A stretch of DNA of 64,000 nt from Alloascoidea hylecoeti (Eukaryota). The DNA lies in contig BCKZ01000009.1 of the NCBI GenBank assembly GCA_001600815.1, forward strand, positions 88,194 to 152,193, read 5' to 3'. The notes below the pieces were generated by a model. The model saw only the letters and a list, made by a program, of their open reading frames with translations. It was not told where the DNA came from and ran no database searches. Positions 1 to 64,000 of the stretch are shown piece by piece (the first letter of the stretch is position 1; every line of letters begins with the position of its first letter). Both the position numbers and the translations under genes were made by a program.

Positions 1-148
1 TTGGGACGCTGTTGTAGTGGCGTGGATAATGACCATCCTTCGAGTGTAGAAGAGTGAGTAAAATACTCTTTCTGAAGGTTTTTTTGTGTAGCAGATAGTT
101 TAGTGGTCATAATTATCTTTTGTGTAGCAGTATTAGGATCAATAATAA

Positions 149-160
149 GCTCGGCCCCCA
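149..160 (-). promoter_or_regulatory. primer-binding site TGGGGGCCGAGC, probably tRNA-Pro
   Basis: Abuts the LTR 3' end and starts TGG (complementary to tRNA CCA). It resembles the tRNA-Pro PBS TGGGGGCTCG and is absent next to the solo copy. Confidence 0.65.
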
Positions 161-297
161 TGTAAGGATATAGCGATAATTTAGCTGAAGTGAAAATAAC
201 TTATCTTATAAAAAGAGGAAACTACTTACTATTTATATAGGCTTTCATAGCCGGGTAGCTATACTTTAAGTTACAATTGATACCTGAGAACCTGACA
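161..297 (-). mobile_element. 137-bp 5' LTR of an LTR retrotransposon whose body extends off the left edge of the window
   Basis: On the minus strand it reads TGTCAGG...CCTTACA (TG..CA ends, imperfect 7-bp inverted termini) with an internal TATATAAA. It is identical by eye to 25207-25343 and is immediately followed by a TGG-initiated PBS. Confidence 0.85.
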
Positions 298-316
298 ATT
301 TTATAGGTATTTTCTT

Positions 317-1168
317 TTAAGATGTGGTATTATTAAAAAAAGTTTGATAATCCTTATCATTTATTTCTTTTTCAACATCGATGTCAATTTGATTTAATAT
401 AGTAGAACAGTAATCGGAAACCCATCCGAATGGTGTACTGCTCAATAAACACTGGTGAACCGATTGAGTAAAAATATCATTGAAATCTTCTTCGAAAGGT
501 AAATCATCTTTGTTTAGAATTCGAATAGTCGGTCTTTTTAGTTCAACACAAAGTAAATTATTGTATGGTGTTTTTACTAGAAAATCAGGGATAACTCTAT
601 ATTCGAGAGAATGTGATCTCAATGATTGTTGTTGTACAAAATTTAGCGCATCTTGGTCCTGTTAATAAAGAAGCTGTATTAACCTTTTTGTTACTTGAAA
701 GATTCTTTTTACTAGGACAGAAGTAATTTGGGCTTCATTGATTGTCCCATATACTCTAACTATTTCCTGTTGATCTAAAGTTGAGAAAATGATCCGATTT
801 AGGTGGGTTATACCCAAATGTGATAATTTTAATAATAGTAATTGTATATCCTCTGTATAATCAAATTTTGAAACACTTATCAGATTTTACCTGATGTAGT
901 AGCGTTGAACAAGCTTTATTAACGGTAGCTGTAGGTTCGGTTCCTTTTGATTTACTTGTTGGGTCTTCCATGAAAAGGAATCCTCGAGGTTGGTAACTCA
1001 TTATAAACGCGAAAGATAACGATGCATTATTTTCTTTTTGAAACCAATTGGTAATTTGAGGGGCCTGATCATTCAGGGTAGCAATTCATCAACATAGTTG
1101 ATCCAATCGGGATGTTGGAAAAATCTTGTCTTAAAGTTGTTTAATCCTCCTTCTATTATTATTGACAT
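317..1168 (-). pseudogene. decayed gene with PD-(D/E)xK-like motif
   Basis: ATG at 1168 is followed by stops and frameshifts. ORF 317-622 contains IPDFLV...LCVELKRP and FGWVSDY. Confidence 0.45.
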
Positions 1169-1436
1169 TGAAACGGTTTTGTGTGAAATGGGATATCATA
1201 CTTAACAGCCAACTTCCAAGAAATATATAGTATTATTATTAATCAGTAAATGCAAATAATATTAATTTATGTGTGGAGAACACAAACCCGGAAGAAATCT
1301 ATAAAACTTACAGATTACATATAGTTTGAAGTACATTTTTGACGAAAGAAAAAAGATAATCAAGTTTTTGGTCTTTAAGAGTGGATTCTTTAATATTAAC
1401 AGGTTATTGATTGAACTGAAAAAGTCGTGAAAGTAG

Positions 1437-1521
1437 ACAAGTGTCAGGCAGTCCATCATTTATTGGTTGAGTTATTGATTATTGAGTTTTCGACTACCGA
1501 GACATAGTTGTGAGTCTGTGT
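1437..1521 (+). repeat. ~85-bp dispersed repeat, copy 1
   Basis: Core TTGGTTGAGTTATTGATTATTGAGTTTTCGACTACCGAGACATA is shared with ~16324-16408. Confidence 0.8.
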
Positions 1522-2525
1522 TCTAAATTACTTATAAGATCTTTTAATAGAGTTATACACTACAGTGAACTTTAAGTCAATTAATTTTATGCTTAACGTA
1601 AATCTTTATTTCTTATTCTAATTTATTTATTTGGTGTTGACTAATTTTCGGCCAACTTTAACTTTTGAATTCGTGGTTGTGGATAAAAAGTGTTTTCTGG
1701 TTTCTATTCACTGAGCACTGACTGTACATCTGTACATATTCATATTAACATTATTGTAGTAATACGGGCCCAATTTTCCGGTCACTCTGTTTGGTCCAGC
1801 TAGGTTTGATTCAGACCGCGACATTCACGGTAACACTGACTGACATTTTCTATATGAGATAACCGAGCCTATTCTCACTTAATTAAATCTAGGGTTTAAC
1901 TGCAGGAATCTTCGATCCCGTTGGGCTTATATCTTATTCAACACAATACGTCTAAAGTTCTCTCACTTACGTATTTCATTATTTTATTACTAGTACTGTT
2001 TAGCTCAAGCGCTAGTTCATCAGGTCCTCCATTTTTTCTAGGGTTCAGAATAAGTACTATCATCATGATCAGATAGAAAGTTGCTACTATATCATTCATA
2101 TATATGTATAAGGCATCTTTTTGAAACCCCGTCCCTTGAAATAAATGCAATAAGTGATTACCGTACTTGAATATTTGCTCATCTTTGTCTAACATTAACA
2201 TTTTTGTTATCGTATTTCAAATTCAATGATACAATACATCACTAGTGTTTATATATTTGCTCATTTCCACATTAAGAAGTTACTTTCTTCATCGATGAGG
2301 AAAAATAAAAAATAAAAAATAAATAACAATTGAAAACAAAATCAAGAAAGTTTATATTCTTTTTTCAATAAATAAATAAATGAATATAAATACTATAAGT
2401 ATGTCTATTTTTCCTTTAAAGTTTAAGTTCGAACTTTAAATTCTATCATCATAATATAATTTAACTAAAAGCTAATTATTTGTGTTTCTTTATCATATTG
2501 CAAGAAAAATTAAAAAAAAAATTAA

Positions 2526-4434
2526 ATGGTGGACACAAAGGTAACCTCCTCTGTTACTGTTTATCCAAGTTCAGATAATAATCCTGATAGAGGTAGTCAA
2601 ATCGGACCCCACGATCAAAATGATGATCTTGAAGATCCTGTAAATTCATCGTTAAAGAATAAGTTAAAGGATTGGGATACAAGAAGAAGTCTCTTGACTT
2701 GGTTATTAATTTGTTATTCGGTAAGTATAAACTCCATATGGCGGTTAATGCTATTAATCCATTAAAATCATCACTATTATTATAATTACTATTTCCATTA
2801 AATATACTAACTTTCTAAATTTAAGACTGGACCAACATCATCAATGGCTAAAACTTATGTTCCTGCTGCTATTCAATCAGCTGCAAATGCTCTTGGCCAT
2901 CAACCTGGCTCTACTAAGCCGTGTTTGAAAAAGGGAGGTGACTGTCTTGTGAAATTTGGCGCCGGTGAGGTTAGAATGAACAGTTATGTGTAAGTATTAT
3001 TAATATATGAGGTCTTATTGGGTTATAGATAAACTGGATTTATAAGTGACTGGGAGAGTTTTTTAATTTTATAATTATCATCATCACTAACCAAAAGTGA
3101 TAAATTTTCTTTTTATAATTAGTCTATATCTACGAGCAATTTTCACTGCTGTTGAAGGGGTATTAACAATATTCACATCCCAACTTGCCGATTATTCAAA
3201 TAATAAGAAAAAAATAATGATTGGAACAATTATAACTTTTGGAATAATTGCACTTCCATTTGCTGGTTTAAAAGATAAAACATATCCTGTTTTAAGAGCA
3301 ATGTCAGCTCTTTATATTCTTTTAAATTCAATTGATGCAATTTATGAAACATTGGAAGGTTCTTATATTCCCATATTTATGAGAGCTAGAGTTAAGTCTA
3401 AAGGAACTGTTGCTGAAGATGTTAGAAGGGATATTGTTTTAAAAAGAGGAAGTGTTGTTAGTGTATTGGGTATTTTTATTGGAAATGTTGGTGGTCTTAC
3501 AGCACTATTAATTGGAATAATTATATCCTATTCAAGGGGATTTGCTTACGAAAAAGGATATGAAAAGTAAGTATTCCAGTTATGAAATTAATTTTATCAT
3601 AAGCACTAACAAAAATTCAGCTTTTTATTGGCAATTACAATAGCTGGTTGTATCACTATTGCCTTTTGTATTATAGGTGCATTTTTGATTCCATCAGTTA
3701 AAGGTTTGAAAAAACCACCAAATACATCATATTTAAAATTAAGTATTAACAGAATTTTTGGTCTATTCAGAGGAATTAAAAATTATCCAGAAGCTTTCAA
3801 ACTTTGTATTGCATGGGTTATATGGAATGTTTCATATACCAATTTTCTTTCAGTATTTGCACTTCTTTTCAGAAGCACCTTGGGTTTAGGAACAACAGAT
3901 GGTGAATATACTATTTATACTTTTATGTCATATATTGTTGCTTCAATTGGATCACTTGCATGGATGTTTTTATACCCACGCACAAGATTAGGAATTAAAG
4001 GATGGGCATATATCTTCCTTTCAATTAATTTATTTACTAATTTTTGGGGGTGTCTAGGAATCAGTAATAATTTAACAGTTGGTTTTAAACATCGAGCAGA
4101 ATTTTGGGTTTTTGAAATTTTTTTTGTTAGTAGTAGTAGTGCATTAAGATCACTTAATCGTGTTTTATACAGTACTTTACTTCCTGAAGGTAATGAAGCA
4201 CAATATTTTGGACTTGAAATTTTCCTTGGTGTTGCTACTGGTTGGATTGGAACACTTGTTATTGCTGTTATTCAAGATAGGACTGGGAATGATAGATATC
4301 CATTTTTACCAAATTTATTTCTTGTTATGATTTCAGCAGGAATTTATTTTTGGGTTGATGCTGAAAAAGGGATGAGAGAAGCACAAAAGTTGGTTTCAAA
4401 AGATTCAGATGAAGAATCAGAGGAAGAGGATTGA
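2526..4434 (+). CDS. Atg22-like MFS transporter, 4 exons (2526-2720, 2826-2989, 3123-3566, 3621-4434)
   Basis: Three GTAAGT..AG introns join the ORFs in frame. Exon 2 encodes TYVPAAIQ..GH..PC...CLVKFG. Many TM segments; LLPEGNEAQYFGL motif. Confidence 0.8.
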
Positions 4435-4863
4435 AAATTGTTAACATTATAGCTACTAATTAATATATCTAGATTTGTAATTTATAACATATTAGCCTCT
4501 ACATATTTTATTGTTGGATATCATATGGCATACTTGAGTTCACGATAATTTTGACATTTATAATAGTATGCACTATGTAGCATTATAATTATAGAAAGTT
4601 TAGCCGTATTATGTCTCCGCCGTACGTATCTTATCTTTGATTATCCATAGTTCAACAGTAAAAAATGATCTCTGTTGTCAATTAATGTATATTAAAGTCG
4701 TTGCTGTATAAATATCATATACAAATGGATATTTTTATACAGTTCTATAAAAGCAGTCACATTCGCCAGACTTCCTAGCTATAAAGAGTGAAGTCCATAA
4801 CACCTTTCTTTTCTTCCAATTGATATTTGTTACTGAAATAACAACGATTTAAACTATTGGAAT

Positions 4864-4957
4864 ATGTTCTTACACAAAATACTTAAGATGAAATTAGATT
4901 TCATTTCTAATCTCCATTATGAAATATTTGAAATAATCTTCTTAGATTTTCCACCCA
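4864..4957 (+). pseudogene. 5' fragment of the F-box/WD40 family gene (copy A), cut by a transposon arm
   Basis: ATGTTCTTACACAAAATACTTAAG...TTCTTAGATTTTCCACCC aligns with the start of 21841. Confidence 0.75.
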
Positions 4958-5308
4958 CATTCGACCAGCTTCTCACTTAACTTCGGCCACCTTTCTTTCA
5001 ATATTTCGTCACCTTTATGTCAAAAAAAAAAAAATAGTCAAAACAAGTCTTTCAAAACCATCAAAGGTATTAAGAGAATTCTGAACTTCCATCAACAATA
5101 TTAAGATTCAAAGTTTCGAAAGATCGGTTTTGCTGCCGAATATTTAGTACGAGGTGGCCGAACTTTAGTGAGAAACTGGTCTACACACACATCAGGTGAT
5201 CGAATGTTTAATTTAACATATGGGCGAATATTTACGCATAGATGGACGAATACTTAAACCTACGAGTGGTCGATAATAAAAGACACGATATAGGTATGCA
5301 AAGTACTG
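4958..5308. mobile_element. non-autonomous foldback/MITE-like element with inverted arms made of ~23-bp subrepeats
   Basis: 4961-4992 and 5152-5183 are an imperfect inverted repeat. The right end reads TA|CAGTACTTTGC on the minus strand; the arms carry TATTCGNCCA units. Confidence 0.6.
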
Positions 5309-5758
5309 TATCCAAATCCTTGAGAAAATATATAAGATGTAGAGGTTTTTCGATCTGTGATTTCCTAACTCCAATAGTTTCTAGTAAGAAGTTTCAGTTG
5401 GAAATTATAAAGTTTAAATTTATATGTAGTTGAGCAAAACAAGAAAAGTACCATCGATGCCAGTGATACCTATGAAACATGGTTTAACAGGAAATTCAGT
5501 CTGCAAAACGAAAGCCGGAGTCTTTATTCTTTTCATTGTAGGAAGGTTTATAGCTATAGCTATGTATAGGTAATTAGTCACAAGAGAATCTTTCTTTAAT
5601 CTACTCCGATAATTTACTATTCCATATGGCAAGAAATTCTGTTAAAAAGTGCATTAGTAAAAGAAACACAACTAAACTAAACTGATTAAAAATATGTATT
5701 TTGCATATAAAGCTATCAACTAAAGAAATTACTAAACAAAATATGAGTTTCCAATAGA

Positions 5759-6897
5759 CTATAAATGTTTTAAATATTTTTTCCTTAAATTGTTGGTAAA
5801 ATCATAAATAATAAGATCATCATTCATATTAGAAGCAGCTAGTCTTTTCGAATCAGCACAAATTGAAAAAAAAGGAATTGGATTTAATTTTTTATTTTTA
5901 AATTTTTTAAATAATTTTAAATCATTTAATTTCCAAATCTTAATAGTACAATCATCATCAACCGAAATGACTTTACTATTAATTATTGATAAACTGTGTA
6001 CTCTTTGTTCTGATAAAATATTAATTTTATTTGTTTGTAAATCCACAACCTCTAAGTTGTAGTAGGCACTAACAAATAAATATTGATCGTTTACCCAAAG
6101 CAATTTATAGTATCGAACGGAAATTCTTGGATTATTTGACCAGTTTCAATGTTCAGGGATCTTACACCCCGAGCTTCAGATACCATACAGTATATAATAT
6201 TATTATGAATGCAAGTACGACCAATTCATTCTTCTATACAGTATTGAAATTTAAACTGTAGTTGATGTTTCAAATCATCAAAACTTAATGTCCAAACCCC
6301 GATAGATCCAAAACCACAACATACAATATAATCATCGTATGAAGCACCATTTGAAACTAAATAGTTTCCTAGTGATGATGTAAGACGATCTATTGGTTTA
6401 GAATCTGGTAAATTCCAAATTATACAAGAACCATCCATTAAACCAGAAACCAAATATTCATCATTAATATCCATATTTATAACACCATCGAAATGGAATA
6501 TTTCATCATTCTTTTCTATTAACTCCAAAAATTCAGTTTCTGATATTGATATACCCATTTTTGAAGAATTGTAGTTTAGTTTTCCTAATATTCTTAAACA
6601 TTGAAAGGTTTCATTATCCCAAATTCTTATTATGCAATCTTGTGAACCAGTTATAATCCAGTTTTTAAAACATTTAACACAATCAATATGTGCGGGCAGA
6701 AACACCACTTAATTCACGCTTTGTAAATTTACCATTTTTCCATATATCATCATTATCAACTATATATTCGTTTCCATGATTTAAAAACTCTTCTACAATT
6801 AAGTAAAGTTGTTAGTGGAAAATCTAAGAAGATTAAATTCATGAGGGAGATCGGAAACAGAATCTAATGTCATCCTAAGTTTTTTATGTAACGACAT
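5759..6897 (-). pseudogene. F-box/WD40 pseudogene (copy B)
   Basis: MSLHKKLRMTLDSVSDLP start at 6897, then frameshifts. ORF pieces 6226-6708 and 5759-6103 end in LRKKYLKHL. Confidence 0.9.
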
Positions 6898-7555
6898 ATT
6901 GCAATTAATGTCGTCTATTCGTGGTTATCAATAATGTTAAGGGTGTTTGCAATAATAGTGGGAGGAAAAGAGAATGAGAGGGATTATGTTCAATATTATC
7001 TAGTGACGTGATGGTTAATCTGTGACAGAATTGATAGGTAAGAGGTGTACGAATATGCGTGTTTGTGGGTAATCGTCACTTGACTTTGAGAACCTATATC
7101 ATTCACCAAAAAATATGGATTACCTAAATTTTTTCTATAAATAAACTACTTATCCAAATAGCTATAGATTCTCCTCACAATTTTCTATTCGTTGCTTTGT
7201 TTCTAATTCAAGGTTGAAGGGTTTCTTTTTTATCCTGTTTTTGATTGTATTTTTCTCGAATTCAGCTATCAACACTTTTAAATAACAAGGATAACTACAA
7301 TGGAAATAAGTAGAGTATTATAATATCAGTGATTATATAATCTTATATTATATAAGGTATTATATATTCGCAATTGATTGTTAGTTATTATATATCTTTT
7401 TATAATATTTAGAAATCCATATAAAAAAGTAAGAGCATAACATTAATTGCATTTAATATGCGCACGTAAATAAAGAAGGGGAATAGTTAGTATAATGGTG
7501 TGTGACAGTTTATTCGCCATTCATTATATATCACAAGTTTGACAAATTTGCATTG

Positions 7556-9478
7556 TTACTTAAATTGAGACTTCGAAAATACAGTATCCAAAAATGATTT
7601 TGCAATGGCTTTTGCTTGTTCCTCAATAAAAACAATCGTTGAAGATTTTTTCAAAGAAGGAATAAATAACATTATAAGCCATATCATAACAACAGAGCAC
7701 ATAATACCAATCCATGCATTACTTACGATGTATTTTGTCTCAATATTTTTGTAAGTACTATTTTTAGGAAGATAATACTTTTGTGTACCATTTAAATCAA
7801 TATCTTTAAAATATAATGGCCTGGTTGCAAATCCATAATCCTCAGTACTAATTTCTTTTTCTACAGTTATATTTTTATGTTGATGTAACCATTTATATCT
7901 GATGAAGAGTGGATTATGAACTGGTATACCCCAAAATGTACTTTCACCGTATTTGGCTGTGCAATTCAATAAATTATCAACAGTTAGGCCACGTATATCC
8001 AATACACTAACGTTTAAAAAAAGTATACGCGTATCATTGATGCCGCAACTGAAAAGGTAAAATTGTGTCTCGTCCATTTCGCTATTCGTGTGAGTATATG
8101 AAGTATGATCAACAGCGCTGTATAATCTTGGATCTGAGAGTAAATCTAACCATGGAACGCCATTAACCATACTGTCTTCAAAATCTATTATAGTAGTTGT
8201 ATTTTCGACGTTAACTTCAAGATAATGAAGCATTTCTGTTGTCATTATTCCATCTTCTATGGAACCATTTATTAATCCAACATAGGCAGTTCTTCCCCAG
8301 TCATTTCCTTGTTCACCAACATTAAATGATGTCCCGTAATACATATAATAAATTGACATTTTATAATAATTTTCTTTTGATGGATCATAAGTATCTAACT
8401 GAAAATATTCCTTATCTATTAATAACTGTCGTAGTATACTGTGTTCAGAAGTGAGATGTACGATACCACTCTTTTCCACTCCAGGCTTGAATACGTTTGA
8501 CAATCTTGAAGTGTATGAACCATTGGGGATTGATATGAGCGGTATAGGAACAAAATCAATTGAATTGTCATTAGCTGTAAATATAGTTGAAAATCCACCT
8601 GCGTTAATTAATGAATGATTTTTAAAGTAATACGCTGTTTCCTTCAACTGTTGGATGGAACCAAATGAAATATTATAAAGAGATATGCTTTGATTGTTGA
8701 ATGTTTCTTCTATTTCAAGATGTTTCGCCATTTCAGTAGCATATAAACCCATCATAATGTCCTCACTAGCAAGAAACCCATTTATTCTACTTGGTCGTCC
8801 ATTAGTATGCAAGGGATGTTCATCATAGAAATGTGACCATGCATACATCTGATTTGTGAATTGGGCATTGATAAACGAATAACCGGTTTCATTTACATAA
8901 ATCTTTGAACCATACTCTTCTGATTCTGGATTTGGCAATATGAACACAGGTTCAGTTCCATAGAGAATTGGAACACTAAGAATCCTAGAAGCACCCAAAC
9001 CTAATATGTATAAAATNATTGTAAATATACTTTGAAATGTTCCTAAAGCTATTGGATATGATTTCCATTTATCCTGAACTGAAGTAGTAGAATTTATTGA
9101 AGTCTTATGATTTTCACCTTGCTCTAAATCCAGATTGCCAAGTTCTGTTACATGGCCACTGCTAGTACTAGTAATATTCAAAGACATTGGTTCAATTCTT
9201 AGTTCATCCAATTTTTGATCGCCACTATTAGCTATAGAATTTTCATCGTTAAGCAACCCAGATTCAGTTTCTTTAAATTTCCCATCTCCTCGAGCCCCTC
9301 CAAACATCTCCTTAATAGATTGAAGTAATAAGAGAGAGTTAGCATTATTTAGTACCAACCATAGATTCGCAGCCTTGATACTGTTTGATACTCGATCAGC
9401 AACTATAAGGATTATCTGACCGGAAGCATGACCTACTACAAGTGACAAGATTACTAGTGCGATATGGTCTAAAATCAT
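7556..9478 (-). CDS. 640-aa orphan membrane protein with large N-glycosylation-site-rich domain between TM segments
   Basis: Long intronless ORF with hydrophobic segments at the N-terminus, ~aa 140-170 and ~aa 585-605, and many NxS/T sites. One ambiguous base at 9017. Confidence 0.75.
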   Translation of the reverse strand: MILDHIALVILSLVVGHASGQIILIVADRVSNSIKAANLWLVLNNANSLLLLQSIKEMFGGARGDGKFKETESGLLNDENSIANSGDQKLDELRIEPMSLNITSTSSGHVTELGNLDLEQGENHKTSINSTTSVQDKWKSYPIALGTFQSIFTXILYILGLGASRILSVPILYGTEPVFILPNPESEEYGSKIYVNETGYSFINAQFTNQMYAWSHFYDEHPLHTNGRPSRINGFLASEDIMMGLYATEMAKHLEIEETFNNQSISLYNISFGSIQQLKETAYYFKNHSLINAGGFSTIFTANDNSIDFVPIPLISIPNGSYTSRLSNVFKPGVEKSGIVHLTSEHSILRQLLIDKEYFQLDTYDPSKENYYKMSIYYMYYGTSFNVGEQGNDWGRTAYVGLINGSIEDGIMTTEMLHYLEVNVENTTTIIDFEDSMVNGVPWLDLLSDPRLYSAVDHTSYTHTNSEMDETQFYLFSCGINDTRILFLNVSVLDIRGLTVDNLLNCTAKYGESTFWGIPVHNPLFIRYKWLHQHKNITVEKEISTEDYGFATRPLYFKDIDLNGTQKYYLPKNSTYKNIETKYIVSNAWIGIMCSVVMIWLIMLFIPSLKKSSTIVFIEEQAKAIAKSFLDTVFSKSQFK

Positions 9479-10103
9479 TTCTTTTTTGGGTTTCGATCAG
9501 TAGATTGAATTATACTTGAAGAAGGGGAAACCGTTTTATAGCTTCAAAACATGAGCATAGTCAATATTGATGCTAAGAAAAACAGTGTTTCATAGTCACT
9601 GCCACCGACCATTAGGATCGTATTTGATGATATCCGGATGACTGAATTCCTAAATTGTAACTGCTTCTTATATTTTTATCCGAAATATTTGGATCTCCAT
9701 GCAATGTTTTGAGTTTCTTGGCATTGGTATGGGTATGGAGCACTCATACTCATAGTAAAAAATAATGGTAGCCTATATTATTGCAAATAGGTACTTATAC
9801 ATATTATTCAATTAATCTAGATAAGAAAGTAGATATTTTAGAGAGAGCAGAAATAAAATAAATAAGAATCTATATATATGAATAAATCCCAAGCCGTATA
9901 ATCTTCAAAATGGTTACTAATACATAGTAAATTTACGGGATATTATAATATGGATACCTATGAGTATTACCCCCACCGGACCTACCCAGCTCGATTCTAT
10001 TTGGCAAAATAGGGCGCCTTTCAAGGCCTATACATCGCATATGTTGAGTGTTCACTAAAGAAAATAAAAGAGGTTGTTAAATAAAATACGAATTTTTAAT
10101 CGA

Positions 10104-10270
10104 CTATAAATGTTTTAAATATTTTTTCCTTAAATTATCTGGATAATCAAATACTTTAAATGGTTTTAGATCATTTTAATTCCAAATCTTAATAGTATAA
10201 TAGTCAACTGCATATCCATGAGTAGATGGAAGGAATTTATATTGAAGTGCCTGTTGGAACCAGTTATGCC
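10104..10270 (-). pseudogene. collapsed F-box/WD40 remnant (copy C)
   Basis: Encodes DNLRKKYLKHL* plus pieces of TIKIW and ITGS segments. Confidence 0.7.
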
Positions 10271-10548
10271 AAAATCAGAACGACTTCTGGTGGACTGCCC
10301 GAAAGTGTCAATATCAAACCGAATTAAGAAGACACTGATTTGTGTGTCAGCCAGCAGTGAAATGATAAGAGAACTTCTAAAATATAGTGTGTACTGAAAA
10401 GAAGGCATTCTAATAAATTTAGAAAAGCTATCACAATTTTTATAACCATCTTCTGTAATTTATCTACAGGCCCTACTAATTGTAGCTGAATCATGAATTA
10501 TTCTTCCACGTATTAATTTCCCTATCAAATTGTATCAATTTCCTAATA

Positions 10549-10806
10549 CGGTACTTTGCGTAAATATCGACCACTCGTTGACCTAAATAGTAGCCCAAAA
10601 TTGAAAACCTATTCTCCCATATGTTGGATTAATAATTCAAACACCTGATGTAATAATACTCGACCACTTGATCCAATAGATATTCCTCCACATGATGCAC
10701 AAGCTATTCGACCAACTTTAGTACAAGTTACCCATAAATACTGGGCGACGTCTTCAACCGCATTAAAATTAAATTGGAACCATCCTTTGAGTTAAACATT
10801 CGGCCA
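10549..10806 (+). mobile_element. transposon terminal arm: TA|CGGTACTTTGCG followed by ~11 degenerate TATTCGACCA units
   Basis: Unit ends at 10573, 10597, 10619, 10643, 10666, 10690, 10714, 10734, 10760, 10782, 10806. Homologous to the minus strand of 5133-5308 and to 21128-21314. Confidence 0.6.
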
Positions 10807-11001
10807 TTATTATACTACCATGAATAGAAAATTTCATTTTAGGTTTTACCCAAGTTACTATATATATTTAACCTGTATCTTTAATAAAAAATGTAATAAC
10901 AAGAATGCTACTGTACATGTATACATTTATTTTAAAGTTTCAACAATTCATAAGTAATATCGATATTACTGCATATCGTAGACTTTTTTTGATCATGAAT
11001 T

Positions 11002-13578
11002 TTATATATTATATCCAAGCAGATCAGACATACTTATATCAAAGTCTTGTTCTTGATTAAAAACATCTCTTAGCAAATCTGGATCTTGCATTAAATCTGT
11101 CATGAGATCCGTTGAATCATTTGTAAGAATATCTTTCCAGAATGATGAATCAGTATAATTAAAGTCTAAATAAGAATTAATATTTGAACTCGATGATACA
11201 ACACCTGACTGATTTTGACTTTTGTATTTGTTTGATGAAGTTTTATAGGTATTTGAATTAAATACTTTATTACTTGAAGAGTCAATTGTACTTCTATTAC
11301 CTTCTGTGTCAGAAACTAAATACTCTATAAATGTATCAAGATCGTTCCTTATATCTTCATCGATATCTGATTGAAATGGTTCATTATTTGCACTAGCTGT
11401 TCCCGGAGAAATTTCTGTATATCTGACTCTTTCTAGATTTTCTATTATAATTGATAAAACTTTTGTTGACTTCCAAGTAACATATCTCCCACTCATAAAT
11501 TTCGAGACACTGTAGTATTCCTTAACATAGTACATAAGAGGATTTTTTTGCAATTGGTTAAGTTCAGTATCACTAAAATTAGGTATTCCTATTTTAATTA
11601 GCCGTGAAACCAAAATATTTAGGAAATTCAAAGGAGGAACAGAATGTTTATATGCCTTAAGTCTACTTCTAACGAGTATTGAAACAATCATTTGGAGAGA
11701 TCTTTGTGTTGAACTTATTATGAGAGGGGCAAACATGGGAAACAATCCATATCCAAAATAAATATGATGATACTTGGTGAAGTTTATGGAGACGTGAAGA
11801 ATAACCAAATTACAACATAATGCATATCTTAGATATCGATGGCTTAATTCCACCTCATTAGGTCCACTGCTTAGAAATAAAATATAAAGGTTGATGGAAA
11901 TGGATGATAATATGGTCAACCTAGCATGCATAAACCGTAGTCTTGATGCCTTAAGAACTTTGTCATTAGGTGATATTTGACACAATAGTTTCGAAAATCT
12001 TGGAAAATTTTCGTACATATAATATAACATATCATTCCCGAAATTCTCCAAGAAACTTCTTGTAGTGACAAAAGATGGATGCATTCCAACTTCCACATAA
12101 TCTCGCATTAGATTAGATGATTCATAGATCATTGTGAAATAACTGGAATCCGACTGTAATCGTTCGGTTTGTAATCGTGAACTCCACTTATGGTCTAGCA
12201 TGAATAATTCTAGTTCTGTTAAAGTTGGGGCCTTAGTATCAAAGTATTTCCGATTTACTTGAAGGGGCCTACCAACATCCCCACATTGAACAGCATCAAT
12301 TAATAGTATAAACCCCCATAAAATCCTCCGCTTGAACTTTTCGTATGAGTCCAATTCACTATAAATAATATCTGGATCTCGGTGATACCCAAGAGTGTGA
12401 GCTAACTCGATAGTGCTTGAAAAACCAATCGTACTATTTTCAGAATTACCATCTCGTTTTTCAGTTGATATCATTTCATACATTCGAAGAAGGATCAAGT
12501 ATTTTAGTCTTAGAGTCATATTATAAGTACTTTTGAAATCAGAATATGAACACATTAAAAGTCCTAATTCATTAGCTAAATCAATCGCTTCGTCTTCAAT
12601 CGTAATGTTAAGATCATAAAGAACAATAAATTTTGAATATCCTTCACTAGACAATAGTTCTGCTGGTATATCTTCACCCACATAGGGTAAAGATAAATAC
12701 CCAAGTCTTAGACAAAGGATATATATCACTAGAGCGGTATAATGCTCAGGTTTTGTACATTTGAAATGATAATAGTCAAATTCATTTACTATTGCAAATT
12801 CTTCTAACATGTTTTCGATTTCTTCAGTATCAATAACTGGCCAAATATAATCAATCCCATCTTTGAAGTTGTTGTAAATTAAATCACAGAAATCTTTGGA
12901 TGGCAGGATTCTTTCTAGTTTTGTGATTGGGTCTACATTATCATTTGTGATCTGATCTTTTTGCTGGAAGGTAGAGTTAGACCCTGACCCTGGGTACATA
13001 TTTAAATTTTCATTTGGAAGGTCTACCTTAATTTCAATTGATTTTTCAATTGATTTATGAGCTTGGTTGACTGCCTCAAATAATTTAGATAAAATGGGAT
13101 CATTTGTTTCTAACGATACTATGCTTGTAGGACCAAAATGATTAGGAGTGTCGCTTTTCATATCAAGGCATTGAAACTTTTGTGTTAACTCTATAACTGG
13201 ATCAAAACTCTTTTCGAGTGCAGGAGCAGATAAAGATGCCGAATTCAGAATCTGCATACTATGGGATAATTGCAACTGAGTTTCCACAACTTTGATCTTC
13301 TGTTCAATATTATTATTCTCAACCTTTAAATTTTTCAGTTTATTCTCTTCTTGAAGTTTTATGTGTAACGATTTTCTTTTTTGAGGTGGTTTATAACAAC
13401 AGATATTTTCGTATCCGAGTTTCTTACATCTAACGCATTCTGGCTTGGTTCTATCGCACTTTTTAAATCCAAAAATCAAGTTAGTATCAAATAGTATTGT
13501 AATTGAAAATTAGGTCATACATACTTTGACTCTCCTCTTCCTGCAAACAATACAAGGAAATGGGCTTATATCTCCCAT
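11002..13578 (-). CDS. Zn(II)2Cys6 transcription factor with fungal-specific TF domain; exons 13578-13525 and 13458-11002
   Basis: A GTATGT..TACTAAC..AG intron restores CIVCRKRRVK|CDRTKPECVRC...C. Contains LGYHRDP and RRILW motifs. Confidence 0.9.
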
Positions 13579-15030
13579 TGATATCTAAGTTTGAAAACAG
13601 AGAAGTCAGGTATACATATGTATAGGGCCTATATTGAATCCAACTTTTTGGTGGCGCCGGCAAATGAAAATAAAGATATATTTTACACTTTTGTGTAATA
13701 TAATCAGATTCTTCTTGTCCAATAACAATATAGGTACGATATAGGTGAGCTGGAGATTTGAGAAGGATTATCTCTGATCGATTTTCCATGAATTGAAATA
13801 AGGAGCCCGAGGAGAATTAAATGCAAAAATGTTGCAACATGGATCCGCATTATGATCATTAATAATTCTACAGTCAGGGTAACTTACAAACATAATAATA
13901 ATTAACGGTTCAACAATAGGAATATAAGATCTTGATCTTATTTAAATTGTATTTTATATTTTACAATTAAGGTTTATTAAACTTGAAGATGGTGGGCTAA
14001 TTAAATTACGTGCCATCAGTTATAATATAAAAATTAATATATATAAGGGCTATTCCTACGGAAGCCACCCATAGCAGTTCAGTCATGTAAATATTTTCCT
14101 AAATTAAATATGAGGATGGTGAATTAATGGTCACCTAGAGTAAATTAAAGAATATCAAAATTAATTATAAGGTTTTTCTTCCATAATTGATGCATAAACC
14201 TAAAAGTTTTTCGTTTATTGAAACAAGAGACAGTTCGCCAAATTATGTAATTCTTCATTGGTTTATTGTCAAACACACATTATAATTAGCCCATCTTTCA
14301 TATTTGGAGCAGAGTTATTTCTTTTAATGATTCTCTAAATTACACATATTCTGCTACACATCTGTTAATTACCCCTTAGTTGGTGTGGTAGCCCAACAGT
14401 TGCAGTACAACTAATTGCTATAACTTATACTTATAAGGTAAGAGGAATAACAACCGTAATGAGCTCAGAAAATCATCTCTGCTAAATGACGCCAAAATCT
14501 TTAAAACCACCGTACGGTTCCCCTGTATCTCACCTGAGAAATAGGCCTATAGTATAAGCTTATACTATGCTGAAATACGATTGAATAATTCCATAACTAT
14601 TTCAACCTTTTTTTGTACTGATAGATGCACGAGATGTAAAAAATTGTTTGTTTCCAGTATTTTACTCTTAATACGTAAATCATTAATAGAAATGAAAATA
14701 AACTGTAAACATGCGTAGAAACCAGTACTAGTATATCTAACTCTGTGTATCTTTATTTCCCCTACTTTAGGTTTTATTACTCGATCATGAACACTGATTT
14801 ATATATAATGAATATGATTATTGTCAAAACCGGGGTTTGACCTCCAAAAACATTCCTACTGGTTAAAAAAGACAGGTTTATATCTGTATTCAATCCAGAA
14901 GAAGTCATGAAAAGAAGTGTTATAACTAGGAAAAATACAACTGATCCGATTGAAAATACATATATAGTTCATATTGAATACGGAGGGCTCGCCGAAAAGG
15001 TTATTACAAAAAATATAAATTTTCAAAAGA

Positions 15031-16134
15031 TTATAAATATTATAAATATTATTTCCTTAAATTATCAGTAAAATAATAGATTGAAACATCACCATTAGCA
15101 GCTAAAACAGTTACCCTTTTCGAATCAGCATCAATTGGTGAAATATAGATATTTAAATCTCCATTTAGATTTTTTAAATCTTCAGATTCTTGAAATAATT
15201 TAAAACCATTTACATCCCAAATCTTAATAGTATAAATATCAGGAACAGAAATAAATTTATTATTATTTATACATAAACTGTATACTGGTCGATCTGATAA
15301 AGTATTTGTTTTATTTTTTTGTATTTGTGAGTAACAAATAAGTATTGATCATCCACTGCAAAGCAGCAAAGCAGTTCACAGCATCAAATCGAAATTCTTG
15401 GATTATTTGACCAGTTTCAATATTCCAGGATGTAACACCTCCATAAGATTATACTTCACCACATATATCATATATAATACCATTATGAATCCAAATACGG
15501 ACTTGTAAATTAAATTTTAATTGATGTTCCAAATTATCCAGACTTAATATCCAAACCCAAATATATTCACCATTGCAAAATACAATATAATCACTGTATA
15601 GATTGACGCCTAATGAATAAACTGATTGTAGGAATATCAGACGTTCAATTGGTTTAAAATTTAGTAATTCCCAAATTATACAAGAACAATCCAATGAACC
15701 GGAAACCAAGTATTTATCCTGAAAGATTAAGGTTTGGTTTGAAAAGTTTCGTTATCCCAAATTCTTATTGTACAATCTTCTGAACCAGTTATAATCCAGT
15801 TTTTAAAACTTTAACACACCATGTTCGGCCAAAATGACCACTAAATTTATACTTTGTAAATTTACCAGTTAGATTCTAAAAGATAATGTTCTTTGTATAA
15901 TTCATACCATGAATCGGTTTCTGAATCATCATTGTAGTTCCCCCAAGAATTTTTGATCCTGAAACTTTGATTTCCATATATCATCATTATCAGCAATTCG
16001 TTTCCATGATTTAGACACTCTTCTACAATCAGGTAAAGTTGTTGGTGGCAAATCTAAGAAGATGATTTCAGATAATTCTTCAGGAGATCGGGAATAAAAT
16101 CGATTGTAGTCTCAAGAATTTTGTGGAAGGACAT
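15031..16134 (-). pseudogene. F-box/WD40 pseudogene (copy D)
   Basis: Colinear with 21841-23082, with several frameshifts, stops and an internal deletion. Confidence 0.9.
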
Positions 16135-16323
16135 TTTGCAATTGTTTAAATAGTTGTTATTTACTTAAATGTGGTTATAAATATGGCTTCTTTTTAATAA
16201 AAATTGGGAAAAGAAGAGAACTTTACTCCTTGCTTTTGTGACTTTTAGTTAAGGTGGTAGTTGATTTTACCCTATCCAGGGATTGTCGTATCTCAAAGGT
16301 AGTAAAAATAAAAGATTTAATAT

Positions 16324-16408
16324 ACAAGTGTGGCAGTTCATCATTTTTGGTTGAGTTATTGATTATTGAGTTTTCGACTACCGAGACATAATTGTGAGAG
16401 TCTGTGTC
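16324..16408 (+). repeat. ~85-bp dispersed repeat, copy 2
   Basis: Matches 1437-1521. Confidence 0.8.
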
Positions 16409-17499
16409 TTCTTTTGATAGTTGTTGTTCCCTTTTATCTTTTATATAGACTTTCACCTCATGTATATCTCATCATTTGTACGAATTAATAATATAACATG
16501 TGGGCGAATATATAGTGAAATTTAAGAGTCATGTTCGATTCCACACAAAGCACTCAATCCACTGAAACACTTGATGGGACCATCTTCTAGAGTTAATTTA
16601 AGTGTGAGGGGGATTTCCCAAATTATGCCTATTTTTATCATTGGTGATCAAACCATAGAAATAGTACGTGAAAGATGACAAACGCTTCTACTACGTATGT
16701 GTGCATATGTTGATTTTGATTGTTCTATTGATTTTGATGATTGTTCTTTCATTCTTTCGATGCTTATTGTTCTAGATCTATTGATCAATATATTATTATA
16801 TTATTCTTATTATTCTTATTATTACCTTATATATGCATATCGTTATTATCAATTTTATCAATTTTTGTTATAAATAATCATTCTATAAATTTAGTTAGTA
16901 TTATTATTTTTCTTAGAATTCTTGTAGTGACTTTAACCAAAAAAAGTACTACATGCTCGAGCTCTATGAACTCACAGTTTACTCATGGTGTTAAGGTTTA
17001 AGATCGCTATTTTGTTATATTGTTAATTTCGGATTAATTATATAGGGCCTATGTAATTTTTGTGTTATTCAGAACTTCACTCTTATTCAGAATCAGTAAA
17101 ATAAAATAATAGTAAAATGCACGGAAGATGCGTCTGAGCCTCTAAATTTTTAACGGTGATACGTCATGCAGTAAGTTTTTGTGTGACAATGATAACATTA
17201 TACACTAACACGAAAACCCATCATATATGATCATGATCATTATTTTATATAGGAGCATGTAAATAAATTGAGTTTAAGGCCAATAATTATGATTAACCAA
17301 AGCTACGGAAGTCATATTTGCAGTTGACTTTGATATTCGTGACATTTGTTACATCACCATTTCCAATGATCAACTTACGATTGTGATCTATATAAAGCTA
17401 TCATTTCCCCCCTTCTTTGTATTCTTTTCTGTACCAGTATTAATTTGCCAACAAGTTATTACACCTCTTTATTACTATTAACTCTACTTCAAATCAACA

Positions 17500-17858
17500 A
17501 TGTCAGACGGTAAGTTGATATATTTATTCAATTGTTTCTATGTATCAGTTTCTAACAACTTATTATGGATATAGTCGGAAGAAAAAGTTTCAGAACTAAA
17601 GCTAGCGAAGCTATAAAACCAGAATCCGAAAAAAATACATTAGAAAAGATACAAGAAAAGAGAACAAACAATCTTGACAAATTTGCTAAACAAATCCAAC
17701 CAGAAAGTGACAAGGGTACACTTCAAAAAGGTGCGGATAAGGTATCTACATATTCAGAACAACCATCCTATGGTGACCAAGCCAATTCATACTTAGAAGT
17801 AGCTAAAGAAAAAGTTGCTGATGCCGCTGATTATGTTTCAAATTCTCTTAGAAAATAA
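17500..17858 (+). CDS. HSP12: heat shock protein 12; exons 17500-17509 and 17575-17858
   Basis: Spliced MSDVGRKSF..KASEAIKPESEK...AKEKVADAADYVS; upstream TATATAAA. Confidence 0.9.
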
Positions 17859-18067
17859 ACAGTCTACAATTATAGGTTTAAATATAAAACAATAATTATA
17901 CACTTCTGATTATAATTAAAGATGTATATGCAAATATATATGGGTAATAAATAAATTTGTTCAATTTTAAAGGTTTTATATAAAACTTTAATGCCTTTTC
18001 AGTGAGATATCTCCCTTAACGCCGAATGAGTGTTTATGGTCGAGTTTACCATACTTTTGTATATGAT

Positions 18068-18413
18068 TTAAGTATAACATTTACGCGCGGTACGGATTAT
18101 ACTATTTATATTGTAGTTAATCCACCAACCCAGCTTGGATGTTTGATTTATTAATAGAATATGTATAATTCAGCTCGATTAAAATGCTAATACCATTTTG
18201 AGGTTGTCTCATCAATCAAGTACTCCAAGTTTTAGATTCTTTTGTGTAAGTATAACATTTACGCACTGCGCTAATTATAGCATTCATGATGTTGTTGTCA
18301 ATCCACGAACGCAGGTTGTATGTTTGCTTTCTCAATTGGATATGTACAATTCAGCCTGGATTGAAATGCTATTACTATTTTTAGGTTGTTTGATCACTTA
18401 AATATTCTAAGTT
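18068..18413. repeat. diverged tandem duplication, unit ~179 bp
   Basis: TAAGTATAACATTTACGC...AATCCAC...AATTCAGC...AAATGCTA...AGGTTGT...AAGTTT occurs twice in tandem. Confidence 0.75.
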
Positions 18414-18771
18414 TGCTATGTCTTCTTATTTAGATCTATGAGGTTATCGATGTTATTTATTTATTATTATTACTACAGTATAATATAATAGAGTTAGCGC
18501 ACAAGATACATGCATAATAGCTGATGCAGATGAAGTAAACTTCAAGCTAATTTCAAGGGAAAGAAAACCTATCATTTATTAATATGCTGTAATATTATTG
18601 CAGTACGTAGATAAAACCTGTAATTGTATTAATGTGAATTTTACAATTAATTGCTATCTTGTCGTAAGTATGAATATTAATCAGCTATAGATTTCTACTC
18701 ATCTTCTTACATATTCGATCACAAAAGCAAAACTTCAAGCACCATAAGAGTTTAAGTAATAATCAACACCA

Positions 18772-19460
18772 ATGTCTGATCACGAATTGAAAATAAGAGA
18801 AAATTTATTCCAGATCAGAACTGATCCCTATGAAGGTGATACATTGGTAGCCCTTTTAAACCTTAAATTTACGACTGCAGAAGAATTTGGTTTAGAACCG
18901 AAGGAAATTAAGTTAAATTCAAAATTTAAGAAGTAAATGTGATTTTTATGATGAAGGAGGTAAACCCCTTGGGGATTAATCTAATATTGGAAGATGCCAT
19001 TTTTTGAGTAGTAAATTTATGTTTAGAATTATATGACCGAATGTCTTAATCTTTGATGCCTATGCGTTTTAGCCGATTTAAAACATGGCAATGAGGTTAA
19101 AAGTCCAAAAAGTGTATTTCAGAAGTTGCGAAAGTTATCAATAAATGAGCCAGTGGGGAATTTTTGGTTGATTATAAATCAATTCGGTTGGGTCAAGTCA
19201 TATTTGCCATCTTGAAAGAATCTATTGTTATTTATCCCGTTGTTACATCAAAAAGCTAATTAACTGATTGTGAACTCTACAAGTGTGCCATATGATATCC
19301 AACATTATTTTGATGTTAGAATGAAAATTAATTATAAAATTTAAGATCCAGATTTCGGAAAAGTTGTTTATACACAGATGTACTAGAGAAACAGCATATT
19401 GATCAATTATTGATTATGAAGGATTTGGCTATGGTCACTTTAAACTTATAGGTAAGACAT
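18772..19460 (+). pseudogene. decayed gene, possibly related to 317-1168
   Basis: MSDHELKIRENLFQIRTDPY start, then broken frames containing NEVKSP and NQFGWV. Confidence 0.35.
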
Positions 19461-19574
19461 GAGATGGATAATATAGGATAAAAGCTTTATAAATTTGAAT
19501 TATATTACTTAATTTTATAATATAAGCATCTAGTTGATAGTTACCGCTGCTCAGAAGTGATACCAACAACGAAG

Positions 19575-19629
19575 CATAGTTCGCCGAATACTTAGTCTTC
19601 CAAGTGGTCAAAATTAAGTGAAAAATCTG
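19575..19629 (-). mobile_element. short remnant of the same subrepeat transposon arm
   Basis: Minus strand reads TA|CAGATTTTTCACTTAATTTTGACCACTTGG...TATTCGGCGA. Confidence 0.4.
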
Positions 19630-20299
19630 TATATTATCCCATAATTATTTTCGCGCGTTGCACGTATCTACTATGGTTCGGTTCCAAATAACATGTTCCT
19701 ACATATTTAATATTCTCTTTTGTATTTTTGTTGTGATGTTTAAGATTTTCTATTAACTAACGTATTAAGCATCATTAATTCCAATCTCACATTTTTCTGT
19801 TATCTTTAGAGAATTGTGAGTAATCAAGGCTTTGGAAAGTCCTTTAGATGTTTGAATTCCACTTCGAATAGTTTTTAAGGGATATTAGAGCACTATATGT
19901 ACCCTTGATCTGATTTATCCAGACGTGTAATAATATCATCAGATATACCATCATTATTTCCATGAATTTTTAGCTTCTTTGACCGTACTTAAAAAATTTC
20001 TTTTACAATCTATGGAGATTTCAATTCTCCGGTGGATTCTCCATATCAAACAATTTTTTGTTTTTCTTTATTTTTTTTCCTTTCATTTCTTTGGAGGCGG
20101 TATTTGATGAGATTTATTACAAGCTTCTGGTCATAGATATTTTTCAACTCTTCTTTGGTGAATCAAAGTTGGAAACGTCTGATACATTAAGCGCAGTTAA
20201 AATGATGACTATAGTACTAGCTGTGTACCTATTATTAATATTATTATATATATTTCAATTGAAATTTCTTTAAGCAACAATATCTATTTTCAATTTTAA

Positions 20300-20922
20300 A
20301 TAAATTATAAAAATATTTTTTTCCTAATTTTTTAGTAAAATCATAAATAACATCACCATTCATAGTAAAAGCAATTAGCTTCTTTGAATCAACATCAACT
20401 GAAATAGGATATAATTTCGATTGCCTACGTTTCAAATTCTTAAATTCTTTAATTACTTTTTAAATCATCCACACGGTAGAATCAGGATTAACAGTAATGA
20501 TTTTATTATTAACTTTAAATCCTGGAACTGGTCCTTTATCTTCTGCTTCAGTTGATAAAAAATTTATTTCGTTTGTTTGTAAATCCAAAACCGTTACCTT
20601 GTGATCGTCACTAACAAATAAATATTGATCATTGTATAAATTGACGCCTATTAAAAAATTTGAATGTGGTAATATCAGACGATCTATTGGTTTAAAATGT
20701 GGTAATTCCCATATTATACAAGAACCATCCAGTGAACCATAAATTAAATATTTATCATTAATATCCAAGTGACACACTACTGAAATGAAATATTTTCTCA
20801 TTCTTTTCTGTTAGTACCAATATTTTTGTTTCTGGTATGATCCTTCTTGAAAGATTATGACTTACTTTTCCTAATATTCTTAAACATAGAAGATTTTCAT
20901 TATCCCAAATTCTTATTGTACT
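20300..20922 (-). pseudogene. 5'-truncated, internally deleted F-box/WD40 pseudogene (copy E)
   Basis: CIIWELPHFKPIDRLILPHSNFLIGV is identical to 21841, joined directly to DQYLF. Confidence 0.85.
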
Positions 20923-21127
20923 CTCGCGATCGTGTGTTCATAGTCTAACCTCCCTTGGAGATAGCTCTTCTAAAGATTTCCACAAGACAACCCCTTATCC
21001 GGCTTAATACACTATCAATCATAAATTTCGTAATAACAGCTGTGAAGAAATGAAAGGGTTACGGATTTTACTCCCCTCTTTTTTTATTACGGTAAATGCG
21101 CTGGATCTAGGTAGAGGTATGGATGTA

Positions 21128-21314
21128 CAGTGTTTTGTTAATTTCGACCACTTGTTGACCTATATTAGCACATTATTTAGACACCATTCGCCGATACTTT
21201 AAATTAATAATTCCACTACATGATGTAATGATATTTCACCAACAATCTCATTTACTTTCGCCACTCTTCATTAAATATTCAGTCACCTTCATGTCCAATA
21301 CCAAATTATGGCCA
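21128..21314 (+). mobile_element. transposon terminal arm TA|CAGTG with ~22-23-bp subrepeats
   Basis: Units end near 21150, 21172, 21194, 21218, 21241, 21263, 21285. Spacers align with the 10549 and 4958 arms. Confidence 0.55.
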
Positions 21315-21840
21315 ACACCGTAGCCACCTTCTGTATGCTTTGGAATCAAACCATATGAGACCATATTGTCATTTTTCTCAGAGATTATACTTAACAGGAA
21401 GTTTATTTACTTACCAGATTACAATTTGATTGGTGATTTACCTGAAAACGTCATAAAGCCTTAGCCACTTGCTTCAAATGCTCCGTGTATTACGGAAGGA
21501 CCAGGTGATCGAAGGATTAAAATCAATTTCATGGAGAAAAAAGCACATTAGTACGACTACGAGAAGAACTACTATAGTAGATTACCTGAAGAAAGTAATG
21601 CCTAATTATCTACCTGATGGGCTTAAAAAGTCTTAGTTTTATATTTTTTTGTTGATTTATTTTTAAATATTTAGAAAATTTAGAAAAATGTCATTTTCGG
21701 TTTGCGAAGTAACTCAGACTCCCGAAGATGCCCCACCACACAGAAATGGGCATTTATAGTGAAGTTCATAACTCTTTAATTCTCTTTTCCTCCCCTTGTT
21801 ATAATATTATTGACAACCATGGTACAACATTAATCATAAT

Positions 21841-23082
21841 ATGTCCTTACATAAAAATCTTGAGACGACAATCGATTCTGTTTCTGATCTCCCTTATGAA
21901 ATATCTCAAATGGTTTTCTTAGATTTGCCACCAACAACTTTACTTGATTGTAGAAGAGTTTCTAAATCATGGAAACACATATCGGATAATGATAATATAT
22001 GGAGGTCAAAGTTTAAAGATGAAAAATCATGGGAATACTATAATGATGATTCAGAAACTGATTCTTGGTTAGAATTATACAAAGTACGTTATCTATTGGA
22101 ATTAAATTGGAAAAATGGTAAATTTACAAAGCATCGATTAAGTGGTCATTCTGGCCAAACGTGGTGTGTTAAATTTTTTAAAAACTGGATTATAACTGGT
22201 TCGGATGATTGGACAATAAGAATATGGGATAATGAAACTTTTCAATGTTTAAGAGTATTAGGAAAGCTAAACCATCTTTCGGGAATAAGGTTATCAGAAA
22301 CTGAATCTTTAAAGTTGATAGAAAAGAATGGTGAAATATTTCATTTCGATGCTGTTAAACATGTGGATATTAATGATAAATATTTGGTTTCTGGTTCATT
22401 GGATGGTTCTTGTATAATATGGGAATTACCACATTTTAAACCAATAGATCGTCTGATATTACCACATTCAAATTTTTTAATAGGCGTCGATTTATACAAT
22501 GATTATATTGTATATTGTAATGGTGAACATATTGGGGTTTGGAAATCAAGTCTTGATAATTTGGAACATCAAACAAAGTTTAAGTTACAACTATGTATAG
22601 ATGAAAAACGAATTGATCGAATTTGCATTCATAATGGTATTATATATGGTACAGAATTTGGCTATATAAAATCCTGGAATATTGATACTGGTCAAATAAT
22701 ACAAGAATTTCGATTTGATGATGTGAATTTCTTTGCAGTGGATGATCAATACTTATTTTTTAGCAAATATTACGAATTAAGGGTTTTGAATTTAAAAACA
22801 AATAAAACAAATATTTTATTAGATCAAGGAGTAGAGAGTTTAAGTATAAATAGGAATAAACTCATTTCGGTTGATTATTCTTATATTGTTAGGATTTGGA
22901 ATTTAAATGATATAAAATTAATTACAGAATATCAAGATAGAGAAATTTTAACTGCAGATTTATATTTTTATTCTTTACCAATTGATGCTGATTCAAAAAG
23001 GCTAGCTGTTTTAAGTACTCATGGTGTTTTGATTTATGAATTTACTGATAATTTAAAAAAAAAATATTTAAAATATTTATAA
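21841..23082 (+). CDS. intact F-box/WD40 protein, beta-TrCP/FWD-1/Pof11-like (copy F), 413 aa
   Basis: F-box LPYEISQMVFLDL..CRRVSKSW, linker LELNWKNGKF, WD repeats GH..WCVKF..IITGSDDWTIRIWD and YLVSGSLDGSCIIW. Confidence 0.9.
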   Translation: MSLHKNLETTIDSVSDLPYEISQMVFLDLPPTTLLDCRRVSKSWKHISDNDNIWRSKFKDEKSWEYYNDDSETDSWLELYKVRYLLELNWKNGKFTKHRLSGHSGQTWCVKFFKNWIITGSDDWTIRIWDNETFQCLRVLGKLNHLSGIRLSETESLKLIEKNGEIFHFDAVKHVDINDKYLVSGSLDGSCIIWELPHFKPIDRLILPHSNFLIGVDLYNDYIVYCNGEHIGVWKSSLDNLEHQTKFKLQLCIDEKRIDRICIHNGIIYGTEFGYIKSWNIDTGQIIQEFRFDDVNFFAVDDQYLFFSKYYELRVLNLKTNKTNILLDQGVESLSINRNKLISVDYSYIVRIWNLNDIKLITEYQDREILTADLYFYSLPIDADSKRLAVLSTHGVLIYEFTDNLKKKYLKYL

Positions 23083-23865
23083 TCTACCAAAAATTTATAT
23101 ATGATAATTTTTAACAACCTCTTCAGAGGGTCCTCCGTATTCAGGATATGTATTTTCAATCGATTCAGTTGTGCTTTTTCTAACACTTCATTTCAAGAGT
23201 TCTTCTGAATTGAGTAGTGATATAAACCTGAATTTTTAAAACCAGCAAGTAGGTATGTTTTTGGAGCAGGTTTCCACACTTATCATATACTTGTAGTTCC
23301 AATAAGTCAGCTATTCGAACCACGGAATTTTTAGCCATGGCAAAGTAAATTATTGGAATAGTCCTTCTTGTGTAACTTGAAGAGAAAATTTCCTGTATAA
23401 CCTAACAATGAGCATTTATCAATTAATTTGTTTAATTTTAAAAAATGTTGAAGTTGTTGTGTTTATCATGGGCGGTTGTTATCAAATTCATCCCACACAA
23501 AAAAATGTGGTATGAAACATACTTATAAGATCTTACGAAGTTCGAGCTTCATTTTGAGAATCATCTAATCTCATTATTATTATACAGGCCTACAGTTTAT
23601 CTTCATGATTATTGATGTGAAACTACTTTAGCAATTTCGATATCTGTCATTCTCAATGTTAAATAAATAGAGTAATGAAAGCAACAATATAGTTCTGTAT
23701 TAAACAACAGTAAGAGATTGGTTGTCTCAAAACGGAGAGAAACCAATTTTTATATACTAAACTAAATCTATAAAATATAAATACATAGATTCTTTTAATG
23801 TAGATATAAATTAACGGAGTGAAAGGAAAAATAAACAAGTAGAGATCACTCACAGACACGTAGAT

Positions 23866-24900
23866 TTTTGTTATCACCAATATCTACTTTTTCTCCCTGC
23901 AAGACCTAAGTATCTCCTTAACATATTATTACTTTGAAGGTTGAAAACCTAAAACACTTATACGACAGCTCTACGCGGCTTAATTCCCACCAACTAATTA
24001 CTTAATACTTTAATTCTTATTATATCTCACATTACGACTCAAGTAATTAAAATGGTGGCAGCAGCATATCAAAGATAATTAATATCTGAGATGCAATAAC
24101 ACCCGACCCATGAGTTTAGATCAACTGGCTGCTTTTTGATGTTGTAATTGATTACGCTTACAGAGTTAAGATTTAAGACTTATATCCTTTATATATACAC
24201 GCGCGATTAAATGAGAACTACTCTACCTCCCGATCATAATTAACCGGAGCTGGACTATCTCTACCCCCCAGGACTTGTGCTGAGTTGTTAGAATGATTTC
24301 CTAAAGTTAATTGTGCTCTTATCTGGTTAGAGTCTGAAACTGAACCACTTATAGTCATAGTATCCCCACCAGTGTCGTTCCGATGGACCAAGTGATTTAG
24401 AAAGTCGTCTACCTCCCGATCATAATTAACCGGAGCTAGACCATTTCTATCCTCCAGGACTTGTGCTGAGTTGTTAGAATGATTTCCTAAAGTTAATTGT
24501 GCTCTTATCTGGTTAGAGTCTGAAACTGAACCACTTATAGTCATAGTATCCCCACCAGTGTCGTTCCGATGGACCAAGTGATTTAGAAAGTCGTCTACCT
24601 CCCGATCATAATTAACCGGAGCTAGACCATTTCTATCCTCCAGGACTTGTGCTGAGTTGTTAGAATGATTTCCTAAAGTTAATTGTGCTCTTATCTGGTT
24701 AGAGTCTGAAACTGAACCACTTATAGTCATAGTATCCCCACCAGTGTCGTTCCGATGGACCAAGTGATTTAGAAAGTCGTCTACCTCCCGATCATAATTA
24801 ACCGGAGCTAGACCATTTCTATCCTCCAGGACTTGTGCTGAGTTGTTAAAAGCCATAGTAAAATCAAATACTTTGTGTTGTAGCTACATGAGGAGAGAAT
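23866..24900 (-). repeat. dispersed duplication (repeat gene plus flanks), inverted copy at ~63090-63919
   Basis: The ~350-bp 3' flank is nearly identical; ~40 bp of 5' flank is similar. Confidence 0.9.
24218..24856 (-). CDS. 212-aa protein of three identical 62-aa repeats plus a 23-aa partial repeat
   Basis: 186-bp unit (TCTACCTCCCGATCATAATT at 24222, 24408, 24594, 24780). A TATA-like AGTATAAATA lies upstream; paralog at 63131. Confidence 0.75.
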   Translation of the reverse strand: MAFNNSAQVLEDRNGLAPVNYDREVDDFLNHLVHRNDTGGDTMTISGSVSDSNQIRAQLTLGNHSNNSAQVLEDRNGLAPVNYDREVDDFLNHLVHRNDTGGDTMTISGSVSDSNQIRAQLTLGNHSNNSAQVLEDRNGLAPVNYDREVDDFLNHLVHRNDTGGDTMTISGSVSDSNQIRAQLTLGNHSNNSAQVLGGRDSPAPVNYDREVE

Positions 24901-24962
24901 TCTGAATCTCTCCTTATATTTATACTTTATATTAAGGTTGGTAATGAATTTTGTGAAGCAGT

Positions 24963-25007
24963 AAAAAAAGAAAAAAAGAAAAAAAGAAAAAAGAAAAAAG
25001 AAAAGAG
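24963..25007 (+). repeat. (A)nG polypurine microsatellite
   Basis: AAAAAAAG repeated ~6 times. Confidence 0.8.
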
Positions 25008-25206
25008 TGTTTTCATGAACTTTTCCTCACATATTATTAAAATATAATTAGATGTATTAAATATAGCATAGCTGAATATATGTATAATAAGTATAAATGA
25101 GAGAAATAATATATAGTTCGTAAGTCAACTTCGATATTTCTTAGAATCACAAAGCCGCATAAGCGATTATGCTAAGAATATTTTAATTACCAGTCATCTA
25201 CCCCCC

Positions 25207-25343
25207 TGTCAGGTTCTCAGGTATCAATTGTAACTTAAAGTATAGCTACCCGGCTATGAAAGCCTATATAAATAGTAAGTAGTTTCCTCTTTTTATAAGA
25301 TAAGTTATTTTCACTTCAGCTAAATTATCGCTATATCCTTACA
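25207..25343 (+). mobile_element. solo LTR, 137 bp, with 5-bp target-site duplication CCCCC
   Basis: CCCCC|TGTCAGG...CCTTACA|CCCCC; identical to the reverse complement of 161-297. Confidence 0.9.
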
Positions 25344-25488
25344 CCCCCTATATATATGGATTTGATCGACCAACAACTTCATCATACCAACCTACAAACC
25401 ATCAAAAGCATCATCCAAAAACACATCATCCCACAAAATATTAACCAATAAACCATCAACCTACAATAGCAAGAAGGAATCAGATACA

Positions 25489-26853
25489 ATGAATCTCTCT
25501 GAATTCGAAACTATGTTACTCAGGTTCGAAGAGAGATTTGAGAAGAAGATGAATGTCTTGATTGACTGTAAGGTGAGCAACAAATTGGAAGAACTAAGAT
25601 TGGATACCGAACAACAGTTCGCCAACTTAAGGTCTCAATTAACATTGAAAACAGAACAAGCAAATCTCAAGTCAACAACAGAGGATTCAGTTCAACAAGA
25701 TTCTGTTTCCGTTCTCCCTGTTGAAATATTAGAAATAATCTTTTCGAATTTGCCACCAAAACCTTTACTTACGTGTGGAAGGGTATCTAAATCTTGGAAA
25801 CAAATAGTTGATAGAATACGGCTTAAAATAGGCAAAGAACGTCGTCTTTTAGAACAAAATTGGGAAAATGATAAATTTACAAAGCATAAATTAAATGGTC
25901 ATGATGTCCAAACATTTTGTGTTAAATTTTATGATAACTTGATTTTTACTGGTTCAGGTGATTGTACAATAAAAATTTGGGATGCTGAAACTTATCAATG
26001 TTTAAAAGTATTAGGAAAACCAAACGTTAAACTTTCAAGTAAGACTTTAGCGATGTCAGAAACTGAATTATTGGAGTTAATGGAAAAGAATGATGAAATA
26101 TTTCATTTCAGCAGTGTTCTGAATATTGCTATTAATGATAAATATTTGGTTTCTTCTTCATTGGATCGTTCTTGTATAATTTGGGAGTTACAAGATTTTA
26201 AACCAATTGAACGTCTGACATTACCACAATCCGATGTATACGGTATTAAAAACATCGCATTATACAATGATTATATTGTATGTTGTAATGATAAATATAT
26301 TGGGGTTTGGAAATCAAGTCTTGATAATTCAGAACAACAACTAAAATTTAATTTACAGCACCGTAAAAGAGATTACAGGATCGATCATATTTGCATTCAT
26401 GATGGTATTATTTATGGTAAAGTATATGCAGGCATTAGATCCTGGAATATTGAAACTGGTGAATTAATCGAAACATTAACATTGTATGATGTGAATTCCT
26501 TTGCAGTAAATGATCAATACTTATTTTTTAGTGACGAATACTACACACTAAAGGCTATGAATTTACAAAAATATTCTATAAGTATTTTATCATATCAACG
26601 AGCATTCAATTTATCTATAATTAATAATAAACTCTTTACGGTTGATGATCAGAATATTAATATTTGGAATTCAAATGATCTAAATTTATTTAAAGAATTT
26701 AAAGATAAAGATATCTCAATTCCAGATCTAGATTTTTGTGTTTTACCAATTGATGCTGATTCGAAAAAGGTAGCTGTTTTATCTACACATGGTGATGTTC
26801 TTATTTTTGATTTTACTGATAATTTAAGGAAAAAATATTTAAAGCATTTATAA
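25489..26853 (+). CDS. intact F-box/WD40 protein with extra ~70-aa coiled-coil-like N-terminus (copy G), 454 aa
   Basis: Family sequence begins at DSVSVLPVEIL; the N-terminal extension is absent from the other copies. Confidence 0.9.
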   Translation: MNLSEFETMLLRFEERFEKKMNVLIDCKVSNKLEELRLDTEQQFANLRSQLTLKTEQANLKSTTEDSVQQDSVSVLPVEILEIIFSNLPPKPLLTCGRVSKSWKQIVDRIRLKIGKERRLLEQNWENDKFTKHKLNGHDVQTFCVKFYDNLIFTGSGDCTIKIWDAETYQCLKVLGKPNVKLSSKTLAMSETELLELMEKNDEIFHFSSVLNIAINDKYLVSSSLDRSCIIWELQDFKPIERLTLPQSDVYGIKNIALYNDYIVCCNDKYIGVWKSSLDNSEQQLKFNLQHRKRDYRIDHICIHDGIIYGKVYAGIRSWNIETGELIETLTLYDVNSFAVNDQYLFFSDEYYTLKAMNLQKYSISILSYQRAFNLSIINNKLFTVDDQNINIWNSNDLNLFKEFKDKDISIPDLDFCVLPIDADSKKVAVLSTHGDVLIFDFTDNLRKKYLKHL

Positions 26854-27994
26854 TCTATTGAAAATTTTGACAACGTCTTCGGAGTCCTCTACATTCAGTA
26901 TATGTATTTTCAATCGTGTTTTTTCTAACACCTTATTTCAAGATTCCTTCTGAATTGAATTCTGATATAAACCTGTCTTTTTAGAGAGTATGTTTTTGGA
27001 AGTGATTTTGACACTTATCATATAGTTTCAATAAGCCAGCTTTTTGAACACAGAATTTCTAGCTAAGGGGAAGTAAATTTTCCGAGTCTTACTTCTTGGA
27101 AGATTATCTTGTATCTCACCTTAGATGAGAACCTTTTATATAACTTACAGGTTCTAAATAATTTTGCTAAATTTGAAAAAAATGTTTTAGTTTCTGTGTT
27201 TATTATGGGATTTGCGGGCGGTTGTTATCGTACTCACACAAAAATAATGATTGGACGATATGGGCTTTCAAGATTTCAGTTGATAATCATAAATCTATCA
27301 AAATATCACTTTTCAAAGGTTTCTGCTTCTTCACAAAGCATTATTTTGTTGAAGGTTTCCCATTATGTATCTAAATCACCGTTTTTAATTCCTTCTCTTT
27401 ACTTATGCTTATAGTAATATTGGTTTGGCATTTGAATATTTTAGAAGTTGAAAAACCGATTATATTAACTACCTATAAAAGGTAGTAAAATAGACATTTA
27501 CAGATTTCAATTTCACATTCTGAACAATAGTTGCTATTTAATCTAGTTAGCATAGTAAAAAAGGAACTAGTTCAAAGGAATATGAACTAAGCGCTCATAG
27601 GCACGTAAGATGAAACGAGTGAATAACTTGTTAAGGGAATAAAATGAAGCAAGTTAATAACTCACTAATAAGATGGGATGAGAAAGTGAGTCGTGTTTAT
27701 TAAACTATATGATTCACTGTGTGAAAGCTATAGTATAGTTACACAGTAAAAATTAAGACAATCATCTTGATAATATTTCATGAAAATGCAACACTATATA
27801 CTCAAAGTTTTAATCTTCGATCTCCATTGAAATATCTGGTAAAGCCTCTTCTGTAGATCAGATATATGGTATGATAACCCTTCCATTCTTGTTTAAATTG
27901 ATTTATCAATTCAAAATAATATATCTTGTGCCGTTACAATTTGATTTATCGATCTTTCACCTATAAAAATAAAATTCAATTGTGTTTGTGGACC

Positions 27995-28360
27995 AGAGAG
28001 GGTAAAATTTTACCAAGCACTGAAGAAATATTAAGTAAGGTCGCAGATGATCCTGATAGTTTCTCTGATATAGGGGATGAAAAAACTTGACTCATTTTTA
28101 TTAGAAGATGAAGTCGAACATAAAAAAATTTATTGGTATAATAATAATCAAGAATATCTACTTGAAGAAGAACGGAAAATTTTACTTATTGAGTCTCAGC
28201 AAAAAGCTGAAACATACAAACCACCAAAGAAAAAGAAAAAGGTAGCAAAGAAGGAAGAAGATGATGATATATCCAGTACTCCAGAAGGTATGAAAAATAT
28301 GTTACAAAAAAGGCCATTCAGTAAGAAGATTAACTAAGAAGTTTTAGATAATATACTGAA
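27995..28360 (+). pseudogene. BRF1: fragment of the TFIIIB subunit Brf1 C-terminal TBP-binding region
   Basis: LPSTEEILSKVADDPDSFSDIGDE/LDSFLL...W...NQEYLLEEERK...KNMLQKRPFSKKIN*EVL. One frameshift, and TAA where Brf1 has the Y of SKKINY. Confidence 0.8.
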
Positions 28361-28819
28361 CAAGCAGATGAACACATCAATATAATGATAAATAGCTAAA
28401 GATATGCAAAAAACAGTTCGATAAATTTAGAACCAGAATATATATATGAGCTGTAAGTTGAGATACGCTCAACAAATATAAGTAAACCATCAATAAAAAT
28501 GAAAATATTCTAGTTCTGAATTTATCAAACTGTTTTTTGCACTATACATATGCACAGTTTGTAGAAGTTTTCTCATCTGCAGCATTTCAATCCTTGCTTG
28601 ATGCACAAATCACAAATATTAATCACAGCCATTATTGAATATAATCCGGGATCCCAGAATATGAATCAACTATAGATTTTACCTACAAAAGCATAGATTT
28701 TTACACATTAAAATTCATCACTCCCTGTTTCATCCCATTTCTTATTGCAAAAAACCCATAATACTAGTATTATTGGTAACCACAATTAAGTAAACAACGA
28801 CCATTCAAACTATTTCAAT

Positions 28820-29146
28820 ATGTCCTTACACAAAAATCTTAAGATGACATTAGATTCTGTTTCTGATCTCTCTTTTGAATTATTTCAAATAATCTTCTCA
28901 AATTTGTCAACAACTTCTTTACTTAATTGTAGAAGAGTCTCTAAATCATGTAGCTGAAAACGATGATATATGGAAATCAAAGTTTCAAGTTCAAAAATCT
29001 TGGAAATACCACAATGATGATTCAGAAACAGATTCGTGGTATGAATTATCCAAAGAACATTATCTTTTAGAATCTAACTGGAAAAATGGAAAATTTACAA
29101 AGCATAGATTAAGTGGTCATTCTGGCCGAACGTGGTGTGTTAAATT
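28820..29146 (+). pseudogene. F-box/WD40 pseudogene lacking most of the WD40 domain (copy H)
   Basis: MSLHKNLKMTLDSVSD... with a frameshift, ending after GHSGRTWCVKF. It is joined to the family's distal 3' flank (~29230-29340 matches ~23462-23565). Confidence 0.9.
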
Positions 29147-29926
29147 CTGAATAAGATTAATAAATTACTTGCTACCAAGAATACGGATAGTATCTCTTAA
29201 TATGTTTAAAAAATGTTTTCGTTTCTGTAATTATCATGATCATGGTATGTTCGGTTATCGCATTTGCCCTACACAAAAAAAAAGTATGAACAATTCTTAT
29301 ATGGACTTTCCAACTCAGGTTTATATTTTGAGAATTTTCTTCTTACTTAATTTTTTTCATTTTTATTGATAGTGTACTTCTGCTGAATGTATCCCAACTC
29401 ACAAATTCATAAATATGAATATGAGGCGAAATATATATCTTACAAATGACAAAATATATTGCGGAATAATGCGTTACCTGAACGACTCATTATTGATTTT
29501 CAAAGTGCCGAACACAGACTCAGATATAACGAAAGCCCCTCTACAATATGAAATTCTGAGTGGAAAAACTTTAATTACCTTTGTTATATCCATTTTTAGA
29601 TATCTTACTATTAATGTTTAGTTATGAATTTACTATTTAAACGTAAGCATTTGCTACTTAACATAAATCATTAATATAAATCATTATTAATTATAAAGAG
29701 TTTAATAGTCTTGTATAGGCTAATGCAAATCCCAAAATTAAAGATATTTGTGATAGAGAATATTATACTATTTGAGCTGGTGCTATCGCTAAAGTTTTAA
29801 GTAAAATATGAAAAAACTATCTAAGAGACGAATGTGAGAATATTTTAAGACTAATCAAGGAGAGTGATCATAGGGTTAGATAATTCTAGACCACAATTGT
29901 AAAGAGCAATACAATAATACTCTAAT

Positions 29927-31334
29927 TTACTTTTTGCCTTTTCTACCAGATTTGAGCTTTCCTTCAAAACCAGCGCGCTTTCGAGCCTTTTTCCCTTTAA
30001 TTTGCTTCATGTCTTTCTTTAATTGAATATTTGCTTCTCGTTTTTTCTGGCGAGTAGCAATGGATTTCTTGACATTTTCCTCCCGTTCATTCCATTCTCT
30101 TTCAGATTTATTTTTCTTTTTTTGTTGCCTCTTTAAAGATTTGCGCAGCAACTTTTCATCATCATACACTTTTTCTCCCGCTGATTGTTTAATTGCTCTC
30201 GTCCAGCTATCCTTCTTTTGTATTTTATCTTGTGTATCTTTATCTAATTGCGCCAGTTTGGCATTCCTAGCTTCAACTTCTCTGAGTTTGGAAGCTAAAT
30301 CCTTTGACTTTCGTTTATTATTCGAAGAATCTCCATCTTTAAAAATTACATTGTTGAATAAAGAATTGGATGTAGACCCAATGCCATTAGCCTCCTCATC
30401 CTGTTCTTCTTCGTCATCATCTTCTTCCTCATCATCAGTAACTTCTTCCTCTCGTTTTCTCTTCTTTAGGTTTTCCTCTTTCTTCAGTCTTCTTTGCTCT
30501 AAAATTTTTTCTCTACTCATGGGAGCTCCTTTCACACTAGTACCAGGTGCTTTTCTTTTTTCTCTCAGTAAGTTAATTTTAGCTGACAATTTATTTTTAA
30601 GTTCATCCAATTGTTTCTTTTTTTCTTTTTTTTCTTCTTCCGTAACAATATTTTTGTGGCTCTTTTTATTTTGTGTTGGTTGTTCCGTTAAATTCGGATT
30701 ACCTGCAGATATTTCATTTCCTTCATCATCAAATACAACTGTAAGAGATTCATCTTCATCGTCATCCCCATGGTCTACTTCTATATCTTTCTGATTTAAA
30801 CTTTCCTCGATGGGTTTATTTTGTTTCTTTAAATCTACATCTGTATTATCAGCTTCAGATGTTTCATTGTCACTTCCTTCTGATATTTCGTCATCCCCTG
30901 GCATAATGAAATCATCTTCAGATTCTTCTTCACTGTTTTCATCATTATCCGGAGTATCTTCTCCATCAGGTCCTGGCAATTTAACAGGTTTGGCAACAGC
31001 AGCCATTTTATTTTGAGCACTCAAGGCATCAACTTTTGAGTTTGGATTAAATTTTATCTTCTTTGCTTGCCGTTTTTGCTCCTTTGAATTTTTTTTCTTA
31101 CTCCATTGTTCGGAGGATTCATCATCATAATAGTATTTAGCTGGTATTAGCGATAACAACCCATCCAAAGTGTTTGAATGAGATCTCAGTCGCTCCTAAA
31201 TGTTTAAAAAAAAAGAGTGAGTATATTGATTCTTGTTACTACATTTTTCTTCGCTCTTCTGCCTTTCTTGGAATTAAAAATGTTGATAAGTAAACAGAAA
31301 AAGAATAAATATATACCTCTAATGTGTTTACCAT
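29927..31334 (-). CDS. RRP14: ribosome biogenesis protein Rrp14 (SURF6); exons 31334-31317 and 31195-29927
   Basis: MVNTLE|ERLRSHSNTLDGLLSLIPAKYY; GEKVYDDEKLLRKSLKR...W; RAGFEG. Confidence 0.92.
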
Positions 31335-31853
31335 TCCGAATGACTGAAAATCAAATGCTTTGAAAAGTAATCAAAAAGTGTTTATTTAACATATTTTGAT
31401 GAGTTTTTCACCTTAACAAAATATTTTCAGGTACTCAGATATACAGTCATTCTGAAATATACTGCGTTAACTTTAATAAATTATTAATTACATTTGAATT
31501 TTTTGCTTCTTATGTACTATTATTTAAATTTTCTTTGTAATTGGTATCCGTTACATATTAATGGTGAAATACTTGATTGGAAATACATTACTTTATAAAG
31601 TCAGTGACTTGATAACCATTTAATGAAGTTGATTTACAAAGGGCACCCATATAGTACTTCAGGTCAAAATTAATTACATATCTAAATTTTCAAAATAAAT
31701 GTATATTCAATATTCAATTCTAAAATTATAAATAACTAGTCATCGAAAAACAACTATAAATAATACCACACTACAATAAATAAATACCTCCAATTGTCTT
31801 ATCAGCCAGAGACAGCCACCCGACAATTTTATTGCTAAATAAGTCTAATAAAA

Positions 31854-33449
31854 TTATTTTTCCACGCGGGAAATGGCAATTCTAACGGCTTTAGTTTGTG
31901 TGTAATTGTCAATAGCTTCGGCTCCCATTTCTCTACCAATACCAGATTCATTAAATCCTCCGAATGGAACCTGGTGGTGGAAATTGTTATAAGTATTGAC
32001 CCAAATTGTTCCTGCAACAAGTCTACCGGCAACGTCGTGAGCTTTGTTGATATCAGTAGTATGAATACCAGCGGCTAACCCATATTGTGAATCATTAGCA
32101 AGAGAAACAACTTCATCGACGGTTGAGAACTTGGAAACTGTTACTACTGGTCCGAATATCTCCTCTTTTACAACTCTCATATCTTCCTTTACATCAGCAA
32201 AGATGGTTGGTCTTACAAAGTAACCCTTGTCTCCCAATCTTTCACCTCCAGCAACCAAAGTAGCACCTTCCTTCTTTCCAATCTCAACATATTCTAAGAT
32301 TTTATCTAATTGTTGTTGGGAAGTTTGAGCACCTTGGAAAGTTGCATCATTGAAAGGATCACCAACAACTAAATTATCAGCATGTTCTTTGAATGCAGCA
32401 AGAACCTCATCATAAACAGTATCCTGAACATAGACTCTAGAACCGGCACAACAAACTTCACCTGAATTGAAATAGATACCAAGTATAATATTTTGAACTG
32501 CCTTCTTAATATCAGCATCAGCAAAAACGATATTTGGAGATTTACCACCCAACTCTAGAGTGACTTTCTTTAAGTTAGAATTGGCAGCAGCCTTCATAAT
32601 GTGTCTACCAGTTGCAGTTGAACCAGTGAAGGCAATCTTCTTAACCTTAGGATGCATTGAAATAGCTTCACCGGTAATTCTACCAAATCCACTGACAATA
32701 TTAACGACACCAGGTGGAATACCAGCTTCTTTAACTAAGTTACTGACGTATAAAGCAGATAATGGAGTAGATTCAGCTGTTTTTAAAACAACTGTATTAC
32801 CTGCTGCTAATGCTGGTCCAACTTTCCAAGACCACATAAGTAATGGAAAATTCCATGGAATAATTTGACCACAAACCCCTAATGGCTCCCTTCTACTATA
32901 ATTGAAGTGGTCTGGCCCACTCTCTATTACACGACCAAATATTTTGTCTGCCCAACCACCATAATTTCTGATAACATTAGCAACCAGTCCAACATCACCT
33001 CTTGCAGATGTAATTGCTTTACCATTGTCTAAGGTTTCGATATGGGCCAATGTCTCGTGTTCCCTTTCTATAAGGTCAGCAAGTTTCGTTAAAAGCTTCC
33101 CTCTGTAGGCGGGATCTGATTCTTTCCACCCGTTCTTAAAAGCCTTGTCAGCAGCTTCAACAGCAGCATTTACATCATCCTCCCTCGCTTCATAAACATG
33201 TGTGATCTCTTCTTCAGTAGATGGGTTAAACACCTCAAAAGTTTTTCCTTGTCTTGATTTCACAAATTCATTGTTAATAAAGAGACCAGTTGGTTGTTCA
33301 TAAGTAGTTCCATTAGGAAGTGTGATTGGAACAGATAATGGAAGTTCACTGAGTCTTGCAGCTGAGACTGAAAAATATCTAGCAGAAGCGAAGACAACTT
33401 TCCTAGAAGAAGGAGCGTGCTTGAGAGATGTGATGGCTGACAATAGCAT
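31854..33449 (-). CDS. mitochondrial aldehyde dehydrogenase (Ald4/Ald5-like)
   Basis: Presequence; [33 protein letters not shown] motifs. Confidence 0.95.
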
Positions 33450-36400
33450 TGGTGAAGTTCCTATTGGGAGTTTGAATTAAATGAAAAATATAGTAACAAC
33501 AATGTTTGGGGGAGGCCCAACATTTATAGACAATCGAGTTGTTCTGTATAGATAAAAATATTATAAGTTTGAACGTTGTATAATAATAAAAAGGGATCTA
33601 CCCCCACTATACCTAGTCTACCTCATGTAGCAAAAGAGGGGTAATTGCATATATAATAATCTGAATACCGGTGACTTTTTTTTGTTGTTAGCCGTGTGAA
33701 TACTGTAAAGTTGTGTTGAGGTGTTGAAATCTGGATTTCTGAAGGTTTTCATTTGCGACAAAAACAGCCGAGGAACCACGAAAAACAGTTTATATCTAAA
33801 CTTTCATGGTACTTTTAAATCTCCCTCTTTTCTGGTCAGAAGTTTTCAAGCCAACACGGAAAAATTTTAAGTATTGAATGACATAATTGCATTGATGTAT
33901 ATCTTATCTTTATACACTACTTTGGGAAACTAATATGTATATGGCAAACTGCAATTACATATGCATATGCATAACTTGAAAGTTCAAGAGTCAAGACAAC
34001 TGCTTAAAACAGATATCGATACAATCCAGCCAATTATAATATATACATTTATTATAGCTTATATTTAACACCTATATACAGAAATTCAGTATACCATTTT
34101 TAAATTTTAATAATTTTTCATTTTTTACTATGTTTCACCGAAAAAGCGGACGTAGTCAATGATTCTATTCAAAATTATTAATTATAGCATATAATCGATA
34201 TCAATACTTGAGCCACGTGCACTGATAGGTATAACTATATGAAGCCAGCGTTAGCTCGGATTATATGTCGATATCGCGGATATTATACATAAATAATAAT
34301 AAGCACCGATATCAATTAAATATATTAATGCTTTTTAATCAATCTTTAAATTCCGTAGTCAATGGTCATACCTAACAGTATATACCGGAGCTATGTCAGT
34401 TGCACAAGTAGTAAACCATTAGTTATAGATATATTCAATACCTTCTTATTGGTTGTATAGAATTGTTGATGTTGCGATACCAAAATTGACTATGTACCGG
34501 TATGTATTAATAATTTAATACTCCAAGACAAGGTTTAGAGGCAAAGACTCCTCCATAAAGTAACATTCAATTTGATTCAAATGAGGTTGTATAGGATATG
34601 CTACGTTAACGCACAAACTCTTATCCTTTTAGTATGATTTTACTATAGTTGTAAGCTTCAACATCAAGACTTACCGCTACAGGTATATATGTATGTTTAT
34701 TTCGTACTATATTCCCACAAAAACTTGTTCTAGATCCACATATTTGGATATGTCTTTAGATACATTTAATTATAATTATATACCCTATAATCGTAACTTT
34801 AACGTTGTGATTCTTACAATTATTTAGGTATATATATGCTTGTGGGTTTTAAAAGATGAATATTAATTAGTAATATTGATTACAAATATAATTGAATATA
34901 TTGATATTTTATGCTTATGTTTAACAGAGGAAATTAATTATTATTACTAATTATAGATCTTTAATATAAGCTTAGCTTTTATCTTATAATTATATATAGC
35001 CGTACGCATACGTCATATAGTAATTTACTATTATTGTAAAAAGCAGTTAGAAAATTGCTTATAATAGTATATAACCAGTATTACCCATAATAAGTATATC
35101 GAGGTTAAGCTCAAAAAGACTAATAAAAATTCTCTACCACTGTTTAAATACAATTTTTGTAAGAATAAGCATTATATGATGTAATTAATAGTGAATATCA
35201 ATTGCAATATTAATGCTATGATATAAAATTAAAGATATTACTCATTTCATCCTTTGGTGAAGTTTATGAAGTATTCTATGTTAATGTTTATCAGATTTTA
35301 ATATAAGCTTAAGATTAACTAACGATATAAGGCATAACTATTAGCCTTACCCATTTAAACAAAACAGCTACTTCTTATGCCATATAATATAACCAGACAT
35401 CAGGATTACCCAAATTGATTTACTATATTAATTTAAAGTTTGTAATAGTTAAGCCTCTTATATTTTACTCATATCATAATCAGTAATACAAATAATTATA
35501 TGAGATATCGATATCTTAAATATATTTTGAAGGGTATTAATTTAAACCAAATATATACCCGATTGACAAATCTTGCTATTATAAGGATATACATTCAAAT
35601 TTGTCTATATGATGTTTTGTGATAGCTAGCATGATAGAATTTGTAAAGATATTAATATGGAACATACTTTATCAATTATACTAATATTAACGTTGTAGTG
35701 CCATTTTAGACGTATAAAATGGAATGTTTTAAAGCAAAAATAACCAAAAAACAAATAAACTGTATCTACACCATCCATTATTGTAATTGCCTTTATGATT
35801 AATTTTATTGCAATTGTAGTCAATCATAATAACTTCTCTTTATAGCCCTATATCGTTTCAGAAAATATAGTGCTTCCAGTTCTAGAATATAAGCTTTTAG
35901 TTAGATCTAATTCATCAGACATAGAATGAAAATAAAATAACCAATAATCAGCACACGTATGTATGAAATGTGATTTACCTTACCTTTCTTAATATATTCC
36001 CCAAATTCTAGCCTCTTTTTAATGTCTTCCTCAAGTGTGAGGCCTTTGTTCTTCATGAACCCAGCATGTAATTTTGTTCGAAAGTAGTGATACCCAAGCC
36101 TAAGGATTACCGTTTGGTATTAGCTGATATTTCAATGTCTTTGTTTAATTTAATTACAAATATTTATGCTTACGGGTACTCCCTTCCCATATAAAGTAGT
36201 TCTTTATAGAGCTGTTTAACCTGATACCTTAACTGTGGGGTCATTATTATGGATGGATGGATGGTTGTAGGAATTGTTTAGCTATAATAATAAGGCTTAT
36301 ACCCATGATATTTATTAAAAAGAAAGCCATATGTAGTTGTTATTATATATATCATTTCAATACGTTATACCATGTTTGTACAAGTGCTATATAGTGATAT

Positions 36401-36477
36401 GCGACGTGCCAAACTGGATATTAATATTGATGCTATTCTATCTGAGATTCAATATTCAATTGCAACATTCGCATTTA

Positions 36478-36912
36478 TCAAGCCCTAATTCTCAATACAA
36501 AATTGATTACAACAGCAACCAACAAAAAGAAACATAACATTGTAGGACCAAATCTATCATCATAAGGACCGCTTCCTCTTTTTCTTATGGCTGCTGCTCT
36601 CCAATGGTATGTGACCAAAGCATATATCATCGTACCCATTGCCAAGGTTGTGAAGAGCGTTGCTGATATACGTCCAACTTTGTCCCCGAAGTTCAGAAGA
36701 CCGACACCCAGTCCTCCAAGAATAACCGTGAAGTTCAACCATGAAAGAAAGGTTCGCTCGTTGGCGAAAAAAACCTTTGGCTCGACCCTCGTGGGGAGTG
36801 CGATTCTTTTGCCTAAAGAGAAAAATTATATGCTGTTAGTGTACAGTAGCAAAATTATAGGTAGCAGAGTGTCCATACCAGGAGTGGTTTGTAGTAATGG
36901 AGCTGAAGACAT
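36478..36912 (-). CDS. VTC1: vacuolar transporter chaperone 1; exons 36912-36879 and 36812-36478
   Basis: [36 protein letters not shown]...[10 protein letters not shown]. Confidence 0.95.
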
Positions 36913-37106
36913 TTCTAAGTGTTTGGCCTTGTTTGTTGTTGCGAGAGATGAGTATGGACTTTGGAGGTTTATATTTTACCCAAACCCAGCACGTGTTTAC
37001 AATTATCTACAAGATAGGCTATTCATCAACTTTATGCTGCATTATTGATACAATTATGTCCAACTGAAAAACAAAGATATCGATATAATTACCTTATACA
37101 GATTTC

Positions 37107-39743
37107 TTAATACTTTGCCATAAATGTAGCAAACTCATTATCTAGATCTATTCTAGGAACACGACCCAGAATTGAGCTCACACGTTTGCTATCAAAATGC
37201 TTCTTACAATTTAAAACATCGTTTAAGAATGATAAAGGACAATCAGGAAAATCAACCCGGACCTCACCAAATCTTTGAAGAACAATGTCGTCACTATCAT
37301 TATTTTCAATAAACTCAATGAGATGCTCAAAGATCTTGAATTTGGTTTGAATCATATCAGATTCCATAAATTCAGAAAAGTTTTCGTATAACTTTCCCAA
37401 ATTTTGCTTGATAATTGCAATAGTTTTATCTTCACCCTTAAAAGTGTGATGCTCTTTCAAACCTGACAAATATCCAATAATTGCGTTATCCAAAAGAAAT
37501 TCCACGAAAATATCAAAAATAGATGGGTTCATAATTGATTTAAAATCGTTCATATACTCAGTTAAAGTCTCCCAAACTAGGACTATAGAAGTAGTACCGT
37601 TGTTATACCATTTCTTTGTGAAGACAGTTTTAAGAGTTTCATTAACATCAGTCAGAATGATTTTAATTACCTGATTAATACATTCAGTTACAAGGTCAAC
37701 GAACCCATCAGTAACTTTTGTGAGATTATCTACAATCGACGTTTTGTATTTCTTTGAAACCAATTCGCTTATTTTGCTTTGGAGAGATGTTGTATAATCG
37801 GCTGCTTTTATCTGATCATTTCCGAATGCAACAATATACTCCAAGAGACCTGGTGGAACTGCCTCCGGTGGGTCATCGTTGTCTTTTTTCTTTTCGCGTT
37901 CTAACATTAGTAAATCATAAGTTAATTGTCTCTCAACTTCATCAGTCAATGTTTGGCTCCATTTCTTTTGTCTGTCTCTCAATAACTCTGAAAAATAACC
38001 AATTGTACCATCAACAATTTTACCTTGACCACTATCCAAAGCAACGTCAACTTGTTGATTAAACATTCTAAAAACTATTACAGTACCACCAAGACTAATT
38101 GTCTTATCATGTTCAACTTCTGGCTCTCTCCTCCTTGCCTTGAACTCGGGATATTCGGTAGCAGCAAGTTGACCAATCCATTGCTTCATATTGGAAACTA
38201 ATAATTTAAGATAGTCATCGAGTAATTTAGTCTTCGTTTCAGCTTCAAGCAAATTTTTGTCTTCAACTTTCAATTGATTCTTTAGGATATTTGAATATTT
38301 CTTATCAAAGTCAATGATAGCAGTAATTACAGTTGTATCTGCACCAGTTTCACCAGAAGATTCAGAAATTACATCACCAATAAGCTTTTGTACTCCTGTA
38401 TGATAAATATCAAAATAAATAACAAAAATGTTCCATGATCCATCTGAAGGAAAGCATTTAACAAGTTCTTGTTTGACAAAAATCAAATCAGCAAATACCC
38501 AATCTAAATTTTGTAATAATTCAAGTGGATCAGAAAATGTAGATATACAATTTTCAAATGTAGCAGCAACAGATTTTGCAATTGCCGAAATCATCTTTGC
38601 CTTGTAATTTCTTGGTTTTAATCGAAATGAAATTAATGATCTATTCCTAAAACTGGTAGTTTTTGAATTCTCCTTATTTGGTTCATTCGTACTTAGCTTT
38701 TGTAGTAAATTATTTCTATCCTTTTTAGGATCATATACATTACTTCTACTGACTTGTTTTTCATGTTCAGCATAAATTTTGTTGATTAACATATTTTCCA
38801 AATCATGCCTTTCTTCATAATCAATAATCTTGACAGTTCGAATAATTAAGCTCTGGTTATTTTCTCTATAAAATTCCAATAGACCATCAGAGATATCTTC
38901 AAATAAACTTCTTTCGAACTTTTCATTGACTGGTTCTAAAGCCTGGAAATGTTTTTGAATGGTTCTTTTAACATCATCTGAAGCGGAAAGTTGGGCAAGT
39001 TGAATTAATTTATCTCTAAAATCACTTAGCTGGGATAAATGATAATGGGCTTGTAAAAGGTTTGGCATGGGACTATCAAGAGAAACTCTTCCTTCTTCAT
39101 CAAGATCCTCATCAATTAATTGATTAATATATGTTATTTTCTCATGTAAACTCTTAATATTTTCATAAATTTCCATGATTTCTGAAAAGTTACTATGTAT
39201 TATGCTGACTTTATTAATGAATTCAAAGTTTTGAATGGAAGATTGTGATTCTGATGATAACTCGTTCATCTTTCATAATAAATATGTTAATTATTATTAT
39301 TTTTTTCATAATTTTAATGTCGAATACACATACTTTCATTAAATTTGATTTTAAATCTCCTATAGCTCTTTTTGAGAGATCTAGACTCGACAGACCATTC
39401 TAAAAGGAAGTTGAGTTAATATTAATAGATAAGTAGCAATGACAATACCTTAATTACATACCAATGCAACTTCAATCTGGGTTTGAACACCGGCTTTCAT
39501 TTGCACATCAATAGCATTCTTCTCACGTTGAAAAGTTGAGCGTAAGTCAGAAATCCTTTCTAAGTCCTAAGATTATTCAGTTAATGATTTAATTCCTCTA
39601 AGTCCAAGAGTATTTGGCATCATACATCTTCCGTCCGAAGCAGTTCCCCGATTCTATAAAAATATGGTTAGTTTCTATTGTTTTTCATCATAAAATGAGC
39701 CAACTACCTACTTGGACAGTGAAACACTTTTAGAATCCGTCAT
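37107..39743 (-). CDS. SEC6: exocyst subunit Sec6, several short 5' exons
   Basis: 5' exons encode KIGELLRTED; MPNLLQAHYHL, PRNYK, VFRMFNQQV; ends ATFMAKY. Confidence 0.9.
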
Positions 39744-39841
39744 GGTGGGTAATGGCTACGTAGAAGTGAGGAATGCCTTATTATGTTGTTGTAATTCCAA
39801 CCACCAACACACCACCACACTACACTATACAATAATTCACC

Positions 39842-41159
39842 ATGCCTCCAAGATTACGAACTAGACAGAAAGAGCCTGCGAAAGCCTCTACTTCTACTAC
39901 TGTAAGGAAACCCAACAAACGGATCCCTCCACCAAAAATAACAAAGCGGACGCGAAGTAAACCCAAGAAGACGATAACACGCAAAGTACACAAACAACAG
40001 GAACGCGAACAAGAACAAGAACAGCAAAATGAAAATGAAAGTAATGATGACTCTAATCCAGACACTTCACAGGACGAAATAGAAACGTCAAAAGCAAACA
40101 CCAAGTCTTCCAAATCAACGGCCCCAACCAAAGACGAGTTATCTAATCTTGAATCTGATCCTTTAATATTGAAAACATATACAAAAAATATACCAGAAAA
40201 GAGAATTGCAACTCTTTGGGAGCCACTCTCTTCCCAAAGTATTGAAACTGTTATAAATACTTTGAACCTTTTTGTTCCTCCTTCAACTCGACAGATTAAA
40301 CAGACAAAAAGAAAACACGAAGCGCAACAGCTTTTAAGTAACTTGGTAAATCAGTATGTTTTGTTTTCTTTTTATATTCATAGTAATTAATTTGATTAAG
40401 CTAACAAATTTGAATAAAGGTTGCAAACACAATTAGAGAATGCTCAATTACCGCCAGGGTTAAAACCTCAAAATTATCAATTAGATTATGTCTCAAGGCA
40501 AAAGGTATTTTAGTTTATCATTCATATTGATTACTTTTAAAACTTCCTTTTTATAATCATTAACACCTTGAAATTAAAATTTAGGCTCATTTGGAAAACG
40601 TATTGAATTCTGACTTGAGGCAGGTAGCAGAATTAGAATTAGAAATAAAAAGGCAAAAAGCGTAAGTTCTTGTTGATAATGAGAATCATACTATATCTTA
40701 ATTAAGTACACTAACATTTTCAACAGATTGGTTAAAAGCGATGAAGAATTTCTAAAAGAATTGTCTAAGAATAGTAGACAACATCAAAATACCATGTCTA
40801 CACAGGAGAAAAAGGTGAGAATTTGTTTGTTTTGCTTTTTATTTACATGAATGTCCTCTGTTAACAATCTAAATAGATAATGGCACAATTGAAGGATAGT
40901 ATATCAGATAGTCACAGACACGATACTTCGGAAGATGTCCATCTGATTAATAGAGAATCCAAGGTTTATAAAGTAAGTAAACATCGAGTTATCTACTGTT
41001 TGATTGTTATAACTAATAAACTTTTCCATTTAGCAAGAGGAGGATGCTGAATTACAGAACGTTCTTGAAAGCTTGTCTCATCATATAAATACCATCAAAG
41101 GTAATGTGGAGGTTTCCAAAACATTGACAGAATCTTGTAAGCGTATTTATTTAGAATAA
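39842..41159 (+). CDS. multi-intron kinetochore protein, CENP-Q/Okp1/Fta7-like (3' end approximate)
   Basis: Basic N-terminus; LKTYTKNIPEKRIATLWEPL; downstream short exons with LPPG, coiled coil and LSHHINTIKGN. Confidence 0.55.
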
Positions 41160-41592
41160 ATTATCTAGAATATGTTACTTAGAATAATCATGATAAATAG
41201 CTTAATACATTACTTACTTGTCTTATATTAAAATTAAAATGTTCTTTACCTAGACTAGCTCTAGTTGTGTAAGAATTGACAGCCCATCCATGGTGTTTGG
41301 GGAATTTTAACTATAATTTCTATTGCTGGACGTCGATCTGGCAAGCCCAGGCTTAAGTTTATAATTCACTGGGGAACTTAATACATTTTTTGTATACCTA
41401 CTTATAGCACCAAAAAATTACAATCCTAAATGTCAATTTAAAATTGCAATTGGTATGCTAATTATAAATGAATGAATAATGAATTAAAATAGGCCAAATA
41501 TAATATTAATATTTTTAATTTAAATAGACGAAACTTTTAAACAGTAATTTTCAAATAATGTACACTTTTAGCATGATTCGATTACAACAAAT

Positions 41593-43254
41593 CTAATTAA
41601 TTATAACATCTTCATCAAAAGTCGTTGAAATACCGGACGACTCAGCATACCAGGATTTTTCAACTATTCCCAAACCTTTAATATCTCTATTATAAAACTT
41701 CTCTGCAGTTTGCCTATCTTTAAAACTGACGACAACCTGATTAGGAATAGCAGGATTTCGATCTAATCCTTGATATTCACCAAATGATATTAAAACCCCC
41801 CTTAAAAATTCTTCCTGTTCTTCAGATATAGGAGAAATAACAACTTTCTTTGGTCTAAGATCCAAGTTGTAAGTGGAAAGAGCCGCTTTAAAACCCTCTC
41901 TTCCACCTCTCCCTCCATAAGGATTGTAACCGTAGGACCTTGTATTATACATAGCACGACCTCTCACTCGTATGTTGGAGTTTCCATGATTAGGCGTAGA
42001 AATAGATGCAGCTAGACTGGCACCTTCTTCTTTTAACTTCTTCAGTTGTTGTTCTAAAACATTTATTTTTGCTAATTTTTCAAGATCACCATCAGCTAAT
42101 AATTTTTCATTTTCAATCTTTGCTTCTAAAAATTTTTGTTGTTCTTGATGTTTAATTAACACTGATGATTTTAATTTTTGTAATTCTTGTCTTTTCTCCT
42201 CAGTTTCTTGCTTCTTCTTTAATTTTTCTTCAAAAACTTTTTGTTTTTCATCTTGAATTCGTATTGCTTTTTCAATATTTAAAAATTTAGCCTCAGCTTC
42301 ATCTCTAGTTTTTTGATGTCTTCGTGCTGTAAAAGGATCAAATTTTTTCCAATAAACCCTAATGAATCGATTATTAAATATTGGATCAGGAGAATTCCAT
42401 GCATTTTTAGCTTGACTATGATTTTCAAAAGTTATTTCAGCTAATTTTAAATCATGGGTTATATTTATAGAAGTTAAAGTTCCAAATTGTTCAAAATAAC
42501 CATGTAATTCATTTTCATTTAATTTATCTTCTGGTATATTTTCAACAACTAAGGTTATATCATTATGATATTCTCGTTTCTTTGAGGATTCTCTTTCTGA
42601 ATATCCATTAGTATTTTTGTTTCTATGGGAATTCCGTTGATATCTATTTCCGTTTCTATTATTATTATCATTGTACGTATGAAAACTTTGATGATTATTT
42701 AAACTTTCATCCAACGTATTCAACTGTCGAAGTTCTTTTTTTTGAAAATGTGGCGTGCTTGAGCTCCTATCAAATCTTGAAGCATTGTCATTAAAACTAC
42801 CATTAAACCCACCTTTTTGTGGTCCTATGTTACTAATATTTCCATTGTAGTCGTGTGGACCCTTATGATGTCTTTTTGCATCAAGAAAGGCATCGAATGA
42901 AGCACTTGGATCTGTGGTATTATTATTGCTATTATTTTGATTATGATTGTAGGAATGACTCTGTAGAGCAAAGGATAAGGAATTAATGTGCTGATCAACG
43001 GATACCTCTTCACCAGACTTGTAAGATCTTGTATTTACAGCATAAATCAATTCTCTTACAACTTGAGCAGTGTTATCCTGTAAGAAATCTCTTAACTGTT
43101 CTTGACACATTAAAAAAAGTTCATCGTCAGGAAGTTCATGTTTTAAAAGAGCAAGTATAAAGTCAGCCAGAACATCAGGGTCGGCATCGGATAAGTTAGT
43201 CACTTTGCTTACGATCCAGCTCCTTAAGGAAGATAAGTCTGCTTGCTCAATCAT
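41593..43254 (-). CDS. RBM26/27 (Rmn1)-like PWI + RRM protein
   Basis: PWI LRSWIV..DADPDVLADFILALLKH; RRM LVVENIPED...SPDPIFNNRFIRVYW; LDLRPK. Confidence 0.85.
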   Translation of the reverse strand: MIEQADLSSLRSWIVSKVTNLSDADPDVLADFILALLKHELPDDELFLMCQEQLRDFLQDNTAQVVRELIYAVNTRSYKSGEEVSVDQHINSLSFALQSHSYNHNQNNSNNNTTDPSASFDAFLDAKRHHKGPHDYNGNISNIGPQKGGFNGSFNDNASRFDRSSSTPHFQKKELRQLNTLDESLNNHQSFHTYNDNNNRNGNRYQRNSHRNKNTNGYSERESSKKREYHNDITLVVENIPEDKLNENELHGYFEQFGTLTSINITHDLKLAEITFENHSQAKNAWNSPDPIFNNRFIRVYWKKFDPFTARRHQKTRDEAEAKFLNIEKAIRIQDEKQKVFEEKLKKKQETEEKRQELQKLKSSVLIKHQEQQKFLEAKIENEKLLADGDLEKLAKINVLEQQLKKLKEEGASLAASISTPNHGNSNIRVRGRAMYNTRSYGYNPYGGRGGREGFKAALSTYNLDLRPKKVVISPISEEQEEFLRGVLISFGEYQGLDRNPAIPNQVVVSFKDRQTAEKFYNRDIKGLGIVEKSWYAESSGISTTFDEDVIIN

Positions 43255-43462
43255 TATAAAAGTGATATGCAGATACTACTATTCTAGGAGAATCCTTATG
43301 TCAGGACTGACATTTACCCTGCCTTCTTCATGGTATATAACATTATTATTATCAATTGCAATATAAATACATAATTAAATAAGATACAAACAAAACATTA
43401 TAAAAGTCGCTACACAGTGAATTCGAAGACAAGTAATATAGATAAGAAATAGAAAGACATAA

Positions 43463-44389
43463 TTAAGCACTTGCAGAACGTATCCAGAAATCAGTAACAT
43501 CATTTGCCCCGGCAATTTGTCGTTGCCTAACACCTCGAGCTAATTGGATTCCTATATTATATTTTTGCATTTCTAAAGTTTCCAGTTTTTCTTCTAAAAA
43601 TTGTTTATAATTTAAAAGTCGTTCTCTTTCTTTTCGATCATGGGTACATGGATTTGGTGGTAGAAGATTTGAAACCTGTGATAAACTTTTCTTTGTTTTT
43701 CTCCATTGTTGAATAATGGAATTGTGCTCCTTTTGTAAACTATCAATACGTTTCTCATGAGTTTTGAATTTATCATCGACATCTTCTTGTGGGGTGAGAT
43801 TTACAGTAAATGAACGTTTCTTACCAATATCGGAGCTACTAAGTGAACTATTTCCTCCAATGAATTTAAAGTCATTACGCTGTTTAGGGGGACATAATGA
43901 AACATATTCTATTTGATTGTCATTAGCCATCACTGCTTGTTTCTTCGAAGGAGTTGGTAATTTAGAGGTGTCTAAATTATGATTTGGGTGACGTGTTGGG
44001 GGCACATCAATTGGAGGGGAGCGCTCAATAGGAGATTTCGGAGATTTATCAAGATTTTTTTCTAAATCGGCTGTATCTGTGAAGGATGAGGAAAAAGAAG
44101 AAAAAGATCCAGAAGCTGATCTGCTGACAAGATCAGACTTCAACTTAACTGATATAGGCTTATCAGCTTCAAGGGGCTTGTTTGCCAGGGGTTCGGATTT
44201 TGGTTCCTGAGGAACAGGTTTTCGCACCAAATTCTTTAATTTTGAAGCCTTTGCTTGATTATCGGCATGCTTAAAAGGATTTAAGCTTACTTTTGGCGTA
44301 AATGAGTACGTAGAGCGTGGAGTTTTGTTATCATTCGTCTCATATTGTTGAGTGAGAAGGGCTATTCTTCCACTTTTAGAAGGGGCCAT
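43463..44389 (-). CDS. hypothetical protein with C-terminal coiled coil (probable start MAPSKSG at 44389)
   Basis: Long ORF; the upstream extension overlaps a (TA)n promoter-like tract. Ends GIQLAR...TDFWIR. Confidence 0.7.
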   Translation of the reverse strand: MAPSKSGRIALLTQQYETNDNKTPRSTYSFTPKVSLNPFKHADNQAKASKLKNLVRKPVPQEPKSEPLANKPLEADKPISVKLKSDLVSRSASGSFSSFSSSFTDTADLEKNLDKSPKSPIERSPPIDVPPTRHPNHNLDTSKLPTPSKKQAVMANDNQIEYVSLCPPKQRNDFKFIGGNSSLSSSDIGKKRSFTVNLTPQEDVDDKFKTHEKRIDSLQKEHNSIIQQWRKTKKSLSQVSNLLPPNPCTHDRKERERLLNYKQFLEEKLETLEMQKYNIGIQLARGVRQRQIAGANDVTDFWIRSASA

Positions 44390-45085
44390 ATTTTCAAATG
44401 TTGGTATAAACGCGTTCCTGAGAGGTTTTAGAGTTCTTATAAAAAGCGTTCCAATAAACAGCCATGCACATTTAAGGGTGAAACACGCACGTGACTCACG
44501 CATATATATATATATATATATTTTAATTTGTGTGATAAATATGATATATATACGAATGATAAAGTAATACAACAAGGTAATTAAAGGTTTGCAATTGAAA
44601 AAGCACCTAAATAGATATATCAATAACTGTTCTAGATAGAAAAAACTACATGAATGTTATAAATGTACTATAGTTTTATCTTTCGGGACACATGCATATG
44701 TATGATAGCCAGATCGAGATTCATCATGTTAAATATATCAAAATAAAAATAAAAATGTTAAAAATGCAATGAAACAATTAATAGTATATATCAAGTAGTA
44801 TGCGTCGTCTTTGAAGTGACCGTTGTAGTACTAAAAGGTGATATTGATAATGTCTGTGAATCTGATATATTAAATCTCATGTGAATCGGTATTGATATCA
44901 GGTCGAAATGTCCGAGCTGGGACTTACAATTGGAGTTAAATTTGAAGTTTGTTAAAAAGAATAACTTTCTTGGTTGAATTTGGTTAAACTTGATGCAGAA
45001 ATATCTGAAGAAGGGGTTGAATTTTGTAGCTGGATACAACAGAACTTAAATAAGTTGTTGTCGGATTACTAGTTATAGTTGAAGT

Positions 45086-45934
45086 TTAGGAGATTGAAAA
45101 TATATCTCCCTTCATCCTTCTTGATAAAGAAACAACTGGAGAAGGTGATGAACTAACGATTTGAGAATCTGTCAATGAAATTGGGGATGCCGTTGTAGGT
45201 GATGAAAGATAACTTGAACTATTACTTGTTGTGGTACTTAAAACAACAACAGTACTGTTTGGATGTGGGGAATATGATTCCGAGATGGTGTCTGTACTAG
45301 TCGATGAGTGTGTCACTATGAAATTAGATCCAGTTGAAAATGTTGTACTAAGAGATACATCGATATCAGTATGGTAATCTGATGGTGTAATCGTAATGGT
45401 AGAAGTTTGTTCATAAACTGTGATCTCTGAAATATGTAAAGTAGTTTTAGTGGTTGTCATTGTTAATTCCGTACTTGATGGACTTTCTTGTAAAGCATCT
45501 GTCGTTGCTGTACTACTTGGTGTTAGTTTTGGTGCATTGGTCTCCTCTTCTGGACATGTAAATGTGGTGCTATAGAACGTTTCAATTATAGTTGTTGTTG
45601 AAGAAATGGTTTTGGTACTTGTGGGTTCACCTCTCAAAATACTTACAATTGAAATTGTCTCATCGTAATTGTGATTATAGGTTTCTGTATTACGTGTAGC
45701 TTCATCAACATTTATAATAGAGTATTCCAAATCAGATGATGTTTCTTCTGAAATTGGATTGATTGAGGTTGAATCTGTGTATGCTATTGGATATAGAGGA
45801 GGACTGGTGATTATTGATTGTGGAGATGAAGTAAAAGTTGTGGCAGAATCATCATTTATTGGTAGTGGAACTGCGATCACAATACATATCAATTGCAAGC
45901 AACTAATAATCATCAAATTCTGAAAATGATTCAT
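45086..45934 (-). CDS. secreted Ser/Thr-rich mucin-like protein
   Basis: Signal-peptide-like N-terminus (..VIA-VPLP) and very high S/T content. Confidence 0.75.
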   Translation of the reverse strand: MNHFQNLMIISCLQLICIVIAVPLPINDDSATTFTSSPQSIITSPPLYPIAYTDSTSINPISEETSSDLEYSIINVDEATRNTETYNHNYDETISIVSILRGEPTSTKTISSTTTIIETFYSTTFTCPEEETNAPKLTPSSTATTDALQESPSSTELTMTTTKTTLHISEITVYEQTSTITITPSDYHTDIDVSLSTTFSTGSNFIVTHSSTSTDTISESYSPHPNSTVVVLSTTTSNSSSYLSSPTTASPISLTDSQIVSSSPSPVVSLSRRMKGDIFSIS

Positions 45935-46767
45935 TTTAAAGATTTATTCAAACGATAGTGAGGAAAAGAGGTAATTTAAGTTGTTGCAATAGTTAATTTG
46001 AAAATGTGCAATAAATATAAAGAATAGAAATTTTTGGGACACCTAGAGTTTTTATAGAAAAGAGTATATTCTAATTAGATAATTTATTTTATCTTTTAGG
46101 AAAATATTTTGAGAATTAAATAGTTTTATTTGAAAATGAAAGGACTCATTACAAAAATAGTAATATTGAAAAAGGAGGTTAACTGTCATTTTCATTTTTG
46201 GAAATAAAAATTCCGCTACTCTTGCATAATGTGGCAGGAAAGTCTGTATTAGGAAATCTAATATCTCGCATTAACTAATATGAGTACAAAATATGCAGTA
46301 AGGCATAGCTGGACATGATCTTAAATCTAAAGCTAAACTTTAAACTGCGTGCAATATTAATGGGGTTTCATGATATTGATATAAATTAAGTTACATTTAT
46401 CAAATATATGTCATCTCTGGGTAGTATATAGTCTGGGCTATAGTGATATTTAAATAGGAAATGGCTGGAAACCATAAAGAAAATATATCCAATATTGGAT
46501 TTATTTTCAATCTTAGTTTCTTTATGCATATGTGTAAAAATATTAGCACGTAATCAAAATCAATACATGCTGTAGAATGTAGCGCTTAATGCAATATATA
46601 CCCATTATAGATGTCTTATAGTAAGTTGCTCTCGTAATTTTTGTTAAAATGATCACATTTACAATCGCAAACAAGATAGAATTGGAAAAAATTAAGAGAT
46701 CGCGATCGGGTTGAATGATAATTCTATTTACATTGCAATTTAAATACCGTCGACTATATTTACAGTT

Positions 46768-48138
46768 TTAAGTTGAGGATTCCAATAACTCTTTGAGTTC
46801 TTCTTGCCTTGTGTAAGCATCCATTTCATCAATAACTTCATCCAACTTTTTCCCGGCCAGAACATCAGATAAGATATACTGAGAAAATTTACATCTATGG
46901 TCAGTGATTCTGTTTTGTGGGTAGTGATATGTTCTAATTTTGTCAGAACGCTCCGTTGTCGTGACTTGTGAAGTTCTTTTGGATTTCTCTAAGGCTATTC
47001 TTTCTAACCTTTCCTTCTCTGCCAGTCGACCACGCAATATAAAAAGAGCTTTGGCTTTATTTTGATGTTGTGATCTCTCATCTTGCATCGAGACAGAAAT
47101 ACCTGTTGGTAAATGAATAATTCTAACAGCAGATTCAGTGGTGTTTACATGCTGGCCACCAGCACCGCGAGATCTCATTATATCTATTCTTAATTCATCT
47201 GGACCGAAAACCCTTTCATCCTCAGCTGAAGAGTCTTCTGCATCAGACATTTGGGGAAGAACTACAACAGCAGCAGTAGATGTTTGTATTCTATTTTTGG
47301 TATCCGTCAATGGGATTCTTTGTACTCGATGAACACCACCTTCAAATCGTAGTCTTTCATAACTTCCAGAATGATCAATTGCTAAAATAGCTTCTGTAAT
47401 CCCAAGGGAAGAACCATTTTTCGTTTTAGATAATAACCTTGATGGCCATTTGTGTTCCATAGCATATGCTTGATACATGTTCAATAAGTCTTCTGTGAAT
47501 ATATTTGCTTCATCACCTCCAATACCTGCTCTTAATTCCAGCATACATTTTTTATCCGCAAATTCGCGGGGAGGCAGTAACCTCCCTTCTAATTTAGAGA
47601 TTAAGCTTTCAAGAGAGGACTCAATAATTTCAATTTCATCCTTTGCATCTTCTTTCAGAGTTGGGTCTTCAAGCATTAATTTCAGTTCTTGAATACTCTA
47701 ATAAAATTTTTTTAGATACGATTGATTTCATAATTTAATATTTTTCTGAAAAATACTTACGGCAGCTTCTTCTTTGTATTTGTCATACAATCCTGTAACC
47801 TCAGCCAATCGAGTATATTTTATTTGATCGTCAGCATTGAAGGTACTAGCATTTGATAACTTTTCTTCCATTTCGTGAAATTCTTCTTCTAATTGTGCTG
47901 CTCTTTTTTGAAGTAGTGGGTGAAGCGTTTTCAGTGTTATTTCATCAAGATCTTATTTTTTTAAACTAATGTTAATACTCATAAAGAAAGATGAATATAA
48001 TAAAATTCAATATAATATATATACTTGTTGTTACTTACTCGTTGATGAAAATCTAGCACCATATGGTCTGAGCCGTGTTCTAAAGTTACATTTGTATATT
48101 TGAGGACTTCTTATGAGATTCCTTGTAATCTTAAACAT
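46768..48138 (-). CDS. MRF1: mitochondrial peptide chain release factor 1, spliced
   Basis: LELRAGIGGDEA, GGVHRVQRIP, GAGGQHVNTTESA; 5' exons carry a presequence. Confidence 0.92.
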
Positions 48139-48435
48139 TTAATAGCTAGAATTTTTTAATTTTCAGATTGTGATTATGAAAGAAACTTGAGCTTCTGGAA
48201 CCGGAACACAACAAAAAGTTATAAGTTTCAATCGAAGTTGGATTACTTAACTTATAATCAGATATTTTCAGAAAAATTAATAAAATAGAAGATATTTAGA
48301 TTGATTGAAAGTATAATTACAATAAAATTGTCAATATATAAAATGTAGCACTGTGTAATTATCCTACTGAGTAATTATCATCATAAGCATCAAACCTCCA
48401 AATGCTTTTCTCTTAATTATAGAGTACAACATAAC

Positions 48436-49741
48436 ATGGCAGAATCAGACTTGGATGCCCGCAACCGAAAAACATTAGATAGATACACCAAAGGTATAGA
48501 CATCCACAATATATAAGTTAATATCATGCTTCTAATCAGTTAACTAACGCCTAATTTTATCATACCTAGACAAAAAAGTTGGTGAGGGAACCTATGCCGT
48601 AGTTTATCAAGGTATTTCATATATTTATTTCATATACAAGAGTGTATCATAATGACACCTGATCATTAACAATTTCCCCAGGAATACAAAGGGATACAAA
48701 TAGACCCATTGCAATCAAGGAGATAAAAACCGGCCTTTTCAAAGATGGTCTCGATATGTCAGCCATTAGAGAAGTGAAATATTTACAAGAACTGCGGCAT
48801 GAAAATATTCTTGAAGTACGCCAGTCAATCTTTTAAATTTGCCTTCGAGTGAAAAAGTCTAACATCTATGCTTTAGCTGGTTGATGTATTCTCAACAGAA
48901 CACAATTTAAACCTCGTTCTCGAGTTTTTGCCATACGATCTTGAGATGCTCATCAAAGATGATAAAGTTCTGTTTTTACCAGGCCATGTTAAAAGTTGGT
49001 TATTAATGACACTTAGAGGAGTTCATCACTGCCATAGAAATTTCATTCTACATAGAGTAAGTCAATCTATATTCAAAATAAAATATAGACATGTTTTCTA
49101 ATCTTCTAAAGGATTTAAAACCAAATAATCTTTTAATATCAACGAATGGTGTTTTAAAATTGGCAGATTTTGGTCTTGCTCGATCGCTTTCAAATCCAAG
49201 AGAGAATCTAACCTCAAATGTCGTGACTCGTTGGTACCGAGCACCCGAATTACTATTTGGCGCTCGTCATTATTCTCCCTCGGTTGATATATGGTCAGTT
49301 GGTATTATTTTTGCTGAACTCATGTTGAGAATTCCATATTTAGCAGGTGCGAATGATCTTGATCAAATTGATGTCACATTTCGTGCAATGGGGACACCAA
49401 CTGAGGCAACATGGCCGGGATACAAGTGTTTACCTGGATATAAACCTGATCTCGTCAACATATATCCAGCTCCCACAATAGCAGAGTTACGGCATAGATT
49501 TTCAGCGGCTACAGATAATACTTTAGATTTATTATGCCTTATGACAAAAATGAATCCTAGTGAACGATGTGATAGTGAGATGGCACTAAAACATCCGTAT
49601 TTTACAGAACTGCCCAAACCTACGAGGCCAGAGGAGTTACCAAAGAAGAGTGTTGTAGCAACTGAAGAAGAGAAAGCTATAGAAAAGACAAGATCGAAGC
49701 TCATGGCAGCAGTCTTAGAAAAAACGAGAATGAAAAGGTAA
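48436..49741 (+). CDS. KIN28: TFIIH kinase CDK7/Kin28, multi-intron
   Basis: KVGEGTYAVVY, FKDGLDMSAIREVKYLQEL, LTSNVVTRWYRAPELLFGA. Confidence 0.95.
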
Positions 49742-49893
49742 TTCTCAAATATGCTTTATAATTAACACTCTCCAGGGAGCTCACATGTATTTTAATGAAA
49801 ACTAGATATATTCATCCAGTACTAATTAATGTTAATTATAGTCGTAAGTTCATAGTATCTATTGCTATACCAAGTGTATGTATATAATTCTCT

Positions 49894-51346
49894 TCAATTG
49901 TATAGCTTATCCACATACTCTGCAATTGCCATTGAAGAGGTTAAACCTGGACTTTCAATACCTAACAAATTGATAAAGCCAGGAAATCCTTCTTCCTTAC
50001 GAATGACAAAGTCCTGGAACCGCGAACCAGGTCCAACTATTTTAGGTCTGATTCCAGCATAGTCCGGACTCAGTAGGTTTTTATCAACATTTGGAAGATA
50101 CTTTATGACTTCTTTATAAGCATCATCAAGTTGAGAACTACGTGGTTGAACATCGCCTGGGTCCTCAGTCTTAATATAAATTTAGAGTTAGTTATAAGTA
50201 CTTGTCAATCAACTTATAAAAATCTTACCCATTCAATATTGGGACCAAATTTTATTCGTCCTCCAAGATCTATTGTCAAGTGAGTACCCAAAGATGAACT
50301 AGCAGAAGGACATGGATATATCTAAAATAATTGGGGGGAATTAATAATAAAGAAGAGCTTAAAGAAGTTGAAATTGTGATCATAAACATACCAGACGATT
50401 CACCTTTGGTTGACTCCCGCTATACGCAAAATAACTTCCTCTAGCAAACCAACCTTTAACATGTCTTTCTTTAGGGAGTAACATATTCGATATTGCAGTT
50501 GCACCTAGTCCTGCACTGTTCACCACATTTTCAGCAGTAACAATGGTCTCCTCTGAGAGTTCATTGTTCTGAGACATTTCTGAAGTTGTTCTTGTTGCAA
50601 TTTCAAACCCATTAGATGAGCCAAGATATCGAAGGTTTGTCACTGTTGTGTCAACAGCAAGATCTCCATTATTTGTAGAGAAGATCCCTTCAAGGTAGGA
50701 CATCAATGAATGTGATGAAATTATACCTGTTGTTGGAGAATTGAGAATAAGGGAAGCAGCTCTGACGGCTGGCTCTAGCCTTTTGCCTTGCGATGGGGTT
50801 AATAGTTCTGTCGGGATCTATTTGAAATAGAAGATTAGTAATTTATATTGAATTTTGGAGAAGATAAAAAGCATACTCCTATTTTCTCTGTTTTGGAATG
50901 AAGATTTTGCAAATACTCGGCTTCCTTATCGTCCTGTGCAACAATCCACTTACCTATTTTATAGTTAGAATCTTAAGGGTTAATGTAGTTGAGACTCACT
51001 TACCGCACTGCTTCATTTCCACACCAGCCTGTTTTGCTTGGGAATAGATCAACTCCTTACCCCTCAAACACAGTTTTGTTTTCAGACTATCAGGAGGATA
51101 ATATAAGGCTGCGTGGATCACTTCTGAATTGCGGGCAGATGTTTCAGTCCCTACCTCTGTGTGCCTTTCTAGCAAAAGTACAGAACTGCCAGGCCGTTGT
51201 GCCAACTTGGCTGCAGTAGCCAATCCCACGACACCTCCTCCAATAACAACATGAGAGTAGTCGAACGCAGAAGAAGCAGACTGCGAAAATCTGCGTGTAA
51301 AAGCCAAATTCCCGGGTTTAAATTTAATTTTGGTGATCCTTAACAT
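49894..51346 (-). CDS. mitochondrial L-2-hydroxyglutarate dehydrogenase-like FAD oxidoreductase, multi-intron
   Basis: [52 protein letters not shown]. Confidence 0.9.
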
Positions 51347-51420
51347 TTGATGGTTGGGTATTTCTTAATTAAAGTCACCAAACCAAACACTTAACTATTT
51401 ATGTATCACCAAAAAAAATC

Positions 51421-52686
51421 ATGCTTCAGGCCCTCGTGAAAAAATTACAACCACCAAAATCTTTACCCGAGTCCTTGTTTCCTTCAAGAGCCCTTTCCAG
51501 CATTCTTTTCAAGATTGATTCACCCATTACTTTTACACATGGTCTACCGATATACAAGGAATGCTACAAAGCTTTGATAACGAATACAATTCCTGATATC
51601 CCTGAAAATGTTAGAGCATTCGATCTGTTGATACTTCAGAGGGCATTGGAGCGATATAGAAAAGAAACAAGTGCTACAAATGCCATACTCGTGAAAGTAG
51701 AACGAATCTTACTGGAGGAGTCTTCGGCTAGAAGAAATAACGATGCTACTTCAATTTTAGCATTCAATGTCCTAAATGATCCTTCATCTGATGAAACCGA
51801 TAAAGCAGAAGCTAAGAACATTCTTGACAAGTTATATGATTTAAAACATCCGATGACGATAAAGCTAATGGCAGCTCATGAGCTTGATCAGGCTAGTGCT
51901 TCTGGATCAAGTTTACAGCGTGCCGAACAATTATGTTTAGAATATATTAACTTAAAAACTATTAGCAAATCAGAAATGACAGCCGATGTTTATAAAATGT
52001 TAGGAATAATATCGTTCCAAAACTTGGATTTATTCAAAGCATTGAATTATTTTGAAAACTGTATTAAATACACTAGTTTGAATCCTTATGATGTCTCAAC
52101 ACCTTCCATCAATTCAGAAAGTAGGCTTCAAAGTCATTATTATCTAGGTCAAATATATCAGAGCACAAATCCATCAATTGCTAAATATTACTATACAGAA
52201 GCAGCAAAATCTGGAATGTTAGATGCTATATCAGCATTGGGGTTTTTAGAATTAAAAGAATTTAAAAATGTTGATATTGCAAAGGAATGGTTTAGATTAG
52301 GTTTACAATTAACTGATATAAATTGTGGAATGGGGTTATTTGATGTACTAATACTAAAAAAAGATTGGTTGAATGCTTATAAACAGTTACAATTTCTTAA
52401 TTTGATGTTTTCAAGTAAAGGAAATAAAGCAAAAGATGCAATGCAATTATTTATAGAGACGAGGAAAGAATCGCTGGAAATTTTGAAAACTTATGTGGAA
52501 GAAAACCCACAGTTATTAGATGAAGTACGAAAACCTATATCTAAAAAGAAAAAGGAAAGCCGATTAAAATCAATTATTGCTAGACGATTCGCAGATGATG
52601 ATGCTCCTAATGTTGAAGAGGTAATTACTAAAGTGGATAAATATATGAATTTGAAGGAAAAGGAAATTAAAGAAGGAAATAAATAA
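51421..52686 (+). CDS. MSS2: Mss2-like mitochondrial TPR/Sel1 protein
   Basis: LFP...ILFKID..T, NNDATSILAF, LYDLKHPMTIKL resemble yeast Mss2; TPR-like helices. Confidence 0.75.
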   Translation: MLQALVKKLQPPKSLPESLFPSRALSSILFKIDSPITFTHGLPIYKECYKALITNTIPDIPENVRAFDLLILQRALERYRKETSATNAILVKVERILLEESSARRNNDATSILAFNVLNDPSSDETDKAEAKNILDKLYDLKHPMTIKLMAAHELDQASASGSSLQRAEQLCLEYINLKTISKSEMTADVYKMLGIISFQNLDLFKALNYFENCIKYTSLNPYDVSTPSINSESRLQSHYYLGQIYQSTNPSIAKYYYTEAAKSGMLDAISALGFLELKEFKNVDIAKEWFRLGLQLTDINCGMGLFDVLILKKDWLNAYKQLQFLNLMFSSKGNKAKDAMQLFIETRKESLEILKTYVEENPQLLDEVRKPISKKKKESRLKSIIARRFADDDAPNVEEVITKVDKYMNLKEKEIKEGNK

Positions 52687-52772
52687 ATAGCTTCAAATAA
52701 TACGTATTATGTAACAACAGTATTTCAAAGATTTAAATTAATTTTTTCACTTATTCTAATGAGAATTACAGA

Positions 52773-54494
52773 TTACTCCCATGGCCATTTGCAATAAACA
52801 ATGATATCACCATTTCTTCTTGAATCATAATGGAAATTACTGTTGAAAAACCTCTTGCACTATATTAATCAATGTTAGTATTTATTTAGAAAAAAAACAT
52901 ATGAATAAATAATGCATACCACTTGATACTTTGAATCTTTCAAATATTCATCTAGTAATGCTTCCATTGGTTCAAAAAACACCAAATGAGAAGGCCATTC
53001 ATGATCATAAATTACTCCTAGATCATGTTTCAATCCATCGGGTGGTGGTAAATGTTTCTTTAAGAAAGATTTAGGATCATCATAGAATTGATCAGCTTGA
53101 TCCCTATATAATTTTCTTTCATATTCAGAGAACCTTTGTATAAAGTTAGCATACCTTTCGACTAGTATTTAAATATGTATATCTTACCCTAATGGTGGTT
53201 CACAGCTTAAAAACCAATAATCATCCAAATCATCTCTATGTAAATGACTTTGCCAAGGGGTACTATGACAAGGCATTAATAAACCTATTGATGAAACATC
53301 AATATCATGACGTAAATATTCCATTAAATCCATAACTCCTCTTTCATGAATCTGTGTAAAATAAACTGCTACTGCAGTATTAATGATGATAATTCCAGTT
53401 AATATTTTAAATTTTAAACTTTGAGGTAATGAAAATCTTGAAAAGAATTTTGCTGTAAATAGATGAAATATTGGTAATAAAGGATAAATAAATCGAAATT
53501 CTTTATGACCAATGAATGAATAAATTGAAATTATGAAAATTAATAACCCAAAGAATTGTGATCTCCATGAAGTAAAACATTCATATATTGTAATTGGTAA
53601 ATATCCAACTAATAAAATTGGTATACCTTGAAATAAATAGAAATGCCATGGAGCAACACCATAAAAATCACCAGCTTGTTCAACAATATTAAATTTGAGA
53701 AATTCCCATATAGGAAAAACAAATTTCCCATAATAGTAATAATCGACGATACTATTTAATCCAATTGATATTGTAGCCATAGCTAAAACTAATAAAACCA
53801 CTTTCACTTTTACGATTATTGTTGGTAATCGGTAAAGTAAAACTAGTCCTAAATATAACCAAATCAAGCCATTATTGGGTCTAATTATACAAGATATAGC
53901 ACTGGTAAATAAACTCAAAGAAAATTGACACCATTTAATACTCTGTTGGGTTGGTCTCCAAGGCCAATAGGCCAAAGCAATTGTTGTTAGAATCGTCTCT
54001 AACGTATTTGAAAAAGATCTTGTAGAACAATACCAATTAAAAGCACTTGTAACACTAATAAAAATTCCATAATTCCCCATGGTTTCGCTTTGTGAAGCAT
54101 TTCGAATGAATAAATAAGTATGATAATCTCCTATTCCTGCTAATATAGCGGAGAGAATTTTTGGGCCATAAATAACACCATAATCACCGAAATCGAAAAG
54201 CTGGGATAATTTATAAACTCCAGCAAACATCAAAGGATGCAAAAATGACCTTAAAGATGTTCTCCATTCCCAGGTCAGGTACCCTGTGTTGAAGATTAGT
54301 TTGTGAGCTGGTTCTAACGATTGATAAAATTCATCGGGTTGAAAAAAAGTAGCAGTTGTAAAAGCATTTAGGATACGTAATAGAATTAAGTATGTAATAA
54401 CCACACGTCTAACTACTGGATCAGATAAGGAAGGTGTGTTGGGTTTCCTTGCAATTGGCTTGCTTTCCTCTGTTTCCACTGTGTCTGGAGGCAT
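52773..54494 (-). CDS. GPI10: GPI mannosyltransferase III (PIG-B), 3' introns
   Basis: TFFQPDEFYQSLEPAH, HKEFRFIYP, LMPCHSTPWQSHLH; ends GDIIVYCKWPWE. Confidence 0.92.
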
Positions 54495-54638
54495 TTTATT
54501 TTATCTGGAGAAGGGGATTTTCAATTATAATTGGAGAGAGAACTGAATTTTATTTCTTTTCACTGGAACTAAGACTATTTTGCTTATTTACACTATACGC
54601 TACATAGTTAGTACAAAAACACGCAATAAATATGGAGT

Positions 54639-55375
54639 TCAAGAGGAAACGTACCTTTCAAGGAAGGCATTAGCCTCATTCATCTTATTAGCATCTGATG
54701 TTGCTTTGTCCATCCATCGTTGTACCAGCTGCTCATTTTCCTTAGTTAAAGAACCACATTTCTGCTCCAGGAGATTTAATTGAATATTATAGCTAAGGAT
54801 TTCGTCGTTTGCTAATTGGAGCATTTTTTTCTGTTCTTGGAGTTCTTCTAGTTTGTTGGAGTAGACGGTCTTGAGCTTTTCACTGCTTTTCTGAAGCTGA
54901 TTGATTCTTCAACATGGTTCATTAGTATGTTATAACGTATTATCAACCAACAGTTATATATTTACAATTTAGAGTCCCGTTCAGACTTTAGCTTCAAATT
55001 GGCTAATTCATCTTGTATTGTGCCTTTTTCGGACTTTACAATATCTAGATCCTGCTTGGCAGAAACCAACTCCTTTTGTAGACTAGCTATCTCTCTAAAT
55101 TTATTCACAATTATTATTAGAAGATAGATGACAGTCCAGAGAGCCAAACAAAGTTACTTACTCCTGAGCGTCGCCTGTCTTTAGTATTTCTATGGTTTTC
55201 TCGGCCTCGATTGCTCTTTTAGCAGCAACGTAAACTAGCGATTATCAGTTAAAATCAGTAATCGTGGGTAATATCACATCATGATGTACATACAAGCACT
55301 ATATTTCTCATTATCCTTCTTTTCCCAGTCGTCTCTTTCTTTGAGGTCATCTAATAACCTTCTCTGCCATTCCAT
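54639..55375 (-). CDS. ATG16: autophagy protein Atg16, multi-intron
   Basis: MEWQRRLLDDLKERD...; NDEILSYNIQLNLLE...ENEQLVQRWM...ANKMNEAN. Confidence 0.85.
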
Positions 55376-55452
55376 GTCGATTTTATACGTTGTTGCAGTA
55401 TGATGGGTTGTAAATATGTTGCTTAATCCATATCCATAATTTAACCTTATAA

Positions 55453-57651
55453 ATGCTCGTGGGTCCGCCACAGAATGGAAAGCAAAAAGCCATCGGGACA
55501 CCAACTGCATCTGGAGAGGACTACAGTGTGACCATGAAGCAATCTCATTCAAGTACTTCTTTGGCTTCTTGGGCCTATTTCATGAAAAAAGAACCAACTC
55601 CATCTGAAATAATACAAAAGCATCATGGCCAAGAACGAAAAGGCGTCACTCTAAGAACTACAGATCAAGACAATAACATCGATAAGACAAAAGAAATTAC
55701 GCAAAACAAAGAACCTCCTTGCACTAATAACCCTTTTTCTAGTAGTTGGTGGTTCTGGTCCACTACTCCACCTCCAGATCCATCTCCAGATCCATCTCCA
55801 GATCCATCTCCAGATCCATCTCCAGCTCCACGTGTGCCAACTTCATCTTCTGGGGACAAGCCAGCCAAGGACGCTACATCGACTTCAACCGGATGGTTTA
55901 CCTGGTATGGCAAGGCGGCACAAGCTACTATTGCTGGCGTTTCTCCTCCCCAAGAAGCAGAGATATCGTCATCAGTACAACCCCAAGATAGACAAATAAA
56001 AAATTCAAATAGTTGGTTCTCTTGGTACTCAACTCCAGAACCTATTCAACCCGAAGCACTTCAACCAGAAACAGTTCAACCCAAACCAGTTCAGGCACTT
56101 CATAAGAAGACCTCTAAATCGGATAAATCCAAAGCAAAAAAGATTCAAATATCTAATGATACGGCTGACCATGAGGTGGATGAGCTATTATCGCCCTCTA
56201 CTTCATCTTCCCCCAAAACATGGGGATTTTGGTCAAAGACGTCAAGATCAGGAAGTATGAATGGTGAATTGGCTGTAACTGGTACATATACTGAGAGATC
56301 CCCACAAAAGACAAAAAATCCATCTCATTTAAAACTTCAATTAAAATCTTCTGATGAATCAATTAAAAGTGAAGTGATAGATACTAATGATACACATACT
56401 AACGTTATCTTACCAAAATTGAAGGATTGTTATTTGTACTATTCACCAAAAAAATACATTGCAAATCATTTTCGTCAATCATGTCGTTCTCATGGTATCG
56501 ACCCTGATTTTTGGAGGCATGATGTTAAACCTAAACCACATTTATATCGTGTTGCTCCCCAAAAGATTCGTAAATGTGTTGTTATTGGAATACATGGGTT
56601 CTTTTCTACTAAAATGGTTAAACCAGTTATTGGAGAACCAACAGGAACATCCGTAAAAATAGTTGAAGAAGCTTCTGCTGCTATATCTACATGGGCAAAA
56701 AAGTATAAATTTGATGTTGAAATTGAAAAAATTGCTTTAGAATCAGAAGGTAAAGTAACTGATCGTGTTATAGCATTATATGAACTTTTAAGAAATTGGC
56801 TCGATGCAATTAAAAATTCGGATTTTATTTTTATTGCTGCTCATAGTCAAGGAACATTAGTTGCTATTCATCTAATTGCAAGATTAATATTAGATGGTTA
56901 TCTTAATGGGAAAAAAATAACAATTTTAGGTATGGCTGGTGTTTCTTTAGGTCCATTTTTTGGTATTGATCAAAAATTATTGGTCAAAGCTTATTCTCCA
57001 CTTGAAAGTGAAGCAATGTTAGAAATTTTTGAATTTCAAAAGACAGATTCTTTACAATCTAAAGAATATTTAAAATCATTACAAGTATTAATGGCTCATA
57101 ATGTTAAATGTACATTTGTTGGGAGTGTTAATGATCAAATTGTACCATTATATTCTAGTACATCTATTAATGTATCACATCCTAATATATATCGGGCTGT
57201 TTATATAGATGGTGAAGATGTTCCACATGATTTTGTTACAAAATTACTAAGTATAGCAATGAGATTAAGAAATGTCGGTAGATCAGATCATGGACTAATT
57301 ATTGAAATTAGTAGTTTGATTGCAGGTGCAATAACAGGAACTGGTCATTCTAAAATATACAATGAACCTCAGGTTTATGATTTGGCTATAGAGAATGCTT
57401 TGGAAACAAATGATGTTCCATTACAACCATTAACGTCTGAACCATTTGATGCTGAGTTACAAAATGGATGTTCAAATCCTTATCATTTACCTTGGATTGT
57501 CAGAGGATTTCTGCATGAAAGTGAGTTAAATTCAAGAATCCGAAAAGAATTCAATGAGATGATGAAAATGTATAAGGAATGGGAGCCAGAGGGGAAAATA
57601 TTGAAAGATATGAAATACAGACTAAGTGCTGTTGGGGATTATTTCATTTAA
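55453..57651 (+). CDS. YML020W-like alpha/beta-hydrolase-fold protein
   Basis: VVIGIHGFF..GEPTGTS, AHSQG, GMAGVSLGP, GHSKIY, NPYHLPW. Confidence 0.8.
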   Translation: MLVGPPQNGKQKAIGTPTASGEDYSVTMKQSHSSTSLASWAYFMKKEPTPSEIIQKHHGQERKGVTLRTTDQDNNIDKTKEITQNKEPPCTNNPFSSSWWFWSTTPPPDPSPDPSPDPSPDPSPAPRVPTSSSGDKPAKDATSTSTGWFTWYGKAAQATIAGVSPPQEAEISSSVQPQDRQIKNSNSWFSWYSTPEPIQPEALQPETVQPKPVQALHKKTSKSDKSKAKKIQISNDTADHEVDELLSPSTSSSPKTWGFWSKTSRSGSMNGELAVTGTYTERSPQKTKNPSHLKLQLKSSDESIKSEVIDTNDTHTNVILPKLKDCYLYYSPKKYIANHFRQSCRSHGIDPDFWRHDVKPKPHLYRVAPQKIRKCVVIGIHGFFSTKMVKPVIGEPTGTSVKIVEEASAAISTWAKKYKFDVEIEKIALESEGKVTDRVIALYELLRNWLDAIKNSDFIFIAAHSQGTLVAIHLIARLILDGYLNGKKITILGMAGVSLGPFFGIDQKLLVKAYSPLESEAMLEIFEFQKTDSLQSKEYLKSLQVLMAHNVKCTFVGSVNDQIVPLYSSTSINVSHPNIYRAVYIDGEDVPHDFVTKLLSIAMRLRNVGRSDHGLIIEISSLIAGAITGTGHSKIYNEPQVYDLAIENALETNDVPLQPLTSEPFDAELQNGCSNPYHLPWIVRGFLHESELNSRIRKEFNEMMKMYKEWEPEGKILKDMKYRLSAVGDYFI
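55774..55821 (+). repeat. coding minisatellite (CCAGATCCATCT)x4 = PDPS x4
   Basis: Perfect 12-bp tandem repeat. Confidence 0.9.
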
Positions 57652-57881
57652 TTTGATTAATTATATACTTGCAAATAGTTCTGTTAGATATGCATTCATT
57701 TATATTTTAGATTTACATTTAATTTGTTATTATTTTTCTTTTTAAATTTGGTACAATATTTGTATCTATGGTGTAATTATAACGTTATTACTTTACATTC
57801 ATCATTGAAATTATGCCAGCTCAACTTACAACACCTCTTCATCCCCATCTTTAATACTTCAACAATACTCACACTTTCAAC

Positions 57882-58862
57882 ATGAATTGGCTCTTTTTGA
57901 TCTTCCTAGGGTTCATCTCATATATATCTCCGGTATTTGGTTCAAATTTAGCAACAGTGGAAGGGTACTTGAAATCCTCACCTTACTCATCCGGTGTCAT
58001 TAGAGTCACTGACAAAAATTTTGAACAAATTGTTACTGGACCTAGAGACCACACATTAGTTTTATTATTAACAGCTAGTCATCCGGGGTTTGGATGCGGA
58101 TTATGTATTGAATATTTGCCTGACTTTCAAATCGTTGGTGATAGTTGGGCTACTGATTTCTCAGACTATGGTCATGAAGGTGTTTATTTTGCTATTGCCG
58201 ATGTTTCTGACAACAGAGAAACATTTAAAAAGTTAAAATTGACAAGTGTTCCTCATGTTTGGATTTATACTCCTACTAAAGAAGCTACTACTATTTCTGA
58301 AGGTCATATAACGTATCAATTGGAACAAGGGGATCACGCCCAAAACTTGGCGAACTTTTTATCGCAGGTTGTTGGAAGACATTTCCCAGTTCACAAACCA
58401 ATTCGATGGGATGTTGTCATTGGATACGCTAGTTTAACTTTTCTTTCAGTTTTCATATTTAAAGAGCATTCTGGAAAGGTGGTTGCAATTATCACAAATA
58501 CCGGATTATGGGCTGTTATAGCAAGCTCAGGAATTATAATACTAACGTCTGGTTACATGTATAACCAAATCAGACACACTCCATTCCTAGCGTTTGATGG
58601 GGAAATAACTAGATATTTTGAAGGAGGATTCCAAGGTCAATTTGGGGTTGAAACACAAATTATTGGACTTGTTTATGCAGTTTTGGCCTCTGCCTTTGTT
58701 CTGTTATGTACAAAGGCAAAGCAGATAAACGATTCCGATATACGAAATATTGTGGTTATAAGCTTAACGTTGGTGATTTTGCTTGGATATAGCTCATTGG
58801 TTTGTATTTTCCATTTCAAAAATGGTGGATATCCATACTATTTGTTAAAATTGTTCACATAA
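57882..58862 (+). CDS. oligosaccharyltransferase subunit Ost3/Ost6 family
   Basis: Signal peptide, CGLC thioredoxin-like motif, SGYMYNQIR, QFGVETQI, K..GYPY. Confidence 0.9.
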   Translation: MNWLFLIFLGFISYISPVFGSNLATVEGYLKSSPYSSGVIRVTDKNFEQIVTGPRDHTLVLLLTASHPGFGCGLCIEYLPDFQIVGDSWATDFSDYGHEGVYFAIADVSDNRETFKKLKLTSVPHVWIYTPTKEATTISEGHITYQLEQGDHAQNLANFLSQVVGRHFPVHKPIRWDVVIGYASLTFLSVFIFKEHSGKVVAIITNTGLWAVIASSGIIILTSGYMYNQIRHTPFLAFDGEITRYFEGGFQGQFGVETQIIGLVYAVLASAFVLLCTKAKQINDSDIRNIVVISLTLVILLGYSSLVCIFHFKNGGYPYYLLKLFT

Positions 58863-58936
58863 TCATGATCATAATAGTTATATTATATAAAAGTTTAAGA
58901 TTGTGCCTATAAATCGTGTAAAATAACATGGTATAA

Positions 58937-59335
58937 TCAAGGTAAATTTACAGTTCCCGATAGCCTCGCGACTCGCTCTTCAACGACGGCGATGATTCGT
59001 TTAGTTTCACTCAGTTTCTTAGCAGCTAGGTCCAGTTTCCGTCTGGAGCTTTGTTCGGAGGCGATTGTTGATGCCATTCGGGTGGCTGTGTTGGAGTCCC
59101 TAGAGCCATCCAAGTCTGTAGGTCATGATTAGTTCGGAACAGGGCAACGTCAGCACGGTACATACGAACCTTCCTGGAGCTCTGTGATCTGAGCAGCCAA
59201 CGCCACCTGGGCCGCGTACAGTGACTGCAGTTTCCAGGAGGCCATTTCGAGGGGCGGTCCCAGGATTTGGTTGACGGTGCGGGCGCAATTGGCGGAGGCA
59301 CTGCTGTCCGGGTCAATTGTTTCTGGTGGGCTCAT
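58937..59335 (-). CDS. 114-aa coiled-coil protein, Snapin/Snn1 (BLOC-1)-like; exons 59335-59170 and 59115-58937
   Basis: A 54-nt GTTCGT..CTAAT..CAG intron gives LQSLYAAQVALAAQITELQE|D...KLDLAAKKLSETKRIIAVVEERVARL. Confidence 0.6.
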
Positions 59336-59433
59336 GGAGCTAAATAATTTGAAGTTGGAACATCAGATGTCTGAGACTTTATATTCCAATTGCCAACGTC
59401 CCCACAACACCTTCTTCATTCCCACAACCACAC

Positions 59434-62400
59434 ATGGAGACTCTAGAAATACATTCAAAGGCTTTCCTTCTCAAATGGGTCAACGCTTCTCCCGGTCAGA
59501 CTATCCACTGGCAACTCAAACCTTCGAAAAAGTCCATCAATTTTGGCCTTTACACACACTCTGAGGATGATGCTACTCCACCAGTGCAACCTGTTCCAGA
59601 TGCGGAAAAATCAATGCCTTCCTCATACCTTTCGGACAATTTGGCAAAGGCGGGGCTACAGTTGGTGATTTGGAATGGAAAGTGCCTTTCAAATGAACTG
59701 GTGAAGGGATCTTATAAAGTCCCATTCTCATCCAACAAAGAGAAGAAGACGTTTGCTTTGGTATTTGACAACACTTTTTCTCGTAATACAGCTAAGACGG
59801 TTCTATTTAGTCAGCATGTCGAGAATGAAATATTAGACAATGCTAGTGGTAGAAATACTGCTGCAAATGACGACGCAGAAAGTGTTGCGACTAAACGGTC
59901 GCGTCGCCAAACTATGACTTCATCGATAGTTCCTGAAACGCCAATCCCTCTCGATAATCCACAATTATCAAGTGAACAATTTATATCTGCCAAAGGAGGA
60001 CGATTGGTCTCGGCGTTTTTGTTAAAGAAAAGGCGTAAGAAACATCAAGGCTACGTTCGCCGTTATTTCACTCTGGATTATAGACATTGTGTCCTAAACT
60101 ATTACCTTAATGAAAAGACTTCCCAACTACGAGGAAGTATGCATTTGAAATTGGCCGCTATTTCCGCTAAAAAGAATTCAAAGGAAATTATTGTTGACTC
60201 TGGTATGGAAATCTGGAATTTAAAGGCAATCTCTGATGATGAATGGAATATGTGGGTTAAGGCTTTAGAATTAGCCCGTCTGGGTGCTTCTGCCTTCCCA
60301 GATAATAATACACCATCCGTCAATCTTACCGACCTATTGGAACAGTTACAGCTTGCAAATAAATCTAATGGTCATAAGAAATCCGGGGAACCTACGATTT
60401 TAGTAAATGGACAAGACATCATTGATCCTGGAATCAAGAAATTAGAGGCATTGTATAATAATTTGGAATATGCTAAAAATTTATCTTTGTTATTAACAAG
60501 TGAACTCGATTCTGGTAGGAAAACTCACCAGTCCGAAGAAGGTGACGAACAACAACATCATGATGAAACACAACAGGATGATGACGAACAAGCCCAAGAC
60601 GGTGCTCCTAAATTAACTCATAAGAATTCGTTCTGGAAACGGAAATCAAGACGCGCCTCTTCTGTTTCCTCCCAACCACCAGGAACACCAACCTCACCTA
60701 CTAGCACCATTCCTGACACGTCTAATTCAGCAATCCGTTCAGCATACTTTGATCCTACAGTGCCTCCTGTTCCTTCTATCCCTAAAGAATATGCTCATTT
60801 GATATCACCAAATTCAGAGAATTTCTCAAAAGAACAGACAGACTCATCCCTTTCTCCTAAATCGGTTAGATCCGAACAGCCTCAATCTAAACCAAGATCA
60901 AAAACACTTTCATCTAAACCGGTAAACATACAAAATGATGGTAAAAGCACACTACAAAACATATCGATAGACACTCTTGAAAGATCTGGTGTATTATGTA
61001 ACCTGTTGATTACATTATCTAATCAATTGAAAGACATTATAGATGAGAAGAAAGATAAAGATCAAACTGCTTCTAGAATAATCAACAAATTGTCTCGAAG
61101 AACAAGTACTCGTGATTCATTCATGAATGAAGAATTTTTTGATGCTGAAGAAATATTTGAAGATGCATCAGATGGTAATGGTGTATTTTTGATTCCAGAT
61201 GAAGCAGATGATGCCCGATCAAATAACGAATCTGTCTATATGACAGGAGATTCTGATGGTGATGATGATGCCGAATCTAGAATTGAAATTCCTCAAGCTG
61301 CTGCTTATTCTTCGGGAGAGCAAAAACTTGATTTATCTCCATTACCTATTTCTAAAGCTATTCATCGTAGAAAAGATATCAATCCATCGACTTCAACACC
61401 ACCAAGTCTTTTATCATTTTTACGTAAAAATGTCGGTAAAGATTTATCCTCAATTGCAATGCCAGTTACTGCTAATGAACCCCTTACTTTACTTCAAAGG
61501 TTTACGGAACAAATGGAGTTTGTTAATCTTATAGATGATGCTGTTTCTTGTAATGATGCTACTACTGGCGAAAAAATTCTTCGTGTCGCTTCGTTTGCTG
61601 TGACATGTCTTGCGAATAATCGTTCAAATCAAAGAGCAGCTAGAAAACCATTTAATCCGTTGTTAGGTGAAACATTTGAATTAGTGAGAGAAGATTTAGG
61701 ATTTAGACTTATTGCTGAGAAAGTTTGTCATAAGCCTGTTATTGTTGCATTTCATGCAGAAAGTGAGAAATGGACTTTTTCAATGACTATTGAACCTGGT
61801 CAAAAATATTGGGGTAAATCTGTTGAGATTATAACAAAGGGTTTATCAGTTTTAACTTTAAGAGAATCTGGTGATGTTTATCAATGGGAACAACCAGCTA
61901 CTTTTCTTAGAAATATTATTGCAGGAGAAAAATATCTTGAACCTGTTAATACAATGCAAATTAAAAGTAGTTCTGGTGAGAAAGCTATTATTGAATTTCA
62001 AGCTGGTGGTATGTTTTCTGGTAGGTCTGAAGCCTTGGATATTACTGCTAGAAATGATAGAGATAAAAAATTCCCTTATTCTGTATCTGGTAAATGGACT
62101 ACCGAATTGATTCTTCATGGTGCTAAGAAATCAGAAAAACAAATCTGGAAACCAGGCCCACTGATTGATAAATCAGAAAAGAAGTATGGGTTTGGTGTAT
62201 TTGGAGCTTCATTGAATCAAATTACAGAGATTGAAAAGGGTAAGATGGCACCTACTGATTCCAGAAATAGACCTGATCAAATTGCTTATGAAAATGGTGA
62301 TGTCGATAGGGCAGAAAATTTGAAATTAGATCTTGAAGAAAAACAACGTGTTAGGAGAAGGGAAAATGAAGAAGCGGGCACACAACATGTGCCAAAGTTT

Positions 62401-62508
62401 TTCGAGAAAGAAGCTGGTAGTGATAAATGGGTATTAATCGAGGGTGAGAAGAGTTACTGGAATAGAAGAAAGCGTAGTGATTGGGGAGATTTGTTAAATC
62501 TATGGTAA
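59434..62508 (+). CDS. OSH3: oxysterol-binding protein homolog 3 (GOLD, PH, FFAT, ORD)
   Basis: FDNTFS, LLKKRRKKHQGYVRRYF, EEFFDAEE, RKPFNPLLGETFE. Confidence 0.93.
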   Translation: METLEIHSKAFLLKWVNASPGQTIHWQLKPSKKSINFGLYTHSEDDATPPVQPVPDAEKSMPSSYLSDNLAKAGLQLVIWNGKCLSNELVKGSYKVPFSSNKEKKTFALVFDNTFSRNTAKTVLFSQHVENEILDNASGRNTAANDDAESVATKRSRRQTMTSSIVPETPIPLDNPQLSSEQFISAKGGRLVSAFLLKKRRKKHQGYVRRYFTLDYRHCVLNYYLNEKTSQLRGSMHLKLAAISAKKNSKEIIVDSGMEIWNLKAISDDEWNMWVKALELARLGASAFPDNNTPSVNLTDLLEQLQLANKSNGHKKSGEPTILVNGQDIIDPGIKKLEALYNNLEYAKNLSLLLTSELDSGRKTHQSEEGDEQQHHDETQQDDDEQAQDGAPKLTHKNSFWKRKSRRASSVSSQPPGTPTSPTSTIPDTSNSAIRSAYFDPTVPPVPSIPKEYAHLISPNSENFSKEQTDSSLSPKSVRSEQPQSKPRSKTLSSKPVNIQNDGKSTLQNISIDTLERSGVLCNLLITLSNQLKDIIDEKKDKDQTASRIINKLSRRTSTRDSFMNEEFFDAEEIFEDASDGNGVFLIPDEADDARSNNESVYMTGDSDGDDDAESRIEIPQAAAYSSGEQKLDLSPLPISKAIHRRKDINPSTSTPPSLLSFLRKNVGKDLSSIAMPVTANEPLTLLQRFTEQMEFVNLIDDAVSCNDATTGEKILRVASFAVTCLANNRSNQRAARKPFNPLLGETFELVREDLGFRLIAEKVCHKPVIVAFHAESEKWTFSMTIEPGQKYWGKSVEIITKGLSVLTLRESGDVYQWEQPATFLRNIIAGEKYLEPVNTMQIKSSSGEKAIIEFQAGGMFSGRSEALDITARNDRDKKFPYSVSGKWTTELILHGAKKSEKQIWKPGPLIDKSEKKYGFGVFGASLNQITEIEKGKMAPTDSRNRPDQIAYENGDVDRAENLKLDLEEKQRVRRRENEEAGTQHVPKFFEKEAGSDKWVLIEGEKSYWNRRKRSDWGDLLNLW

Positions 62509-63130
62509 ATTAATGGACAATACTTTTGAAAAAAGAACTTGCAATTGTGTATCTTATTGGAATTTTTATTTTTTTATTTTACGATTTATATACTTTTATA
62601 TACAATAAAAACTATAGTTATAATTATATTGAATTGAATTATAAATGTATAAGCCTTATCGCTATAGCTCTGACTATCTTGATTAAGAAATGATAAAAAA
62701 TCAAATTTGTATTAACTGTGTTCGAAGTTGCCGATTGTATGATGTATCGGAGGATGAATTTCGTATTTGGAAGAATTGGGTTCGGGTTCCAACAGGCATT
62801 ATCAAATACATCCCCGAAATTCTTGAAGATCCCTTAAAAACTATCCGGGGTGGACCAAGGCTTCTAAGAGGGGGAAAGCTCTAATAAGTCGGAGAAAAAA
62901 TCAAAAATCAGAAAAAAAAAAGTGCATAGACTTATCGCTGAAACTTAAATATATTTGAAATTCATACCTATATTCACGCATTTCCGCATCAGGCTATGCA
63001 GGTTGACAGTATGCAGTTTTCAAAGTTTGAATGTTCAGCTGACTGAGGTGCAGTATAAACACCACAAAAAAGGCCCATAATTCACCTTTTCTCTTCTCGT
63101 GTAACTACACACAAAGTATCTGATTTTACT

Positions 63131-63568
63131 ATGGTTTTTAACAACTCAGCGCAAGTCCTGGGGGATAGAGATGGTCTTGCTCCGCTTAATGGTGAGGTAG
63201 ACGACTTTCTAAATGAATTGGTCCATCACCATTAGAATGAAGACACTGGCGGGGATACTACTGCAAGTGGTTCAGTTTTAGACTCTAACCACATAAGAGC
63301 GCAATTAGCTATAGGAAATCTTCCTAACAACTCTACACATATCCAAGAAGATAAAGATGATTATGAGGTGGACGTTCTAAATCCATTGGTACATAATTAT
63401 CAGAACGAAGACACTGGTGGGGATACTATGACTATAAGTGGTTCAGTTTTAGACTCTAACCACATAAGAGCACAATTAACTTTAGGAAATCATCCTAACA
63501 ACTCAGCACAAGTCCTGGGGGGTAGAGATAGTCCAGCTCCGGTTAATTATGATCGTGAGGTAGAGTAG
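63131..63568 (+). pseudogene. second copy of the 62-aa-repeat gene: two diverged repeats plus tail, single in-frame TAG at 63233-63235
   Basis: MVFNNSAQVLG...LVHHH*NEDTGGDT...; the frame is otherwise continuous and the equivalent codon in repeat 2 is CAG. Confidence 0.8.
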
Positions 63569-64000
63569 TTCTCATTTAATCGCGCGTGTATATATAAAGG
63601 ATATAAGTCTTAAATCGTAACTCTGTAAGCGTAATCAATTACAACATCAAAAAGCAGCCAGTTGATCTAAACTCATGGGTCGGGTGTTATTGCATCTCAG
63701 ATATTAATTATCTTTGATATGCTGCTGCCACCATTTTAATTACTTGAGTCGTAATGTGAGATATAATAAGAATTAAAGTATTAAGTAATTAGTTGGTGGG
63801 AATTAAGCCGCGTAGAGCTGTCGTATAAGTGTTTTAGGTTTTCAACCTTCAAAGTAATAATATGTTAAGGAGATACTTAGGTCTTGCAGGGAGAAAAAGT
63901 AGATATTGGTGATAACAAAATAGATATCCATGGTGGCTGAATAAACGGATTGTATCACTGTGAAACGAATGTTGCGGTCAATATTTGGCGAAACTAGTCT

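Follow-up and report, generated by a model that had tools for sequence, protein, structure and literature searches.

A lineage-restricted family of F-box/WD40 genes from a single beta-TrCP-type parent in Alloascoidea hylecoeti, a candidate repertoire of diversified SCF substrate receptors

A family of F-box/WD40 genes in the budding yeast Alloascoidea hylecoeti has arisen from a 5'-truncated duplicate of one beta-TrCP-type parent gene, which gave rise to at least 93 loci, for the most part through local duplication of DNA. Eight copies lie in a 64,000-nucleotide stretch of contig BCKZ01000009.1 (hereafter the window). Judged from their codons, the open copies are maintained by purifying selection, which acts on F-box, linker, and propeller scaffold. 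They have lost the phosphodegron pocket of the parent, and at a minority of its sites the top face of the propeller has outpaced neutral change. We therefore favor, with somewhat more belief than doubt, the reading that the family, restricted to the species or genus, is a repertoire of diversified SCF substrate receptors with re-aimed targets. Each live copy is predicted to dock on Skp1-Cul1 and would deliver to the proteasome a protein of its own that is not among the phosphodegron substrates of the parent. The targets may shift over time, as expected of viral or transposon proteins or of those from selfish elements or rival microbes, and a copy would die once its target is gone.

Using tBLASTn and self-BLAST of the window, we recovered the eight homologous stretches on both strands (4864-29149) that a first-pass annotation had listed. 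They are 66-85% identical to each other at the nucleotide level (E far below chance), form one local branch of the genome-wide family, and comprise two open frames, three long broken copies, and three short remnants. Both open frames show F-box and WD40 matches above Pfam cut-offs (F-box: PF00646, PF12937). Copy 6 (A; 21841..23082, + strand) is an open gene of 413 aa with F-box and seven-blade WD40 propeller whose scaffold is under purifying selection (terminal omega 0.36, p = 0.0014), and 0 of 2000 neutral simulations left its frame open at a dS of 0.21. Copy 7 (B; 25489..26853, + strand) is an open frame of 454 aa in which the F-box is present, but it carries an unrelated N-terminus of 70 aa, misses ~24 linker residues from the most conserved segment of the family, and has a terminal-branch omega of 0.67 that is not distinguishable from 1 (p = 0.25). 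It is probably degenerate or remodelled, so that the earlier description of two intact copies holds for their open frames and overstates the intactness of this one. Copy 2 (5759..6897, - strand) is a pseudogene of almost full length, broken by several frameshifts and a stop and with a deletion in the linker; it groups with copies 6 and 7 in a local clade (support 100/99), and copy 4 (15031..16134, - strand), also a near full-length pseudogene, has frameshifts and several stops and is closest to copies 8 and 6 in the tree. The pseudogene copy 5 (20298..20937, - strand) has lost the F-box and linker with its 5' third and has an internal deletion; it is possibly a mosaic, with 83% identity to copy 6 in the middle and 66% at the 3' end. 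Copy 1 (4864..4959, + strand) is a 5' stub of 32 codons that stops within the F-box (tBLASTn 53% over 32 aa; 82% nucleotide identity to copy 8), copy 3 (about 10104..10214, - strand) is a 3' remnant that preserves nothing but the C-terminal tail, and copy 8 (28820..29149, + strand) retains only a 5' part of 110 codons (F-box, linker, and the start of blade 1) with one frameshift.

Many more copies exist outside the window, since a genome search gave 111 matches that merge to at least 93 loci, distributed over 23 contigs. About one third of these loci are open frames and about two thirds are broken or partial; this spread of open, broken, and remnant copies across the genome, in a family restricted to the species or genus, bears out the earlier proposal of a lineage-specific birth-and-death family. 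The loci are clustered (46 of 93 have a neighbor within 10 kb), and, of 75 loci, 57% are found in the outermost quarter of their scaffold half. This landscape, including the high share of dead loci and the repeats and solo LTRs found among the copies, could also come about by genomic drift if specificity is relaxed. Copies would then pile up in duplication-prone, repeat-rich regions and need only fold and bind Skp1, or be harmful if misfolded, with a top face left unconstrained and no target that matters; we regard this as unlikely, mostly for the codon-level results given further below. The 32 near-full open frames form the set analysed for tree, pocket, and selection. Even the closest pair among them is only 78% identical as protein and their tree is star-like; the burst therefore looks old, and ongoing explosive turnover is not supported, though young copies could be hidden by collapsed assembly. 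The genome as a whole gave 129 F-box-like matches, and genes that we take to be Grr1-like and Ufo1-like are each present twice. Published descriptions give budding yeasts some 20 F-box genes and a single SKP1 (PMC7991009, PMC12680543). Duplication would be common anyway if this genome comes from the yeast order whose gene families are the largest (10.1101/2024.06.05.597512). A protein atlas search returned only generic F-box/WD40 clusters, and in the literature searched we found no such diversified SCF receptor repertoire reported for budding yeasts.

The beta-TrCP-type origin proposed at first reading is borne out by phylogeny. Parent and copies are nested among the fungal beta-TrCP-type proteins (100/99), whose sister group is animal beta-TrCP (99/97), and the parent is sister to all 32 copies (SH-aLRT 100). 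It is the single fungal beta-TrCP-type gene of the genome, intact as one ORF on contig C4, and the best match to a yeast orthologue (264 bits vs 167 for the next). Our quick tree comprised 68 rows and the careful tree 30 of these, with only 4 of the 32 copies and with family rows that have a long stem (1.28) and biased composition. An origin from Met30 or Cdc4, which have the same architecture, was rejected because the genome's own Met30 and Cdc4, like known Met30 and Cdc4/Fbw7, are placed outside the family clade. Horizontal transfer was rejected as well: the GC content is 28% for the family and 26% for the parent, and both sit among budding-yeast orthologues (94/86; inner node 83/76), with a long-branch caveat on this placement. 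An alternative CUG code was dismissed because 15 of 17 CTG codons stand in leucine columns. Database labels on the matches read "beta-TrCP" or "F-box and WD-40 domain protein 1/11", and the names FWD-1 and Pof11 are absent from them; Neurospora FWD-1 has been described as a Slimb homolog (PMC10931572).

The flanks of the copies bear on how they were duplicated. The last ~55 bp of the family's 5' flank match the N-terminal coding sequence of the parent. A shared 5' flank of ~70-90 bp had been noted for most copies; we find one in 5 of the 8, e.g., at 21767..21840 (+ strand) for copy 6, but its length varies from 3 to 90 bp by pair in local alignments, and it measures ~110 bp in the family-wide alignment. 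The shared 3' flank of copy 6 (23083..23561, + strand) is unbroken with copy 7 up to 23370 and continues as blocks at 23421-23561 with copies 7 and 8, so that the "up to ~480 bp" of the first-pass annotation amounts to 288 bp of continuous similarity between the open copies and, beyond this, separate blocks to +425 and +480. An apparent long conserved 3' element turned out to be the next tandem copy. Reading the flanks of the copies, we saw no common end of the kind that a mobile cassette or a retrocopy might leave, and the flanks fade at varying distances; such ends may have decayed because the copies are old. Of the cassette duplication proposed earlier, DNA-level copying is supported, at least locally, and a mobile cassette with defined ends may or may not have been involved. 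That the copies are intronless is uninformative on the duplication mechanism because the parent gene is also a single ORF. Neighboring genes have been copied too: an orphan membrane-like gene of 640 aa (7372..10026, - strand; no Pfam match) is 80% identical at the nucleotide level to C9:9820-12436, and an HSP12-containing block (16543..17951, + strand) is 78-85% identical to C9:14633-15762. On contig C9, these two duplicates flank one broken family copy, one on each side, which argues for DNA-level segmental duplication.

Repeats in the window include a young solo-LTR-like element of 137 bp (25207..25343) with TG...CA ends, a 5-bp CCCCC direct repeat on both sides, and an internal TATA-like box, which ends 145 bp upstream of the copy 7 ATG; it has 22 genome matches, many of them at 99-100%, and a second window copy at 161-297. 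An old dispersed repeat of ~110 bp (10560..10666, also at 5189-5275 and 21137-21241) lies each time near a truncated copy, and the window contains no tRNA genes. The surroundings of the copies also bear on the idea that they are antidotes of linked toxin-antidote or meiotic-drive modules, for which the F-box antidotes KSS-1 and KSS-2 of Caenorhabditis tropicalis provide a precedent (PMC12680543) and with which rapid diversification and clustering would agree. However, the copies have no recurrent neighbor: the 122 non-family ORFs (120 aa or longer) in 96 overlapping stretches (639 kb) include no family with more than two members, in a search that would miss small, spliced, or unlinked toxins. 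There is also no conserved upstream motif, as a candidate 16-mer considered as a shared promoter motif occurs in only 4 of 32 copies (within two mismatches). The antidote idea of the first-pass annotation is weakened accordingly, and we consider it very improbable.

An AlphaFold2 model of a family member (pLDDT 86) has the F-box and 28 strands in seven groups, and its best fold matches are FBXW11 and beta-TrCP (6wnx, 6m90-6m93; Foldseek E 7e-24 to FBXW11). The F-box core (P18, E20, L34, C37, S41, W44) is invariant in all 32 copies. A model of Skp1 with copy B scored 0.74 (best control 0.01), with at least 80% of contacts agreeing between runs and a partner pLDDT of at least 78; the mark applied is reached by 51 of 78 solved pairs and 2 of 108 mismatched pairs, but like complexes have already been solved, so that this score shows likeness only. 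The phosphodegron pocket was scored at ten residues (Y271, R285, S309, S325, N394, R431, G432, S448, R474, Y488) taken from PMC13097077. The parent keeps nine of them, with N at position 448 as in 21 of 22 fungal orthologues, and all 22 of these orthologues keep eight or nine. In contrast, every one of the 32 copies has only zero to four, including one in each open window copy. The copies are descendants of the beta-TrCP-type group but, by these residues, not functional members of it. An invariant F-box with a lost pocket might also be expected of decoys that have no ubiquitination substrate and serve to titrate Skp1-Cul1, or an inhibitor with which a parasite blocks the parent receptor; extra Skp1 and Cul1 genes could then compensate for the titration. 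Yet the entire seven-blade propeller is under purifying selection, and 30 different top faces would be needless for decoys; we give this possibility next to no weight.

Site-model dN/dS mapped onto the propeller agrees with the expectation of non-neutral evolution, with purifying selection on the scaffold and positive selection at top-face sites. Omega is 0.09 in the linker, 0.24 in the bottom loops, and 0.36 in the F-box, and positively selected sites (P > 0.95) make up 30 of 69 top-loop but 0 of 48 bottom-loop sites. With our own implementation of the codon models (relative branch lengths fixed, posteriors naive), 2dL is 273-364 for M2a-M1a and 157-218 for M8-M8a across four settings. The signal survives four robustness tests, with 2dL of 37 under site-rate variation (on the 328 strict columns only), 183 with multi-base changes, and 26, 68, and 157 when three segments are each given a separate tree. 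The segment trees disagree, so conversion or noise is present, and an AU test, which includes trees fitted to the same data, hints at incongruence between segments. Drift would be compatible with the large drop of the signal under site-rate variation, where the null model given such variation outperforms positive selection alone and the selected class shrinks from 10% to 3% of sites, and with the pooled top-loop omega of 0.90, which is not different from 1 (p = 0.27) and implies that relaxation contributes. However, omega > 1 is significant in every test, the synonymous rate at selected sites is not raised (6.3 vs 6.1, in a circular grouping), and terminal-branch omega is below 1 in 25 of 32 copies (p < 0.01) over a median dS of 0.27, which is hard to explain for jobless genes.

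Selection for endogenous regulation is another candidate, in which the copies degrade different host proteins, e.g., in development, sporulation, or life in wood, and the top face reflects neofunctionalisation rather than conflict. The old, star-like radiation would fit, F-box expansions of mushroom-forming fungi have been reported in a developmental context (PMC10282164), and the stretch appears to be present in a wood-decay metagenome (share 0.86). But the high death rate and the repeated change of the same sites across the 32 copies fit recurrent turnover better than one-time specialisation, and we consider this account distinctly unlikely.

The repertoire of re-aimed receptors that we favor is accompanied by an enlarged ligase core. 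Skp1 is represented by five open frames (45-97% identical) and one broken one, and Cul1-type sequence occurs at three places, two of which run into N stretches, so that the genome probably has three Cul1 genes. As a control, the 14 proteasome core loci are a normal count, which argues against whole-genome duplication as the source of the extra Skp1 and Cul1 genes; a search for the Rbx1 family gave 22 RING matches that are not sortable into an Rbx1 count. With its clusters, substrate-domain selection, conserved F-box, and extra Skp1/Cul1, the family appears to match the "unstable" F-box repertoires of nematodes and plants. Nematode expansions similarly show birth-and-death clusters with a conserved F-box, positive selection on the substrate domain, and multiplied Skp1 and Cul1-type genes (skr and cul-6 paralogues) (PMC8120010, PMC12680543, 10.1101/2024.09.11.612556). 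By comparison, they have FTH/FBA or solenoid substrate domains instead of WD40, while the yeast family is an order of magnitude smaller, has a single traceable parent, and belongs to a unicellular or filamentous fungus. The defence role put forward in the first-pass annotation is a candidate only: a nematode-style intracellular defence might have evolved independently in a budding yeast, with dozens of beta-TrCP-derived receptors against viral, retrotransposon, or rival-microbe proteins and dedicated divergent Skp1/Cul1 paralogues, a scenario that we put forward tentatively and with more doubt than confidence.

Among other known systems, beta-TrCP (FBXW1A/FBXW11) and its fungal orthologues, where the parent groups, share the F-box, helical linker, and seven-blade WD40 propeller; the copies, present in dozens, differ in lacking the N-terminal extension and phosphodegron pocket and in WD signature motifs that are mostly eroded after blade 2. 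The mouse Fbxw12 cluster likewise consists of lineage-specific F-box/WD40 genes, in which residues under selection line the substrate channel of the WD40 domain, but is described as a single, intron-bearing mammalian cluster (PMC3984280), whereas the yeast family is intronless, forms many clusters on 23 contigs, and has an independent beta-TrCP-type origin. Mushroom-forming fungi are a further case of fungal expansion of fast-evolving F-box genes, though in basidiomycetes and with a link to fruiting bodies, and the available text of PMC10282164 names no beta-TrCP origin or selection test.

For the idea that foreign proteins are destroyed by fast-evolving F-box families, only a few substrates have been identified, worms and plants included. 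With one parent of known pocket, some 30 intronless genes of 1.3 kb, and the SCF context of a yeast, each copy should be expressible in laboratory yeast and its substrates findable by proteomics. The family would thereby constitute a natural library for how a phosphodegron-reading propeller gets re-aimed.

Self-BLAST and tBLASTn recovered eight homologous F-box/WD40 stretches on both strands between positions 4864 and 29149 of the window, just as the first-pass annotation had described, and the family uses the standard genetic code. Copy A (21841-23082, + strand, 413 aa) and copy B (25489-26853, + strand, 454 aa) are open frames with F-box and WD40 Pfam matches above cut-off. Of the remaining six, three are long but broken and the others are remnants spanning 32 to 110 codons. 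Both A and B had been called intact, which is true of their reading frames, but copy B looks degenerate or remodelled. Most of its linker is lost, its N-terminal 70 residues have one weak match only elsewhere in the genome, and its scaffold has a terminal-branch omega of 0.67 (p = 0.25). A young solo-LTR-like element of 137 bp (25207-25343, also at 161-297) ends 145 bp upstream of copy B; its many copies genome-wide at 99-100%, several of which sit at contig ends, suggest a recently active retrotransposon.

The window also contains an old dispersed repeat of 110 bp that occurs close to three truncated copies (5189-5275, 10560-10666 and 21137-21241) and has many weak matches genome-wide, and a 90-bp repeat (1434-1521 and 16321-16407, 91% identity) that lies near other family copies too. 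Smaller repeats are a tandem pair of 170 bp with 77% identity and an inverted repeat of 37 bp with 92% (18069-18414 and 28405-28541). An inverted duplicate at 88% (23866-24899 / 63089-63920), of which the genome has only two full copies, contains a 212-aa ORF (24218-24856, - strand) that is built of 62-residue tandem repeats and has no Pfam match above cut-off.

The expansion of this beta-TrCP-derived family is real and extends beyond the window. Across the A. hylecoeti assembly (24.8 Mb, 136 contigs), 111 matches (101 scored of 349 candidates) merged into at least 93 loci on 23 contigs, and 46 of these 93 have a family neighbour within 10 kb. All 18 database proteins with >49% identity to the family match loci of this genome at 99-100%. 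Of 17 short fragments from a profile-free search, 10 match fetched loci with at least 97% identity; the other seven may be unfetched copies or sister-species sequences. On contig C5, two broken copies lie side by side (1043095 and 1044738) and have the same match statistics, so that they are either a recent duplication in tandem or an artefact of the assembly. A Pfam search for F-box-like domains gave at least 129 matches (150 scored of 173 candidates); PMC7991009 gives about 20 F-box proteins for S. cerevisiae. Our analyses used 32 open frames of at least 388 aa from fetched loci, excluding shorter ones, with a median protein identity of 55% (maximum 78%) and an altered C-terminus in three.

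The family descends from a fungal beta-TrCP-type gene, P0016 on contig C4 (517 aa), which matches a budding-yeast orthologue clearly better than any other member does (264 bits vs 167 for the next) and has named orthologues in Sugiyamaella, Nadsonia, Trichomonascus, Magnusiomyces, Lipomyces, Myxozyma, Tuber and Peziza; databases label related Pezizomycotina proteins "beta-TrCP" and "F-box and WD-40 domain protein 1/11". This parent is sister to all 32 copies in a quick tree (68 rows, SH-aLRT 100). The proposed phylogeny with Met30 and Cdc4 (30 rows, built more carefully) places parent and copies inside a fungal clade (100/99) that is sister to animal beta-TrCP (99/97), and among the budding-yeast orthologues (94/86), though their exact position among yeasts is soft because the stem of the family is long (1.28) and rows fail the composition test. 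An origin from Met30 or Cdc4 is rejected since the genome's own Met30 and Cdc4 fall outside the clade. The copies begin at a methionine that is internal in the parent, ca. 55 bp on their 5' side correspond to its N-terminal coding sequence, and its 3' flank (+88 to +191) has a counterpart in 5 of 28 copies, so the founder was a 5'-truncated duplicate, which may have arisen by a DNA or an RNA route.

Many later births were local and happened at the DNA level. Copies 2 (5759-6897, - strand), 4 (15031-16134, - strand), 8 (28820-29149, + strand), A and B form one clade (100/99) with two open copies that lie immediately outside the window on its left side. An orphan membrane-like ORF of 640 aa (7556-9478, - strand; no Pfam match; 74% paralogue at C9:10386-12275), within which the window's single N (9017) lies, and an HSP12 block were both duplicated about 85-90 kb away, flanking another broken copy. 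The DNA-level duplication suggested by the first-pass annotation is supported at least locally. Of the duplicated flanks, the window copies share 3-90 bp on the 5' side, varying by pair, and 288 bp continuously on the 3' side with blocks out to +480, but the 5' end is present in only five of eight. No recurring neighbour family was found among 122 ORFs beside copies, which makes it improbable that they serve as linked antidotes.

An AlphaFold2 model (27-row alignment, pLDDT 86) shows F-box helices and a helix for the linker, and its 28 strands fall into seven groups; FBXW11 and beta-TrCP complexes are the top fold matches. The docking end is conserved, with F-box core residues invariant or almost so across copies. 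Modelled as a complex, copy B and Skp1 of this genome score 0.74 (best control 0.01), beyond a mark that 51 of 78 solved pairs and 2 of 108 mismatched ones attain, with at least 80% contact agreement between runs and partner pLDDT of at least 78; like complexes have been solved, so this indicates likeness only. That the copies are mere decoys seems to us the most far-fetched explanation. The phosphodegron pocket is lost: of ten holding residues named for beta-TrCP in PMC13097077, the parent keeps nine and all 22 fungal orthologues eight or nine, compared to none to four in the 32 copies and one each in A and B. In the alignment, on which these calls depend, R431 is deleted in 28 and G432 in 30 of the 32.

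Our self-written codon models gave an M0 likelihood of -24391 (omega 0.44), close to -24398 from IQ-TREE. In four settings, combining two column sets with two frequency models, 2dL was 273-364 for M2a vs M1a and 157-218 for M8 vs M8a, with a positively selected class of 10-16% of sites (omega 2.0-3.2). The signal persists when multi-base changes are allowed (183) and when each of three segments is given a tree of its own (26, 68 and 157), and site-rate variation cuts it to 37 (3% of sites, omega 4.6). In WD40 propellers, the d-a and b-c loops usually form the top face. Mapping sites onto the model, as had been proposed, with loops assigned from its strands and this topology rather than from coordinates, placed P > 0.95 sites in 30/69 top-loop vs 0/48 bottom-loop positions (Fisher p = 8e-9), besides strands (9/164), F-box (1/49), linker (0/35), insert (5/26), N-terminus (4/11) and tail (0/13); they include five of eight alignable pocket positions. 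The top face thus evolves fast, but its pooled omega of 0.90 (p = 0.27 against 1) counts against positive selection, and drift on a relaxed top face is an unlikely though serious explanation. Elsewhere, omega is 0.09 for the linker, 0.24 for bottom loops, 0.36 for the F-box and 0.46 for strands, and the scaffold has omega <1 at p < 0.01 on 25 of 32 terminal branches. Copy A has an omega of 0.36 (p = 0.0014), and with a dS of 0.21, as in this copy, not one of 2000 neutral simulations kept the frame open.

The ligase core is expanded as well. Skp1 is present as five open frames plus a broken copy (L118-L123), at C14:584767-588446 (four loci in tandem), C19:128301 and C6:1131395; one pair is 97% identical, and the other three frames share 48-65% with it. 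PMC12680543 gives one SKP1 gene for humans and yeast and 20 and 23 for two nematodes. Cul1-type sequences occur at C7:786415 and 792056, on C99 and at C1:477520 (L125, L126, L128, L129). That on C1 is a full divergent frame (best match human CUL1, 73% to C99), while C7 carries two tandem N-terminal parts that both enter N stretches and share an identical 31-residue overlap with the short contig C99; most simply read, there are probably three Cul1 genes. As a control, a search for the proteasome core family yielded 21 matches, which fall at 14 loci and so equal its usual gene number. Pairs of F-box genes which we take to be Ufo1-like (L086, L096) and Grr1-like (L089, L090) indicate that duplication is not confined to the beta-TrCP-derived family. 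Diversification of endogenous regulation is a rather doubtful account of the copies. Several F-box proteins of this genome carry unrecognised C-termini, and there are several short RING-H2 frames (120-137 aa), three of them near one another at C3:956726, 957644 and 980224 and another at C11:399215.

The main text of 10.1101/2024.06.05.597512 assigns the largest gene families to a yeast order with 24-Mb genomes, to which we guess this genome belongs; F-box, WD40, ubiquitin and Skp1 are absent from that text, and its supplementary tables may list the family. In titles and abstract openings, with subscription literature mostly outside this scope, we found no comparable F-box repertoire reported for budding yeast. 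The pattern is already known from nematodes (PMC8120010; 10.1101/2024.09.11.612556) and the mouse Fbxw12 cluster (PMC3984280), and mushroom-forming fungi are comparable only as F-box count (PMC10282164). We lean, by a modest degree, towards live copies that would act as SCF receptors with new, differing substrates, which, one step further, may be changing, conflict-related proteins.
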